A stretch of DNA of 50,774 bases from an uncultured Pseudomonadales bacterium (GTDB lineage: Bacteria; Patescibacteriota; Microgenomatia; UBA1400; MFAQ01). Shown here piece by piece: positions 1-50,774 of the stretch. The stretch spans positions 5,833 through 56,606 of the forward strand of contig CAZPFY010000002.1 in assembly GCA_964586045.1 (NCBI GenBank). The letters are read 5' to 3'. Numbering within the stretch: position 1 is the first letter of the stretch; each line of letters begins with the position of its first letter. Both the position numbers and the translations under genes were made by a program. Below the pieces are notes generated by a model, which had not been told where the DNA came from, did no database searches, and saw nothing but the letters and a program-made list of their open reading frames with translations.

Positions 1-85
1 TAGGTGGTGGAGCGGAGCTTTTGGACACCGGGGATTGAGGTGTTGGTGGTTGAGCTGGTCCTGGTGGTAAAAATTGGTTGTCCAT
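1..85 (-). CDS. 5' part of a Pro-rich hypothetical protein that runs off the window edge (MDNQFLPPGPAQPPTPQSPVSKSSAPPP...)
   Basis: Manual translation from ATG at 85; the frame is open to position 1 and divergent from the VanW-family gene. Confidence 0.6.
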   Translation of the reverse strand, partial: MDNQFLPPGPAQPPTPQSPVSKSSAPPP

Positions 86-129
86 ATAAAAAATAAAAAT
101 ATCGTTGTACTATTATTAGTATAACAAGA

Positions 130-1848
130 ATGAATAAAATAAAGAATCTACTGTTAGGAGTGCTGTTTGTGCTTTTTGTGTTTATTGCCGGTTTTTTGGG
201 GTTTTCGCTAAGTTATAGAGGCTTAATACTACCTAATGTTTTTGTCTCGGATGTTGATTTGGGAGGCTTGGACTCTTTTGTGGCTGAAAAGAAAATTAAG
301 ATGGAATTTGATAATAAGCCAAACACCATTGTCTTTTTAAAAAGTGACGGTACAGATTTGGGAAAGGTGGGAAAATTTGAAGTAGAGAGAAATTTTAAAT
401 GGGTTAGCGATCAGGCAATAAAAATAGGTAGAACAGGAAATTTGCTAGTAGATATTAAAACAAGGATTGATCTTATCTATAAACCAATGAGGCTTGAAAT
501 ACCACTTATTTTTGATGAAAACGAAATGGATAATTATTTGGAGGCACTTATTCAAGAGGTTCAAGTCGAACCAAAGTGGCCAATAATAGCCAAGAAGGAT
601 AAATCTTTTCAAATAATTGAGGGGAACAGCGGGCTGGTTTTAAATAAAGAGAAAATTAAAGCTGAAGTTAGACAAAAGCTTGGGTTGACCGGAAGGCAGC
701 AGTTGGTACTAGAAACAGAAGTGGTTGATACTTCTATAAATAAAGAAGCGGCGACCAGAGCAATGGAATTTTTAAATTCTTGGGGGGATCAAACCTTACT
801 AATAAAATATAGGGAGTACAACAAAAAATTGACGGTTGAAGAAATAGCTCCCCTTTTTGGTCTGACAGGAAATGTTTTAAACTCAGATAATTTTCAAATA
901 TTAGTAAGAGAACTTTCAGAAAAAATTGAGACAGATCCTAAAGACGCAGTCTTTGAATTTGAGAACGGCAGGGTTAAAGAATTCAAGGCAGAAGTGATTG
1001 GGGTAACAATGGACAAACCTAAATTCGAAAAAATATTAAGTGAAGCGTTGACTGATGGCAAAACAAAATCAATAGATATCCCGGTTATTTTGGAGTATCC
1101 AAAAGTATTGGCTGGTGATGTTAACAACATGGGGATTAAAGAACTTATTGGAGTCGGAAAGTCGAGCTTTAGTCATTCCATACCCAACAGAGTGTTTAAT
1201 GTTAATTTGGCAGCATCGAGAATAAACGGAGTGGTAATTGCACCAGGTGAAGAATTTTCGTTTGTTAAGGCCGTTGGGGATATAAATAGACAAACTGGAT
1301 ACCAAGCAGCTTATGTAATTAGCGAAGGAAAAACTGTTTTGGGTGATGGCGGAGGTGTGTGTCAAGTATCAACAACTGTTTTTAGAGCAGCTATGAATTT
1401 TGGGTTTCCAATTACTGAAAGAAAGGCTCACGCTTATAGAGTGGGATACTATGAACAAGACAGTTCCCCCGGGCTAGATGCGACGGTTTACGCACCAACC
1501 ACGGACCTAAAATTTTTGAATGATACGGGACACCACATATTAATTCAGGCAAAGGTAGATACAAAGAATCTAACCATGAAAGTTGAAATATATGGAACAA
1601 ATGATGGAAGGGTGTCGAGCATATCCAAGCCCGTAGTATCCGGCCAAGTAGGTGCTCCCCCAACTAGCTATATTGATGATCCAAACTTACCAAAAGGAAC
1701 AACAAAACAGATTGACTTTGCCGCGGCTGGGGCAAGAGTAGCCTTTGATTATAAAGTTGAGAGAGGTGGGGAAAGTCTGTTTGAAAAAAGATTTGTAAGT
1801 AGCTATCAGCCCTGGAGAGCGGTGTACTTGGTGGGGACTGGCCAATAG
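130..1848 (+). CDS. VanW/YoaR-family membrane-anchored protein with putative peptidoglycan-binding repeats and a C-terminal G5-like region
   Basis: N-terminal TM helix; VanW motifs NRVFNVNLAASRING...PGEEFSF, GGGVCQVSTT, ERKAH, GLDATV, DLKFLN. Confidence 0.85.
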   Translation: MNKIKNLLLGVLFVLFVFIAGFLGFSLSYRGLILPNVFVSDVDLGGLDSFVAEKKIKMEFDNKPNTIVFLKSDGTDLGKVGKFEVERNFKWVSDQAIKIGRTGNLLVDIKTRIDLIYKPMRLEIPLIFDENEMDNYLEALIQEVQVEPKWPIIAKKDKSFQIIEGNSGLVLNKEKIKAEVRQKLGLTGRQQLVLETEVVDTSINKEAATRAMEFLNSWGDQTLLIKYREYNKKLTVEEIAPLFGLTGNVLNSDNFQILVRELSEKIETDPKDAVFEFENGRVKEFKAEVIGVTMDKPKFEKILSEALTDGKTKSIDIPVILEYPKVLAGDVNNMGIKELIGVGKSSFSHSIPNRVFNVNLAASRINGVVIAPGEEFSFVKAVGDINRQTGYQAAYVISEGKTVLGDGGGVCQVSTTVFRAAMNFGFPITERKAHAYRVGYYEQDSSPGLDATVYAPTTDLKFLNDTGHHILIQAKVDTKNLTMKVEIYGTNDGRVSSISKPVVSGQVGAPPTSYIDDPNLPKGTTKQIDFAAAGARVAFDYKVERGGESLFEKRFVSSYQPWRAVYLVGTGQ

Positions 1849-1879
1849 ACCGCAGATCACAGATGTTAGATGACAAATC
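1845..1879 (+). repeat. 7-bp tandem array (NNAGATN family), copy 1
   Basis: atagacc gcagatc acagatg ttagatg acaaatc. Confidence 0.6.
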
Positions 1880-1897
1880 TCGATAGATGGTGTGTTC

Positions 1898-2176
1898 TTA
1901 GATGGTGAGGGTGGCTTTGCCTTTGGGATATTGTTTGATAAAGGCAGCGATGAGGGTTTGGTATGGAACCCCAACTTCAGCGGCTTTCTTCTTGAACTCT
2001 TGAATATGAAGACTAGAAATTCTGAATGAAACCATTTTGTCCTTAAATTGATTTTGGGCAATTGACTTATATCTTTTTATCTCTGATTCTAGGTTTTTGA
2101 CAGATTTCCATTCCCCAGCAAGAATCTCCTTTACCTGTTTTTTTTCTTCTGCTGTAAGTTTATGATTTTTGATCAT
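1898..2176 (-). CDS. Antitoxin, BrnA/CopG-like with C-terminal ribbon-helix-helix
   Basis: VSFRI...KKKAAEVGVPYQTLI motif; lies 1 bp downstream of a BrnT-like toxin; paralog of 23683..23961. Confidence 0.75.
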   Translation of the reverse strand: MIKNHKLTAEEKKQVKEILAGEWKSVKNLESEIKRYKSIAQNQFKDKMVSFRISSLHIQEFKKKAAEVGVPYQTLIAAFIKQYPKGKATLTI

Positions 2177-2177
2177 T

Positions 2178-2441
2178 TTATTTATTTAATTTTTTATTTA
2201 TTTTTCTATTTGCGTAGATTGTCTTCAAAAATATTTTTTCTTCGTCTTCAACAAAAGGTACACAGTGTATATACCCATTGATTTTAATAATGAAGATTTT
2301 TTGATTTTTATATCCTGGATTATCTATTACATCCAAGATATCTCCTGAGATAAGCTTGTCAGCAACCATAGAGAAAGAAACTGATCGACTTTTAATTAAT
2401 AAACGATCCTTTTCTTTGTTCCACTCAATTCTCTTCACCAA
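2178..2441 (-). CDS. BrnT-like (DUF497-type) toxin
   Basis: EWNKEKDRLL...RSVSF and PFVEDEEKIFLKTI motifs; toxin-first order; paralog of 23402..23686. Confidence 0.75.
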   Translation of the reverse strand: MVKRIEWNKEKDRLLIKSRSVSFSMVADKLISGDILDVIDNPGYKNQKIFIIKINGYIHCVPFVEDEEKIFLKTIYANRKINKKLNK

Positions 2442-2446
2442 GATAT

Positions 2447-2475
2447 AGTATAGAGGTGATGTATGACAATGTCAA
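2447..2475 (-). promoter_or_regulatory. Sigma70 promoter of TA pair 1, with a near-palindromic operator candidate over the -35
   Basis: TTGACA-17nt-TATACT on the - strand; TGACATTGTCA overlaps the -35. Confidence 0.75.
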
Positions 2476-2503
2476 TACACTGATTATGAGGTAAAATTAG
2501 CCC

Positions 2504-3559
2504 ATGAAAGTTTTGGCTATAGAATCTACTTGTGATGAGACCGCCGCGGCTGTGGTGGAGAGCTTTGGTGGTGGGGTGAGAGTTTTGAGCTCAGTTATAG
2601 CAAGCTCGGTGAAAATGCATGAAAAATATGGAGGAATTATTCCAGAAATTGCTTCTCGAGAACAAGTAAAAAGCATAACACCGGTAATTATTGAGGCGCT
2701 GGGAGAAGAAACTATTAATGAAGTAGAGGCTATCGCGGTAAGTTTTGGGCCGGGCCTGATGGGAAGTTTACTAATTGGAGTAGAAACGGCAAAGGTGTTG
2801 GCTTGGACTCACAGTAAGCCCCTGTTAAGAGTAAATCACGTAGAGGCTCATTTGATGGCAAATTGGATAATAGAAAAAAATCAAAAAATCAAAAACTCAA
2901 AAACTCAAAATTTTGAAGTTCCAGAATTGCCCGCAATTGGTTTAATAGCCAGTGGGGGGCATACGGGGTTTGTATATATGAAGTCGATAACTGAATGGGA
3001 GTGGGTTGGAGGAACAAGGGACGATGCCACAGGAGAAGCTTTTGACAAGGCGGCAAGAGCTTTTGGACTTCCCTATCCGGGTGGACCAGAAATAGATAAA
3101 ATAACAAAAAATATTTCTGATGAAGAATATAAAAAACTTTTAAAAAAAGAAAGATTGCCGAGACCGTTAATTAATAGTGAAACTTTGGACATGAGTTTTT
3201 CTGGGCTTAAGGCGGCGGTGACCAGAATCACAGATAACAGATTACAGATGACAGATGACAGATTAAAAATTTACGTTAGGGATTTTAGCGAGGCGGTAAC
3301 GGAAATTTTGGTGGCCAAGACAAAACTCGCAATAGACAAGTATGAAGTTAAAAGTGTTTTACTGGCTGGAGGGGTGGCGGCAAACACAAAAATTAGAGAA
3401 GGATTAAGAGCTATGGTTGAAAAGAGAGGCTTGAAGTTTTTTGTGCCTGAATTGAAGTATTGTGGAGACAATGCCGCCATGGTGGGGACGAGTGCTATTC
3501 TGAGACCTGATATAGCTAATTTCGAGGAATCCCCTGACCCGGGAATGAGTGTTGTATAA
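2504..3559 (+). CDS. tsaD: tRNA N6-threonylcarbamoyladenosine synthesis protein TsaD
   Basis: LAIESTCDETAAA, GGIIPEIASR, GPGLMGSL, NHVEAH, SGGHT, TRDDATGEAFDK, SFSGLK, GGVAAN, DNAAMV. Confidence 0.97.
   Translation: MKVLAIESTCDETAAAVVESFGGGVRVLSSVIASSVKMHEKYGGIIPEIASREQVKSITPVIIEALGEETINEVEAIAVSFGPGLMGSLLIGVETAKVLAWTHSKPLLRVNHVEAHLMANWIIEKNQKIKNSKTQNFEVPELPAIGLIASGGHTGFVYMKSITEWEWVGGTRDDATGEAFDKAARAFGLPYPGGPEIDKITKNISDEEYKKLLKKERLPRPLINSETLDMSFSGLKAAVTRITDNRLQMTDDRLKIYVRDFSEAVTEILVAKTKLAIDKYEVKSVLLAGGVAANTKIREGLRAMVEKRGLKFFVPELKYCGDNAAMVGTSAILRPDIANFEESPDPGMSVV
2876..2910 (+). repeat. 8-bp AAAACTCA tandem array inside tsaD
   Basis: aaaaatca aaaaatca aaaactca aaaactca; encodes NQKIKNSKTQN. 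Confidence 0.8.
3230..3264 (+). repeat. 7-bp ACAGATN tandem array inside tsaD
   Basis: acagata acagatt acagatg acagatg acagatt; encodes TDNRLQMTDDRL. Confidence 0.85.
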
Positions 3560-3609
3560 CAAAAGGCCAGGGTGAGGTAAAATTGGATATCGATATTGAG
3601 CAAGGGGAT

Positions 3610-3636
3610 GGATTGCCACGCTTCGCTCGCTATGAC
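3610..3636 (+). repeat. REP/RPE-like palindromic element (GGATT...ATGAC family)
   Basis: ggattgccacgcttcgctcgctatgac. Confidence 0.75.
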
Positions 3637-3644
3637 GAAATAAC

Positions 3645-5777
3645 ATGGATAAAAACTATAACCACACAGAAGTTGAGGATAAAATTTACAAAAAGTGGGA
3701 AGAATCTGGAGTTTTTAGCCCCCCTGCGGGGAAAGATTTGAGCGAGGGAGAAAAAACCTTTACGATTGTTATGCCACCACCAAATGCCAACGATCCCCTA
3801 CACGTAGGCCACGCGATGTTTGTTACTGTTGAAGATATCATGGTTCGCTTCCACAGAATGCTAGGCGAGTCGACCTTGTGGCTCCCTGGAACTGATCATG
3901 CCGGAATTGAGACTCAGTACATGTTTGAAAAAAAACTAGCCAAAGAGGGTAAGAGTCGGTTTGATTACGACAGAGAGACTCTTTACAAAATGATTTGGGA
4001 TTATGTCCAAGAAAATTCGGCTGTATCGATAAATCAGATGAAAAAACTGGGAGCAAGTGCTGACTGGACAAGACAAAAGTTTACTTTGGACAAGGACATT
4101 GTTGATTTAGTTTTGGAGACTTTTATAAAACTGAACGAGAAGGGTTTGGTTTATAAAGCAGAAAGATTGGTTAATTTCTGCACAAAATGTGGGACGGCAT
4201 ATTCTGAACTGGAAGTAGAGTATGAGGAAAAACAAGACAAGATCTACACAATTGATTACGGAGACGGTATTAAAGTAGCCACAACTCGGCCTGAAACAAT
4301 GCTTGGAGATGTAGCTGTTGCCGTTAATCCAAATGACTCTAGGTATAAAGACTTGGTTGGTAAAGAAATAAATTTGCCACTAACCGAGAGGAAAATTCCA
4401 GTAATTGCTGACGAGATGGTTGATATGGAATTTGGAACAGGGGCGGTAAAAATAACCCCCTCTCACGATAAGGCGGACTGGGAAACGGCCGAAAGAGCAG
4501 AGATGAACCTGGTTGAGATTTGTAGCAAATACACAGTAATTGGGGAAAACGGAAAGATGAATGAAAATGCTGGTAAGTACGCGGGGTTGTCTCTCGTAAA
4601 CGCTCGAGAAGCAATACTGAAAGATTTAGGAGAAAAACTAATAGAGACAAAAGATATTGTTCATAACGTGGGAACTTGTTACAGGTGCCATAGAATAATT
4701 GAGCCGATGCCAAAGTCCCAGTTCTTTATCAAAGTTCGCGGTATGGCGGATAAGGTCTTGGCCGCACTAGATAAAGGTGAAATAGAAATACTGGGGTCGG
4801 GACATGACAAAATTCTCCGACACTGGCTAGAAAACCTAAGGGATTGGAATGTAAGCAGACAAATTGTTTGGGGAATAAGATTACCTGTATGGTATAAAAC
4901 TCAAAAACTCGAAAACTCAAAAAATCAAAATGTGGAGTATTTGATACAGAAGGAGAGGCCGGGGGAAGGATGGGTGCAAGAGACGGACACTTTTGACACG
5001 TGGTTTAGCTCGGGTCAATGGCCGGTGGTAACACTTAAAACAGCCAAAGAAGAAGATTTTGAAAAATATTATCAAAGCAACAAAGACAATACCTCGGTAA
5101 TGGAAACAGCGTACGACATCCTCCCCTTTTGGGTAATGAGAATGTTGATGTTGGGCATTGAAATGACGGGACAAGTGCCTTTTAAAACTGTATTTTTGCA
5201 CGGACTGGTAAGAGATGAAAAGGGGCAAAAAATGAGCAAGAGCAAGGGTAACGCGGTTAATCCCCTGGAGTTGTCGGAAAAATACGGTACTGACGCCCTC
5301 AGAATGGCCTTGGTAATGAGTACAGCCCCAGGAGTGGACTCAAATACTGGAGAGAATAAAGTAAGAGGAATGAGGAACTTTGCAAATAAGATTTGGAATA
5401 GCGCTCGCTATTCAAGCGAGCTCAAAAACTCAAAAACTCAAGAAATCAAAAACTCAAAAGACGAAGAGTTTGAGAAGAAGATGAAGGAAATTGCAGATGA
5501 GATGACGAGGTTGCTGAATGAAAACAAAATTGGTTTGGCGGCGGAGACTGTTTACAATGAGTTTTGGCATTGGTACTGCGACGAACAAATAGAATTAAGC
5601 AAAAAAGGAGAGATTTCAAGTACGGTTTTGACCGGAGGGCTGAAAACTTTCTTAAAACTACTGCATCCATTTGTGCCGTTTGTTACTGAGGCGGTGTGGC
5701 AGGAAATTTTCCCTGGTGAAGGATTGTTGATTTCTCAGATATGGCCAGAACTGGATTCCGGGTCAAGCCCGGAATGA
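3645..5777 (+). CDS. valS: Valine--tRNA ligase, short form lacking the C-terminal coiled-coil arm
   Basis: PPPNANDPLHVGH (HIGH motif), GTDHAGI, ATTRPETMLGD, DWNVSRQIVWG, DTFDTWFSS, KMSKS. Confidence 0.96.
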   Translation: MDKNYNHTEVEDKIYKKWEESGVFSPPAGKDLSEGEKTFTIVMPPPNANDPLHVGHAMFVTVEDIMVRFHRMLGESTLWLPGTDHAGIETQYMFEKKLAKEGKSRFDYDRETLYKMIWDYVQENSAVSINQMKKLGASADWTRQKFTLDKDIVDLVLETFIKLNEKGLVYKAERLVNFCTKCGTAYSELEVEYEEKQDKIYTIDYGDGIKVATTRPETMLGDVAVAVNPNDSRYKDLVGKEINLPLTERKIPVIADEMVDMEFGTGAVKITPSHDKADWETAERAEMNLVEICSKYTVIGENGKMNENAGKYAGLSLVNAREAILKDLGEKLIETKDIVHNVGTCYRCHRIIEPMPKSQFFIKVRGMADKVLAALDKGEIEILGSGHDKILRHWLENLRDWNVSRQIVWGIRLPVWYKTQKLENSKNQNVEYLIQKERPGEGWVQETDTFDTWFSSGQWPVVTLKTAKEEDFEKYYQSNKDNTSVMETAYDILPFWVMRMLMLGIEMTGQVPFKTVFLHGLVRDEKGQKMSKSKGNAVNPLELSEKYGTDALRMALVMSTAPGVDSNTGENKVRGMRNFANKIWNSARYSSELKNSKTQEIKNSKDEEFEKKMKEIADEMTRLLNENKIGLAAETVYNEFWHWYCDEQIELSKKGEISSTVLTGGLKTFLKLLHPFVPFVTEAVWQEIFPGEGLLISQIWPELDSGSSPE
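4896..4930 (+). repeat. 8-bp AAAACTCA tandem array inside valS
   Basis: aaaactca aaaactcg aaaactca aaaaatca; encodes KTQKLENSKNQN. Confidence 0.8.
5421..5459 (+). repeat. Second 8-bp AAAACTCA tandem array inside valS
   Basis: ctca aaaactca aaaactca agaaatca aaaactca; encodes LKNSKTQEIKNSK. Confidence 0.8.
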
Positions 5778-5844
5778 CAGAGGTGTTTATTTGAAGGATT
5801 GCCATCTTCCCGATGTGACATCCGGAACGGGTCGCGGAAATGAC
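5753..5844 (+). repeat. Two tandem REP/RPE-like elements (5753-5778 and 5796-5844); the first supplies the last codons and stop of valS
   Basis: ggattccgggtcaagcccggaatgac and ggattgccatcttcccgatgtgacatccggaacgggtcgcggaaatgac. Confidence 0.75.
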
Positions 5845-5855
5845 AAGCGCTTGAA

Positions 5856-5889
5856 TTTAAAAAACTCCCCGTTTGTGGAGTTTTTTAAA
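5856..5889. terminator. Probable bidirectional intrinsic terminator between convergent valS and rplY
   Basis: Inverted repeat tttaaaaaactcc-loop-ggagttttttaaa with A and T tracts. Confidence 0.75.
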
Positions 5890-5899
5890 AATAAAAATT

Positions 5900-6571
5900 T
5901 TATTCTTTTGGTTTGGAGTCGGTAGCTGGTTCTTCACCATCCTTCTTTTCTTCTGTGGCAGAACCTTCGACTTCGGCTTCAACTACAGTAGTGTCTAGTG
6001 GTTCTTCTTCTTTTTGAAGATCGCCGAGAGCAACAACAATTGTTTCTGGGTCGGTTAGCAAGGTAACCTCTTGAGGAATGACAAGAGAGGAAACTTTGAG
6101 ATTGTCGCCTACCTCTTTAAGGTTAGAAATATCAAAAACAAATTTTTCTGGAATATCGGTAGGTAAGGCTTCGACTTCGATTTCGTCGAGATGGGTGTCT
6201 AAAACAGCCAGGCCATCTTTAACAAGTTGAGATTCACCTTCAAATTCAACAGGAACGTTGGCAGTAACCTTTTCCTTCAAGTTTACTTGGTGAAAATCAA
6301 TGTGATAGAGATTTCCTTTAATAGGATCTGTGGTGAAGCCTTTTACCAAAGTAGGCCTTTCTTTGGCCTCCCCTGGGATTGAAATCCAAACAAGGCTGGT
6401 CTCTCCTGCCTGCTTATAGATCCTTTTGAACTCAACTGCTGAAACCTGGGCAGAGATACTGTCAATAGTCTTACCAAAAATAGTAACAGGAATTAAGCCT
6501 TTGTTGCGTAGACTTTTTACTTTACTGCCTACAATATCTCTATTATCAGCCTTTAATGAGTATTTATTCAT
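5900..6571 (-). CDS. rplY: 50S ribosomal protein L25 (long Ctc form)
   Basis: LKADNRDIVGSKVKSLR...HIDFHQV...VPVEFEGES...EVEALPTDIPE, acidic tail; ATG at 6571 preferred because TACAAT lies 6 nt upstream. Confidence 0.93.
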   Translation of the reverse strand: MNKYSLKADNRDIVGSKVKSLRNKGLIPVTIFGKTIDSISAQVSAVEFKRIYKQAGETSLVWISIPGEAKERPTLVKGFTTDPIKGNLYHIDFHQVNLKEKVTANVPVEFEGESQLVKDGLAVLDTHLDEIEVEALPTDIPEKFVFDISNLKEVGDNLKVSSLVIPQEVTLLTDPETIVVALGDLQKEEEPLDTTVVEAEVEGSATEEKKDGEEPATDSKPKE

Positions 6572-6628
6572 GGAGGTATTGTAACTTAAATGCCCCAAAA
6601 ACTCTAGCCTGAAGAGACTCCCCCACGT

Positions 6629-9421
6629 TTATGGCTGCTTGGGAACAAAGTTTACCCCAAAAGTTGATGTTTTTATGCCTTGGAGATAAGTTATTTTGTC
6701 TGGCTGACTAGTTACTTCTGAAGTGATTGCTGATGGCCGTGATTGTTCTGGTATGTTGATTATCAAGGAAGAATCCCCTTCGTTTTGACCGGGTTGTTTG
6801 ATGTCTGTTATCGAATAAGCTACGGGCAAAAGAGTTCTTTCGGACAACGGAACGCTATATTTTATTTGCAAGGTTTGATTTTTATTGAGATCTGTGGAGA
6901 GAACAAACTGATATCTGGTTAGAGTGGCCTCTTCTTGAGCTGTTAGGGTGGATAAGGGAAGTATTCCGTCGTTTATTTTTAGCTCGGTAACGATAGAGTT
7001 TTTGGGGATAAAAAATTGAACAATTTCCATTAAATTTCGATTGATAAGTGGGGTGTTTTTTTGATATATATAATTAACATTTATTTGATGATCCACACTT
7101 AAAACGAGAGGCGTTATTGTGTGAGTTGTGGTTTTTTGTAAATAACCATTTAGAGGAATAAGAGAAAAATTGGAAAAGTTAAGGTGACTTGTCTGTGGAA
7201 GACAAAGACGCGACGAACTCATGGCAGGATGACAATCATACTTACGAACAGAACCAGAGAAATTTTGAGATAAAATGTTTTTTTCTACATCAGAGTGGCT
7301 TGACCAAAGCAAAAAGTCATTGCTTTTGAGTGATTCTGAGGCTAATTTTAAGACATCTTGCATACTTATTTGATGTTTTAAAATTAAGGAAACAATATTT
7401 GTAATTATTTCTTTAGTAGCATCTCCAGATGTTCCATTTTGCTGTTTTATTTTGTATTCGTCGACGCTAATTTGAGAAATTTGGCTCGAGAGGTTTTGAT
7501 TATTTTGAAGAATTTTTTCTAAAAGTGAAGTATTTAAAGCCAAAATAACATCCGGTTTAATTTTTAATTTTTTTTCCAAATACCAGGCTATATTTGTTGC
7601 GGTTTGAGGGTAATCGGGATTATAGTTCATATCCCTTAACTTCCAGATTGGCTGTCCAGTCAATTTTTCTACTAATGGCGGTGGTATTAAGGTGAATGTG
7701 TCAATGAGATCGATTTCTTGAGGCTGATACATTTTTTGAAAGATTAATCTTCCCCTATCAAAACTCAACTGATAAATAAAGTCTATGGCTCCACCAGTAG
7801 CTCTTTGCTCTGAAACGTTTTGAATCAGGACAAAAATATTGTTATTTTGCTTATCACCAAGAAATAAAGGTAAAAAATCTATTATTTTAATAACTTCCCC
7901 TATCTCACCTTGTACGGCACTAAGCTGTTTATATTCAAGATTTTGTTTTACTTTTTGGATTAGCGGTTTAGGCAAATTACTTTGGTTTAAAATTATTTCA
8001 AGCTGGCTAATTGACTCGTAGATCTGCTGAAGATTAGATTTTAAGGCCAGTGTCAGATTGGTATAGTTTTCTGGTGAATCTTGTCTGTTTATTGATTCAT
8101 AAATTGTTTCCGCCATGGAGTAAGTCTGCTGAAGATTTGTGGCAGTAGATTGGGAAAAATTTAGAAAGTTTAAAAAGTTTTGATTTGTGGCATCTAGCTT
8201 TGGAAAAAAAATTTTTAAAAAAGGAGATATTAGGCTGTAATTGGCTTCGGAAATTTCCTTATAAAAGTTAAATTTGTTTAAGCTACTTACAGACTCAACA
8301 AGATTCCCCTTTTTAAAGTAAAAAACTGTTTTTTCAAGAGTTTTTAGAGAAAAAAATGAGGATCCCACAAAAACCATTGAACAAATAAAACAGACCAGAC
8401 AGATAAAAACAACTAATTTTTCAACAAAAATTTCAATCTTTTTGAGCAACTTTGACCTTAGATTACCAGGATTTATTTCATTAATAGTGGACTTGGAGTG
8501 ATGAATTAGCTTTGAAAAAATGGTTTTTTTATGAGAATTTTTTAAAGACAAAGAATAGTCATTTAAATTTTCTGATTTTTCTTTTTTTAATTTTAAATAC
8601 GAACTAAGATTTGTTTCAAATTCTTCTTTTGGATCCCAATTTACTTGAGCTTTTGTTTCATAACAACTCTTTTGGAAATTTGATTTTGAGCCTAACAAAG
8701 CAACGTTGTTATTGATTTCAAACTCTTTGTCAAATATTTCCAACAAGCTATTTTTTAGCAGGTAGGCAAGTGATAAATCTTTTAATTCATCTCCTTGAGC
8801 AAAAAATTCTTTACCGTTGGTGTTTGAAAGAAAAAGGGTTTTTTTTATTAGGTCAAATAAATCGACAATTGAGAGAGGGTAGTAGAGAAAATTTCCTTTT
8901 TGAGAGACGTCGATGAAGTTTTCGTTTATTACTTTATCGACATAATTATCTAGGAAGGTAATTGGTTTGCTTTCATTTAAGGTATAGAGATCCTGACAGA
9001 CTATTAAACGGTGAGATAAGCGACTGGTATCAATTTCTGAAAATAGCTTTTGAAATATTATTTGTCTTTCGTCTGTTTCGGGGGAGTGTAATAGTAAAAC
9101 TACGGCTATTTTTTGATTGTTTTCTTTTGCGCTTAAATATATTTGATATATGTCATTGGTTAGATCGTCTTGATATTTTTCTAAATCAAGAAACATACAA
9201 AGATAGTCAGAAAAAGAACTTTCTTTGTATTTTTGAAAAACAAGATCAGACAAGTGTTTTTTTTCACAAAGATATTTTTCAAAATCTGAATTGTTTGACC
9301 ATATGGAAAGTAATATTTTCCCTGAACTCATTAGTTTAGTATATTCTAAGTTTTTTTGATTCTTAAAAAAATACAAAACTATTTTTGTTATTACTCTTTT
9401 TATACCAAATCTCAGCCTCAA
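6629..9421 (-). CDS. DUF4012-family membrane protein (start uncertain)
   Basis: Central TM segment; VLIQNVSEQRATGG and LRDMNYNPDYP resemble the DUF4012 QN..E.R.TGG and RD.N..PDFP motifs; KQPG near the C-terminus. Confidence 0.7.
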   Translation of the reverse strand: MRLRFGIKRVITKIVLYFFKNQKNLEYTKLMSSGKILLSIWSNNSDFEKYLCEKKHLSDLVFQKYKESSFSDYLCMFLDLEKYQDDLTNDIYQIYLSAKENNQKIAVVLLLHSPETDERQIIFQKLFSEIDTSRLSHRLIVCQDLYTLNESKPITFLDNYVDKVINENFIDVSQKGNFLYYPLSIVDLFDLIKKTLFLSNTNGKEFFAQGDELKDLSLAYLLKNSLLEIFDKEFEINNNVALLGSKSNFQKSCYETKAQVNWDPKEEFETNLSSYLKLKKEKSENLNDYSLSLKNSHKKTIFSKLIHHSKSTINEINPGNLRSKLLKKIEIFVEKLVVFICLVCFICSMVFVGSSFFSLKTLEKTVFYFKKGNLVESVSSLNKFNFYKEISEANYSLISPFLKIFFPKLDATNQNFLNFLNFSQSTATNLQQTYSMAETIYESINRQDSPENYTNLTLALKSNLQQIYESISQLEIILNQSNLPKPLIQKVKQNLEYKQLSAVQGEIGEVIKIIDFLPLFLGDKQNNNIFVLIQNVSEQRATGGAIDFIYQLSFDRGRLIFQKMYQPQEIDLIDTFTLIPPPLVEKLTGQPIWKLRDMNYNPDYPQTATNIAWYLEKKLKIKPDVILALNTSLLEKILQNNQNLSSQISQISVDEYKIKQQNGTSGDATKEIITNIVSLILKHQISMQDVLKLASESLKSNDFLLWSSHSDVEKNILSQNFSGSVRKYDCHPAMSSSRLCLPQTSHLNFSNFSLIPLNGYLQKTTTHTITPLVLSVDHQINVNYIYQKNTPLINRNLMEIVQFFIPKNSIVTELKINDGILPLSTLTAQEEATLTRYQFVLSTDLNKNQTLQIKYSVPLSERTLLPVAYSITDIKQPGQNEGDSSLIINIPEQSRPSAITSEVTSQPDKITYLQGIKTSTFGVNFVPKQP

Positions 9422-9505
9422 AAATTTTTTTGCGTAGCCTTAAATTTTTGTTGTTTCTGTTATAACTTCTCACACATGAAAATTTAGGTTCAAGATTAAT
9501 ATATG

Positions 9506-9514
9506 TTATCCACA
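9506..9514 (+). promoter_or_regulatory. Perfect DnaA box
   Basis: TTATCCACA in intergenic DNA about 4 kb from dnaA. Confidence 0.5.
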
Positions 9515-9550
9515 ATTAAAATTGGAGTTATTTGTTATAGATACGGGGAT

Positions 9551-9588
9551 GGATTGCCACGGTTTGAAGTACCAAAACTCGCAATGAC
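9551..9588 (+). repeat. REP/RPE-like element, followed by a perfect palindrome at 9592-9609
   Basis: ggattgccacggtttgaagtaccaaaactcgcaatgac; ttgttggcgcgccaacaa. Confidence 0.8.
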
Positions 9589-9618
9589 GGATTGTTGGCG
9601 CGCCAACAACTATGTTGG

Positions 9619-10056
9619 TTAGGCGGGTAGGGAGTCGAGAGCAAGATTAACTAGTCGGTCAGCATCTTTGTTTTTTTCTCGAAGAACATTGACAAATTTT
9701 AGATCTAAAATTTGTTTGCTCAAATTTAGTTGACCAATTAAATCCAAAACTTGAGTTTTTAAAGCCTGTAAATGGGGTTGTTTAACTTTGTAAATGCCGG
9801 TTATCTGCTTAACGATTAGTTCAGAGTCCAATACAAAAGTAATGTTTGGCGAAAATATTTCATTTTCTTTTAAATATTTTAAGGCATAGATAACGGCTTG
9901 ATACTCAGCTTCGTTGTTAGTGGCTACACCAAGATATTGTGAAATAGTGAAGACTTCCTGGCCAGTAGAGGTGGCATAGACTCCAATGGCAGAAGGCCCA
10001 GGATTGTTTCTGGAACCTCCGTCGGTGTTAATTTGAAGAACATCAATTGTTTGCAT
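9619..10056 (-). CDS. rnhA: Ribonuclease HI
   Basis: TDGGSRNNPG, TNNEAEY, DSELIVKQ, REKNKDADRLVN catalytic motifs. Confidence 0.92.
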   Translation of the reverse strand: MQTIDVLQINTDGGSRNNPGPSAIGVYATSTGQEVFTISQYLGVATNNEAEYQAVIYALKYLKENEIFSPNITFVLDSELIVKQITGIYKVKQPHLQALKTQVLDLIGQLNLSKQILDLKFVNVLREKNKDADRLVNLALDSLPA

Positions 10057-10077
10057 GAGGATATTTTACATTAACGA

Positions 10078-10109
10078 AGAACTCAAAAACCCAAGGAATC
10101 AAGAATTTA
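10078..10109 (+). repeat. 8-bp AAAACTCA-family array (intergenic)
   Basis: agaactca aaaaccca aggaatca agaattta; a single inverted unit follows at 10116-10123. Confidence 0.65.
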
Positions 10110-10139
10110 AGATATTGAGTTTTTTGTATGAGTTGTCAA

Positions 10140-11267
10140 CTATTTGAAGAGGGCGAGAGAGAGAAGGAGAATTAGTTTGTTTTGGGGAATAGTTAGCCAA
10201 TAATGGTCAAAAAGACTAATGACAAGAACAGCCAAAATGACGGGTAATTTTTTTTGACTAAATTTTTTGATTAAAAAATAAAGTAAACAACAAACAAAGG
10301 GAATTCCAATCTCAACAGCAAGTAAGAGGAGGAGGTTGTGAATTGGCTGGAGATAACTTAGGGTGCTCATTGACCCTGGTAGTAGATTTTTAAGCACGGT
10401 GGGGTAGTTTCCAAAGCCAGAGCCATAGATAAAATAATGAGAAGGGATTTTAAGATAGTTTGAAATCATTGTGGAGCGAGAATCAAAACTATAGAGCCCG
10501 GTATGAAGAACAGGAATAAAAAGTTGAAAAATGGACAAGGCAACAAAAATTAGGTAGATTTTATTATCAATTTTGAACCTAGCTAGAGAGAAGATAAGGG
10601 AAAAAAGCGCTGATTTGGAAAAGGTAAGAACTAGAGATAGAAGGTTAATAATTTTTATAAACAAAGGAGAGAGATATCTGTCTAAAATTAAATAGGTCAA
10701 AATCAAGTATCCGGCAAGTGAGTTGGGGTGTGAAAAAATTGAGGAAGGTCGAATAAGGGGAATGTTGTTTATGTTTAATTTTGGTAAATTAGGGGTTGTG
10801 GCCGAAAAATAACGCTCGCCAAAATAATAGAAAAAACCACCTAAAGACCTTTGAAGAATAAACTGAGCTAGCTGAATAAATACAACCAAAAAGAAGCTAT
10901 AAATAAATGGAGAGGAAATCTTTTTCCAAAGATTTGGAGTTTTGGACAAAATTATATAAAGAGAAACATACTCAAAGAGCCTTAGAAATTGAAGGAAGGT
11001 GTTGGGAAAATTAAGAGACATGTAAGTATTAAGGGAGGCTGCAGCAAGAAACAAGAAAAAACTATTGATATTGCTTTGAAATACTTTTTGAAGTAAGCGA
11101 TAATTTAAAAACAGGTAAACAAAGATAAAAATATCTGTTAAATATAGGGTGGGGGAATAGTAGTCATACCGGATACCATTTAGCCTGGCGAAGTTTGGCC
11201 AAAAATGAAGACCCAGTTGAGTAGGAAGTAGAAAAACAATGATTTTTAGGAGAATATCTTGAACCAC
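10140..11267 (-). CDS. O-antigen ligase-like (Wzy_C) polytopic membrane protein
   Basis: Many TM helices; RPSSIFSHPNSLAGY, LTFSKSA, GSGFGNY, PIHNLLLLLAVEIG motifs. Confidence 0.8.
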   Translation of the reverse strand: MVQDILLKIIVFLLPTQLGLHFWPNFARLNGIRYDYYSPTLYLTDIFIFVYLFLNYRLLQKVFQSNINSFFLFLAAASLNTYMSLNFPNTFLQFLRLFEYVSLYIILSKTPNLWKKISSPFIYSFFLVVFIQLAQFILQRSLGGFFYYFGERYFSATTPNLPKLNINNIPLIRPSSIFSHPNSLAGYLILTYLILDRYLSPLFIKIINLLSLVLTFSKSALFSLIFSLARFKIDNKIYLIFVALSIFQLFIPVLHTGLYSFDSRSTMISNYLKIPSHYFIYGSGFGNYPTVLKNLLPGSMSTLSYLQPIHNLLLLLAVEIGIPFVCCLLYFLIKKFSQKKLPVILAVLVISLFDHYWLTIPQNKLILLLSLALFK

Positions 11268-11269
11268 AA

Positions 11270-11297
11270 GTAGATTGTAGATCTTAGATCATAGATT
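11270..11297 (+). repeat. 7-bp tandem array (NNAGATN family), copy 3
   Basis: gtagatt gtagatc ttagatc atagatt. Confidence 0.65.
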
Positions 11298-11307
11298 GTG
11301 GAGTGTT

Positions 11308-11769
11308 TTAGGAGGAGACGGGGATGATGACCATTTGACGAAGGGGAGGAACACCACGAGATTCAGTTTTTACTTGAGGGTTTTCGGAGAGATACATGTG
11401 AACAATTCTCCTTTCGTAAGAACTTAGGTTGGGGAGGATAATTTCTTTGTTAAGAGAGACAGCTCTCTCGGCGGCACCATAAGCCAATTCCTTAAGAGCT
11501 TCTTCTCGACGCTCTTGATAGTCGTTTACGTTAAGGTGAATTTTGGGCCAAATGCCGAACCTTTGAAAGAGGATCAAAGAAAAAATCATTCTGATTGCTG
11601 TAAGACCCTCACCGTGGTGACCAACAAAAACTCCAGCTGACTCAGTAGGAAGGCTTAAAGAAACATTAACATTGTCGCCTTCTTCACAAGAGACAACTAT
11701 TTGATCTTCTGTGAGAGATAGCTGAGTGAGGATGTTGGTAAGGATTTCGGTAACTTTTGATTGATCCAT
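11308..11769 (-). CDS. jag: Jag/KhpB/EloR-like RNA-binding protein (KH + R3H, no Jag_N domain)
   Basis: VGHHGEGLTA KH-like loop, YERRIVH R3H motif; lies downstream of yidC. Confidence 0.85.
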   Translation of the reverse strand: MDQSKVTEILTNILTQLSLTEDQIVVSCEEGDNVNVSLSLPTESAGVFVGHHGEGLTAIRMIFSLILFQRFGIWPKIHLNVNDYQERREEALKELAYGAAERAVSLNKEIILPNLSSYERRIVHMYLSENPQVKTESRGVPPLRQMVIIPVSS

Positions 11770-11770
11770 A

Positions 11771-12529
11771 TTATTTATTATTTAATAGACGCAATTTAAT
11801 AAGAAACGGCTTGACACCTCCCCAACCTGAAAAATAATACTGCTGAACAATTGAAAACAGTGTAGAAACAACCCAATAAAGAACGAGTCCTGTTTCAAAA
11901 TTAAATGAAATGACAAGCGTCATCAATGGCATCATATAAAGCATTTGCTGTTGCATAGTTTGAGCCATTTCTAAGTTGTCCTCTTCTTTTTTCTTCTCAT
12001 CTTTTTGTTTAGGGGCCTCAACGTGAGACTCGACACCGGATTGCATCATGAGCGAAAAAATAAACTGGGTTAATCCAGATAAAATCGGAAGAAGGTAGTA
12101 ATACCATAAATGCGTCTCAGAGGCTTTTTTTGTGAGATCAAGATATAAAAAGTATGGGTTCATTGCCAAACCTGAAATTGAAGGTTGTTTGAGAAAATTA
12201 ATAAAAACATTGTAGAGAGAAATAAGAACAAGGATTTGAATTATTTGTGGTAAACAGCCAGCCATGGGATTGATACCTTTTTCTTTATAGAGGGCCATTT
12301 GGGCTTCTTGAAGTGCCTTTTTGTCGGCATGTTTACCTTTTAACTTGTCAAGTTCTGGCTTAAGAAGCTGCATTTGCTTGGCGGATTTCATTGAAGGAAT
12401 CATTAGGGGGAGAACCAAAATCTTTATGAGGATAGTAACTGAGATTATGGAAAGACCCAAGTTTCCGCCGAAGATTTTATAAAAAAAGGAGAGTAATAAG
12501 TAGAGGGCATTAATTAAGGGTTGAAGCAT
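11771..12529 (-). CDS. yidC: Membrane protein insertase YidC (short form)
   Basis: LGLSIISVTILIK, LKPELDKL, LYKEKGINPMAGCLP, GLVLYW...QQ. Confidence 0.95.
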   Translation of the reverse strand: MLQPLINALYLLLSFFYKIFGGNLGLSIISVTILIKILVLPLMIPSMKSAKQMQLLKPELDKLKGKHADKKALQEAQMALYKEKGINPMAGCLPQIIQILVLISLYNVFINFLKQPSISGLAMNPYFLYLDLTKKASETHLWYYYLLPILSGLTQFIFSLMMQSGVESHVEAPKQKDEKKKEEDNLEMAQTMQQQMLYMMPLMTLVISFNFETGLVLYWVVSTLFSIVQQYYFSGWGGVKPFLIKLRLLNNK

Positions 12530-12530
12530 A

Positions 12531-12761
12531 TTAGTTGATTTTATCAGGTACGGGGTCGTGTCCGCCTTTGAATAGAGGATTGCATCTTAAAAAGCGACCC
12601 AGTCCCAAAAGACTACCTTGAATAATACCATGTTTGTAAACAGCAAGTTTAAAATATTCAGAACAAGTGGGAGTAAAACGACAACCGAAGGAATTACCAA
12701 AGATGGCTTTGCCTAGGGAGTGGTAGATGGGGGAGAGATATTGTTGGTAGATGTTGAACAT
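12531..12761 (-). CDS. yidD: Membrane protein insertion efficiency factor YidD
   Basis: CRFTPTCSEY...HG...RFLRCNP...GGHDPVP; synteny. Confidence 0.93.
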   Translation of the reverse strand: MFNIYQQYLSPIYHSLGKAIFGNSFGCRFTPTCSEYFKLAVYKHGIIQGSLLGLGRFLRCNPLFKGGHDPVPDKIN

Positions 12762-12769
12762 TTTGTTCT

Positions 12770-12809
12770 AGAACTTAAAAACTCGAAAACTCAAGGAATC
12801 AAGAACTCA
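12770..12809 (+). repeat. 8-bp AAAACTCA array between rnpA and yidD
   Basis: agaactta aaaactcg aaaactca aggaatca agaactca. Confidence 0.8.
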
Positions 12810-12824
12810 AAATAATGAATTAAT

Positions 12825-13160
12825 TTATAGTTTGAGTTTGGAGAGGAGGAGGGAGAAGGATGCACGAAGTTCTGATGGCATGATTGGAGCTGTAGTTTTT
12901 TTGGGAAGAAAGAGATATTGGTAAGGTGGGAAAGAGGAGAGATTCTCTTGAATTAGCTGGAGAAGCTGGCGACGAATAAGATTTCGATCGTGGGCTTTTT
13001 TGGCTACTTTTTTGCTGACACTGACAGCAAAGAGAGCAAATCCTTGTATTTCCTTAAGAACAATAACCTGAAAGTAGGGGGTGTGGATGCTTATACCGGC
13101 ATCAAAAAATCTCCCCCTGGAGTCTTTAAGGGAGAGCCTGTTTTGTTTAGATAAGGCCAT
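12825..13160 (-). CDS. rnpA: Ribonuclease P protein component
   Basis: FAVSVSKKVAKKAHDRNLIRRQL (RNR motif); synteny. Confidence 0.9.
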   Translation of the reverse strand: MALSKQNRLSLKDSRGRFFDAGISIHTPYFQVIVLKEIQGFALFAVSVSKKVAKKAHDRNLIRRQLLQLIQENLSSFPPYQYLFLPKKTTAPIMPSELRASFSLLLSKLKL

Positions 13161-13161
13161 A

Positions 13162-13302
13162 TTATTCGACAGCTAAATGTAATCTACCTTTGGCGCGGCG
13201 ACGTTTGATTACATTTTGACCATCGTGGGTAGCCATTTTGGCTCTGAAGCCGTGTTTACGGATTCTTTTGACTTTCTTTGGTTGATATACACGTTTTGGC
13301 AT
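13162..13302 (-). CDS. rpmH: 50S ribosomal protein L34 (absent from the supplied ORF track)
   Basis: Manual translation [46 protein letters not shown]; divergent from dnaA. Confidence 0.97.
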
Positions 13303-13346
13303 GAGGGTATTATATCTTAAAAGTAGCAAGTTTGAACTTGCAGGCG

Positions 13347-13383
13347 GAGATTGCTTCAGTTTGAGTACAAAATTCGCAATGAC
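13347..13383 (+). repeat. REP/RPE-like element
   Basis: gagattgcttcagtttgagtacaaaattcgcaatgac. Confidence 0.75.
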
Positions 13384-13418
13384 GAGGAGGGTTTTGGGTA
13401 ATTTGGGGGTTGTAAAAA

Positions 13419-13427
13419 TGTGGATAA
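13419..13427 (-). promoter_or_regulatory. Perfect DnaA box upstream of dnaA (probable autoregulation)
   Basis: tgtggataa = TTATCCACA on the - strand. Confidence 0.75.
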
Positions 13428-13449
13428 GTAATGAGAATGGAACTTGATT

Positions 13450-14829
13450 ATGGACAATGAATCACTTTGGCAATCGATATGTGGAGAACTGGGAGTAGTG
13501 CTATCTAGCGCCAATTTTAGCGCGTGGATAAGGCCTTGTTTTATAAAAGCGATTAGCCAGATTGACGAGACAAGAATCCTTATTGAGGTAGAAACACCAT
13601 CGTCTTACCACGTGCGAACAATAGAAGACAAATTTTATATTAACCTAAAAGAGGCCGCAGAAAAAATAACAAAGAAGAGGTGCGACGTGGCTTTTATCGT
13701 TGGAGAAAAAAAAGAGAAGACTGCAGAAAAAAATGAAAACACTAAACCGGGAGAGGAAGAATTAAAGCTGGAGCTTTTTAAGCCAATAAGTAAAGACTTT
13801 GAAGCAGGGACAAATCTTAGTTCAAAATATACCTTTGATTCATACATGGTGGGTAGTTCCAACAGGCTGGCTTTTGCAGCAGCAAAATCAGTAGTTGATT
13901 TCCCAGGATCGCGACACAACCCACTATTTATATATGGTGGGGTTGGGGTAGGAAAAACCCACTTGATGCACGCTGTGGGACACGAGTTAGTTAAAAAAGG
14001 GGTAGGAAAAGTGGTCTGTATAACAAGTGAGCAGTTTACAAATGATTTAGTAGCCTCCTTTAAATCCAAAATGACAGAGGCATTTAAAAAGAAATATCGC
14101 CAAGTGGGAGCTTTGCTTATTGACGATGTTCAGTTTTTTGGAGGAAAGGATTCGACGCAAGAAGAATTTTTTCATACTTTTAACGAACTAACCAGTAAGT
14201 CGGCACAGATAGTAATGACAAGTGATCGAAAACCACAAGAGATAGTAGGGTTAGAAGATAGATTAAAAAGCAGGTTTTTGGGAGGAATGATGGTAGACAT
14301 AGGCTTACCTGATTATGAAATGAGACTTGCCATTCTTAAACAAAAAGCTTCAGAGTCTGGCGCTTTGGTGGAAGAATCGGCATATGAGCTGATGGCAAAT
14401 AGAATAGAAACAAACGGCAGGGAACTAGAGGGAACATTTATGCGACTTATGAATGCGGCAGAAGCAGACAAAAAACCTTTATCTAAGGAGATTGTTCAAC
14501 AAGAAATGGGTTTACCAGCAAACTCAATTAAATCGATAAAGGTGCGACCCGTAAAAGTAATATCTACAGTAGCAAAATATTTTGACTTTAAAAATAAAGA
14601 ATTGCTTGGCTCAAGTAGAAAGGCTGACTTGGTAGTAGCGAGGCACATTGCCATGTATATATTAAGAGATACCCTGGGAATACAACAAGCTAAAATTGGA
14701 GAGATAATGGGGGGGAGAGACCATACGACAGTAATACATGCTGTAGAAAAAATTGATGCCGAAATAAAAGCCAATAATGCAGATACAAGGCGAAAAGTAA
14801 TGGCAATAAAGCAAGCGTTATTCACATAG
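13450..14829 (+). CDS. dnaA: Chromosomal replication initiator DnaA
   Basis: [22 protein letters not shown] (Walker A), [30 protein letters not shown]; ATG at 13450. Confidence 0.98.
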
Positions 14830-15095
14830 TTATTAGAAAGTTGTTCACTGGATGGGGATAAGTCTGAGAATTGGGGAGAAACACAGAAGTTGTTTACAAA
14901 ACGTTTCCATAGAATTTAACAGATATCAGAAACGTTTTGAGATCGTAGACAGTAGGTTGTAGGTTAAAAGGGTTGGTGAATGGATTAAAAAATAGTTGTT
15001 AACAGCGGGGTTAGGCTCGAGGTAGGCACGATGTTCACATATCCACAGACTCTACTAACTATTACTATTTTTTATATAAATTAAATATTATTAAA
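14818..15095. other. Putative replication origin oriC (DnaA boxes, DnaA-trio-like tract, AT-rich unwinding element)
   Basis: ttattcaca 14818, tggggataa 14853, ttgtttaca 14890, ttgttaaca 14996, atgttcaca 15031 and atatccaca 15039, then ctactaactattactatt (15052-15069) and an A/T-only run to ~15095. Confidence 0.8.
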
Positions 15096-15120
15096 GAGAG
15101 GGCAATGCTAGAATAAACTC

Positions 15121-16236
15121 ATGAAAATCAGTGTTTTATCCACAGACTTAAAAAAGGCTTTAAATGTAGTTTTTCGAGGCATCAGCAGTAAACCCCATTT
15201 ACCTATTCTGTCGGGAATGTTGCTTAAGGTAAAAGACGGACAAGTAAGCATTGAGTCAACGGACTTGGAAATTAGTTTTTGGGTAAGCGTGGCGGCGAGC
15301 ATAGAAGAGGAAGGTGAAATGGTGGTTCCAGCAAAACTGTTTGTGGATTTGGTTTCGAGTTTTTCGGGAGAGAGAGTGGAGTTGGAAACGGCCGACCATA
15401 GATTGAAGGTTAAATCTAAAGGGGTCTCATCGGAGCTTGTTTGCCAAAGTGTAGAGGATTTTCCGGTAATTCCTCGATTTAAGTCTTCAGTAATAAAAAT
15501 TGAGTCTTCTGAATTTAAGCAAAGAATGGAAAAGGTAAACGTGTCGACAGCCAAAGAAGATACTCGGCCTATTTTGACTGGAGTTTTATGGGAATTTAGA
15601 GAAGGTGAGACTCTGTTGGTGGCCACTGATGGCTTTCGTCTGGGTATTGAGTCCCTTACTACCAAAAAAGTATCTGAGAGCTTGCTAGGAAAGAAATACA
15701 TTATTCCTTCTCGTTCCTTGTTGGAAATTTCGAGGTCGATTGCAGAGTTTGGGGTGGAGGATTTTGGTATTGAATTTGATGAAAAAGGAAAGCAGGTAAT
15801 TTTTTCTTTGGGCTTGTTGGAGATTAGTAGTAGATTGTTGGAAGGCGAGTTTCCGCCTTATCAGCAAATCATTCCAAATACTTATAAAACAAAAATTAAT
15901 ATTTCAAAAGAGGAACTTCTTTCTGCTGTTAAAAGAGCAAGTCTTTTTGCTCGAGATAATGCTAATGTCATTAAGGTTTTTGTGAGTAGTGATGGTTTGC
16001 AAGTTTCGGCGGAGAATAGCCAAATTGGAAGTAATGTAACTACGGTTGAGGGCGAGGTGGAAGGGGATGGTTTGACCATGGCGTTTAATGCCAAATACTT
16101 GGTAGATTATTTATCGGTTGTAGAGGGTGGGTTTGTGGAGTGGGAAACGGAAGGGGAGCTTAAGCCGAGCGTGTTTAGGGATACAAAAAATATTAGTTGG
16201 CTACAAGTGATAATGCCGATTAGGGTGCAGGGGTAG
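15121..16236 (+). CDS. dnaN: DNA polymerase III beta sliding clamp
   Basis: STDLEI, EDFP, RPILTGV, ATDGFRL, SRLLEGEFPPY, FNAKYL, IMPIR. Confidence 0.98.
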   Translation: MKISVLSTDLKKALNVVFRGISSKPHLPILSGMLLKVKDGQVSIESTDLEISFWVSVAASIEEEGEMVVPAKLFVDLVSSFSGERVELETADHRLKVKSKGVSSELVCQSVEDFPVIPRFKSSVIKIESSEFKQRMEKVNVSTAKEDTRPILTGVLWEFREGETLLVATDGFRLGIESLTTKKVSESLLGKKYIIPSRSLLEISRSIAEFGVEDFGIEFDEKGKQVIFSLGLLEISSRLLEGEFPPYQQIIPNTYKTKINISKEELLSAVKRASLFARDNANVIKVFVSSDGLQVSAENSQIGSNVTTVEGEVEGDGLTMAFNAKYLVDYLSVVEGGFVEWETEGELKPSVFRDTKNISWLQVIMPIRVQG

Positions 16237-17287
16237 TCTTTTGTTTGACTGAAACAACATATTTAGCAGGGTATTCAACAACTCCTTTTGTCGCCACTGT
16301 TCCGTCTATTATAAAGACAGGAATTATGGAAGCATTGTTTTCTTGATAGTATCCGACACTGACATTTTTGACCTTGACGTCTACTGTTTTTGCCGAGGAT
16401 AGTTCTTTTTCTGATCCGAGATCTTTAGCGTAAGTTATTCTTATTGCCTCTTTCCCAGCAAATTCTTTTAGTTTTTCATAATCAGGAATCTTAGTCGAAC
16501 TTTTTTGGGAAACAGCTTGAAATCCTCCATAAATATTAATCAAGAATAAATTTTTGGTAGTGTCAATTGTGATTGTTATTACTTCACCAAATCTAGATCT
16601 GGTAACAAGAGGGAAGTTGCTTATTTTTTGTCGATAGCTAACAGAAATAAGATTGTTGTCTTTTGGATTTGAGATTAGCGGTTCTTCTTCTACTGATTCG
16701 GGCTTTTTTGTTAGGTAAACTACCCCCGGATTTTCATCCAAGGAATTGACTAAATCGCTATTTATCTTCTCAGCTATTATTTTTTTTGATATTTCTATTG
16801 CTTCGTTGTAAGAAATGTCATTTTGGTGTTGAGGGATGTTACCCGTAAAACTGTATCCTATTTGATTTTGATCAATCGAACCAAATAACATGCCTGATTT
16901 GTTTATCCAGAGATATGTGCCAGGTTCTGTTTCGGAAATATTATCTTCACTTAAAAAATTAAACTTATTAGCTAGACTTAGAATATTTGCTGTGTTAACA
17001 AGTGGAGTGGAGATATAATATTCTTCCATCGACTGAGGTAGGCTTGGAGTGTTATTTGTCCAAATAAAATTTATTAATTGATCAGCGTTAAAAATATTTT
17101 TTTGCTTGGATGAATCTGTGGTTAGTGCTTTAGAAATATTTGGCGAAATAAGGGGAACTGTTTCTGTTTCCTTATTGTTTACTTTTGTTCGAGGGGTTAA
17201 GAGGATAATAATTATTACTGGCAAAGCTAGGACAAAATAATATAGATATTTAAACTTTGGGCTTGATGTGATTTTTTTTAAATTCAT
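16220..17287 (-). CDS. Single-pass membrane protein with an extracytoplasmic domain; last gene of the T4SS-like operon
   Basis: N-terminal TM helix; starts 3 bp after the M23 gene stop; overlaps the dnaN 3' end by 17 bp. Confidence 0.7.
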   Translation of the reverse strand: MNLKKITSSPKFKYLYYFVLALPVIIIILLTPRTKVNNKETETVPLISPNISKALTTDSSKQKNIFNADQLINFIWTNNTPSLPQSMEEYYISTPLVNTANILSLANKFNFLSEDNISETEPGTYLWINKSGMLFGSIDQNQIGYSFTGNIPQHQNDISYNEAIEISKKIIAEKINSDLVNSLDENPGVVYLTKKPESVEEEPLISNPKDNNLISVSYRQKISNFPLVTRSRFGEVITITIDTTKNLFLINIYGGFQAVSQKSSTKIPDYEKLKEFAGKEAIRITYAKDLGSEKELSSAKTVDVKVKNVSVGYYQENNASIIPVFIIDGTVATKGVVEYPAKYVVSVKQKTTPAP

Positions 17288-17290
17288 AGT

Positions 17291-19723
17291 TTAGTTTGTA
17301 TAAATGCTTCCACAGCCGACAAAATCTACACAGTGTTCTTTTATCCTTTTTCCACCAGCGGGACACTTGTTGTAATCGATACCAACATATTCCATGTGGA
17401 TATGTGGCGAATTAAAAAGAAGAGATGAATCAACAAGTCCAATTTTTTGCCCTTGCTTTACGCTTTGACCAACTTTAACACTTATTCCTGACATGTGGCC
17501 AAAAATGACTGTAAACTTACCAGCAGTATTTGAAGCCTCTATCTTTACGGAATTTCCGTAATTGCTATAGTCACCAACAAAAGAAATGTTGCCGTCAACT
17601 GGTGAAAGCAGTGGTTTTCCGTTAATATCAGGTCCCCAGATATCAATGGCTTGAAGACTACTTCTTGAATGTGTTCCTCCCAAGGGTCCTTCTATAACTT
17701 GATACTTGCCGGCAATTGGCCAGGCACAGTCACCGCTAGGAGTAGCGGCGAGTTCGCCGTATTTTACTTTTTCGACGGAGTCAAACTGGACGAGAGTGGA
17801 GAGAATGGGGGCGGTAAGAAAAGTGAGAGTGAGGAAAACGGCAATGGTGGCGAGAGAAAGCCAAATAATACCAACGGCGGAAATAACAGCAGCCTTGGTG
17901 GCAGTGCCAAACATCTTGGCGCCACGATTGACAGCAAAAGCCGTAGCAGCAAGGGCACCGAGACCTAAAAGGAGAGCCTTTTTGTTCTCTTTGTCATCTT
18001 CTTCGGTGATACCAAAGGCATTTTTTATTTCTTGATAACCCTTTTTGATAACAGAAAAACCAACAGAAATTAGAAGAATGCCGGCTTCGATAATTAAACT
18101 TAATCCGGCGGTGGAAATACCAAGGGCAACGGACGCGGCGGCCAGAGCTGACTCTCCAGCTGCCATAGCAGCAACTTTTCCGGCTTCAACTCCAGCTTTT
18201 TTGGCAGCGGCAACAATTAGTTTTTTGGTAACTTCGTCGGCAAATTTTTTGGCTCCTGCTTTTAGGCCGTCATCAAGAAGATATTTTTCAAACCTTTTAC
18301 TGACAGCTTCGCCAAACTGATTTTTAATTTGGTTACCGGCGTATTTACCGATTTGCTTGTTGAGATAAGTGCGGCCTGAGCCTATGGGGTCGAGAAGATA
18401 GTTGACTTTTTTGTAGGCACCATCCAGTTCTTTTCCGAGTTTGGAGTTTTTGATTTGCTTGAGTTGAAACTCGATTTGTTTTTGGAGGGTGCGATTGCTT
18501 TTGAGGAATTGAGAGGTTTTGGAATCCCTTTTGTCTAAAATCTCCTTAAGCTTGTCGGGGCTAACTCCTTTGCTATAAAGATCTATGGCTGTGGCGTTTT
18601 TACCTCCAGTTGTTTTGACTGTTTCAGAGACTCTAGCCCCAAGGCCACTAGGATTTACGTTTAAGGAGGGGTAGTCTTGACGAATAATTTTTTCAAGCTC
18701 TTGAGCTTTTTGAGCAAGAGGATCTTTTTGTTGAAAAAGTAATTTTGATTTTGGGAAAGACTCACTAAGCTTGTTTATAACCAAGCTAATTTCTTTTTTT
18801 TGGGCCTCACCAGCAAAGACGTCGTAATCTTCGTTTTGAACATACAAGCTGTGAACAAACTCTTTGTTGGATTGAGTATTGTCAAAATCTAAACGGTTGA
18901 TTTTGGAGTTTATTTCATCTGCTTTGTCGGAGTAGGGATCTGTTTCTTCAGCTATCAGTTTTTCTTGGACAAGACGATCTATCTCGTCGTAAGCGGTTTT
19001 TCTGCCTGTCTGTTCTTTGATGGCAAGAGAACTAACAGTATTAAGATCGTTGTAATTATCTATTTCTATCGCTCCTGTTTCGGCTAGATAAACAATATTT
19101 TCTAGTGCTTCGTTAAATTGGTCTGTAGTGAGATCTTTTCCTCCTTGGGCCAGGAGAGCAATTTCTGCAAATTTATATGTATTTTTCAGAATATCACTTC
19201 GTGATTCAGCCTTTGGGTTTATGGATTGACGATATCGTTCCTCGCTTTTTTCCTCTAATTCCTTTTGTCTTTCTTTGTCAGCGTTTTTGTAAATTAGTCT
19301 TACCTTTTCTTTCTCGAGCCAGGTTTTGCGAGCTCTTTTGACCAGTTCGGTTACAGAGTGGGGGTTGTCTGTATCTAGACGACTAGCGAGATTATCTTTG
19401 TTGAGAGCGACCTTGGCACCAATGTTGGGATCGATGTTGGAGATTTCTTTTGTGGCACCTTCTTCTTTTATTCCGGCTTCTTTTTTTAGTTTTGATGTAA
19501 GATTGTCGCTAAGAGAGTTGCTGAAACCATAAAAGTGGCAGAAAGAATCTAGGTCAGTTATGGCTCCAACGTTTAGTTCGGGATTGCTTAGGTAAATATC
19601 ATAAGCTTGGACAACAAAGGAGATTTCATGAGGTTTTAGTTTGTCAAAACTTTGGCGATTAAAACAAATTGCCCTAGCTATTTCTAGAATATATAGATCT
19701 TGGGCGGCGAGAGTCTTATCCAT
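17291..19723 (-). CDS. Large helical membrane protein with a C-terminal M23 metallopeptidase domain
   Basis: Ala/Gly-rich TM segments, then WPIAG...H...QAID, SPVDG, YGNSVKI, FGHM, VKVGQSVKQGQKIG, PHIHMEY. Confidence 0.8.
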   Translation of the reverse strand: MDKTLAAQDLYILEIARAICFNRQSFDKLKPHEISFVVQAYDIYLSNPELNVGAITDLDSFCHFYGFSNSLSDNLTSKLKKEAGIKEEGATKEISNIDPNIGAKVALNKDNLASRLDTDNPHSVTELVKRARKTWLEKEKVRLIYKNADKERQKELEEKSEERYRQSINPKAESRSDILKNTYKFAEIALLAQGGKDLTTDQFNEALENIVYLAETGAIEIDNYNDLNTVSSLAIKEQTGRKTAYDEIDRLVQEKLIAEETDPYSDKADEINSKINRLDFDNTQSNKEFVHSLYVQNEDYDVFAGEAQKKEISLVINKLSESFPKSKLLFQQKDPLAQKAQELEKIIRQDYPSLNVNPSGLGARVSETVKTTGGKNATAIDLYSKGVSPDKLKEILDKRDSKTSQFLKSNRTLQKQIEFQLKQIKNSKLGKELDGAYKKVNYLLDPIGSGRTYLNKQIGKYAGNQIKNQFGEAVSKRFEKYLLDDGLKAGAKKFADEVTKKLIVAAAKKAGVEAGKVAAMAAGESALAAASVALGISTAGLSLIIEAGILLISVGFSVIKKGYQEIKNAFGITEEDDKENKKALLLGLGALAATAFAVNRGAKMFGTATKAAVISAVGIIWLSLATIAVFLTLTFLTAPILSTLVQFDSVEKVKYGELAATPSGDCAWPIAGKYQVIEGPLGGTHSRSSLQAIDIWGPDINGKPLLSPVDGNISFVGDYSNYGNSVKIEASNTAGKFTVIFGHMSGISVKVGQSVKQGQKIGLVDSSLLFNSPHIHMEYVGIDYNKCPAGGKRIKEHCVDFVGCGSIYTN

Positions 19724-19726
19724 GGT

Positions 19727-21733
19727 TTAGATGGCTGGTGTTGATTCTGGTGGCGGAGATTGCTTCGGCTCGGATACGAGACTCGCAATGACAGATTGTG
19801 AAGTTGTTTCTTCGCCAGTGGAGGATTGTAATGACGATGTGAGATTGTCTTCGGCGAGTTTTTGGGCGGCGGCTTCTTTTTGACGAGCGAGAACTTCGGT
19901 GGGTTTGGTGCTGGCCAGAGCATGTTCGTCTGGCGAAGCGATGATGCGAATAGCAACGTGATTCATGCCGGCAAAAAAGATTCCTTCACCGACTCCGGCA
20001 GAAAGGAGGAGCTGTTTTTCACCTTGGGAAAGAAAGAATACTTCGGAAATTTGGTTTATGGCGGCCGATGACTGTTTGAGAAGCATTTTTAGAGCGGTGT
20101 TGGTGATTATAGCCTTACCGTAAGGAGAACCCAAAAAGTCGTCAACGTTTTGGGAAATAATGGAGACACCAAGGTAATATTTGCGCGCTCTTTTGACAAA
20201 ACCTTGAAGAATTTTGGCGGAGTCTTCATATCGCATTAGATACCAGGCTTCGTCGACAACAAGCATTCTTTTGCGAAGGTCTTTTCTAACCTCTGTCCAA
20301 ACAAAATCCAAAATGTTAAACATGACAATGGGACGAATTTCGTCAGCTATATCTCTTAGGGAAAAGACGGTAATAGGAGCATCGATGTTGATATTGCTTT
20401 GCTGATCAAAAACACCTTTGATAGAACCCATGACAAATCTTTCAAGCCTGGCTGATAGGGTTTTACTAACAGCTTCTTCCATACCAATTAGAGAGCGATA
20501 TAAATCTTCCATGCGTGGCGGTTCCAAGACGTGGGTTGAGGGATCTTCGGTAATTCCTTTTTGGCGATAGGTGAGAACAAGGGCGCGGTTCATGGTGGCT
20601 TCTTCTATGGGGTTCATTTCACCGATCATGATTTTGAGAAGAGACATTAAAAATAAATATTTGTAGCCCATTTCATCTTCGTTACTTTCTTGAGGTTTGG
20701 CAATTTGAAATGGGTTAATTTTGTGTTGAGAGCTGGTAGAAAAAGAAATGTAGTTACCACCAACAGACTTGGTAACCATTTCGTATTCATTTTCAGGGTC
20801 GAGAATAATGACACGAGTGTCAAACATGAGAGATCTAAGAATTTCGAGTTTAACGGTGTAACTTTTTCCGGCGCCAGAAGTAGCAAGAATAAGCATGTTG
20901 GCGTTTTCGAGAGAGAAGCGGTCGAAAATAACAAGAGAGTCGTTGTGGGCGTTAACACCGTAAAGAATGCCTTTGTTGTCAGAAAGTTCGGAGCTGGTAA
21001 AAGGAAATGTGGTAGAGAGAGAGGTGGTGTCCATGTTTCTCGTTATCATCAGCTTATCTTTGGCATAAGGAAGAGTACTTTTGAAGGCTTCTTCCATAGT
21101 TAAAGAGGCAGTTTTGCTGATGATGAGAAGAGATGCAAGCATGGATTGAACTTGAGCGGTGGTAGTGTTGAGTTCTTTTTCGGTTTCAGCGGAGATGCTT
21201 AAATAAAGAGAAAACTGAAAAAATCTTTCGGCTCCCTTAACTAATTGAGATTGAAGAACCTTAGCGTCTTCCAGCCCCGCTTCGGTAGCAGCCCGGGGAA
21301 CTCGACCTCTTTGAATATCGGTATTAATTTCGGCTTCCATTTCGGCGATGCGGTGGCGAAGACTCTCTAAGGTATCTTTGGAATCACTTGGGTAAACAAA
21401 CATAGAAACATCCAAAGAGTGATTAAAGTTTATAAGAGGAGAGAGCCAGTTGGCGGTAACATAACGAGGATAGCCAGTAACAAAAAGGGTGCGGACGTAA
21501 GTGCCGTCGATTTTGATAAAAGAAAAATCGACTTCGATGGCTGAAGGGGCGATGGTGTCTTGAATATTGTTGTCTTGGGGGGTGAGATTTTTGTCGAGAG
21601 TTTTGTTTGGGTCTGGGGATGGAGTTGAATTTATTTGATGGATTCCTTCCTCCGCAGGAATGACAGAAGAAGAATCTGTTGGCGTTGTGGCTGGGTCTTG
21701 TTTTTTACCCAAATTAAATAAGTTAAAAGCCAT
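19727..21733 (-). CDS. virB4: VirB4-like type IV secretion ATPase
   Basis: NMLILATSGAGKS (Walker A), DPENEY, INPF, LVVDEAW (Walker B), KRARKY, SQN; lies downstream of a PrgI-like gene. Confidence 0.88.
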   Translation of the reverse strand: MAFNLFNLGKKQDPATTPTDSSSVIPAEEGIHQINSTPSPDPNKTLDKNLTPQDNNIQDTIAPSAIEVDFSFIKIDGTYVRTLFVTGYPRYVTANWLSPLINFNHSLDVSMFVYPSDSKDTLESLRHRIAEMEAEINTDIQRGRVPRAATEAGLEDAKVLQSQLVKGAERFFQFSLYLSISAETEKELNTTTAQVQSMLASLLIISKTASLTMEEAFKSTLPYAKDKLMITRNMDTTSLSTTFPFTSSELSDNKGILYGVNAHNDSLVIFDRFSLENANMLILATSGAGKSYTVKLEILRSLMFDTRVIILDPENEYEMVTKSVGGNYISFSTSSQHKINPFQIAKPQESNEDEMGYKYLFLMSLLKIMIGEMNPIEEATMNRALVLTYRQKGITEDPSTHVLEPPRMEDLYRSLIGMEEAVSKTLSARLERFVMGSIKGVFDQQSNINIDAPITVFSLRDIADEIRPIVMFNILDFVWTEVRKDLRKRMLVVDEAWYLMRYEDSAKILQGFVKRARKYYLGVSIISQNVDDFLGSPYGKAIITNTALKMLLKQSSAAINQISEVFFLSQGEKQLLLSAGVGEGIFFAGMNHVAIRIIASPDEHALASTKPTEVLARQKEAAAQKLAEDNLTSSLQSSTGEETTSQSVIASLVSEPKQSPPPESTPAI
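19756..19792 (+). repeat. REP/RPE-like element inside the C-terminal tail of the VirB4-like gene
   Basis: gagattgcttcggctcggatacgagactcgcaatgac; read on the - strand as VIASLVSEPKQS. Confidence 0.75.
21640..21664 (+). repeat. REP/RPE-like element inside the N-terminal tail of the VirB4-like gene
   Basis: ggattccttcctccgcaggaatgac; read on the - strand as VIPAEEGI. Confidence 0.7.
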
Positions 21734-21759
21734 AGTTTAAGTATAACTGAAGTCAGAAT

Positions 21760-22419
21760 TTATTGGTGTTGGTTGAAGGAAACTTGATCGGAAATTAAGG
21801 GACTGCTGCTGCTTTGGTTATAAATAGCGTAAAAAAGAGTAACTAGTTCGGTGGTGGTTAGCTGGCTTGCCTTGAGACCGATACGGGCGAACTGGCGAAT
21901 GACGTGGTCTCTTCGGGGGTAGAGAGCCATAGAGGCTTTTTCTTCGATGTAGTCTAAATCAAAGGGTGGTTTTTGAGGATCTTTACTAAAGGGATTAAAA
22001 CTAGACTTAGTAATTCCGAGTTCTATAGCGGAAAAGGTTAAGACAATATAAAACTTTTTTTCGAGAACACGGTTTTCTTTGACGAGAGATTTAACAAATT
22101 GGCGATAGGAAAGGAGAGATTCTTTGACCTTTTGAGAGGAAGTATCTTGAATGCTGGTATCTAATAAATTTATATAATCAGAAATATTTTTTCTTTGGGA
22201 GCGAATAAGAATTTGAATAGAGAAAGAAAGAGAGTTCAGAAGTCCGGCGTAAGTATAAATAGTAGCGTCTTGTTCTTCTTCGGAGAGAAGATTAAAGTTT
22301 AAGGCAGTCGTTTTGAGGACGAGAGAACACGAACCGTCCTTTAAAAAGACAAGGTGGTTTTTGATAGTATAAATATCGAGATGTTCTTGGGTGGAGGATT
22401 TTATTACTTCGGTAGGCAT
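21760..22419 (-). CDS. T4SS-associated protein resembling a stand-alone VirB4/TraC N-terminal or TrsD-like domain
   Basis: STQEHLDI, NFNLLSEEEQ, LNSLSFSIQI, KKFYIV motifs; lies between the PrgI-like and VirB4-like genes. Confidence 0.65.
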   Translation of the reverse strand: MPTEVIKSSTQEHLDIYTIKNHLVFLKDGSCSLVLKTTALNFNLLSEEEQDATIYTYAGLLNSLSFSIQILIRSQRKNISDYINLLDTSIQDTSSQKVKESLLSYRQFVKSLVKENRVLEKKFYIVLTFSAIELGITKSSFNPFSKDPQKPPFDLDYIEEKASMALYPRRDHVIRQFARIGLKASQLTTTELVTLFYAIYNQSSSSPLISDQVSFNQHQ

Positions 22420-22420
22420 A

Positions 22421-23305
22421 TTATTTGAGGGCTTGAATTTTTAGAGGGTTCATAATGGCGCCGGCCAGCTCAATACTGTACTCGCTAAAGGTATAGTCTT
22501 CTTTTTCGGCGAGAATTTGATACAGCCCGTTTTCTAAAGGACGTGCAAAAAGAAATTGGCCTAACTTGTTACTCTTGGTCGCGCGAAGAGTAAGGCCTTG
22601 GTTTTTTATTTCAACCAAAACACCATCTAAAATGTGGCCGTCGGGGGTGAGAGTTAAACCAACTAAGGTGTTGGGGGTGGTGGGAGTAAAAGGGATGGGG
22701 AGGTTTTGAATTTCGGGAGAAGGAGAGGCCGGTATTGGAGAGGTATTTGGGATTGGAGGAACAATCTCTGATTGAGAATCATTTTTTAGTTCTGTTTCGG
22801 GGATGTCGATAATTTTTTCTGCTATTGTTTCTAGTTTGGGAGTTGGAGGTGTTTGTTGTTCTGGAATTGGTGCAATCTCATCTGGAGGAGATTTTTCGGC
22901 AGTGGGAGGAAGAATATCAACAATAGGAGTGTTGGGAACTGACATCTGAGGATCGATTGTGGTTTGGGGGATTGTAGTTGAAACGGCTGGTGAAATGTTT
23001 GAGGTGGCTTCTTGGCCGTGCTTCCAGATGTATTGAGTGGGAGAATAAATGGACTTGATAAAAGCGATGATCCAAACATCTAAAGTTCTACCTTGAACTG
23101 GGACAAAGGCCATACCAACACCAAGAGCGAGAAAAACAAAAGAAAAGGGATATTTAAAAAAGAAAGGGATAGGGGAAGAATAAATGATGACGGCGAGAAT
23201 TATGGAAATACCAAGAGAAGCAAATTGCTTAATGGTCATGTCACCAATCAGCCTAAACTTGTAGTTGCTGATGTCCTGGGGAATGGGGTGTTGTTGGATG
23301 GCCAT
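22421..23305 (-). CDS. prgI: PrgI-family (VirB3-like) protein with a Pro-rich linker and a C-terminal beta-sandwich (carboxypeptidase-regulatory-like)
   Basis: QHPIPQDI..FRLIGDMTIKQF, two TM helices, GRTLDVW; C-terminal G..L.GVLVEI...T.SN.LGQF...L.NG.Y. Confidence 0.75.
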   Translation of the reverse strand: MAIQQHPIPQDISNYKFRLIGDMTIKQFASLGISIILAVIIYSSPIPFFFKYPFSFVFLALGVGMAFVPVQGRTLDVWIIAFIKSIYSPTQYIWKHGQEATSNISPAVSTTIPQTTIDPQMSVPNTPIVDILPPTAEKSPPDEIAPIPEQQTPPTPKLETIAEKIIDIPETELKNDSQSEIVPPIPNTSPIPASPSPEIQNLPIPFTPTTPNTLVGLTLTPDGHILDGVLVEIKNQGLTLRATKSNKLGQFLFARPLENGLYQILAEKEDYTFSEYSIELAGAIMNPLKIQALK

Positions 23306-23368
23306 AGATCTAATTTAGTATATCGTGTTTGAGGGTTGGTGGTAAATATGAGTAAACGAGCCATACTG

Positions 23369-23397
23369 TTGACACTGTATATACATTGTGATATTAT
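23369..23397 (+). promoter_or_regulatory. Sigma70 promoter of TA pair 2 with an internal palindrome
   Basis: TTGACA-17nt-TATTAT; palindrome tgtatataca in the spacer; ATG 4 nt after the -10. Confidence 0.7.
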
Positions 23398-23401
23398 TGG
23401 T

Positions 23402-23686
23402 ATGGTGAAGCGAATAGAATGGAACAAAGATAAGGATAAAATCCTAGTTGAAGGGAGAAAAATTAGTTTCAAGTATGTCGCTGAAATTATTACAAACAAA
23501 GACATTGTAGCTGTTATTAAGCATCCAAACCAGAAAAAATATCCAAACCAGAAGATGTTTTTAATAAACATTAAAAATTATATTTATACAATACCGTTTG
23601 TAGAAGATGAAGAAAAAATATTTTTAAAAACTATCATACCAAGTAGAAAAGCTACCAGAGATTATTTAACAAAAAAACAAAAATGA
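23402..23686 (+). CDS. BrnT-like toxin
   Basis: MVKRIEWNKDK...PFVEDEEKIFLKTIIPSRK; start reassigned to 23402 using the paralog at 2178 and the promoter position. Confidence 0.78.
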   Translation: MVKRIEWNKDKDKILVEGRKISFKYVAEIITNKDIVAVIKHPNQKKYPNQKMFLINIKNYIYTIPFVEDEEKIFLKTIIPSRKATRDYLTKKQK

Positions 23687-23961
23687 ATAAATTAAAACTA
23701 GATAAAGAAGAAAAATATATACTGGAGAAGCTTGAGGCTGGTGAGTTGGAGGAGGTTCCCAATATGCAAGAGGAAATAGCCAGATATAGAGAAATATTTA
23801 AACAAAATTTTAAGAAAGATACTGCTGTGAGTATTCGTCTTAATTCTGATGATTTAAGGAAAATAAAGAGTAAGGCGGCAATTTCTGGATTACCTTATCA
23901 AACCTTACTTTCGACACTAATTCATCACTATGTGACGGATAAAATAAAATTGTCGATATAG
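23683..23961 (+). CDS. BrnA/CopG-like antitoxin
   Basis: VSIRL...IKSKAAISGLPYQTLL; ATGA overlap with the toxin. Confidence 0.78.
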   Translation: MNKLKLDKEEKYILEKLEAGELEEVPNMQEEIARYREIFKQNFKKDTAVSIRLNSDDLRKIKSKAAISGLPYQTLLSTLIHHYVTDKIKLSI

Positions 23962-23992
23962 AGGCGGACGGGTTTTTGCGGTAAGATGGAGT

Positions 23993-26893
23993 ATGGGTGC
24001 TGGTGGTAATATAAGTAATGAATTAATTGATTTTTATAAACAGTTTAAACCTGGCGTGCTTGATGCTGCCGGTATAGATGTAAAATCAGTGGTTAGTAAA
24101 GAAACAAAAAAAGAAAATTTGGTGGCTCAAGTACCTGCTGCGGAAAAAGAAAAAAAAAGGAAGAAGGACAAGAAAAAAAGAAATAAACAAGTTGAGATTG
24201 AAGATGAGAGTGTTGAAACAGAAGATGACGTTGAGAGTATAAAAACAACTAAAGAAAAACTTACTGCTGTAGAAAAAACAATAGCTGGAGAATTGCTGCC
24301 TGTCGTTTCTGTAGAGAAAATAGAAAAAAATATTGATACTGAATCTGAGGAGTATAAACGTGCAAGTATAGAAATTTATAGAGCGTTGTTAATGCTGGGA
24401 GAGGTTCCCTTTTTGGAGAGATTTTTGGTAAGGGGAGAGGGTTTAAGCAGGGTGGAAAAATTGGACTTTTGCGTGGAGGCATTGGTTCAGCATGGAGTAG
24501 ATACAGAGATGAAACTATCTACAACGATGACAGGGGAAGATGAAGAAATAAAAGAGGAGACAAAAAGCAAAATATTGGATTTAAGAGCTTATGTTTTAGG
24601 TACGGATAAAACAATTGAACCTAAGGCTAAGGAGTGGTTAGAAGGAATTGGAGTTGATGAGGTTAGATTAAAGAGTATTAAAGATAGTGTGGATGAAAAA
24701 TATCCCCAATTGTTTGAAGAAGAAGAGGAGCTTTATCGGAGAAGTAAAAAAGAAATTGCGTATGGGATTAACCGTGAATTTGTTGAAGATAATAAGAGCT
24801 TTTATAATCCTATAGATGATTTGAAAATTGCTTATGATTTGGTAGAAGATGGAAACGGTTTTGTTGCGCTTGGCGAAATTACAAAAGATAGTAGCATTAA
24901 AGATGAGGCTAGAAAAAGACTTGAAGAAAATGAATATAATCTGTCTATTGTTGAAGAAAATGGTATCGAAGCTAAAAGAGATTTGGCGTTAAGAATTGCA
25001 GCTGAAATAAATAGTCTTTTGAGTATTTATGTTGAAAGTTGGGTAAAGTCTAATGGGGTTTTGTCCGAATTTATGGGAGTAAATGCAGAGAGGTTAAAAA
25101 AAGAAAGGGTTGAGGAAGAAAAGAAGATAATGGAGCTGGGGGAAGTCTCTTTTTATGACAACATGTTTGAAGATTTGTATTTGTCTGTTTTGTTAGGGGA
25201 TGTTGAAAGCAAACAAGAGGCTATTGATAGACTGAGAGAACATGGAATAAAACCAAAGCAATACGATAAAAATAGTGAAGAAAGTAGACTGAGATACTTG
25301 GAAATTTTAAAAAGTATTGTTGATGGAACTGAAAACAAAAGAAAATTGGAGTGGCAAATAATAAAAAGTCACAAGTTGAATAATAGTGAGGAGTTTAAGC
25401 AAAAATATGCGGATTTGATTGACTCTGCAGGTGAAGATGTTGAGAGAGAAAAAACTATAATGTACCAAGAGGTTTTTGAGGATTTGTGGGTGGTTGAGAA
25501 CGGTAGTGATGAGGAAAAAGTAATTGCGATGGAGAGATTGAAAAATAACGGAATTAAGGTAAAAACGTTTTTGGATAGCGAAAGTTCCGAGAAAGCTGAT
25601 TATCAATACGCTCTAGACTGCATTAAAAATAAAAATTATAGAAGTTGGAGAGGTGGGGAAGAAGAGGTAAAAAACAAGATAAAGGGTTTGGTTGGAATTG
25701 CGGAGAAGGCAGAGAGTGATATTAAGGTTATAAATGTGGAAAAGGTAGAAAAGGTGCCGGTTTGGGATGATGAAGTCTTGAAATTTTTGGATGAGGCGAC
25801 CAAAGATAAAAATAGTCGAGAAAAAAAATCTGCGTTTGAAAAAAAATTAAAGGTAAAAGGTTTTGTGTTTAAAGAGAAAAATCCAGAGGAGGATGAAAAA
25901 CTATATGCGGCAATAGACGCTTGCCTGTTAAATAAGGGTAACGAAAAGCATAAGAATCCGACAGTGGCATTGGCCTATCTAAAAGAATATTTTGGGGTGG
26001 TGGAGGGGGAGAGGGATGAAAACAAGGAAAATTTGGAGAAAAAGATAAAAGATTTGGTTGATAAGAAAGATAGGTTTGGATTATCAGAAATGATGGCTGG
26101 GGGTACAGACGAAAAGTTATTTAACTGGGCAGTGGGGATAATGACTGGAGGAAAACTAAATGAAGAATTCCCGACTTCTGAAAAAGCTTGGGAATATTTT
26201 AAGGCGCATATTAAGATGGGAGGTTTGAGTGGTGAGACAGAAAAAACAAAAGATTCTGGGCAAGTTGAGGCGGAACAGCCGGTGTGGTATCCAGAAGTTT
26301 TGGATGATTTGGACATTGGAACTTTGGACGAAGATGGTGTCGATAGTGTCAAAAAACAGAAAGCTGTAAAGAGGTTGTTAGGTCACGGAATTGATTTGAG
26401 TAAACATAAAAGTTGGAAAAGACTGAAGGAGGCTTTCGATTCGAGGGTAAAATATGGAGATAGGTTTTATGGAAAATTTAAATCAAAAAAGGAAGCTGGG
26501 GATTATATACTGAAATCCTTTGGGGTGGTAAAACCAACCGTTGCTGGCGACGTGAAAGTTGAATTTTCTGAAGATACTTTAAGGGCCGAAGGTGATTTTG
26601 TTGAAGCAGCTGTTGAGCCTGTTGTGGTGCCAGAAGTACGGCCGGTGGTTGTAGAGAGGAATCCTATTAGAAGATTGGAATTGATGTGCGATCCGACCAA
26701 GTGGCAACAGGTTATGAATATTGTTGAAAACTCGAGAACTGAGGAAGAAAAAAAGAAACACAAACTAGCCTTAAGAGCTTTAATTTTTCAACTTGAACAC
26801 CCAGAAGAGCGAGTGAACACAAGAGGCCGATGGGAAACTTTGTATATTCCTTATCTGAGACAGTTGGGTGTGGAGGAATCCAAGCTGGTTTGA
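23993..26893 (+). CDS. Large acidic/charged helical protein with degenerate internal repeats; function unknown
   Basis: 966-aa E/K-rich ORF with no obvious signal peptide or TM segment. Confidence 0.75.
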   Translation: MGAGGNISNELIDFYKQFKPGVLDAAGIDVKSVVSKETKKENLVAQVPAAEKEKKRKKDKKKRNKQVEIEDESVETEDDVESIKTTKEKLTAVEKTIAGELLPVVSVEKIEKNIDTESEEYKRASIEIYRALLMLGEVPFLERFLVRGEGLSRVEKLDFCVEALVQHGVDTEMKLSTTMTGEDEEIKEETKSKILDLRAYVLGTDKTIEPKAKEWLEGIGVDEVRLKSIKDSVDEKYPQLFEEEEELYRRSKKEIAYGINREFVEDNKSFYNPIDDLKIAYDLVEDGNGFVALGEITKDSSIKDEARKRLEENEYNLSIVEENGIEAKRDLALRIAAEINSLLSIYVESWVKSNGVLSEFMGVNAERLKKERVEEEKKIMELGEVSFYDNMFEDLYLSVLLGDVESKQEAIDRLREHGIKPKQYDKNSEESRLRYLEILKSIVDGTENKRKLEWQIIKSHKLNNSEEFKQKYADLIDSAGEDVEREKTIMYQEVFEDLWVVENGSDEEKVIAMERLKNNGIKVKTFLDSESSEKADYQYALDCIKNKNYRSWRGGEEEVKNKIKGLVGIAEKAESDIKVINVEKVEKVPVWDDEVLKFLDEATKDKNSREKKSAFEKKLKVKGFVFKEKNPEEDEKLYAAIDACLLNKGNEKHKNPTVALAYLKEYFGVVEGERDENKENLEKKIKDLVDKKDRFGLSEMMAGGTDEKLFNWAVGIMTGGKLNEEFPTSEKAWEYFKAHIKMGGLSGETEKTKDSGQVEAEQPVWYPEVLDDLDIGTLDEDGVDSVKKQKAVKRLLGHGIDLSKHKSWKRLKEAFDSRVKYGDRFYGKFKSKKEAGDYILKSFGVVKPTVAGDVKVEFSEDTLRAEGDFVEAAVEPVVVPEVRPVVVERNPIRRLELMCDPTKWQQVMNIVENSRTEEEKKKHKLALRALIFQLEHPEERVNTRGRWETLYIPYLRQLGVEESKLV

Positions 26894-26936
26894 TGGTATA
26901 ATTGGCTTGTTATAGGGCAAAATATATATTATAAAA

Positions 26937-29171
26937 ATGGCAGAAATCGAACCAATTATGGCTTTAGACCCAGAAACAGATGCTCGTTTGACGGCCTTGG
27001 AAAGACCTGGTGAGCTTGGCTTGCCGGAATTGGCTCGTGCTTTGGGGGAAACAGTAACTGCGGCTGAGGCTGGAGAAGCTGATGCTGAGATTGCCCGAAG
27101 ACATGCAGAGTTGGTGGGTGTTGTTACTGAGGTAGAGGCGGGATTGGGTCCAAAATTTGAGGAGGTGGTGGAAGGACTAAAAGAAATTACAAATGAGGAT
27201 ACAGAACCAGAGGTAAGAAGGGCAGCTGTTATTTTACTAAAAGCCAAATATAAAAATATTTCTTTTGACGATGCTGTGGATTATGGTGGTGTTTCTGATA
27301 AAGATAAATTGGAACTGACAATGCTGGGCGAAGCTGTGAAGGTGATTGGAGCGGGAGAGGTGACGGCAGCGGATCAATGGGGTTCCGTTAGAAAAGCAGC
27401 TGATTTTTTGGAGAATGAATATAACATTCAAGTTGATAGGGTGGTAAGGGTAGAGGTGGAAACTGAGAAGCAGAGACTGGAGGCGATAATTGGTGCAAAT
27501 GAAAGGGATTGCGTGAGACTGTTGGCTGCTGATTTTGACCAAAATAATTTTGATACAAATTACAATAGGTTTGTTGAAAAAATTTTGAGGGCATCTGATG
27601 CACCTTATGCTGTTGCAATAAGGGATCACCTGGATGCTGTAGGAGGACACTTGATGGTTCGAGACGAAGATATTTTTGAGGCGGTACAAGAAGTGTACTT
27701 AAACTATATTATTGGCCAAGACAATTTAAATAAGATTGGGAACGAAGCTTTAAAAATAGCAGAGTGGGATCAAAACATAATAGACCATGAACCAGGGTAT
27801 GAAACTGATGAATCAAAAAATGGCTTGCGACTATTGAGACTCACTAATAAAAAACAGTTGACTGAGAATGTTAGAGAAATAGCCAAACGAAGGAATTGGG
27901 AGGGTGGTAGGTCTGCTATTGTGTCGGAGTATTTAGCAAGAAGACTGGGTTTTGTGGAAGGTTCCTCTGACGACAAAAGCGATGTGGGTATAATTGTAAA
28001 AGTTTTAAGTAAAGCATATCTAGAGAGTGATATTATTGGTGGAAATAAAAATATCGAAATTTCTAAGGAAAATAATCAAGAGTTGTTGAGGCAGATAGTA
28101 AAAATACACGATATTGCTGTAACAATGGATTCTCCGACGTTTAAACCGGAAAACATGTCATCAGAACGTTTGAACACGGTAGATGAGGCTATGATTGCGA
28201 TGCTGACAATAAAAAAAGATGGTGTTTCTCTTGTTCCAAAGGTGATTGAAGTATTTGATGATACTATGCGAGAAGAATATGGAACAAAAAAGAAAGAAAT
28301 TGATATAGATAATAGTGAAATTCTAATGAAAGTAATGGAAAAACTAAGAGGTCAAGATTTGTTTGGTTCTGATGAGGAAATGAGAGTTTTTGTAAAGATG
28401 GGTAGAGATATTTGTAGAATTACGGGTGTTGATGCTCAATATGGTTATCCTGTAGATGTTGAAAAAGGTAAACCTGGTGGGTTGGCTTTAAGTGTTAAAG
28501 GGTCTTTTTTGAGAGGTTTGTTAAATTTTAATAAAGCACTGATAACATATGGAACAGACGAAAGATTGACGGGAAATATTAAATTGGGATTAGTTCCCTT
28601 CTGGAACAATTTGAGAGGTGATGAGATCCTTGGTGGTAAAAAGGCTAAGGAAATTTTGGAATCATCTCCAATAACCGCTGTTGATATAGAAAATTTGATT
28701 AGAGATAAGATGTTGGGGAAAGAGAATTTTCTTGGTTGGTTTGGAACCCTAAAGGGGTTCGTCGAAGCAAAAAACGCAGAAAGTGATTTTATGAACGGCA
28801 AGCCTCCTAAGTTGGATGATTTTTTTGAAAAAGTAGTTCCAGCTTATCACGGATATATGAAATATACTCCAGATAAGGAAAGGGAATACTTAAGAAATAG
28901 GTTTGCTGGGTGTGTAACATATTTTTCCAACCAAGTTGGTGGTTTTGATTTGGTTCGTGAAGCTGCAAAAAAAACATTTATGCCTGGTAATGTGTTTGAT
29001 GGTAAAGGTATCTTTAGTAGTCTAAAAGAGATGTCTGGTTTTTTTAAGAAAGATCGTTTGGTAATTAGTACTCAAACAGTTAAGGTAAAGTCCAGAAATG
29101 ATGAAGCGAGAGATGCTGGTCAAAGAGGGGATATCTTGGGGGTAATTAAGTCGATATTTATACCCAAATAA
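26937..29171 (+). CDS. Large acidic helical hypothetical protein
   Basis: 744-aa ORF with no recognisable motif. Confidence 0.75.
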   Translation: MAEIEPIMALDPETDARLTALERPGELGLPELARALGETVTAAEAGEADAEIARRHAELVGVVTEVEAGLGPKFEEVVEGLKEITNEDTEPEVRRAAVILLKAKYKNISFDDAVDYGGVSDKDKLELTMLGEAVKVIGAGEVTAADQWGSVRKAADFLENEYNIQVDRVVRVEVETEKQRLEAIIGANERDCVRLLAADFDQNNFDTNYNRFVEKILRASDAPYAVAIRDHLDAVGGHLMVRDEDIFEAVQEVYLNYIIGQDNLNKIGNEALKIAEWDQNIIDHEPGYETDESKNGLRLLRLTNKKQLTENVREIAKRRNWEGGRSAIVSEYLARRLGFVEGSSDDKSDVGIIVKVLSKAYLESDIIGGNKNIEISKENNQELLRQIVKIHDIAVTMDSPTFKPENMSSERLNTVDEAMIAMLTIKKDGVSLVPKVIEVFDDTMREEYGTKKKEIDIDNSEILMKVMEKLRGQDLFGSDEEMRVFVKMGRDICRITGVDAQYGYPVDVEKGKPGGLALSVKGSFLRGLLNFNKALITYGTDERLTGNIKLGLVPFWNNLRGDEILGGKKAKEILESSPITAVDIENLIRDKMLGKENFLGWFGTLKGFVEAKNAESDFMNGKPPKLDDFFEKVVPAYHGYMKYTPDKEREYLRNRFAGCVTYFSNQVGGFDLVREAAKKTFMPGNVFDGKGIFSSLKEMSGFFKKDRLVISTQTVKVKSRNDEARDAGQRGDILGVIKSIFIPK

Positions 29172-29173
29172 GA

Positions 29174-30910
29174 CTAAGTTGCCTTTCCTCCTGAATTTGG
29201 TTTACCAAACCATGGTGTGGTGTCGTTAAAAAACTCTCTTCCTGTTGTGCCCGTGTATCGACCTTCTGCGCCACTGGCAATACCTCCAAGTGGAGACATT
29301 CTAAAACCACTTCCTTTTCCTGTAGCAGGGTCATAATCTCCTGTTTGGTTATATCCATATTTGAGGGCTTCGCCAATGGCGGCGCCGTATTTGAATGGAG
29401 GTACCTTGAGAGCTTCGAGGACCATGTCGACGTATTTACTGGACATAAGCAGCAATCCAAGACCAATGGCCGCTAGCATTAGATCTCCGTAGTTTGTACC
29501 AGTGGGGATTGTCATTGGCGGGGTCCAGAGGCTAGTACCTATTCCCGTGGATAGAGGCATAACTCCAAAAGCAGCAGATGAACCTCCAAAAAGATTAACA
29601 ACAGGTTGCATCATTAGGGCATATGAGAGAACTAAAAAGAAAGAAGCTACCGGAAAAGCAGCAAGATTTCCAATTATTCCCATTATCCAGCCCGAAAAAG
29701 CTTTTGATCCTGGAAAAACATTTCCAAGTAAAATAATAGGACTAAAAATGAGGCTAATAATAACAGACAAATAACACTGAAAAAGTTTTAATATCAATTT
29801 AAAATATGACCAAATTATTGAAATTATAATTATAATTGCAATTAAAATTCCAAATCCAGTAAGCATTCCCGCAACAATTCCAACCAACGCTCCAGCAACT
29901 CCGAGAGCGCCACCTAGGAGTAAATTAAAAATAATAAATGGAGACACTATAATTCCCAGCAAAGTATTTATTAAAAATGAACCGACAGCGCCCATTTTTG
30001 ATTGTCCGCTTGCCCAATTGACTCCACCGCTTATGGGATCTGCGATTATTTTACCAACCCTCAAAACATCAATCCCAAGAGCTGCTATGACGGTAGAAAT
30101 ATCTACAAGTAAACCGACAATGGCGTAAGAGAAAGTTATAAGCAGAAGTGTTGTGATAAGCTTTGGAATGGCTAGTTGGATGGTGGCTGCAGTTTTGCTG
30201 TCAATGCGAACTCTAAACATAATCATTATTCCGTAGATGACGAAGGCAATAGCAAAAAGCATGTATGCTATGTTTCTGAATGCGCGCCAAAGGGGAAGAA
30301 CTGGGGATAGTCCGGTAAAGCCCATCCCTGGTGTTGCGGCGTAAGCGGAATCTACGATATGGTTTTTTTTAAGATTGTTGCTGATATAGGCAATGTATTC
30401 AGTTGTGGTGGCTGGCTTAGAGTTAATAAGGTTTTTTGTGAGTAACTCGGCTTTTGACACAAGATCGTTTTGTTTGGATTGAATTAAAGATAATTCTTGA
30501 AGTTTTTTTGGATAATTGTCATAAGTTAGAGATGATTGAATATTGGTTATTTGTTCTAAAATTTCAACCATTTGTTCTGGCAAGGATTTTGTTTGGGGTT
30601 GCAATAGCCATTCAAATCCTTGGAGAATAATAATGTCAACAAAGCCAACCCCTTCACCTCTTAGCGAGGAGGTGTCTTTATCACATTTGCCGGAAAACCA
30701 GGTTTCTAGGTTCATTAAATTGCCAGATCTTTTATCGCAAAATTCTTTAGATAAGGCCCAAGGATTGTCTGCAGGAAAGTTCTTTACAAAGTCTGCGATT
30801 TTACTTGCATCTAGAGCAGCGTGGGATGGTTGGGGGAGATATGTGAGAAAAGAAATGAGGAAAAAAGACAAAGAAAAAATGAGGGCTAGGGGTTTGCGGA
30901 AATACTGCAT
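29174..30910 (-). CDS. VirB6/TrbL-like polytopic membrane protein
   Basis: Signal peptide; LWRAFRNIAY, IPKLITTLLLITFSYAIVGLLVD, SLIFSPIILL...PG...FSGW; T4SS context. Confidence 0.7.
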   Translation of the reverse strand: MQYFRKPLALIFSLSFFLISFLTYLPQPSHAALDASKIADFVKNFPADNPWALSKEFCDKRSGNLMNLETWFSGKCDKDTSSLRGEGVGFVDIIILQGFEWLLQPQTKSLPEQMVEILEQITNIQSSLTYDNYPKKLQELSLIQSKQNDLVSKAELLTKNLINSKPATTTEYIAYISNNLKKNHIVDSAYAATPGMGFTGLSPVLPLWRAFRNIAYMLFAIAFVIYGIMIMFRVRIDSKTAATIQLAIPKLITTLLLITFSYAIVGLLVDISTVIAALGIDVLRVGKIIADPISGGVNWASGQSKMGAVGSFLINTLLGIIVSPFIIFNLLLGGALGVAGALVGIVAGMLTGFGILIAIIIIISIIWSYFKLILKLFQCYLSVIISLIFSPIILLGNVFPGSKAFSGWIMGIIGNLAAFPVASFFLVLSYALMMQPVVNLFGGSSAAFGVMPLSTGIGTSLWTPPMTIPTGTNYGDLMLAAIGLGLLLMSSKYVDMVLEALKVPPFKYGAAIGEALKYGYNQTGDYDPATGKGSGFRMSPLGGIASGAEGRYTGTTGREFFNDTTPWFGKPNSGGKAT

Positions 30911-30930
30911 ATACTAGAGAAAATTATACA
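30892..30930 (+). repeat. 39-bp exact direct repeat, copy 1
   Basis: gtttgcggaaatactgcatatactagagaaaattataca, identical to 32878-32916. Confidence 0.95.
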
Positions 30931-30999
30931 CGACCCAGCCGACAACAAACAGGTCTTGTGATAATAAAAAGCCCCGAGGGAGTCGGGGGAGAATGGTTA

Positions 31000-31542
31000 T
31001 TATTTGGAGTAAATTTCGACAAGCCATTTTTTGATTTCGGTTTCGAGTTCTGCAACGGTTTTGATAGAAGGCTTGTTACGGTCCCTGATAGAAATAACTG
31101 GGTCCATTGTGTCTTGACCGTTGATTTTTTTACAATCAGCGCCAAGAAATACGTCAATTTTTTTGCCTGATTTAGGTTCTATTATTGTCCAGCCAATTGC
31201 ATAAACTGATTCAATAACATATTTAGGTCCCGGATCCTGAAACCTTGCATCTAAGCTATATGCACCATCATTTAAGTCTTTCATTTTTACTAAAAAATTT
31301 CCACAAGTGTTGATTTTGGCGAAAGGTACTTCACCAGCAACACTAATTCTTAATTCTTCACTTCTGGCCAGGGAAAAAAGGTTTTCAATTTCGATTCTGG
31401 TCTGTTCGATTGCTTGGTAAAAGAGTCGAATTAGGCGACTGCTTTCTTGTTGGGCGAGATTTATTCTTTTTTGTTTGTCTTCTTGCTCTTTTTTGCGAAG
31501 TTCTTCGGCTTGTTGTTTGGCCTGAGATATCCAGTTAGACAT
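31000..31542 (-). CDS. Hypothetical protein with an N-terminal coiled coil
   Basis: 180-aa ORF preceded by an AAAGGAGA Shine-Dalgarno. Confidence 0.75.
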   Translation of the reverse strand: MSNWISQAKQQAEELRKKEQEDKQKRINLAQQESSRLIRLFYQAIEQTRIEIENLFSLARSEELRISVAGEVPFAKINTCGNFLVKMKDLNDGAYSLDARFQDPGPKYVIESVYAIGWTIIEPKSGKKIDVFLGADCKKINGQDTMDPVISIRDRNKPSIKTVAELETEIKKWLVEIYSK

Positions 31543-31617
31543 GGGTATTTTTCTCCTTTTAAGGGTGCGAGTTGGTATGGGGGATTATAGCCTTGGATGG
31601 GGCAAAAGGCAAGTTAG

Positions 31618-31890
31618 TTATTTTTTATATATTTCGTCGTGAGTGCCGATATCAAAGAAATATGCAGATCCGTCGGTGTCCATGTTATACAAAATTCTAG
31701 TGCTCATTCCTACTGAAAGACTTCTGGTGTTGTGGAGATATCCAGACAATTTATGGTTTCGAAGAGAGGGATGTTTTTGGTTGATTTGAAATATTTTTGT
31801 CTGTTTAATTATTTTTTCCAACAGTTTTGGGTTGTGCTTTTTTATTTGTTTTAGTTTATTTTGGAAAGTAGGGGAAAACTTTGTTTCCAT
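31618..31890 (-). CDS. RelE/YafQ-superfamily toxin
   Basis: FSPTF...HPSLRNHKLSG...RSLSV...RILY...DIGTHDEIY. Confidence 0.85.
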   Translation of the reverse strand: METKFSPTFQNKLKQIKKHNPKLLEKIIKQTKIFQINQKHPSLRNHKLSGYLHNTRSLSVGMSTRILYNMDTDGSAYFFDIGTHDEIYKK

Positions 31891-32144
31891 TATAAGTTTG
31901 CAAAATATTTGTCGACATCGTCTACGACTACGGCCTTATCTTTTTCGAGTATGGCTTGTTTGTAGGCATCTTCGGTTCTTTGGGATGCTCTATATGTAGG
32001 AAAGTCGTCTTTTTGGGCTTTTTCGATAATCATATGTTTAACTACCTGGGTAACAGGGATTCCGAGCTGGCTGGACTGGCCAAGAAGAAAGTCATAAAGT
32101 TGGCTGGTTAGGCTTATTTTGACCTGTATTTGGGGTGTTTTCAT
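31890..32144 (-). CDS. Cognate antitoxin (RHH-like N-terminus)
   Basis: 1-bp overlap with the toxin; own TTGACA-17-TACAAT promoter; C-terminal VDDVDKYFANL. Confidence 0.75.
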   Translation of the reverse strand: MKTPQIQVKISLTSQLYDFLLGQSSQLGIPVTQVVKHMIIEKAQKDDFPTYRASQRTEDAYKQAILEKDKAVVVDDVDKYFANL

Positions 32145-32198
32145 ACCTAGATTGTACTTAATTAGACCTTATTTGTCAACATAAGAAACTCCAAAACT

Positions 32199-32234
32199 GG
32201 ATTGCCACGGTTCGAGTACTAAACTCGCAATGAC
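32199..32234 (+). repeat. REP/RPE-like element
   Basis: ggattgccacggttcgagtactaaactcgcaatgac. Confidence 0.8.
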
Positions 32235-32241
32235 GGATGAT

Positions 32242-32532
32242 TTAGATTGAGGCGCGAGTTTTGGGAGAGAGTTCTTTTTGGACTTTTTCACTTAGGTACA
32301 TCTTCATGAGGGACTGGTAGGGGACGTCTTTGGAGTTGGCGAGATGTTTGAGACTGGCGAGAAGGCTAGAAGGAAGACGTAGAGAGATGGATTCGGTGCT
32401 AGGTTTGAGATTGGAGAAGATGATTTTTTCAGCTTTTGACCAGTCGACGTGTTCAGTTGAGTCGTGGGAAGCCCAAAACTTTTGTTCTTCGGCCTCGTTT
32501 TTGAATTTAGGTATTGGTTTATTTGGTTTCAT
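32242..32532 (-). CDS. brnA: BrnA/CopG-family antitoxin
   Basis: IPKFKNEAEEQKFWASHDST...ISLRLP...DVPYQSLMKMYL. Confidence 0.85.
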   Translation of the reverse strand: MKPNKPIPKFKNEAEEQKFWASHDSTEHVDWSKAEKIIFSNLKPSTESISLRLPSSLLASLKHLANSKDVPYQSLMKMYLSEKVQKELSPKTRASI

Positions 32533-32812
32533 ATACTTTGGTTTCTTTTTTGTTCATATCCCTAATAGAGATAATCCTAATTTGGTTTTTTCTAATGGTA
32601 AAGACGAGAAATAGCTTTCGACCTGCGTTGGTTTTGCCTAGCCCGTAAAATCTATCTTCGCCACTGGAGTGTTTCAGGTCTTCGGCGATGACTAGGGGTT
32701 GGTTGAAGAAAACTTCTTCTGACTCTTGAATTGTGACTTTGTGCTTGATGAGGTTCTTGTTTGAATTGCCCAAATCCCAGTCAAATGATGTAGGAGATGG
32801 TAGAATTCTCAT
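32519..32812 (-). CDS. brnT: BrnT-family toxin
   Basis: FDWDLGN..KN..KHKV...E.EEVF...HS..EDRF..LGKT..GR.LFLVFTIR...IRIIS.RDM. Confidence 0.88.
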   Translation of the reverse strand: MRILPSPTSFDWDLGNSNKNLIKHKVTIQESEEVFFNQPLVIAEDLKHSSGEDRFYGLGKTNAGRKLFLVFTIRKNQIRIISIRDMNKKETKVYETK

Positions 32813-32877
32813 CTAGATTTAGTATATTACTGATATATACATATTGTCAAGTGGGAGGTCTATTTGAGGCTGGTTGA

Positions 32878-32916
32878 GTTTGCGGAAATACTGCATATAC
32901 TAGAGAAAATTATACA
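32878..32916 (+). repeat. 39-bp exact direct repeat, copy 2
   Basis: Identical to 30892-30930. Confidence 0.95.
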
Positions 32917-32930
32917 GGAAATGAGGAGAA

Positions 32931-33007
32931 AAAACTCAAAAAATCAAATAATCTAAAACTCAAAATTTGGAATTGTCTTGGATGGATTCCTTACAAGTCC
33001 GAATAAC
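32931..33007 (+). repeat. 8-bp AAAACTCA array (32931-32962) plus a degenerate REP-like element (32984-33007)
   Basis: aaaactca aaaaatca aataatct aaaactca; ggattccttacaagtccgaataac. Confidence 0.65.
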
Positions 33008-33019
33008 AAGGTGTGTTTA

Positions 33020-33577
33020 CTAATCTAACAATTTGAAGTTGTTGACCCAGTAGGTGGCGGTGTCTTGGATATATTGGCGGTTGCCGTAAATAATTTGGGT
33101 GTTTTTTAAATTTATGGTTTTGGGTAAATATTTTTTGGCTTCGAGGAATGATTCTTTAAAAGCAAGAGCGTTTTGGCCTGTTAGAGATTGTTCGTTGTAA
33201 TTAATGCCATAAATTTCTAGTCGAAGAATGGAATCTTCATCTACGGCGCTTTTGTAAATGTTGATTGTGGTTTTGAGGCCGGTATTTGTAGCATAGTCGT
33301 TTAAACGAATAGGAAGAGAATCAACAATCTTTTCGATTTCGACGATAGAGGTTTCGGAGGGGATTTTGTTTATAACCTTTAGGTTGTTTGTTTGGGAATT
33401 AGAAATTAGTTCAACCTTTTTTTGGATTACCGGGGTTTTGGTTGTAGTTTTTTTGGGGGAAATGAGAGGAATGTTTCCAGCGAGAGTTTTTTTGTTTTTG
33501 TTGTAGCTGTATATGCCGGTGCTGACAAAAATTGTGAGGAGAACAATGGAGGAGATGATGATGGTTTTTTGGGTCAT
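33020..33577 (-). CDS. Single-pass membrane protein in the T4SS-like operon
   Basis: N-terminal TM helix, K/T-rich linker, compact C-terminal domain; starts 5 bp after the upstream gene. Confidence 0.75.
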   Translation of the reverse strand: MTQKTIIISSIVLLTIFVSTGIYSYNKNKKTLAGNIPLISPKKTTTKTPVIQKKVELISNSQTNNLKVINKIPSETSIVEIEKIVDSLPIRLNDYATNTGLKTTINIYKSAVDEDSILRLEIYGINYNEQSLTGQNALAFKESFLEAKKYLPKTINLKNTQIIYGNRQYIQDTATYWVNNFKLLD

Positions 33578-33582
33578 GTCAA

Positions 33583-36500
33583 TTATTTTTTATGTGACAG
33601 ATAATACATAATGGCGACCGTGAGAGAACCTGGCCTTTCGTGAATCTGGGGTTTGGTTGCTGTACAGTCGTACATATAAAGTAAATACATATTGTCGTGT
33701 TCTGGTGACTTCCACCAATTGGTAACATAAGGATCGTCGTAGCCTGTAGTTGGGGGAGGACAGTAATTGTAACTAAACTGGAACGGAAAACCGTTTTGGC
33801 AACTGTCTCTGCAGGACCCTGGTTCAGCCCCGCCTTCGGAACGTGATACCCCACAAGTGCAAGTTTTTGCAATTTCTTCAATGGAGGCACTTGGTGAAAG
33901 TTTTCCACAGCTGACAGTGGAGCCGCATCGACCGTTTGTTGTTGAGGTACAGCTATTGCTTCCACCGGCTTGACAGTTACTATTACCACCACCGTTGTAC
34001 CAAGAGAGAGCTTTGATAAGAGAGTTGAGGTCTGTGAGGCTGCCGACTTTGGCACTTAGTTCGTTGGCAGCTTGAATAGCTGATTCAGTAAGGCTTCTTC
34101 CTGCGAGATCACCTCCGCTTTGAAGATCCTTGTTGGGGTCGTTGTCGGCTTCTTCGTAGTGAATGCCGGCGAGGACTTCACAGGGAACCCCGGTTTGTTT
34201 TTCGGCTTCGGAATAGGCGGTAACAAGATCGGGATTTGCGCTGAGATTGCTTTCTATTTCACCCCAAACTGATTGGGCTTTATCTGAAGGTGCGGTAACG
34301 TCACCTGCTATCTTCGAAAACGCTTCGCCCGTACAAGTACTTTCGGTTGCAGATTCGACAAGGGCAAGTTTGCAGCGAGGAGAGTTTTGCTGGTCTTCGG
34401 GGAGAGTCCAACAGTTTTGAAGGAGGTGAGTAGTATCTTGGGCTCGGTTATTTATTCGGTTTATGGGTTCAACTTCGTTAATAATGCGAGATTGTCCGTT
34501 GGGAGCGGTGGCGGTTCTTTTGTCATCGAGATAGGCGGAGTAATGGGCGGCATAAGGAGCATCGATACTAGCGTCGGTGATTTTTTTCTTATTAAAGGCA
34601 TCGGGAATAAGAGTTTTGTAAAGGGAAAATTTACTATCCTGAACAACGGCGTTTTTAATATCGGTTTCTTTGGGATTATTGAGAACTGCTAGAGCTTTTC
34701 CGTGGCGAACGCCATAAACTTTCCATTTACGAGTACAACAAACATCTTCTCCCTCGGGATAGGTTTTGTGGTTGTCTGGACATTCGGTTCGTTTTATAAC
34801 GCAGTTTCGACCATATTGATCGCAATCTTCTTTTTCTTCTCTGGATTTGCAGCTGGGAGCAAAGGTCCACTTGAGTTCGTCGCCCATGATAGTAACAACT
34901 TGGTGATGGTCATCGTATGGAGACTCTCCTGGTGGGACTATGGATTTGTCTGGGGCGGTTTTGGAGGAGAGGAGGTGATAGCTTACAGGAAGAGGGCAGC
35001 TTTTGTAATTTACATAGCCAAGTTTGGCGATTTCTTTGGGAAGATCTTCATCATTTTTGGTGTAGCCCTTTAGTTTGGTATCTTCTTCTTTGGTAAATAG
35101 GTCTTTAACTTGTTCATAAATCCAGCCAACGGTATTGGAGGCGATTTGAGCTGGTGAGTTTCCAATTTGCTGGGTAATAAAATCGAGAAAACCAATTTTT
35201 GCTAGCTTTACTTCTGGGGTGTCGGTAGCTGCATTTCCTCTTTTGTAATCAGAAATAATACCGCCTGGGGTGGCATAAGTATCTATCAACCAGCTGGGTT
35301 GAAGTGAGGCCAAAATACCAAACTTGGGGGAGAGAAGTCCTTGGTAGATGGCTCCAACGTAAGGAATATTTTCTCTTGAAAGGTTTGTCAGGGTTGGTTT
35401 GTCGGTTCCATATCTGGGAACATTAAGAATGTTTTTTAGGTCATTTATATAATAGTCTGGTCGCGTTACATAAAACTGTTCTTCAAAATCGTCTTTGCGT
35501 TTGACAATATAACTGCGAATACTGTCGTGATCTAGGGGAACAAATGCGCTGTACGGTCCATCCAAGTCGCCACCAAAGGCAGCAAGGGCTGTTTTGTAGA
35601 TTTGGAGAGGAGCACCTACTAAAGTACTAGCACCAAGAGGGAGCTGTTCTGCCAGTTGAGTTAGATAATCGGTAATGTTTTGAGTAAAAGGTTTGAGTTC
35701 TTTAATGGCCTGGGCATATTCAGGGCAAACGGGGTAGTCTGTAAGGCAGCCGACGCGTATAAAGGGAAAGTGAAAAAAAAGAATAATTTGAGACTTTAGG
35801 GCGAGATAAATACTTTTTAAATCTGTTTTTTCGGTTTTGCCATCGGTATCGGTGTATTCGTAGCGAATATTATTTATTTGATTATTGTTGGCCATGTTGA
35901 GAGTAAAAGAACGAAGGTTTGCCTGAGTAGAAGCGGAGAGTAAACGCCAATAAGTACGATATGCCTCTCGATTGTTGTTGGGGTTGTCCTTACTGGTGTT
36001 TAGGTCCATTGGTTTACCAAAGAGGGAGTCGTAGAGATAGTTTTGAGCAACAAAGTCGGAGGACTTTTCCTCTCTAGTTTTGTTATCTGGTCCGTAACTG
36101 CCTAGCTCGGCATCTCGGACATCGGTATAAACAAGCATGCTAATGGCGCACTTAATGGGGTCGACGTTGGGTTGGGGTGGCGGATTACTTCCGCCGCCGA
36201 CGTCGGCAGTGTTACCGCAAGCAAGATATCCTTGTTCTTCAAAATTATCTGGGGTGCCAACGCCTCTTTCGTGAGTGTATTCGACAATTGGTTCATAGAT
36301 ACAGGTTTTTTGGTACTCGGTAATATCAGAAACGGCGTTTTTGAAGCGGTTGATACAGGTACTGTTGGGCGGAAAAACACCTTCTCCTTCGGGACATAAT
36401 TCTAAGACATTACCGTTTTCATCGAGAGGCAAATCTCTGGGAGGAGTAATGGGAGGCGTAAGAGGAATTTTTGTTTTGGGAACACAGTGGTCGTCTTCTT

Positions 36501-36702
36501 CCATGGGGTACTTGATACAAACTTCATTTTCATTGCACATGGTTTTGCCACAGACGGTAAGACCTATGGGGGGAGCAGGGTTGGGGCCATTTTGACCAGA
36601 AAGGTCAACTCCAACGGGTTTGGTAACAACAGCTGTAGCAAAAACTTGACGAGAGAAAAAGACTAAGAAAATAAAGAATAATATTGGGAAAAACTTCTTC
36701 AC
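33583..36702 (-). CDS. Large secreted Cys-rich protein with a C-terminal lysozyme/lytic-transglycosylase-like domain
   Basis: Signal peptide; AYSEAEKQTGVPCEVLAGIHYEE ... SAIQAANEL ... ALSWYNGG resembles lysozyme-fold motifs. Confidence 0.6.
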   Translation of the reverse strand: MKKFFPILFFIFLVFFSRQVFATAVVTKPVGVDLSGQNGPNPAPPIGLTVCGKTMCNENEVCIKYPMEEDDHCVPKTKIPLTPPITPPRDLPLDENGNVLELCPEGEGVFPPNSTCINRFKNAVSDITEYQKTCIYEPIVEYTHERGVGTPDNFEEQGYLACGNTADVGGGSNPPPQPNVDPIKCAISMLVYTDVRDAELGSYGPDNKTREEKSSDFVAQNYLYDSLFGKPMDLNTSKDNPNNNREAYRTYWRLLSASTQANLRSFTLNMANNNQINNIRYEYTDTDGKTEKTDLKSIYLALKSQIILFFHFPFIRVGCLTDYPVCPEYAQAIKELKPFTQNITDYLTQLAEQLPLGASTLVGAPLQIYKTALAAFGGDLDGPYSAFVPLDHDSIRSYIVKRKDDFEEQFYVTRPDYYINDLKNILNVPRYGTDKPTLTNLSRENIPYVGAIYQGLLSPKFGILASLQPSWLIDTYATPGGIISDYKRGNAATDTPEVKLAKIGFLDFITQQIGNSPAQIASNTVGWIYEQVKDLFTKEEDTKLKGYTKNDEDLPKEIAKLGYVNYKSCPLPVSYHLLSSKTAPDKSIVPPGESPYDDHHQVVTIMGDELKWTFAPSCKSREEKEDCDQYGRNCVIKRTECPDNHKTYPEGEDVCCTRKWKVYGVRHGKALAVLNNPKETDIKNAVVQDSKFSLYKTLIPDAFNKKKITDASIDAPYAAHYSAYLDDKRTATAPNGQSRIINEVEPINRINNRAQDTTHLLQNCWTLPEDQQNSPRCKLALVESATESTCTGEAFSKIAGDVTAPSDKAQSVWGEIESNLSANPDLVTAYSEAEKQTGVPCEVLAGIHYEEADNDPNKDLQSGGDLAGRSLTESAIQAANELSAKVGSLTDLNSLIKALSWYNGGGNSNCQAGGSNSCTSTTNGRCGSTVSCGKLSPSASIEEIAKTCTCGVSRSEGGAEPGSCRDSCQNGFPFQFSYNYCPPPTTGYDDPYVTNWWKSPEHDNMYLLYMYDCTATKPQIHERPGSLTVAIMYYLSHKK

Positions 36703-36705
36703 TTT

Positions 36706-37062
36706 TTATTTGATACCGAAGTCTGTGATGTCAGTTACTCCAGTGTATTTTTGTATTAGAATGATGGCTAGCCAAACAACCGAGAGAAGGATTAGGCCAA
36801 TAACCGCGTATGTAAAAGTGTTCCAGCCAGCGGCGTATTCTTTTTCGTTTGGTCCAGCATTTACAATTTTGATACCGGCTAAGATAATCATCCCGACGGC
36901 AGCAAGAGCAATGAAAGCTGGAAGGGGGGTGAGAATATTGCCTATTAGGCACTGAATTCCGGTGATGGTGGCGACACCATCTTGACCGCAACCATTACCG
37001 GCATTCCATTGATCACCTGGAGTAAATGCGGCATAAGCTTGAGGAATAAAATTGAGATTCAT
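36706..37062 (-). CDS. VirB2/TrbC-like pilin 1
   Basis: AYAA leader end; two TM helices flanking AGIKIVNAG.NEKE..A...FTYAVIGL. Confidence 0.8.
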   Translation of the reverse strand: MNLNFIPQAYAAFTPGDQWNAGNGCGQDGVATITGIQCLIGNILTPLPAFIALAAVGMIILAGIKIVNAGPNEKEYAAGWNTFTYAVIGLILLSVVWLAIILIQKYTGVTDITDFGIK

Positions 37063-37083
37063 AATATTATTTTACAATAATTA

Positions 37084-37115
37084 AGAACTCAAAAACTCAA
37101 GGAATCAAAAACTCA
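37084..37115 (+). repeat. 8-bp AAAACTCA array
   Basis: agaactca aaaactca aggaatca aaaactca; shares the flank aaataatga with the 12770 copy. Confidence 0.8.
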
Positions 37116-37136
37116 AAATAATGAGCTTGTTTATAC

Positions 37137-37164
37137 AAAAAATCCTCCAATTGGAGGATTTTTT
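37137..37164. terminator. Intrinsic terminator after pilin 2
   Basis: Perfect palindrome aaaaaatcctccaa|ttggaggatttttt. Confidence 0.75.
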
Positions 37165-37167
37165 TAT

Positions 37168-37204
37168 GAGATTGCTTCGGTTTGAACACAAAACTCGCAA
37201 TGAC
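37168..37204 (+). repeat. REP/RPE-like element
   Basis: gagattgcttcggtttgaacacaaaactcgcaatgac. Confidence 0.8.
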
Positions 37205-37210
37205 GAGGTG

Positions 37211-37555
37211 TTAGTAAGGCTTGGGGAGGTTGATGTTTCCTTCGAAGACATCAACACCGAAGAAGTAAGCAATAAGCTTCATAACGGCCCAGGAAGCGGC
37301 AACGATAGCAAGCCCAACGACGGCTGCGGTAATTCGGTTACGAGCGCTTTCGGTTTTGCCTTTGTCGCCGCCAGAAGTAAGCCATTCAACACCGCCGATA
37401 ACAAGGAAAGCAAAGGTAAGGATGCCGGCAATGATAAAGGTAACGGAAATAATACGTGAGATAAGAACACCGATGTCGGTGATTTTCATGCCAGAAGGCT
37501 GAGGAACTCCAATGGTGCCACTACCAGCTGCGTATACTTGGGAGATTAAAGACAT
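37211..37555 (-). CDS. VirB2/TrbC-like pilin 2 (candidate major pilin)
   Basis: VYAA; GGVEWLTSGGDKGKTESARNRITAAVVGL. Confidence 0.85.
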   Translation of the reverse strand: MSLISQVYAAGSGTIGVPQPSGMKITDIGVLISRIISVTFIIAGILTFAFLVIGGVEWLTSGGDKGKTESARNRITAAVVGLAIVAASWAVMKLIAYFFGVDVFEGNINLPKPY

Positions 37556-37606
37556 TTTTTTGTTTTATAAATTAATAATTGCTATATCTATATTATATTA
37601 CACTTT

Positions 37607-37972
37607 TTAGTTACCAATTGGGTTGCTGGTGCAGAGGCTGTCGAGATTGATACCAAAGAAGTAGAGAACTAATTTGTAAATCGCCCAACTAGAGGCGACA
37701 ATGGTAAGGCCTATTAAAGCTGCTGTAATTCTGCCTTGAGCCTCACCGGTTTTGCCTTTGTCTCCACCGGAAGTAAGATATTGAACTCCTCCCATGACAA
37801 AGATAACAAAAAAGGCGACTCCTGAGACGATGAAGGCAGCAGCAACAAGATTGCTAACAAGGTGGCCAATACAGGTATAGCCAAAAAATCCTGAAGTTTG
37901 AGAACCGATATCTACGGTGGTGTCAGCGGTTCCGGCAGCATACACAGACTTGATTGTAGGAAATGTAATCAT
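37607..37972 (-). CDS. VirB2/TrbC-like pilin 3
   Basis: VYAA; GGVQYLTSGGDKGKTGEAQGRITAALIGL. Confidence 0.85.
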   Translation of the reverse strand: MITFPTIKSVYAAGTADTTVDIGSQTSGFFGYTCIGHLVSNLVAAAFIVSGVAFFVIFVMGGVQYLTSGGDKGKTGEAQGRITAALIGLTIVASSWAIYKLVLYFFGINLDSLCTSNPIGN

Positions 37973-38304
37973 AGATTGTTGGGAAATATTGGAGCAAGAA
38001 TGTTAATTTTGAAAACACCTTGGATAAAGAGAGTGATGGCGTAAGAGGCAACGAGGATGGCAACTCCAATAACAGAACTGGTAATTTTGGTGGTAGCGTC
38101 AGCTATTTTTGTCTTATCTCCCCCAGAAGTTAGATATTCAATGCCGCCCCAAACCAAATAGATAATAAACGCGAGACCTCCGACGGTAATGACAGCCTTC
38201 CAGAGTGAGGCGATATAAAAAGCGAGGCCAACACCTGGCCCTTTGGCGCTTATTGCTGCCGGAAGAGCGTTGTTTGTTATTTCGTTTGCGTATACTTGAA
38301 TCAT
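37969..38304 (-). CDS. VirB2/TrbC-like pilin 4
   Basis: VYAN; GGIEYLTSGGDKTKIADATTKITSSVIGV. Confidence 0.85.
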   Translation of the reverse strand: MIQVYANEITNNALPAAISAKGPGVGLAFYIASLWKAVITVGGLAFIIYLVWGGIEYLTSGGDKTKIADATTKITSSVIGVAILVASYAITLFIQGVFKINILAPIFPNNL

Positions 38305-38315
38305 TTTTATTTTTA

Positions 38316-38705
38316 TTAAAAACCAAACATTTTAAAAGGATTGAGTAGGTCGAGGCCAAGCACAGCACCGACGATACCGATGACAAAATACGAGGCTACT
38401 AGGGCTATAAGACCAATGGCGCCTTGAGTCATTTGGCTTTGAGCAGTACCAACCTTACCCTTGTCTCCACCAGCAGTAATCCAGGTAAGAGCGCCAATAA
38501 AGAAATAAATGACAAAAGCTAGCGATCCGACAATTGTTAGGGTTGTAACCATGGAAGACAAAAAGGTTCCAAGAAGGGTGTCAGGTCCTGTGGCGCTATT
38601 AATTGGTTGTTGAAATTTTCCTGAGCCAACAATATCACCGCCCAGGTTAATGGGGGCAGCATAAGCTGGGTTGGGGAGGAGAAATTTTATTATTGAATTG
38701 AACAT
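38316..38705 (-). CDS. VirB2/TrbC-like pilin 5
   Basis: AYAA; GALTWITAGGDKGKVGTAQSQMTQGAIGL. Confidence 0.85.
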   Translation of the reverse strand: MFNSIIKFLLPNPAYAAPINLGGDIVGSGKFQQPINSATGPDTLLGTFLSSMVTTLTIVGSLAFVIYFFIGALTWITAGGDKGKVGTAQSQMTQGAIGLIALVASYFVIGIVGAVLGLDLLNPFKMFGF

Positions 38706-38706
38706 A

Positions 38707-39075
38707 TTAGTTTACGCTCTCGAGGGTGGGGTTAAGGATAAAAGTAAAGTTGTCAAAAAGAATTTTGCTAATAATAGAAATAATTATAAAGCTGGCGGCC
38801 ATAACGACCAACCCCGTAATGCTCATGGTGAGCTTTTGGGTAGCCTCTGATATTTTTCCTTTGTCGCCTCCTGAGGAAATATATTGAAAGCCCCCAGAAA
38901 GAAATTGCCAGAGGGTAAAGATGCCAGCTACGACCATTAACATTCTGACAATAGCGCCAAAAAAAACATTTGTTTTGGCAAAATCAGCTGGTACGCCAGT
39001 TGGCGCTTGAATGAGTCCGACTACATCGGCTCCAGCGGCGTAAACAGGTTTAATAATTTGATTTAAAAAAGTCAT
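38707..39075 (-). CDS. VirB2/TrbC-like pilin 6
   Basis: VYAA; GGFQYISSGGDKGKISEATQKLTMSITGL. Confidence 0.85.
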   Translation of the reverse strand: MTFLNQIIKPVYAAGADVVGLIQAPTGVPADFAKTNVFFGAIVRMLMVVAGIFTLWQFLSGGFQYISSGGDKGKISEATQKLTMSITGLVVMAASFIIISIISKILFDNFTFILNPTLESVN

Positions 39076-39079
39076 TTGT

Positions 39080-39394
39080 TTAGAAAAATTTAAAATTAAG
39101 AACCTTTCCTAAAATATTGGTAATTAAAAAAGCGGAGGCCACAACAATCAGCCCTAGTATGCCGTAGGTTAGCATTTGAGTGGATTGGGTCATTTTGTTT
39201 TTGTCTCCAGCCCCAGAAATATAATTAAATCCTGCGAACAAAATGACAAAAAAGGAGACAATTCCGGACAAAACGAGAGTGTTTTTTATAAGTGGATTGA
39301 TTAATACGGAAAGGGTTGCTCCTTGGCCGCCAAGTGATGCGGCTGGAGTATAAAAAGATTCCAGTGGAGCAGCTAAAACTTGCTTAATAAGCAT
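39080..39394 (-). CDS. VirB2/TrbC-like pilin 7 (start reassigned to MLIKQVLAA)
   Basis: AGFNYISGAGDKNKMTQSTQMLTYGILGL; the shorter start removes the overlap with the divergent gene. Confidence 0.82.
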   Translation of the reverse strand: MLIKQVLAAPLESFYTPAASLGGQGATLSVLINPLIKNTLVLSGIVSFFVILFAGFNYISGAGDKNKMTQSTQMLTYGILGLIVVASAFLITNILGKVLNFKFF

Positions 39395-39425
39395 ATGTTC
39401 TATTTTAACAGTAAAATACAAGATA

Positions 39426-40538
39426 ATGAATAAAGATAATTTGGGACGGCAAGCAAGGGACTGTTTGGTTGCTTTGGCCAAAGAAGTTGATTTGAGGTTG
39501 GAAAAATACTGGGATAATGAAATAAAGAATGATTTTGGGTTTAATGAGACACAAAAGGCGCTGGTTAGAAAAATGCTTTTACACGCCAAAGAACACAATT
39601 TGAGGTCGGCGAAGAGGGCGAGGGCGGGATTTGTGTTGTATGGGTATCAGTTGGGAATAAAACTCAAAACTGAAAAAACCCAAAAACTCAAAATGTTGAA
39701 CGGGGATATTTGGAAGGTGTGTGAGGCCGTAGAGATTGTTCATACTGCGCTACTAATGCATGACGATTTTATGGATCTGGATATGGTTCGAAGAGGAAAA
39801 CCAACGACGCAGGTATATTTTGGAGAGGGAGATGGGCATTTTGGAGAGGCAATGGCAGTTGATGTGGGGGATGCTGTTTTGTGTTTAGGTTTTGAGAGAT
39901 TGTTAGACTCTGGTTTTGAGGAAATAAAAATTAATAAGGTGATGAGGCAGATGCTGCGAAGTATTACTAATACTGCTTATGGGCAAGCATACGACATAAG
40001 CTTGGCAAAGCTGGGAGAATTGACGGAAGAAAAAGTGTTGAGTTTGCACAGGGCAAAAACAGCCATTTACACTTACGAAAATCCGCTAGTTATTGGAGCG
40101 ATTTTGGGAGGTGTCCCGGAGCTAGTCGTGGAAATATTAAAGAGTTATTCTGTAGACGCCGGGATAGCTTTTCAGCTTCAGGATGATGTTTTGGGAGTGT
40201 TTGGAAACGAAGAAAAAACCGGAAAGTCAGCAAACTCAGATTTGTTACAGGGTAAGGTAACACTTTTAGTGGTAAAAACTTTAGAACTTGGAACAAAAGA
40301 ACAAAAGGAGAAATTACTCAATGTTTGGGGGAAAATCAAGGCGAGTAATAGTGCTATAGAATTGGCAAAAAAGGCGATTAAGGAAAGTGGGGCGTATGAA
40401 TACTCTTTAGAGGTGGCAAGAAAGCTTAATTTGAAAGCGATTGAAACAATCCAAAAAATTAGAGAGATGAATTTAAACGAAGAAGTAATTGATTATTTGG
40501 AAGGAATTTCCCGATACATGATTGAAAGAGAGGTCTGA
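39426..40538 (+). CDS. Trans-polyprenyl diphosphate synthase (IdsA/IspA family)
   Basis: LMHDDFMD..RRGKPT (first Asp-rich motif), GQAYD, KTAIY, FQLQDDVL (second Asp-rich motif), GK...DL..GK.T. Confidence 0.92.
   Translation: MNKDNLGRQARDCLVALAKEVDLRLEKYWDNEIKNDFGFNETQKALVRKMLLHAKEHNLRSAKRARAGFVLYGYQLGIKLKTEKTQKLKMLNGDIWKVCEAVEIVHTALLMHDDFMDLDMVRRGKPTTQVYFGEGDGHFGEAMAVDVGDAVLCLGFERLLDSGFEEIKINKVMRQMLRSITNTAYGQAYDISLAKLGELTEEKVLSLHRAKTAIYTYENPLVIGAILGGVPELVVEILKSYSVDAGIAFQLQDDVLGVFGNEEKTGKSANSDLLQGKVTLLVVKTLELGTKEQKEKLLNVWGKIKASNSAIELAKKAIKESGAYEYSLEVARKLNLKAIETIQKIREMNLNEEVIDYLEGISRYMIEREV
39659..39690 (+). repeat. 8-bp AAAACTCA array inside the polyprenyl synthase gene
   Basis: aaaactca aaactgaa aaaaccca aaaactca; encodes KLKTEKTQKLK. 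Confidence 0.7.
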
Positions 40539-40541
40539 TTA

Positions 40542-40670
40542 AAAACCCAAGAACTCAAAAAATCAAAAACTCAAGGTAAGGAATTTTATTTGATGGATTC
40601 CCCGAGAGAATACCCGGGATCTACGACCTGCCTTCCCGACGTTACAGCCTGGACTGGTCGCAGGAATGAC
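40542..40670 (+). repeat. 8-bp array (40542-40573) plus a long REP/RPE-like element (40595-40670)
   Basis: aaaaccca agaactca aaaaatca aaaactca; ggattc...cttcccgacgttacagcctggactggtcgcaggaatgac resembles 5796-5844. Confidence 0.75.
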
Positions 40671-40719
40671 AGGTGAAATTGATAGGGAATGGGGGAAGTG
40701 ATTGGGTAAATTATTGTTT

Positions 40720-40983
40720 ATGGAAATACCTAAACACTGGCGGGAGCAGCCAACAAACGTTTCGTTTAAGGGCGACTTTAAAACAGATAAAGATTCCGGA
40801 AGAATGATTTTTAAATATCCTGGAGGAGAGGTCCCTGTTAATGATGCTTATGATTTTGTTACCAGGTTAGTAGACAAGGGGTTTGGCGACGATGAGGTTA
40901 ATGAAATCGTCAACCTACTTATTAGAGCTATTGCCGCCAAAGCGGCGATCCCTGTGGCTAAAGTCCTCGAGAGCGTCGGTTAA
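40720..40983 (+). CDS. Small hypothetical protein whose N-terminus resembles a Cys-less DUF35-type leader
   Basis: MEIPKHWREQP...; 3' end overlaps uppS by 69 bp. Confidence 0.5.
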   Translation: MEIPKHWREQPTNVSFKGDFKTDKDSGRMIFKYPGGEVPVNDAYDFVTRLVDKGFGDDEVNEIVNLLIRAIAAKAAIPVAKVLESVG

Positions 40984-41619
40984 TTTGTCTGGAGTGAAAT
41001 CGGGGAATAAGGTTTGGGTAAAGTAAAGCTCGGCGTAAACTGATTGCCAGGGGAGGTATCCTGAGGTTCTTTGGTCGCCACCGGTGCGAATAACGAGGTC
41101 TGGGTCGGGGATGCCAGCCGTGTCTAAATAAGAGGCAAAAAGCTCTTCCGTTAAAGTGCTAGGATCAATTTTGTCGGCGATTATTTTTTTAATTGCTCTT
41201 AGGATTTCGTCTCGACCACCATAGTTTAGGGCAAAGGTAACGGTGATTTTGTGATTTTTTGAAGATTTGCTGATCATTTCCAGAGATTTTTTGGCGATAT
41301 CTTCGGGAAATTTATTAAGATCACCAAGAATTCGAAGACGAGCCCCTTTTTGAATAAATTTAAGAGCGAGGGAGCCAAGAGCAAACCGAAAGACATTAAA
41401 AAGTCCAGAGAGCTCTTCTTGGTCTCTTTTCCAATTTTCGGTAGAGAAGGCCCAAAAGGTAACATAGGGGATTTTTAGTTCGGCGCATTTTTCGATAAGA
41501 GGCTCAATGGCGGCTTTGGCTGCCTGCTCGTGCCCTTTGACAGAATCGAGGCCGCGGGATTTGGCCCAGCGGCGATTACCATCCATAATTATTGCGACAT
41601 GTTGAGGGAGTTTGTCCAT
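40915..41619 (-). CDS. uppS: Undecaprenyl/polyprenyl diphosphate synthase (cis-prenyltransferase)
   Basis: HVAIIMDGNRRWA, AFSTENWKR, NYGGRDE, PDPDLVIRTGG..R.SG.L.WQ..YAE, RRFG. Confidence 0.97.
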   Translation of the reverse strand: MDKLPQHVAIIMDGNRRWAKSRGLDSVKGHEQAAKAAIEPLIEKCAELKIPYVTFWAFSTENWKRDQEELSGLFNVFRFALGSLALKFIQKGARLRILGDLNKFPEDIAKKSLEMISKSSKNHKITVTFALNYGGRDEILRAIKKIIADKIDPSTLTEELFASYLDTAGIPDPDLVIRTGGDQRTSGYLPWQSVYAELYFTQTLFPDFTPDKLTDALEDFSHRDRRFGGNSSNK

Positions 41620-41625
41620 AATTAT

Positions 41626-41961
41626 CTATATTATATTGGAGTTTGGTCCGTTTAAGCCCAGCAATATAGAAATAAGCCGAACGACCAAAAAGGCAGTAAA
41701 AACCATAACAAGACCTGTAAATCCGTTAGTAATACGGACACTGGCAAAAGCTGCCTTTTTTGGATCGCCAGAACTAAGCATATAAGCCCACCCGGCAGCA
41801 ATTAAATTGGCAAAGAAAAGAAGTCCGACAATGACGAAAACAAAATTAATTACATCAAAGCCGGCGGTGCTGCCATTTACAAGATCGGTTATCTTTGATG
41901 ATCCGGCATTAAATTTGAAACTACTGGGGTTGAAGAGAGTAGAAATTTTGGCGTCGTTCAT
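41626..41961 (-). CDS. VirB2/TrbC-like pilin 8
   Basis: AGWAYMLSSGDPKKAAFASVRITNGFTGL. Confidence 0.8.
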   Translation of the reverse strand: MNDAKISTLFNPSSFKFNAGSSKITDLVNGSTAGFDVINFVFVIVGLLFFANLIAAGWAYMLSSGDPKKAAFASVRITNGFTGLVMVFTAFLVVRLISILLGLNGPNSNII

Positions 41962-41965
41962 AAGT

Positions 41966-42361
41966 TTATGATAAGCCTGGAAGGCCTAAAATGTTAATGC
42001 CAATTAGGTTGAGGAGGAAGACAGAGAGAAGAATAAAAATAAGGCCGGCAATGGCAGAAGTAATAATTTCACTACCCTCCTTGAGCTTGTCGGGGATGCC
42101 AGCGGAAGTAGTGACAATAAAAACACCAAAAAGCATGAGAACAAGGGCTAAGCCACCACCGAGGCCAACAAAAACAGTTATTATCGTTTCGAAGAAACTG
42201 CCACTTCCGTCAGCTGAGGTAGAGATACAACCTATTGCAGTTTCCACTCCCGAACCAGCAGTTCCGTTTTTTGGAGTACAAGTATATGAAGCTGCATAAA
42301 CAGATCCAGAAAAGGAAACAAAAAAATAAAATATGAGTAAAATTATTGATAATTTGGACAT
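41966..42361 (-). CDS. VirB2/TrbC-like pilin 9 (Cys pair, TAIGCI variant)
   Basis: Signal peptide ending VYAA; GVFIVTTSAGIPDKLKEGSEIITSAIAGL; start reassigned to MSKLS. Confidence 0.8.
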   Translation of the reverse strand: MSKLSIILLIFYFFVSFSGSVYAASYTCTPKNGTAGSGVETAIGCISTSADGSGSFFETIITVFVGLGGGLALVLMLFGVFIVTTSAGIPDKLKEGSEIITSAIAGLIFILLSVFLLNLIGINILGLPGLS

Positions 42362-42406
42362 AAATTTCAATTCTAATTTTACCATGACAGAAAGATGTTT
42401 ATTAAA

Positions 42407-42428
42407 AAACCACCCCAAAAGGTGGTTT
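42407..42428 (-). terminator. Intrinsic terminator after 42434..43276
   Basis: aaaccacc-ccaaaa-ggtggttt hairpin followed by a T tract on the - strand. Confidence 0.6.
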
Positions 42429-42433
42429 AAAAA

Positions 42434-43276
42434 TTATTTCCAATTATTGTCTGAACATAATTTTCGGTAATTACTGTTTGCATTAGAATAAAGAGGTGAA
42501 ACAGCAATGCAACTATTTAATATTTCCCAGCCAGGATCACCTCCTCTAATTATTTGATCAACGCAGAAAAATGTTTTTTCTTGCCCGGAAGCTAATTCAA
42601 ATTCTGTCGTATTTTTGTCTGTAAAACAGAACGAGTGAAAATATCGAAGAAATATATTTAAGTTGCTTGGACCTAGATTTTTAACAGAATACTTAGTCCA
42701 TTTGGAGTACTTGGAGTTATTATCTCTGCTGCAAGGATCTTCTTCCCTTTGTATTGATTGGCCACCCATATTAACATTTATTTCGGTCCAGCAATAATAA
42801 CTACTTATTCCCTCTTCTGGTGCCCATTGTCCGACATTTGGTGGTGTATTAAAAATGGGATTGTAGTTTTCTTTTATGCTGTAAATCTGGACGGGAATAT
42901 TGTAACCCGATATCTGGCCTGAATAGGATGATTGTAGAGATACAAATGGGCCGGTTGCAAGAGAAACGATAAGGAATCCGCAACAGATTTTGATAGCAAG
43001 GGGCATTTTTTTGAAGAGTAACAAGTAGGGTATAAGGGTAATACTCAAGAAAAGTATTGTTTCTATTGTATAAATTAATATGGCGTCTGTCACCGGAACC
43101 GACGTTGCTCCTCCTGTTATGGCTGTGAATATTGCCATTGAGCACAGTTGGCCAAGAAGAAATGGTGCGGCAAGAATTGCAAGTATGACAAAAACCATAA
43201 CTCCGAAACCCTCGAATCCTGTTCCAACGCTTTCTGTAAAACCACCGTTTCCGTCTGGAATGTAGTGTTTTGACAT
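42434..43276 (-). CDS. Hypothetical membrane protein (about 3-4 TM helices plus a Cys-containing extracellular domain)
   Basis: Hydrophobic N-terminal half; AAAGGAGA Shine-Dalgarno. Confidence 0.7.
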   Translation of the reverse strand: MSKHYIPDGNGGFTESVGTGFEGFGVMVFVILAILAAPFLLGQLCSMAIFTAITGGATSVPVTDAILIYTIETILFLSITLIPYLLLFKKMPLAIKICCGFLIVSLATGPFVSLQSSYSGQISGYNIPVQIYSIKENYNPIFNTPPNVGQWAPEEGISSYYCWTEINVNMGGQSIQREEDPCSRDNNSKYSKWTKYSVKNLGPSNLNIFLRYFHSFCFTDKNTTEFELASGQEKTFFCVDQIIRGGDPGWEILNSCIAVSPLYSNANSNYRKLCSDNNWK

Positions 43277-43403
43277 TTTTGTCTCCTTTTTAGTTTTTAA
43301 GTGTGCTTAATTGATATTATATAACTATGGGTCCTTTTTTGCTACCGTCTGTATTTTGAGGGGTTGAGGGTACATTTTACTGAGTGCATACGACATTGGG
43401 GTT

Positions 43404-43436
43404 GATGCCACAGTTAGGTATAAAATTCGCAATGAC
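43404..43436 (+). repeat. Degenerate REP/RPE-like element
   Basis: gatgccacagttaggtataaaattcgcaatgac. Confidence 0.65.
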
Positions 43437-43458
43437 GGATGCAGTAAACTAGATAGAG

Positions 43459-45201
43459 ATGTATAAGAGATATCTACTAATATTGGTTGTGTTGTTTGTT
43501 TTTTTGAAGACGGTGGTTTTTGCGGAGACGGATTGTGGGAATGACATTGATTGTTTACAAAGACAAGTTACCGAACTAAACAAATCTTTACAAATGAGTG
43601 TGGCGGCAACTAAGCCACTGGAGTCTGAAATTAGCAGATTAAGTAGCAGAATAAAATCGATTCAAAACCAAGTGGACTTGGCGGTTAAAAAACAAAAAGA
43701 AACGGAGCTGGAGATAAAAGAAAGAGGCAAAAAAGTTTCTGACCAGTATTTGGTTTTGGCGGTAAAACTTAGAGAAATGTACAAGAGGCTTCGGTCTCGT
43801 CCCTTATGGGTGAACTTGATTGCCAGTAAGGGTTTGGGAGAAATTCGAAGGGAGATAGCGTACAGGCAAGATAGTAACGATAAAGATAGACAGGTAATTA
43901 TTTCGTTGGTGGAAGAAATTTCTTCGCTGGAAATTGACAAGAAAAAACTGGAAGACCAAAAAATACAGCTTTCAAAGTTACAGACGGAATTGGACAAGCA
44001 AAACAGTTTTTTCTTGGGGGAAGTAAAAAAGGCAAAAGCCTACCAAAGTGATCTTAGTAATAAAATTGCCCAACTTTCGGCCAAACAACAACAGCTTTTG
44101 GCGGAAAAACTGGGTAGTCTTAATTTGTCTACAAGTTTGGGTGGGGGAAATCTTAACTGCACAGATGACAGAAAGCTTGATCCGGGATTTTCTAATGCTT
44201 TTGCTTTTTATACTTATGGAATTCCACATCGAGTGGGTCTAGATCAATATGGGGCGTATGGAAGAGCCAAAGCGGGTCAGTCGGCAGAAGATATTTTGAG
44301 AGCTTATTTTGATAATTTTGAGTTTGTTGGAGGTAAGGAGGGGGAGACAATAAAAGTAAACGGTAAAAATGAATTTGGGCAAGTTTTTAGCAACGAGTCG
44401 ATGAATATCGAAGAATACTTGAAGCATTTATACGAAATGCCATCTTCTTGGGACAACAAAGCTTTGGAGGCGCAAGCAATTGCGGCCAGGTCGTATGCTT
44501 TGTTTGAGCAAAAATCAAAAGGCTTTGTTTATCCAAGCCAAGCTGATCAAGTGGTTAAAAAAGAAATGAACGCTCAGAGTTGGATAAGTGCGGTAGAAGC
44601 TACAAAGGGAAAAATTATTGCACAAGGGGGGCAACCGGTGAAAGCCTGGTATGCGTCGACGGCTGGTGGCTACACCTTTAACTCTGGGGATATTTGGTCG
44701 CGAAATACGTCGTACACAAAAAGACTACGAGACACAACAGGGGATGTTGGGAGTTTTGAAGATTTGAAAAATAAAGCATATGACAGAGAATCGCCATGTT
44801 TTTATTCTGCGCAGGGATGGAGAGCTCAGTACAACAAATCGGCATGGTTAAAACAGGAAGAGGTGGCGGATATTGTGAATGTTTTAAAACTAGCTTTAAA
44901 AGATGGTGGGACGCAAAATCATTTGTCTCAGGTAGATAAACCAAATCCGGACGGAACCGATACCTGGGATGAGGAAAAAGTTAAAGCTGAACTTCGAAGT
45001 AGAGGAGCAAAGCCGTTTAATAATATTTCTAATATAAGTGTGTCGGCAGATTTTGGAGTTGGGAAGACGACAAGTGTGACGGTTACTGGGGACGCAGGAA
45101 CAGAATCTTTTTCGGCTAATGATTTTATAAATTATTTTAATCTTAGAGTTCCGGCTAATATTCAAATCGTGGGTCCACTGTTTAATGTGGAGAGGAGGTA
45201 G
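43459..45201 (+). CDS. Secreted coiled-coil plus SpoIID/LytB-domain protein (putative lytic transglycosylase)
   Basis: Signal peptide, long coiled coil, HRVGLDQYGA, EEYL..L.EMPSSW...ALEAQAIAARSYA, AVEATKG, YASTAGG. Confidence 0.85.
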   Translation: MYKRYLLILVVLFVFLKTVVFAETDCGNDIDCLQRQVTELNKSLQMSVAATKPLESEISRLSSRIKSIQNQVDLAVKKQKETELEIKERGKKVSDQYLVLAVKLREMYKRLRSRPLWVNLIASKGLGEIRREIAYRQDSNDKDRQVIISLVEEISSLEIDKKKLEDQKIQLSKLQTELDKQNSFFLGEVKKAKAYQSDLSNKIAQLSAKQQQLLAEKLGSLNLSTSLGGGNLNCTDDRKLDPGFSNAFAFYTYGIPHRVGLDQYGAYGRAKAGQSAEDILRAYFDNFEFVGGKEGETIKVNGKNEFGQVFSNESMNIEEYLKHLYEMPSSWDNKALEAQAIAARSYALFEQKSKGFVYPSQADQVVKKEMNAQSWISAVEATKGKIIAQGGQPVKAWYASTAGGYTFNSGDIWSRNTSYTKRLRDTTGDVGSFEDLKNKAYDRESPCFYSAQGWRAQYNKSAWLKQEEVADIVNVLKLALKDGGTQNHLSQVDKPNPDGTDTWDEEKVKAELRSRGAKPFNNISNISVSADFGVGKTTSVTVTGDAGTESFSANDFINYFNLRVPANIQIVGPLFNVERR

Positions 45202-45224
45202 GTGGGTTTGGTACAATATATGTA

Positions 45225-45872
45225 ATGGCGGAGATATTTAAGACCAAGGAGAAGGAGTCTGAACAAATTCAGAGATTGTTGGGAGATAGTTTTTCTAGGA
45301 GCTTGTGGAGTTCCTTTGTGGTAAACCCTGACAAACTTCGGTTTCAATCTCAACACGACCAAGAAGAAGTTATCTTGTTGGGTCGCAGACATCCCATTAC
45401 GAATTTGGGTTGGATGAGCTTGGTGGCTGTTGCGTTGGTGGTTCCTATGTTTTGGATGGAGTTTCCTTTTTTTGCTGTTCTTACCGAAGTTACCATTACG
45501 AAAGTTACAATTCTTTGGTATCTAAGTTTAATTTTTTATGTAATTTTGAATTTTTTGTTGTGGTTTTACAACGTTTATATTGTTAGTGATGAGCGATTGA
45601 TAGATGTGGACTTTACCGGTCTTTTGAACAAAACAGTAAATATTGCTGAACTGGGCAAGCTGGAGGATGTCAATTATAGTCAAAACGGTTTAATGGATAG
45701 CTTGTTCAACATGGGGGATGTAATTGTTCAGACGGCATCAGAACAAAAAACACAGGATGCTTCTGGTGAGCTATCGGCTTTTACTTTTGAGCAGATAGCA
45801 AATCCAGATAAAGTGGCTCAAGTAATTTCGCAGTTAATAGATAACGAACAAGAGGAGGATAAAAGAAGATAA
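45225..45872 (+). CDS. Membrane protein with a bacterial PH-like (bPH_2) domain
   Basis: F.SQ...EEVIL..RRHP, two TM helices, YIVSDERLIDVD, KLEDV, FNMGDVIVQTA. Confidence 0.75.
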   Translation: MAEIFKTKEKESEQIQRLLGDSFSRSLWSSFVVNPDKLRFQSQHDQEEVILLGRRHPITNLGWMSLVAVALVVPMFWMEFPFFAVLTEVTITKVTILWYLSLIFYVILNFLLWFYNVYIVSDERLIDVDFTGLLNKTVNIAELGKLEDVNYSQNGLMDSLFNMGDVIVQTASEQKTQDASGELSAFTFEQIANPDKVAQVISQLIDNEQEEDKRR

Positions 45873-45873
45873 T

Positions 45874-46089
45874 ATGGATCTTACAAATATAAACATCTTT
45901 GATTTTATAGTAAGCACAATGGTTACAATTTCCCTTTTGTTGCTTTGTGTTTTGTCGTTAATTATGGTTCGTCAAGCGGGCTTAATGAATAAAGTTGTGA
46001 ACTATCCAATAGGAGGGAGTTTAAAAGTGTTAGTTTGGGGATTTTGTATTCTTTGTATAGCGATCACTGGTATAGTTATTGTAGTGTGA
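45874..46089 (+). CDS. Small two-TM membrane protein (DUF5657-like)
   Basis: 71 aa; SLIMVRQ..LMNKVV motif between the TM helices; operonic spacing. Confidence 0.6.
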   Translation: MDLTNINIFDFIVSTMVTISLLLLCVLSLIMVRQAGLMNKVVNYPIGGSLKVLVWGFCILCIAITGIVIVV

Positions 46090-47978
46090 ATAATGGTTTT
46101 GGAATAAATTTTTTAAGATATATTTGTGAGGAAGATGCCAGTTCTTGGTCTCAGATTTTTGCTAGATTGCCGTTTGATGAAGCTGAGCTGAAGCAAAAAG
46201 GAGCATTGTTTGGGCTAATAAAAAATGATGTTAAGGAAAACTGGGCTGAGGTAGAGATGGAAATAACGAATTGGGTGGAAGAGTATTTTAATGGAGTGGA
46301 GGTGGGTGGAAACCTGGCGGATTTTTTTGGAAAGTTTGATGATAAATACGACGATTTTGAGAGTTTGTGGGTTTGGATAACCATGGAGGGTTTGGAAAGA
46401 AAAATAAAAATTGTAGGTAAGGGTGGGGTAAAAATTGTTATTTGTAGAAAAGAGACAAAAATAAATTTAAGTGAAAACTTAAAAAGAGGAAAGGTGATCT
46501 CTGGAGATATTGGTGTTGGTGATGAGATTAGAATGTGGTTGGGGGCATTAAGTGATGATTTTGAAACTTGGGACGGAGAAGTTGCTAATCAACTAAGTTG
46601 TTTTTCAGCGTTTAAAATTACAATTGGAGAGATGAATCAGCCTGTGGTCGAAAGTGATGGTTCGCAAATAACAGAGGAGGCTGGAGATAGTTTAGAAGTT
46701 GTCGACGAACCACAGGTAGAGGTGGTTCCCGCAAAAGTAGAGAGTGGTAGTAATGGTATAGAAGAAGTAAAAATTTTTGAAAATGAGAGTTTGGCGACGG
46801 ACAAGATTGTTGGGAAATTAACGTTTATTTTGAAGATTAAAAATTGGCTGAGAAGAAGAAATTTTGAAAAAGTTGACCGATCTGTTATGGCAGACAAGCG
46901 AAAAAAGTTTTCTCTCGTTTTGGGTGGTGTGTTTTTGGTTTTACTAGGTTTGAGTTTGGTTTTTGGAGGATTACAGAAGAAGAGTAATGAGTATGAAAAG
47001 AAGTGGTTAAGTTTTTCGGAGCCAATTGAAAAAAATATAAGTGAGGCGGTTGGCCTTGGGAAGTTAAATCCTGGAGGGTCCAGGAAGTTAATTGAAGACG
47101 CGAGGACTTCTTTTGAACAAAAAAAGACTGAGTTTGGAGACGAAAAATATAAAGAAAAAGTTATCAGCCTTGGTAAAAAAATTGATGAAGCTTGGGTGAG
47201 TGTTTCGGGAGAAAAAAGCGGAAATCTGACAGAAGCGGTTAACTTGGATCTCATACGGGCAGGGGTTAATGCTAGCAGGGTAAGCTACGTGAGCGGAGAA
47301 AAACTGGTAGTTATTAGTTCTTTGTCTGGATTGGTTATGTCGGTTGACACAAAAGAGAAAGAAGTTAAGGTCGTCGCGGGTAAGGGAGCGGGTTTGGGAT
47401 GGATAGATGCGGTTTCGGATGGACGTAAAGTTTTTGTAATGAATAAAGGAGGGTTGTTTACTGCGGGGAATGAGTTATCACCCTTGGCGTTTGATACGGC
47501 GATAACAGATCCGATTGCCATGTCGCGATTTGGAGCTAATCTGTATGTGTTGGAAAAAGGGAACAAAGAAATTTTTAAATTTTTGATAGGTGAAAGTGGT
47601 TTTGGAGAGAGAGCAAGGTGGTTAAAGGAGGGGCAGGCAATCTCTGACATCCCAGTAGATATGGATATTGACGTTGACGTTTGGGTACTGGAAGAAAAAA
47701 ATCAAATAGAAAGATTTAGGAGGGGGGTGCGGGAACCCTTTGGTTTGCGAGGTCTGCCACAAGGGAAGGTTTTTGAGAAGATTTCGGTAGAAAAAAATGG
47801 AGACAGAATTGCTTTGCTAAGCTCTAGTTCTGGCCTGGTAGTGTATTGCAGTAAGTTAAGTGGAAGTTGTGAACAGCAGGTTTTATCGGATAAATTGAAG
47901 GAGGCAAGGGATGTTGAGTTTAACGAGGCAAATGTTTTGATGGTGTTGTTGCCAGGTTCTGTTGGAGTGTTAAACTAG
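46086..47978 (+). CDS. Bitopic membrane protein with a C-terminal beta-propeller-like domain
   Basis: GTGA overlap with the upstream stop; central TM; repeated NLYVL / DVWVL / RIALL strand motifs. Confidence 0.65.
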   Translation: MNNGFGINFLRYICEEDASSWSQIFARLPFDEAELKQKGALFGLIKNDVKENWAEVEMEITNWVEEYFNGVEVGGNLADFFGKFDDKYDDFESLWVWITMEGLERKIKIVGKGGVKIVICRKETKINLSENLKRGKVISGDIGVGDEIRMWLGALSDDFETWDGEVANQLSCFSAFKITIGEMNQPVVESDGSQITEEAGDSLEVVDEPQVEVVPAKVESGSNGIEEVKIFENESLATDKIVGKLTFILKIKNWLRRRNFEKVDRSVMADKRKKFSLVLGGVFLVLLGLSLVFGGLQKKSNEYEKKWLSFSEPIEKNISEAVGLGKLNPGGSRKLIEDARTSFEQKKTEFGDEKYKEKVISLGKKIDEAWVSVSGEKSGNLTEAVNLDLIRAGVNASRVSYVSGEKLVVISSLSGLVMSVDTKEKEVKVVAGKGAGLGWIDAVSDGRKVFVMNKGGLFTAGNELSPLAFDTAITDPIAMSRFGANLYVLEKGNKEIFKFLIGESGFGERARWLKEGQAISDIPVDMDIDVDVWVLEEKNQIERFRRGVREPFGLRGLPQGKVFEKISVEKNGDRIALLSSSSGLVVYCSKLSGSCEQQVLSDKLKEARDVEFNEANVLMVLLPGSVGVLN

Positions 47979-47982
47979 AGTC

Positions 47983-48420
47983 GTGTCACTTGTAAACAAA
48001 AAAGCCAGATTTGATTATGAGATTATAGAGTCTTACGAGGCTGGTATTGTGCTGACCGGAGCTGAAGTTAAATCTGTTCGTTCTGGAGGGGTTAATTTTG
48101 CGGGAGCAAGGGTGGTATTTGATGAAGGGGAGGCAAAAATAATTGGGCTTAACATTTTGAAATATAAGTTTGATTCGGCAGAAAACTATGAGCTAAGCCG
48201 AGCCAAAAAAGTATTGCTTCACAAGAAGGAAATCCTAGAAATTCATACCAAAATGAGATCGGCTGGATTGACTTTGGTGCCTGTGAAGCTGTATAATAAG
48301 GGTAGTCTCGTAAAGGTTCAAATAGCTTTGGTTAGAGGTAAGAAAAAATACGAAAAAAGAGAAGCTATAAAGAAAAGGGATGTTGAGGCCGGGTTAGCGA
48401 GAAGATTAAAAAGTAACTAG
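47983..48420 (+). CDS. smpB: SsrA-binding protein SmpB
   Basis: NKKARFDYEI...EAGIVLTGAEVKS, LLHKKEI, GLTLVP, RGKKKYEKRE. Confidence 0.97.
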   Translation: MSLVNKKARFDYEIIESYEAGIVLTGAEVKSVRSGGVNFAGARVVFDEGEAKIIGLNILKYKFDSAENYELSRAKKVLLHKKEILEIHTKMRSAGLTLVPVKLYNKGSLVKVQIALVRGKKKYEKREAIKKRDVEAGLARRLKSN

Positions 48421-48437
48421 CTGAAAGGCAAAATAAT

Positions 48438-48680
48438 ATGGACATTTTTTGGTCGAAAATAATGCCAACCTGTGTGTTGCAATTTCCTTGGGGAAGAGAA
48501 TTTAGTGCCAAAATGAGTGTAAAAAAATGGGAAGATAACATTGCTGTTAAGGTGGAAAAAATGACAGACGATGAATTTGATTTATTCCTTTCGGCTGTTG
48601 TTATGCAGTCTAGTAAGGATCAAATGATGGGAGTAGCTTTGACGGAAAAAATTCAATTTTTTAGAAGCCTGAGGAAGTAG
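48438..48680 (+). CDS. Small hypothetical protein (start uncertain)
   Basis: 80-aa ORF filling the gap after smpB. Confidence 0.5.
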   Translation: MDIFWSKIMPTCVLQFPWGREFSAKMSVKKWEDNIAVKVEKMTDDEFDLFLSAVVMQSSKDQMMGVALTEKIQFFRSLRK

Positions 48681-48682
48681 TT

Positions 48683-49771
48683 TTATTTGAACAGGGGGTA
48701 AATGTAATTTTCTAGTTCCATTTTGTTAATCTCTGGCATATTGTCCCCAAGAAATATCACCCCTCTTGATTTTTTTGTAATTTTTTGAAATATATAGGTT
48801 TGATTTTTTGATAGACCAAATGATTTATGGCACGCAAAAATATCAGGATCTATTTGCCACAGCTCTTTTGTTTCAGCTCTATTGTGAAAATTATTTATTA
48901 GTTGGCGAAGCCTCATTTTGTGAACTAATTGATTTAACGGATACGTGTTTTTTAAAGGGGGGAGTAAAACATCGTCGCTTATTCTCATAGAGTTGACTAA
49001 ACCGGCTGCTGGCTTCAGCGGACACCCACAAGCCATAATATAGATGTTTTTGTTGATATTTCTTATGTCCTTGAGAAGCTTTGATAATAGTTTATCGGGA
49101 GCAGATTGGTTTGAATATTTTGGATAAAAATGACCAGCGTACAAAAAATCAACCTTGAGGAGGCTTACTTTCCAATCATTAATTATTGTTTTGAAGCAAT
49201 TGAGAATATATGCATATGCATCATCCAATTCTAAATTAAGAATATATTTTTTGTCAGGCAACAGAAAGTCAAAAAAGTAATTTTTTTTTCCGTTTGGATA
49301 AAATCCAAGTCTATTTTTTATAAACCAATCTGGGTGTTTTTTAAAAAGTTCAGATTTTGGATCGGCTAAAAAAGGAGCAACCCACAAGCCAGTTTTAAAG
49401 CCCAACTCTGAGTTTTTTTGAACAGTTTGTTTCAATCCGTTGGGGAACTTATTTAAGTTTGTTATATTCCAGTCTCCCCACGTGGTCCAACCATCATCTA
49501 TTTGAATGTATTCTATTGGTGCCTCTTTTTTATGGTTAGCGAACCATTGGGCAATTGATAGTAGATATTTTTCGGTTACTTTTGTTCCTGTAGATGGCCA
49601 AGAACTCCAGCCGTAAATTGGTTTGTTGGGGAGGGAGTGATGATTGTTGGTTGCAACAGAATCTGTCTCGTCAAAAGGAGAGTAATTTCTGATTCTTTTT
49701 AGAAAATATTTTTTATGGTTGGTATTGCTCCAAGATTGCCATCCCTTGAGGATTATTTTATTATTTTTCAT
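48683..49771 (-). CDS. Alpha-galactosidase-like glycoside hydrolase (GH36/GH27 clan D catalytic barrel)
   Basis: GWSSW, IQIDDGW, KFPNGLK, GLWVAP, LKVDF (nucleophile), MRISDD (acid/base). Confidence 0.85.
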   Translation of the reverse strand: MKNNKIILKGWQSWSNTNHKKYFLKRIRNYSPFDETDSVATNNHHSLPNKPIYGWSSWPSTGTKVTEKYLLSIAQWFANHKKEAPIEYIQIDDGWTTWGDWNITNLNKFPNGLKQTVQKNSELGFKTGLWVAPFLADPKSELFKKHPDWFIKNRLGFYPNGKKNYFFDFLLPDKKYILNLELDDAYAYILNCFKTIINDWKVSLLKVDFLYAGHFYPKYSNQSAPDKLLSKLLKDIRNINKNIYIMACGCPLKPAAGLVNSMRISDDVLLPPLKNTYPLNQLVHKMRLRQLINNFHNRAETKELWQIDPDIFACHKSFGLSKNQTYIFQKITKKSRGVIFLGDNMPEINKMELENYIYPLFK

Positions 49772-49804
49772 GGGTTACTGTTTTGAGTATATCAAGGAGA
49801 AGTA

Positions 49805-49838
49805 ATAAAAAAGCCTCCACAAGGGAGACTTTTTTTAT
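49805..49838 (-). terminator. Intrinsic terminator just downstream of the tmRNA-like 3' end
   Basis: - strand AGTCTCC-CTTGT-GGAGGCT followed by TTTTT. Confidence 0.7.
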
Positions 49839-49840
49839 AT

Positions 49841-49868
49841 GTGGAGACGGGGCGCCACTTCTTGAACC
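49841..49868 (-). mobile_element. Putative att junction: displaced 3' end of tmRNA (or tRNA-Ala) marking the left edge of an integrated element
   Basis: - strand GGTTCAA-gaagtggcg-CCCCGTCTCCAC is an acceptor-stem 3' strand with the Ala identity pattern and a disrupted T arm; 1.4 kb from smpB. Confidence 0.5.
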
Positions 49869-50259
49869 GTTCCTGTTGTCTCTCATTTCTTCGGTGAATG
49901 ATAACTGGCACTTGGAAAATGACAACCGTTGGCTTTTGCTTCCACCCGAAAAAAGCGATAGTCTTTCTTCGTATAATAGTTATAGTGACTATAAATACTA
50001 AACCTAAGCAATTACCCAAACCAAAAGAAGTTGTGCTTGTTCGTCAGCCACGAATTAGAATACTTGATGACGGCTACGACTCGGGTATCTCAGGTTTTGT
50101 CAGTTCCCTTCAATCAGTCAATCTCAACGCTCCCGAAGCCTCACAAAATGCTCATTCCATAAGCGACAACCGAGGCGGAAGAATAGAGCTTGGCTTGGAG
50201 AATTACATAAAGAAGTAAGACCTTGAACCTTGTAAGACGGAGGTCAGACAAGCAATAAA

Positions 50260-50655
50260 ATGGACGAAGAAACCGACATTATTTTCCGAAAGGTGGAGCC
50301 TTTCTTGAAGTGCGGTCTGAGCCTCTACAAAGCCTGCTTACAGGCTCAAATACCCAAAAGCACAGCATATGACCTATATAGGAATAACAAGTCATTCTCG
50401 GAAAGAATAGACACTAGTAGAAATTACTACTCCGTGCTTGTAACAAAGCAAGACCGAGGCAAGAAATTACAACCGTTGGAAGTTAGGCTCGTTCAGTGGA
50501 TAGCCACAAATAGCCGTGCTCTCAAGGGTGAGTATGGGGACGAGCCTGAGAAGCTAGATGATGAGCTTAAAGAGGACGATGCCATCACCCTGCTTCAAAA
50601 GATAATCAATGACTGCTCTGGGAGAAACCAGCCAGAAGAGACTGCTGATATATAA
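50260..50655 (+). CDS. Hypothetical HTH-like protein, reminiscent of phage terminase small-subunit N-termini
   Basis: GLSLYKACLQAQIPKSTAYD...F.ERI HTH-like pattern; lies inside the putative island. Confidence 0.5.
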   Translation: MDEETDIIFRKVEPFLKCGLSLYKACLQAQIPKSTAYDLYRNNKSFSERIDTSRNYYSVLVTKQDRGKKLQPLEVRLVQWIATNSRALKGEYGDEPEKLDDELKEDDAITLLQKIINDCSGRNQPEETADI

Positions 50656-50774
50656 TTTATCAATGATAGAAGTCAATCAAAATCTAGAAGTATATTTAAC
50701 CCCAGAAGCTGAAGCTGAGTGTCAAGTACCCGTTTCTTTGAACACTTTGTGAACGACTAAGTTGTTTTTAAACT

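Follow-up and report, generated by a model that had tools for sequence, protein, structure and literature searches.

One G-rich strand around a two-armed chromosome: strand composition across the dnaA origin of a tiny groundwater bacterium

Closest described systems

In animal mitochondrial DNA, which is copied by strand displacement, one strand is distinct round the circle at neutral sites, the exposed strand has an excess of A>G changes, and the skew tracks single-stranded time and jumps at the two origins. In bacteria, the motifs that orient FtsK, known as KOPS or SRS (GGGNAGGG in E. coli and GAGAAGGG in B. subtilis), converge on dif, together with XerC/XerD, and the usual layout of dif is 11-6-11. 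The ordinary replication-associated GC skew of bacterial chromosomes is familiar from Lobry and Grigoriev.

A genome-wide G/C disparity was described for 'Ca. Chazhemtobacterium aquaticus' Ch65, one Ca. Collierbacteria and one Ca. Beckwithbacteria genome, in which the cumulative GC skew runs monotonically along the entire chromosome without an overall A/T disparity, and the G/C disparity is unrelated to the per-strand gene count; its authors proposed either that ori and ter are close together or a unidirectional theta replication (Kadnikov et al. 2020, Microorganisms 8:320, PMC7143001). Ch65 is an obvious outlier among 17,873 genomes, according to the cited part of PMC11514846. One-way replication was shown by sequencing depth for Pseudoalteromonas chromids, which have a plasmid-type RepA and a dif site 4-27 kb from ori (Xie et al. 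2021, mBio 12:e02745-20, PMC7858055, from the portions used here).

The stretch analysed in this work (the window, 50,774 nucleotides) carries the dnaA region of a tiny groundwater bacterium that represents a further genus of the family. It shows the same phenomenon in the same lineage as the genomes of PMC7143001, and the one-sided skew and the one-direction idea are, from the sections of that paper cited here, already published in 2020 for Collierbacteria and kin. What is new here is a two-armed chromosome architecture, with the dnaA origin at one end of the arms and a dif-like site at the other. The cited sections of PMC7143001 mention neither this layout (regional ORF direction, polar word and dif-like site) nor the strong and weak halves of the skew, the A>T bias of four-fold sites and the substitution spectrum. 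The chromosome resembles the Pseudoalteromonas chromids of PMC7858055, as described in the portions used, in being a large bacterial replicon with a one-sided GC skew. Unlike them, it has DnaA with a DnaA-box cluster and a dif-like site roughly opposite the origin, and it was read here from sequence alone.

Strand composition and repeats across the origin

The genes of the region were assigned by profile matches, and the names that the first-pass annotation had given to dnaA, dnaN, rnpA, yidC, jag, rpmH and the VirB4-like ATPase were right.

1-50774, whole window: + strand G-rich throughout, part of a chromosome-wide one-sided G/C (weaker A/T) bias
2874-40576, + strand: eight AAAAACTC-type octamer arrays, A-rich on this strand (TRF rows, orientation count), left of dnaA at 2874-2914, 4893-4933, 5417-5460 and 12770-12797, right of it at 32928-32965, 37079-37118, 39672-39696 and 40539-40576
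11308-12529, - strand: jag (11308-11769) and yidC (11771-12529) (NF041568 and TIGR03592)
12825-13160, - strand: rnpA (TIGR00188, E 2.3e-14), coding strand C-rich in the sequence
13162-13302, - strand: rpmH, encoding L34 (PF00468, E 3.5e-20)
13304-15144: DnaA-box cluster, probable oriC, comprising the rpmH-dnaA spacer, the dnaA 5' end, the dnaA-dnaN spacer and the dnaN start
13444-14829, + strand: dnaA (TIGR00362, E 4.9e-133, above cut-off)
15121-16236, + strand: dnaN (TIGR00663, E 9.7e-83)
16220-23305, - strand (C-rich): conjugation-type secretion genes directly 3' of dnaN
17291-19723, - strand: M23-peptidase protein of this secretion gene group
19727-21733, - strand: VirB4-like ATPase (NF045971, E 3.1e-107)
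22421-23305, - strand: PrgI-family protein (PF12666, E 1.6e-8)

The DnaA-box cluster at 13304-15144 probably is oriC. Allowing at most one mismatch, the window contains 27 DnaA boxes (15.0 +/- 4.1 in shuffles), and 7 of them, as well as two of the three perfect boxes, fall within 13419-15144, where an AT-rich stretch is also found at about 15060-15100. The densest cluster of the two single-contig relatives, G005 and G009, is located in the dnaA-dnaN spacer as well.

All 49 2-kb bins of the + strand showed a positive GC skew (0.092 to 0.517), on both sides of rpmH-rnpA-yidC-jag and dnaA-dnaN, and the cumulative skew of the window rose monotonically, with no minimum at about 15 kb. A + strand rich in G on both sides of oriC, and a C-rich rnpA coding strand, had already been read from the letters with the help of three hand-counted 60-mers (G24/C5, G20/C6 and G19/C9); these counts are exact and the 60-mers are no outliers, as G exceeded C in 652 of the 846 non-overlapping 60-mers of the window, equalled it in 46 and fell below it in 148 (G>C in 169/222 on the left side of dnaA and in 460/594 on the right side of the dnaN start). 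Expressed in + strand terms, the GC3 skew of the window's contig is +0.416 for + strand ORFs and +0.451 for - strand ORFs, and the intergenic skew is +0.168; the strand bias of the window is not a coding effect.

The same picture extends round the chromosome. One strand is G-rich in 87/90 10-kb bins of G005 and 108/108 of G009, and a third relative, G026, sampled as 20-kb stretches, showed a one-sided skew without any sign change in 20/20 of them. In the window's own genome, 37 of 38 synteny-oriented contigs share the same G-rich strand, and no persistent sign change was detected in its 72 contigs, in G005 or in G009. The skew was positive on either side of dnaA in 10 assemblies, and in 7 assemblies besides those of the window, G005 and G009 single contigs were positive to the left and right of dnaA as well as of the dif-like site. 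None of the relatives examined has a genome with two opposite-skew replichores, the case that the first-pass annotation had named as a refutation of its own reading. This skew is like the ordinary bacterial one in its strength, its neutral-site character and the location of the rRNA operon on the G-rich strand, but its sign is unchanged at the origin and at the dif region.

At four-fold sites, the skew in G-rich-strand terms was positive in the four classes of region and gene strand, both in G005 (0.635, 0.289, 0.501 and 0.108) and in G009 (0.491, 0.201, 0.397 and 0.079), with strong and weak halves and an additional bias of A over T. After correction for orientation there was no step at the origin or the dif-like site in 30-kb bins, which is the prediction of copying in one direction and not of copying in two. 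The bias is also current. Among 3,596 substitutions polarised between G018 and G023, with G013 as third taxon, the G-rich strand of each of the four flanks had a higher rate of A>G than of T>C (T>C / A>G of 0.57, 0.58, 0.84 and 0.52), and T>G exceeded A>C by 2.5-fold at third positions. An excess of A>G is the change expected on the strand that stays single-stranded longer. The chromosome is comparable to animal mitochondrial DNA in its one-strand composition round the whole circle at neutral sites and in its A>G excess; unlike it, the G-rich strand is A-rich and not T-rich, there is no jump at dnaA or the dif-like site, and a saw-tooth fits worse than smooth models. The bias acts at neutral sites and is indifferent to gene direction, and one G-rich, purine-rich strand round the chromosome is common to the family and at least one sister family.

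Repeats follow the same strand. The 8-mer arrays and the GGATT...ATGAC palindromes do keep one orientation across the origin, as the first-pass annotation had claimed, but both of its counts needed correction: the 8/8 arrays on the + strand are 4 left and 4 right of dnaA, not 5 and 4, and the palindromic elements on the + strand are 8, 4 on each side, not 5 and 6. Two further, long-spaced matches to the latter on the - strand are probably due to chance. Its proposal to count oriented repeats genome-wide gave a consistent result, since 77/89 octamer arrays of the window's genome lie on the G-rich strand (61/69 in strong-skew and 16/20 in weak-skew contigs), as do 35/37 in G009. Period-7 arrays were found by TRF at 3230 and 11270, with short AT-rich ones at 7556, 11769 and 31344.

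A two-armed layout from dnaA to a dif-like site

Whereas composition is one-sided, the architecture of the chromosome is two-sided. The strand that carries the word AGGGGA changes 3-7 kb upstream of dnaA: with the cut at 9520, the window has 2 sites on the + and 10 on the - strand to the left, and 19 and 0 to the right (Fisher p 1.5e-6), and an a-priori cut at the dnaA start gives 4+/10- versus 17+/0- (p 2.3e-5).

6629-9421, - strand: gene for a DUF4012 protein of 930 aa (PF13196, E 7.3e-15) in a low-GC stretch (0.31), containing the last AGGGGA sites of left-arm type
8305-10756: AGGGGA switch interval, from the last - strand site (8305) to the first + strand site of the right-hand run (10756)
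9619-10056, - strand: RNase HI-like gene adjoining the polarity switch (best E 3.9e-28 among NCBIfam RNase H models, none of which reached its cut-off)

The spacer at 9422-9618 within this interval, partly conserved in G005, contains a perfect DnaA box (9506-9514) and a GGATT...ATGAC element at 9551. Because the polar word switches strand within a few kb of dnaA, the dnaA region is a real origin in the architectural sense; as far as the sequence goes, this switch and the constant skew sign of the relatives refute the earlier suggestion of a working origin at another place.

In the 9 genomes tested, a single-copy dif-like site of 32 bp marks the exact point where AGGGGA flips back (the contig of a tenth ends at the site). 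The flip occurs within a few hundred bases of it in G005, G009, contig C16 of G000 and 6/6 further genomes, whose pooled counts, with both flanks present, are 65+/7- on the left and 1+/53- on the right. The site is an inverted repeat of 13-6-13, compared with 11-6-11 for dif, and lies roughly opposite dnaA, with arms of about 423 and 482 kb (G005) or about 460 and 630 kb (G009). A perfect, conserved DnaA box is found about 215 bp from it in 3 genomes. An Xer-like gene is 0.6 kb away in G005, 6.7 kb in G009 and on another contig in G000, and 3/3 genomes encode an FtsK gamma domain and Xer-like recombinases.

Judged from its distribution, AGGGGA appears to be a KOPS-like word, although it may have a Chi-like role instead. 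Like KOPS and SRS, it is short and G-rich, lies on the ori-to-dif strand of both arms independently of gene strand, and flips exactly at a single-copy inverted repeat near a tyrosine-recombinase gene in genomes with an FtsK gamma domain; unlike them, it is a hexamer with a moderate polarity (74-90% per arm). On the left arm it occupies the C-rich strand against composition (62 to 174 in G005, 91 to 192 in G009), which is not so for the polar words of ordinary genomes, and therefore the two-arm layout is maintained now and is no fossil.

ORFs likewise run apart near dnaA and towards each other on the far side: the share pointing from ori to dif is 75% (G005) and 67% (G009) on the left arm, and 60% and 57% on the right. 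About 100 kb from the origin, the left arm carries the rplB, rpoB and tuf genes on its C-rich strand, and the 16S rRNA gene is co-oriented on the right arm. The tRNA genes are co-oriented with the arms in 24/48 cases in G005 and 13/47 in G009; 35/52 on the left arm are aligned with a G-rich-leading fork, and those on the right arm have no direction bias (20/43).

How the chromosome may be copied

The one-sided features (composition, octamer arrays and GGATT...ATGAC elements) would be written by the mechanics of DNA synthesis, and the two-armed ones (dif, the FtsK-guiding word and ORF direction) would be selected, linked to segregation or expression, and would persist whatever the fork direction. 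Because of this division, we consider a predominantly one-direction replication from the DnaA origin the most likely reading, although a tentative one. It is supported by the one-sided skew of the window, its own genome's contigs, G005, G009 and G026, by the positive, step-free skew of all 4/4 four-fold classes, by the bias still acting in all four flanks, and by octamer arrays and left-arm tRNA genes that ignore the arms. The first-pass claim of one rightward fork is partly supported by this evidence and would have to accommodate the two-armed dif-like site, KOPS-like word and ORFs. Left-arm AGGGGA is maintained against composition, right-arm tRNA genes are unbiased, 57-60% of ORFs overall would be head-on, and so would rplB, rpoB and tuf, for which we know of no precedent. 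From the published parts used here, the hypothesis has been proposed for the lineage (PMC7143001), but the only bacterial replicons known from experiments to replicate in one direction carry dif 4-27 kb from ori (PMC7858055), not roughly opposite.

A distinctly possible alternative is bidirectional replication that starts at the dnaA origin and ends in the dif region, with leading/lagging bias close to nil and a strand-wide process that marks the same strand in both arms. The AGGGGA flip at a single-copy site opposite dnaA in 9 genomes, the FtsK gamma domain and Xer-like recombinases, the two-armed ORF direction, and the origin-proximal rplB, rpoB and tuf, co-oriented with a leftward fork as the 16S rRNA gene is with its arm, all agree with it. 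However, two simultaneous changes would be needed, the loss of ordinary skew and the gain of a new four-fold bias of 0.3-0.45; octamer arrays and GGATT...ATGAC elements are likewise one-sided, and tRNA genes lack co-orientation with the arms. To our knowledge, no process marks a single strand over the whole of a circle that is copied in both directions, which also counts against it. In its favour, the portions of PMC7858055 used place dif opposite ori in bidirectional replicons and next to it in unidirectional ones.

It is unlikely that a rolling-circle or strand-displacement step regularly exposes the same strand, for example by conjugation-like transfer of one chromosomal strand, outward or inward, through the secretion system next to dnaN, or by sigma-type replication with resolution of its products at the dif-like site. 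The VirB4-like, PrgI-family and M23 hydrolase genes begin directly 3' of dnaN, the A>G excess fits prolonged single-strandedness, and the 13-6-13 repeat has its conserved DnaA box nearby. Nevertheless, with a gradient of transfer or displacement the strength of the skew should follow a saw-tooth, which fitted worse than a triangle or cosine (SSE 2006 vs 1875 in G005, 2168 vs 2053 in G009). According to the cited part of PMC12102498, secretion systems of this kind occur widely in the phylum; the skew of other CPR lineages is ordinary (PMC7143001, section 3.4).

It is very improbable that gene direction, codon choice or composition selection produces the bias as a by-product: the coding strand does favour C over G by about 0.15-0.18 at four-fold sites, and weak-skew contigs are those with ORFs on the C-rich strand, but this reading is refuted at four-fold and intergenic sites, where the sign is the same for both ORF strands, and polarised rates are asymmetric in all four flanks.

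Scarcely credible is a moved origin, an inverted region or a misassembly with an ordinary switch elsewhere: oriC does lie tens of kb from dnaA in some bacteria, the assembly has 72 contigs and an N gap adjoins the window on its left, but as far as the sequence goes it is refuted by the absence of a persistent sign change in those contigs, G005, G009 and the G026 samples, by a dnaA neighbourhood collinear among relatives (34/34 best matches of the window's contig to G005 in one orientation; 526/538 collinear reciprocal best hits between G005 and G009), by the single contigs of 7 further assemblies positive around both sites, and by the logic that inverting a segment cannot create or remove left-arm genes on the C-rich strand.

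Under predominantly one-direction replication, copying from the DnaA origin would proceed mostly in one rotational sense, in a unidirectional theta or sigma-like mode; the G-rich strand would be the strand left single-stranded, and the two-arm ori-to-dif layout would have been retained from bidirectional ancestors. One rightward fork remains the simplest cause of the one-sided, ongoing mutational bias.

Base composition on both sides of the origin

The plus strand of the window is G-rich on either side of dnaA, as the first-pass annotation had claimed: GC skew is positive in 49/49 2-kb bins (0.092-0.517), and the cumulative curve passes 15 kb without a minimum. The three 60-mers counted by hand were exact and are typical rather than selected, G exceeding C in 652 of the 846 non-overlapping 60-mers of the window and falling below it in 148 (G>C in 169/222 left of dnaA and in 460/594 right of the dnaN start). 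The check proposed on third codon positions gave a skew of identical sign in ORFs of either strand. The contig of the window has a GC skew of 0.225 and an AT skew of 0.024. No inverted-skew zone was found in the window between oriC and a nearby fork block; every bin from 9 to 15 kb is positive, and the idea of an origin and a terminus lying close together, with a short inverted-skew zone between them, was rejected.

The genes named around the origin (rpmH, rnpA, yidC, jag, dnaA, dnaN, and a VirB4-like ATPase) were all recovered by profile matches. Other features of the window are as follows:

3645-5777, valS (valine-tRNA ligase) ORF, its match to the valS model (863 positions) being limited to 1-716
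4893-4933 and 5417-5460, two octamer arrays within the valS ORF
6629-9421, gene for a 930-aa DUF4012 protein, AT-rich (GC 0.31 vs. about 0.39), adjoining the AGGGGA polarity switch
13419-15144, seven DnaA boxes
16220-23305, minus strand, conjugation-type secretion cluster directly after dnaN, with genes for an M23-peptidase protein, a VirB4-like ATPase, and a PrgI-family protein, and with unassigned ORFs; systems of this type in Patescibacteria are the subject of a 2025 paper (PMC12102498)

DnaA boxes with at most one mismatch number 27 in the window, vs. 15.0 +/- 4.1 in shuffled sequences, and the parS consensus has 0 matches there at up to three mismatches. The single orientation ascribed to two repeat families stands, and their counts had to be corrected: the octamer arrays are all on the plus strand (8/8), four on each side of dnaA instead of five and four, and the GGATT...ATGAC repeats, of which a slightly different number had been given, comprise eight on the plus strand and two doubtful ones on the minus strand. 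In contigs of the likely source run, many alternative joints occur between the two valS arrays, 490-505 bases apart, which suggests assembly ambiguity at repeats or length variants. Over 4001-24000, four of the seven contig-stored runs yielded short pieces and flat depths of one figure per contig, which are silent on fork direction.

The source assembly of the window comprises 1.19 Mb in 72 contigs, the window lying in C2 (5833-56606). None of them has a persistent sign change in skew; the mixed signs in C8, C18, C39, C31, C19, C14, and others correspond to weak-skew or variable regions, not to clean flips. The contigs split into a class of strong skew (|0.2-0.3|) and a class of weak skew (|0.05-0.12|), and the octamer arrays lie on the G-rich strand in both (61/69 and 16/20, respectively). 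The contigs were ordered and oriented by their best protein matches to G005, a single-contig genome of the same family, and counted if they had at least five matches and at least 80% agreement; the 38 contigs anchored in this way cover 856 kb of 1,193 kb, the other 34 being too poorly anchored to count. Once oriented, 37 of the 38 have positive skew, the exception being C31 (-0.07).

The same analysis in related single-contig genomes also gave one-sided chromosomes. The plus strand of G005 (0.91 Mb) is G-rich in 87/90 10-kb bins, the minus strand of G009, a second relative of the same family, in 108/108 (first 1.08 of 1.09 Mb), and the skew of G026, from another family of the order, is positive in 20/20 stretches of 20 kb (400 kb sampled of 1.05 Mb). 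The window's genome is of the same family as G005 and G009, with which it has the one-sided trait in common, and of the same order as G026. The octamer arrays of G009 are also on the G-rich strand (35/37), and G005 holds only two such arrays. The sign change of GC skew at origin and terminus that characterizes a classical bidirectional DnaA-oriC chromosome was not found in these genomes, which have instead the one-sided skew of unidirectional replicons of the Pseudoalteromonas chromid type.

The one-sided skew itself is already published for what is probably this lineage. Passages of Kadnikov et al. 2020 (PMC7143001) describe precisely this trait, a monotonic cumulative GC skew over the whole chromosome, in Ch65, a Ca. 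Collierbacteria genome, and a Ca. Beckwithbacteria genome, but not in a more distant family. There the G/C disparity is strong, A and T show none of similar size overall, gene distribution does not account for it, and the explanations suggested are an origin and a terminus lying close together or unidirectional theta replication. Both the monotonic skew and a disparity that genes do not explain are present in our genomes. In passages of PMC11514846, Ch65 is the obvious outlier among 17,873 complete genomes, and no clearer departure from single-strand base parity than that of the lineage is known among complete genomes. Chen et al. 2020 (PMC7111523) refer to a supplementary table of genomes with skew "indicating rolling circle replication", and the passages of the iRep preprint (10.1101/057992) give no coverage profile of this lineage.

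A polar word, a dif-like site, and the direction of genes

We have scanned G005 and G009, which therefore form the discovery set, for words that prefer opposite strands in the two halves set a priori by dnaA and its antipode, working within ORFs of a single orientation and using rotated boundaries as control. Few words were found, and AGGGGA, a KOPS-like word, leads in both genomes. In minus-strand ORFs, the true boundary yielded 4 hexamers in G005 and 9 in G009, vs. 1, 0, and 3 and 0, 0, and 6, respectively, for rotated boundaries.

AGGGGA in the a priori halves (G-rich strand/C-rich strand)
G005: right 182/42; left 63/152
G009: right 175/68; left 81/159

Alone of 30 G4-type hexamers, AGGGGA lies mainly on the C-rich strand in the left half, its G-rich-strand fraction there being 0.29 in G005 and 0.34 in G009, vs. 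0.42-0.76 for the others. This polarity is seen in ORFs of both strands and in intergenic DNA. In the window's own genome, AGGGGA counts are 161/43 in right-arm contigs and 83/138 in left-arm contigs (Fisher p 4e-18). Within the window, all 10 minus-strand sites lie at or before 8305, and 19 of the 21 plus-strand sites at or after 10756; a post-hoc cut separates 2+/10- from 19+/0- (p 1.5e-6), and a cut at the dnaA start 4+/10- from 17+/0- (p 2.3e-5). GC skew is +0.20 to the left and +0.25 to the right of this switch, without a sign change. The polarity of AGGGGA therefore switches 3-5 kb upstream of dnaA, while GC skew does not.

The replication set consisted of 20 kb around dnaA and around the dif-like site in seven more genomes of the family, which are kin and not independent trials. 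The contig of the seventh genome stops at the dif-like site, and six genomes have both flanks.

AGGGGA in the replication set (plus/minus)
More than 5.5 kb upstream of dnaA: 4/24
From -5.5 kb to the dnaA start codon: 31/9
Downstream of the dnaA start: 29/4
Left of the dif-like site, six genomes pooled: 65/7
Right of the dif-like site, same pool: 1/53

Skew in these genomes is positive on both sides of dnaA (0.128-0.261 and 0.159-0.268) and on both sides of the dif-like site (0.191-0.295 and 0.050-0.175). G026 has a weaker version of the same pattern, ORF direction and AGGGGA flipping near 350 kb. A block of the left arm near the origin (G005 523-551 kb, G009 219-232 kb) carries AGGGGA in the right-arm orientation (11/14 and 6/6, respectively), with mixed ORF direction and a skew that is positive as elsewhere. 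The block resembles an old inversion in which composition has since been re-written but the polarity of AGGGGA has not.

At the other end of the arms, AGGGGA flips in G005 between 90,086 and 90,527 (24+/1- before and 2+/27- after, within 55-135 kb). The gap holds a 32-mer, ATACGTCGCACAATAATACTTTTGCGACGTAT, in which a 6-bp centre is flanked by two 13-bp arms that agree at 12 of 13 positions; the usual form of dif is 11-6-11. The 32-mer lies at the AGGGGA flip in all three genomes:

G005, 90,413-90,444, 0.6 kb upstream of the best Xer-like gene, just before which a half-site recurs
G009, 818,855-818,886, AGGGGA 25+/9- vs. 4+/22-
Window's genome (G000), contig C16, 12,735-12,766, AGGGGA 14+/1- vs. 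0+/8-

Of 44 family genomes, 27 have the 32-mer in exactly one copy (at most three mismatches), its reversed control giving 0 matches; it is absent at that threshold from 17 genomes of six genera, two of these genomes belonging to the window's own genus. Its place is roughly opposite dnaA, with arms of about 423 and 482 kb in G005 (~420-480) and about 460 and 630 kb in G009; a dif beside the origin, at 4-27 kb, was not found in these two genomes. The DNA-reading gamma domain of FtsK (PF09397, above cut-off) was identified in G000, G005, and G009, the open frames measuring 711-735 aa. For a Xer-type tyrosine recombinase, the XerD model matches twice in each genome, at E about 1e-72 and 1e-46 and both times under the equivalog cut-off (329.6 bits), and the better match lies 0.6 kb from the 32-mer in G005 and 6.7 kb in G009. 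From these positions we infer that the 32-mer is a putative dif-like site and that AGGGGA would be the word guiding FtsK. Among the matches listed, no paper combined KOPS or dif with CPR or Patescibacteria.

The surroundings of the dif-like site have other features:

G005 87,837, 90,191, and 90,944 (L005 7837, 10191, 10944), perfect DnaA boxes, three of the 11 of this genome within 3.1 kb
G009 819,097 and G000 C16 ~12.5 kb, perfect DnaA boxes
G005 90,629-90,681 (L005 10629-10681), G000 C16 13,027-13,078, and also in G009, a conserved stretch of 52-53 bases

One perfect box lies about 215 bp from the dif-like site in each of the three genomes, and the boxes may serve Xer gene regulation, DnaA titration, or an origin-like function. 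A 1.1-kb spacer at the site contains AT-rich runs and four CCTATAA(T/C) direct repeats. In the conserved stretch, about 200 bases to the right of the site, identity across genera is 94% for G009 and 87% for C16. The stretch begins with ATG and may be either a small RNA or a mini-ORF some 21 codons long.

ORFs tend to run away from the origin on both sides and to meet at the terminus, as in classical bidirectional chromosomes.

ORFs pointing from the origin to the dif-like site
G005: left arm 357/477; right arm 263/442
G009: left arm 413/614; right arm 273/480

The split in the window's own genome is 403/602 and 276/476. Between about 120 and 500 kb of G005, 0-36% of the ORFs are on the plus strand, and elsewhere they are mostly on it, except between 500 and 640 kb, where dnaA is found (576 kb) and the directions are mixed; G009 mirrors this layout. 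Ribosomal operons follow a rule of co-orientation with replication. Here, rplB, rpoB, and tuf occupy the C-rich strand of the left arm at about 100 kb from dnaA, and the 16S gene is in the right arm on the G-rich strand, so that all four are co-oriented with the two-arm layout. The tRNA genes, tried as an independent marker of fork direction, gave a mixed result: 24/48 in G005 and 13/47 in G009 point from the origin to the dif-like site and thus do not follow the arms. In the left arms of both genomes, 35/52 tRNA genes are on the G-rich strand, vs. only 25-33% of the ORFs.

Gene order is almost frozen between G005 and G009, which represent two genera (526 of 538 reciprocal best matches are collinear), the DnaA of each being about 70% identical to that of the window, and neither the origin nor the dif-like site is spanned by an inversion between them. 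X-shaped synteny, considered as a mark of two-fork inversions, is uninformative in a pair so wholly collinear.

The first-pass annotation had allowed for a relocated origin, a rearrangement, or a misassembly. The one-sided skew of the relatives, the AGGGGA switch, and the further genomes exclude a misassembly, an inversion, and a displaced origin. That left-arm genes lie on the C-rich strand is a further argument against rearrangement, since inverting DNA neither makes nor unmakes this arrangement.

Composition and substitutions at neutral sites

In terms of the G-rich strand, GC skew at four-fold sites is positive in all four classes of region and gene strand; ORFs were called crudely, as the longest non-overlapping frames of at least 80 aa, so that the figures per class are approximate.

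Four-fold-site GC skew (two gene strands)
G005: strong half 0.635, 0.289; weak half 0.501, 0.108
G009: strong half 0.491, 0.201; weak half 0.397, 0.079

The strand contributes about 0.3-0.4, gene direction about 0.15-0.18 (C being favoured on the coding strand), and the region about 0.05-0.08. The G-rich strand also has an A>T bias of 0.11-0.16 at these sites, weaker than the G/C bias, and is thus a purine-rich strand. The bias is a strand-wide property of neutral sites. Once the gene-direction term is removed, no step appears at the origin or the dif-like site in G005 and G009. The corrected skew varies smoothly (0.17-0.60 in G005), strongest about 100-150 kb clockwise of dnaA and weakest in the middle of the left arm, and triangle or cosine models fit its strength slightly better than step or saw-tooth models.

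Substitutions were polarized by a rough three-taxon count between two further genomes, G018 and G023 (87% identity), with G013 as third (72%), and such counts are open to bias from a distant third taxon and skewed composition. Among 3,596 polarized substitutions, A>G has a higher rate than T>C on the G-rich strand of each of the four flanks (T>C/A>G ratios of 0.52-0.84), T>G exceeds A>C, and C>T is close to G>A at third positions. The asymmetry thus resides in A>G and T>G. An 8-oxoG-type loss, G>T on the C-rich strand, was suggested by the four-fold A>T bias and by the repair genes, Ung being found in 3/3 genomes (G000, G005, G009) and no MutY-family or any HhH glycosylase-like match in the same three, vs. 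matches in 14/14 control genomes. This cause was rejected, since the polarized substitutions do not support it: C>A vs. G>T is 0.82 over all sites and 1.40 over third positions, from small counts.

How the chromosome may be copied

Whichever way the chromosome is copied, the polarity of its base composition is uncoupled from the polarity of its architecture. We found no description of such uncoupling for a cellular chromosome in the literature searched, and the two-arm architecture alongside one-sided composition is new here.

The single rightward fork proposed in the first-pass annotation agrees with the one-sided skew, the orientation of the arrays, and the lack of a step, and is opposed by a dif-like site opposite dnaA and by the two-armed layout of ORFs and word. 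Copying in one direction is the reading we tentatively prefer, at somewhat under even chances. It would offer one known cause for every neutral, mechanical feature; the dif-like site, AGGGGA, and gene direction would then be a segregation layout kept from bidirectional ancestors, and the core operons would lie head-on. In the Pseudoalteromonas chromids, dif lies 4-27 kb from the origin and the initiator is of plasmid type, whereas here the dif-like 32-mer is far from dnaA and the initiator is DnaA with a DnaA-box cluster. The one-direction explanation already published is now in concrete conflict with this layout, because the dif-like site is opposite the origin.

Ordinary bidirectional copying, combined with a separate process that acts on one and the same strand around the whole chromosome, exposing or damaging it, is a real but lesser possibility. 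It would account for every selected feature, i.e., the dif-like site, the FtsK-guiding word, and the direction of genes, and it fits the sole experimental precedent, dif being beside the origin in replicons proven unidirectional and opposite in bidirectional ones (passages of PMC7858055). Nevertheless, two plain forks leave unexplained that four-fold skew has no step at either landmark, that octamer arrays are one-sided in both contig classes, that tRNA genes ignore the arms, and that A>G exceeds T>C in every flank, so that a strand-wide process not yet described is needed, plus the loss of ordinary skew. A candidate for this process is the conjugation-type machinery encoded beside dnaN, which would repeatedly handle the whole chromosome in single-stranded form. 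A single-strand transfer or rolling-circle variant appears improbable.

According to passages of PMC7111523 and 10.1101/057992, GC skew is a standard for placing origins and termini, for checking assemblies, and for peak-to-trough growth rates. In this lineage it yields neither origin nor terminus, and correct assemblies would be flagged as wrong; both landmarks can still be placed from sequence alone by means of the polar word and the dif-like site. For a DnaA-dependent cellular chromosome, both possible outcomes would be novel: if replication is unidirectional, copying in one direction within a two-arm layout, and if it is bidirectional, a strand-wide mutational process unrelated to fork direction.

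Follow-up and report, generated by a model that had tools for sequence, protein, structure and literature searches.

The stretch of DNA analysed here, a window of 50,774 nucleotides, raises the question of how short tandem arrays of one octamer come to recur on a single strand, both in the spacers between genes and in frame within genes for conserved proteins. The answer that we favour, with a probability of about 0.5, is that these arrays are self-renewing, DNA-templated and replication-strand-specific repeat DNA, filtered by selection.

Nine arrays and a genome-wide family

An earlier note on this DNA had reported nine arrays on the + strand, and both a reading of the sequence and a map of exact units recovered all nine, at the same coordinates and in that orientation. 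The first (units 2876-2907, tail to 2915) consists of four units and the tail AAATTTTG, and is in frame in tsaD, where it encodes the peptide KNQKIKNSKTQNF. Two more are in frame in valS: at site 1, four units (4896-4927) are followed by the tail AAATGTGG (to 4935), and at site 2 (5417..5464) a partial unit from 5417 precedes four units (5425-5456) and the tail AAAGACGA. A copy in frame in the polyprenyl synthase gene (units 39659-39690, tail AAATGTTG to 39698) has a degenerate second unit, and another (four units, 40542-40573; tail AGGTAAGG to 40581) begins 4 bp past the stop codon of the same gene and is followed by a REP-like hairpin. Three arrays lie among minus-strand genes: one in a spacer flanked by two minus-strand ORFs (units 10078-10109, tail AGATATTG to 10117), with a degenerate fourth unit (AGAATTTA); one of five units between minus-strand ORFs (12770-12809, tail AAATAATG to 12817); and one of four units, likewise between minus-strand ORFs (32931-32962, tail AAATTTGG to 32970), after which comes a REP-like hairpin repeat. 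The last array (four units, 37084-37115; tail AAATAATG to 37123) ends in an ATG that is the start of the ORF at 37121-37459. As the note had remarked, the copies at 12770 and 37084 share a string, of 33 nt with one difference.

Tandem Repeats Finder (TRF) called eight of the nine arrays as period-8 repeats, the array at 10078 not being listed. The exact octamer AAAACTCA occurs 21 times in the window, compared with 6.0 +/- 2.7 times in 100 dinucleotide shuffles (maximum 14; none reached 21); 16 of these occurrences are on the + strand, 15 of them within arrays, and the five on the - strand are all single. In contigs built from public reads (four runs, window positions 1-20000), those of the best-covering run stop at arrays, and the array at 10078 is spanned, with no difference, by one contig from another study. 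Arrays account for the breaks of short-read contigs inside genes of these organisms. The host is a tiny groundwater bacterium.

Across the genome we counted 55 arrays, of which 26 are sense-genic, 20 are intergenic and the rest overlap the ends of ORFs. Their consensus is a 40-bp block, (ARAAMTCA)x4 followed by the tail ARATRWKG, which can also be counted as four and a half units of 8 bp, 36 bp in all, with T-N3-G at the end. A position matrix gave T at tail position +4 in 86-91% and G at position +8 in 91-95% of copies, with 22 genic and 33 other copies alike. The roughly constant length that had been noticed in the window therefore extends to the whole family, the matrix and the run lengths both giving four units plus an 8-nt tail across the 55 copies. 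Perfect runs on the G-rich strand comprise two units in 33 cases, three in 9, four in 40 and five in one, with none longer, and TRF assigned most arrays a copy number of 4.1-4.5. A Markov background does not explain this frequency, since none of 10 genomes simulated with an order-4 model contained a run of three units or longer. The arrays are clumped along the genome (variance-to-mean ratio 2.04; P = 0.0002), with two copies in 5 of the 21 array-bearing genes.

The arrays have no gene of their own and no hairpin: their units are built from A, C and T, and with G nearly absent from the position matrix they cannot pair with themselves. Individual arrays also come in whole-array flavours, in that tail position 2 (A or G) matches the corresponding base in unit 2 (concordant 26 and 10, discordant 5 and 5). 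We found no signal of a local donor among the arrays, pairs within 5 kb differing by 4.29 and distant pairs by 4.35 (P = 0.46), and copying from neighbouring arrays was rejected for this want of similarity by distance; nor was there a clear excess of identical array 32-mers (7 vs 3.7 expected; P = 0.12).

The composition and tail of the arrays suit a role in RNA, in which they would be G-free, unstructured patches in G-rich transcripts, acting as translation leaders or as sites at which Rho or some other RNA-binding protein loads. The tail often supplies an ATG or TTG, or an AGG- or GGAG-like Shine-Dalgarno sequence, and its last three bases are NTG or NGG in most copies; some arrays lie next to real starts, as at the ORF beginning at 37121, and one lies directly before a start whose first residues, judged by eye, resemble elongation factor Ts. 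Rho is encoded, and a G-free patch would be needed on the G-rich strand only. We nonetheless consider such a role very unlikely. The copies at 10078, 12770 and 32931 in the window, and that at C6:30690, have neighbours on the opposite strand only and thus fall in no known sense transcript, and about half of all copies lie within coding regions. Rho sites are longer, with a C spacing of roughly 12 nt, and a 36-nt block with 8-nt spacing does not fit them.

Strand polarity and GC skew

The strand bias seen in the window holds genome-wide: rather than being shared equally between strands, the arrays lie on the locally G-rich strand in 54 of 55 cases. In G009, a closed-looking relative, 28 of 29 arrays are on one strand, with no switch around the chromosome. 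The GC skew of this relative does not switch either, being negative in all 55 windows of 20 kb, also when genes on the + and - strands were taken apart, and in a second relative, G005, the skew is positive in all 19 windows. Within our window, every one of the 25 two-kb windows has a positive skew (0.11 to 0.52), so that the A/C-rich arrays run counter to the composition of their own strand, which bears out the earlier argument that skew alone does not produce them.

The G-rich strand carries 44% of the coding bases, yet it holds 26 of 26 sense-genic arrays and 28 of 29 others; in G009 the same compositional strand holds 19 of 19 and 9 of 10, respectively. The polarity of the arrays goes beyond selection. 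It is also limited to the four-unit blocks, single units not being polar in the array direction: outside arrays, the G-rich strand has 64 single copies of AAAACTCA and the C-rich strand 107, the numbers for AGAACTCA being 24 and 33. Array density increases with the strength of the skew (rho 0.37 and 0.32).

A GC skew of one sign has been reported for this group, for which one-way replication was proposed (PMC7143001). The sole hint as to which strand is leading comes from the 16S gene, which lies on the G-rich strand in both G009 and G005, to be set against the minority of coding bases found there. The arrays provide a free orientation marker for genomes whose skew never switches and, together with the skew gradient and gene orientation, they make one-way replication in Collierbacteria and their relatives, a published but untested proposal, testable on metagenome read depth.

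The earlier note had compared the arrays with KOPS and Chi, which act as single, over-represented and skewed oligomers and find room in genes through the choice of codons; Chi is read by RecBCD or AddAB. The likeness to KOPS lies in the 8-nt unit, in the replication-linked polarity and in the presence here of a gene for FtsK with a gamma domain (PF01580 and PF09397 match one 735-aa frame on contig C50). The arrays differ from KOPS in that isolated octamers are skewed the opposite way and only four-unit blocks are polar, and from Chi in that single units are not skewed in the direction of the arrays.

Arrays within genes and among relatives

Pfam matches identified the array-bearing frames of the window as those of TsaD (2504-3559), of a class I tRNA synthetase (3645-5777; valS in the earlier note) and of a polyprenyl synthetase (39426-40538), families that suggest the host genes to be essential. 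The four genic arrays are in frame in these ORFs, as reported before, and the four peptides that had been quoted from them are all present in the translations. Alignment with orthologues confirmed that TsaD, ValS and the prenyl synthase carry lineage-specific insertions in protein loops. The peptide of the tsaD array corresponds to a 12-residue insertion relative to Escherichia coli TsaD (4YDU), and is missing from orthologues in other genera; in a metagenome scan for TsaD relatives, the best match had 65% identity. At valS site 1, this genome has four units and the tail, and G009 and G011 have one unit and the tail, a difference of +24 bp. We read this as a gain in a single step, since steps of +8 or +16 would not preserve the frame; it could also be a 24-bp contraction in the relatives. 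At valS site 2 there is a degenerate array in G009 and a perfect four-unit array in the metagenome locus L097. In the polyprenyl synthase loop, the array-less genera g5, g8 and g9 and most of g2 are 30 nt short; clear arrays occupy this site also in G003, G004, G009, G014 and G044, and G043 (of genus g2, without an active family) has a copy there that looks decayed. The same protein loops carry arrays in two genera, and relative to empty orthologues the insertions measure +24, +27, +30, +36 and +42. For annotation, the arrays account for lineage-specific loops rich in K, T, Q, N and S in housekeeping proteins.

The arrays behave as a DNA-level feature, as the earlier note had supposed. Where residues are identical within orthologous arrays, 43 of 48 are encoded by identical codons, compared with 864 of 1971 (44%) elsewhere in the same genes, and orthologues that have the peptides also have the 8-bp period. 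None of the three observations that the earlier note had named as refuting it was made. At non-coding positions, the orthologous spacers of G009 have no array at 10078 or 40542 and a three-unit array at 37084, and between genera arrays are found in 4 of 18 orthologous spacers. Conservation at synonymous sites and this degree of spacer sharing are also expected of a selected DNA signal, and count against our preferred reading of the arrays as repeat DNA.

When arrays are present at orthologous non-coding sites in both genera, their unit number differs by one (three vs four; four vs five). Such a difference would be expected if the arrays grew in place like microsatellites, through replication slippage under a mutational bias that depends on the strand, and MutS, whose absence would favour slippage, was not found (no MutS_V match over the cut-off in four genomes). 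Growth of this kind is highly improbable, however, as an account of the family. Its run lengths have a sharp mode at four units, with none above five, rather than a broad and open-ended distribution; four-unit arrays sit in essential genes, which gains of +8 or +16 bp would disrupt; one unit cannot slip; the same units are found at about 55 sites; and their orientation opposes the mutational composition of the strand.

The octamer is not the only unit to be arranged in this way. TRF detected a 7-mer array, ACAGATR x4.9 (3230..3263, + strand), in frame in a second loop of tsaD, and another, GTAGATY x3.9 (11270..11296, + strand), between minus-strand ORFs. At the tsaD locus, 7-mer arrays of the AGATNTC type are found on the G-rich strand in G001, G003, G004, G019 and L097, placed, judging by their distance from the loop-1 array, at a corresponding site. 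Within one genus, the loops of tsaD, valS and the prenyl synthase contain 8-mer arrays, 7-mer arrays, REP hairpins or nothing, depending on the species; the REP-like hairpin repeats occupy the same loop slots as the arrays and also follow several intergenic copies. Unrelated units with the same architecture include AGATNTC and TCGGTTKN in this genome and GTATTAW x4.6 in G005.

The octamer arrays themselves are present in two of the nine genera of the family, with 1, 5, 9, 11, 12, 17, 26, 49 and 68 matches per genome, and were found in none of 16 genomes from the other seven genera. A control search with the reversed unit was invalid and found the same arrays, because reversing the unit yields one of its own rotations. 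Eighty-seven proteins of this genome were matched in G009, and none of these in G005, which lacks the octamer arrays. Since other genera have array families of their own, a reader factor limited to two genera seemed unlikely. Our literature search found no description of this array family, and nothing on tandem repeats in Collierbacteria or on the two-unit strings or their complement; among the matches listed for the single unit, all were unrelated by title and abstract.

These results bear on whether the arrays are cis-acting, oriented DNA signals for a replication, segregation or repair machine, either as fork-direction or priming sites on one template strand or as KOPS-like translocase guides, with one-way replication leading to their co-orientation. 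Their strict polarity, maintained around the closed-looking G009, their fixed length and conserved tail, the conservation of their DNA in two genera at orthologous sites, both coding and non-coding, the FtsK with its gamma domain and the tracking of skew strength by array density all fit such signals, which we regard as rather unlikely. Against them stand the failure to find arrays in the 16 genomes of seven sister genera, of which the one checked, G005, has the same one-signed skew; a copy number that varies from 1 to 68 per genome; the opposite bias of single units; and the clumping of copies, with two per gene. Several unrelated units share the same architecture and slots, and signals of this kind would therefore need several reader proteins. 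To our knowledge, known polar signals are fitted into genes through codon choice and not as insertions of 24-42 bp. The analogy with KOPS and Chi thus fails on the bias of single units, the narrow distribution, the variable copy number and the variety of units, and the arrays look more like a lineage-specific dispersed repeat family than a chromosome signal. It is unlikely, too, that the octamer arrays and their sister 7-mer families are together the strand-specific replication signals of a one-direction chromosome, possibly co-oriented priming or fork-direction sites on one template strand; synonymous-site and spacer conservation would then reflect function, and each lineage would evolve its own unit along with its reader protein.

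Proposed renewal of the arrays and comparison with known elements

The earlier note had offered, as an alternative to an oriented signal, templated insertions tolerated in protein loops. This fits better than KOPS or Chi, although the templating itself is a matter of inference and an RNA template copied by reverse transcriptase is unlikely. If the arrays are self-renewing repeat DNA, new copies would be written, and old ones refreshed, by DNA-templated copying of an existing array into another site, through ectopic gene conversion or template switching. RecA, encoded in 4 of 4 genomes, would in the apparent absence of MutS-type mismatch repair favour exchange between short, imperfect repeats. 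Were copying confined to one replication strand, donor and acceptor would share an orientation and, with one-way replication, the whole family would be co-oriented. The sequence shows directly that selection then filters the copies. No frame of an array's sense strand contains a stop codon, and the peptides that it encodes are hydrophilic (K, T, Q, N, S and L), whereas the antisense strand (TGAGTTTT) meets a TGA in every one of its three frames within 24 bp. The only places where a copy can persist are therefore spacers and the permissive surface loops of genes on the array-bearing strand. Below four units, or some 32-36 bp, an array may perhaps be too short for recombination to renew it. Renewal of repeat DNA describes, but does not explain, the cap at four units, the conserved tail and the strand lock, which counts against it. 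Should it nevertheless be correct, a repeat lacking a gene, a hairpin and a reverse transcriptase would hold its length constant, renew itself in more than one genus and follow a single replication strand; the copying route, bound to one template strand in a cell poor in mismatch repair, would be one not so far described.

Enzymes that might move the arrays were sought among the genomes of the family. Templating by a reverse transcriptase was rejected, RVT_1 being found in 2 of 31 genomes (G000 and G003) and not in G004, G009, G014 or G044; the one reverse transcriptase of this genome (G000) is of the UG13b defence type, found in 1 of the 31. Cas1, which integrates DNA of about 33-36 bp by a ruler mechanism, was rejected as well, with PF01867 in none of five array-rich genomes.

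A third candidate is a Y1 transposase of the IS200/IS605 or RAYT type, of which the arrays would be non-autonomous single-strand DNA elements. Y1 transposases insert into the lagging-strand template, which gives their elements a replication-linked orientation, and an orientation bias is established for this transposon family. This genome has two Y1_Tnp genes, and REP-like hairpins, the usual cargo of such enzymes, share the slots of the arrays and follow several intergenic copies. We consider this origin decidedly unlikely: the nearly G-free arrays lack the subterminal hairpins that such enzymes need, insertion lengths vary, and Y1_Tnp occurs in 18 of 31 family genomes irrespective of arrays, while none turned up in G004, the genome richest in arrays and 96% complete. 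Without co-occurrence across the 31 genomes, a Y1 or RAYT enzyme was rejected as the mobiliser, and the likeness of the arrays to IS200/IS605 and REP/RAYT elements is confined to an orientation tied to the replication strand.

As repeat DNA, the arrays have partial counterparts elsewhere. Rickettsia palindromic elements and REP-type repeats are short, selfish-looking repeats, hairpin-forming palindromes of some 100 bp or more, that are tolerated in frame in loops of essential proteins. Our arrays are likewise translated as insertions in loops of conserved proteins, in slots that REP hairpins also occupy, but they are non-palindromic tandem octamers of 40 bp, without a hairpin. The cyanobacterial STRR are dispersed tandem arrays of 7-nt units that are lineage-specific, mostly intergenic and variable in length, and we know of no gene that mobilises them. 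The arrays differ from STRR in being fixed in length and strand, with half of the copies translated.

Geobacter metallireducens has multicopy elements of four hepta- or octanucleotide units, GGGACCG x4 at 49 sites and GTTGCTYN x4, for which the authors proposed roles as regulatory RNAs or regulator-binding sites, their function not being known (PMC2700814). As far as the accessible part of that report goes, the likeness extends to about four tandem units of 7-8 nt and to dozens of copies dispersed inside and between genes; the Geobacter units are GC-rich and unrelated in sequence to those described here, and a strand lock, an analysis of loop insertions and conservation across genera are not reported in that part. 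A scan of genome contigs, in which the Geobacter genome was not among the matches listed, detected GGGACCG arrays at no fewer than 124 loci in many GC-rich taxa.

The octamer element in the window and its genome

Reading the sequence at nine sites between 2876 and 40581 bore out the nine arrays claimed in an earlier note, all on the + strand: each carries four units (five at one site) of the consensus ARAAMTCA, followed directly on the 3' side by a tail of 8 nt (ARAT-RWKG). Exact copies of the unit number 21 in the window, as against 6.0 ± 2.7 in dinucleotide shuffles; 15 of the 16 on the + strand lie within arrays, and every one of the five on the − strand is single. All but one of the nine arrays appear in the TRF output with period 8; the degenerate array at 10078 is absent there and was recognised by eye only. 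Since GC skew is positive throughout the window (0.11-0.52), the arrays oppose the composition of their own strand, in agreement with the note's description of A/C-rich arrays on a G-rich strand. Also as claimed, four arrays lie within genes whose frame stays open, in ORFs named by Pfam as TsaD, a class I tRNA synthetase (valS) and a polyprenyl synthetase. The synthetase ORF (3645-5777; 710 aa) terminates right after the anticodon-binding domain. The remaining five arrays occupy short spacers; those at 10078, 12770 and 32931 have neighbours on the minus strand only, one spacer array begins 4 bp past a stop codon, and in one the tail provides the ATG start of a + strand ORF.

The assembly containing the window (G000; 1.19 Mb, 72 contigs) holds 55 arrays in a genome scan with a threshold of at least three degenerate units. 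Their position matrix describes a fixed element in which the four units lead into A-R-A-T; tail position +4 is T in 86-91% and position +8 is G in 91-95% of copies, and the 22 genic copies resemble the other 33 in this. Perfect runs of one, two, three, four and five units number 1793, 33, 9, 40 and 1 on the G-rich strand, and 2949, 8, 0, 1 and 0 on the opposite strand; these counts imply a mode and cap at four units, and a bias of single units opposite to that of the arrays. A Markov background does not account for the arrays, runs of at least three units being absent from ten order-4 Markov genomes. TRF found 135 short-period arrays in G000, 75 of them of period 8, of which about 65 were assigned to the octamer family by reading the list; smaller co-oriented families in that list are AGATNNN 7-mers and TCGGTTKN 8-mers.

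REP-like hairpin repeats (GATGGATTCC...GGAATGAC) stand 15-25 bp after several intergenic arrays (window ~32985-33020 and ~40595-40640; G000 contigs C16:140-190 and C20:12300-12430), and at C20:12300-12430 the array-plus-hairpin unit is itself in tandem repetition. In the best-holding public run, short-read contigs stop at arrays or overlap only inside them (window 2876-2910, 4896-4930 and 5421-5459), so that assemblies are fragmented by these repeats inside housekeeping genes.

Distribution and turnover among relatives

Two genera of the family have the four-unit pattern, which was present in each of the eight further genomes sampled from them and was not found in 16 genomes of seven other family genera or in 16 other families of the order. 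A genome has between 1 and 68 matches. The arrays occur in clumps (variance-to-mean ratio 2.04, P = 0.0002), two copies being present in 5 of 21 array-bearing genes, and are denser where skew is stronger and where the G-rich strand holds a larger share of the genes.

Alignment of TsaD, as the note had suggested, places the array as 12 residues opposite a gap in E. coli TsaD (4YDU). This loop is short in seven examined genomes of five other genera (g2, g3, g4, g5 and g9) and also in G024, a species of an array-bearing genus. Its contents differ among species of the two array-bearing genera: an 8-mer array in G000, G004, G009, G014 and G044, a 7-mer array (AGATSTC x4 plus AGAT) in G003 and G019, a TGTGACA-type repeat in G001 and a hairpin-like repeat in G002. 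G016, from the otherwise array-free genus g8, has a hairpin-like insert there. Similar variation is seen at a second tsaD loop, at the two valS sites and in the prenyl-synthase loop, where the copy in G043 (g2) looks decayed.

A second co-oriented family consists of AGATNTC and variant 7-mers, about 4.5 units ending in AGAT (window 3230-3263 and 11270-11296; scan loci L065, L068, L069, L072 and L097); they lie in frame within tsaD and take slots held by 8-mer arrays in other species. G005, from a genus without octamer arrays, has its own 7-mer family (GTATTAW x4.6, 32 bp), with copies at 7976, 75376, 89993, 758580, 790307, 797820 and 799070; the G-rich strand carries seven copies, and two others close by have the reverse orientation.

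In the array-bearing relative G009, 20 alignments spanning a genic array, read by eye, showed an 8-mer array at about eight sites, a 7-mer array at two to three and nothing at about six; at 18 evaluable spacers there were four 8-mer arrays, one 7-mer array and one single unit plus tail. A local burst in G000 places ten octamer arrays in 18 kb (C3:5600-23600), and the orthologous G009 stretch has an 8-mer array at 0 of 8 comparable sites. At valS site 1, the loop has its normal length in both G009 and G011, the latter from a genus without octamer arrays, and reads TGGTAT, one unit and a tail; G000 has four units plus tail, 24 bp more. Because a change of +8 or +16 bp would put an essential gene out of frame, the three units were probably gained, or lost in the relatives, in one step. 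Other comparisons of filled with empty sites differ by +27 to +42 bp, without a clear seed.

In six conserved genic pairs, selected for at least six identical residues within the array, codons at identical residues are the same in 43 of 48 cases in arrays as against 864 of 1971 elsewhere in these genes (Fisher P = 8e-11). Such conservation at the DNA level sustains the main rival to a repeat-DNA reading, namely that the arrays are a functional DNA signal.

Strand polarity on a chromosome of one-signed skew

The genome-wide motif scan that the note had proposed confirmed the strand bias, with 54 of 55 arrays on the locally G-rich strand and the sole exception at a local skew of −0.04. As read from the sequence, the array's sense strand is free of stop codons in every frame, and its antisense strand (TGAGTTTT) runs into a TGA in each of the three frames inside 24 bp; no array therefore lies antisense in a gene, the few antisense-genic calls falling 0-18 codons from the start of an over-long ORF. 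Sense-genic arrays are in genes of the G-rich strand in 26 of 26 cases, and that strand holds only 44% of coding bases in G000 and G009; the other arrays are on it in 28 of 29. The polarity thus exceeds what stop-codon selection explains, and its strictness is the second point sustaining a functional signal.

G009, a single contig of 1.09 Mb, has negative GC skew in 55 of 55 windows of 20 kb (−0.03 to −0.29), still negative with + and − genes taken apart and reaching −0.39 at third codon positions; its 29 arrays are spread round the full contig, with 28 on the G-rich strand. Skew in G005 is likewise one-signed, and both genomes have the 16S gene on the G-rich strand. Skew strength in the two varies about four-fold despite its constant sign, with peaks towards the ends of the contig and a low in the middle (G009, L009-L063; G005, L334-L379), and G009 includes a roughly 500-kb stretch with the majority of genes on the C-rich strand. 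One-signed skew is already published for Collierbacteria, Beckwithbacteria and a sister lineage, for which one-way replication was proposed (PMC7143001); the gradient and the gene-strand pattern are absent from the portions of that paper available to us.

A proposed repeat-DNA reading, candidate machinery and published counterparts

The arrays fit better as repeat DNA than as a signal, because their distribution is restricted and uneven, slots turn over, arrays are clumped, and several unrelated units, including GTATTAW x4.6 in G005, share the same build. The earlier analogy with KOPS/Chi fails on the behaviour of single units, whose strand bias is opposite to that of the arrays. Repeat DNA of this kind would continually rewrite itself from DNA templates, by a process restricted to one replication strand, with selection filtering the resulting copies.

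Among candidate enzymes, reverse transcriptase was found in 2 of 31 family genomes. That of G000 (C33:4800-6270; locus L176:1063-2466; 467 aa) belongs to the defence-associated class UG13b (E = 9e-114), present in G000 only among the 31 searched. Y1 transposases occur in 18 of 31 genomes irrespective of arrays, and the genome richest in arrays yielded none; Cas1 was found in 0 of 5 genomes, MutS_V above cut-off in 0 of 4, and RecA in 4 of 4. Adjacent arrays are no more similar than remote ones and an excess of identical arrays is not clear; A-type and G-type flavours link the tail to the units of the same array.

Our literature searches found no description of the octamer family. The closest published likeness, going by the parts of the source available to us, is in Geobacter metallireducens, where unexplained elements of four tandem heptanucleotides occupy 49 inter- and intragenic sites (PMC2700814). 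In a scan of genome contigs, at least three tandem units of the Geobacter element, GGGACCG, occur in many GC-rich lineages among the matches listed, including Xanthomonas, Rhodanobacteraceae, Acidobacteriota and Streptomyces (L180-L259), sometimes, among those same matches, as inverted pairs 80-400 bp apart.
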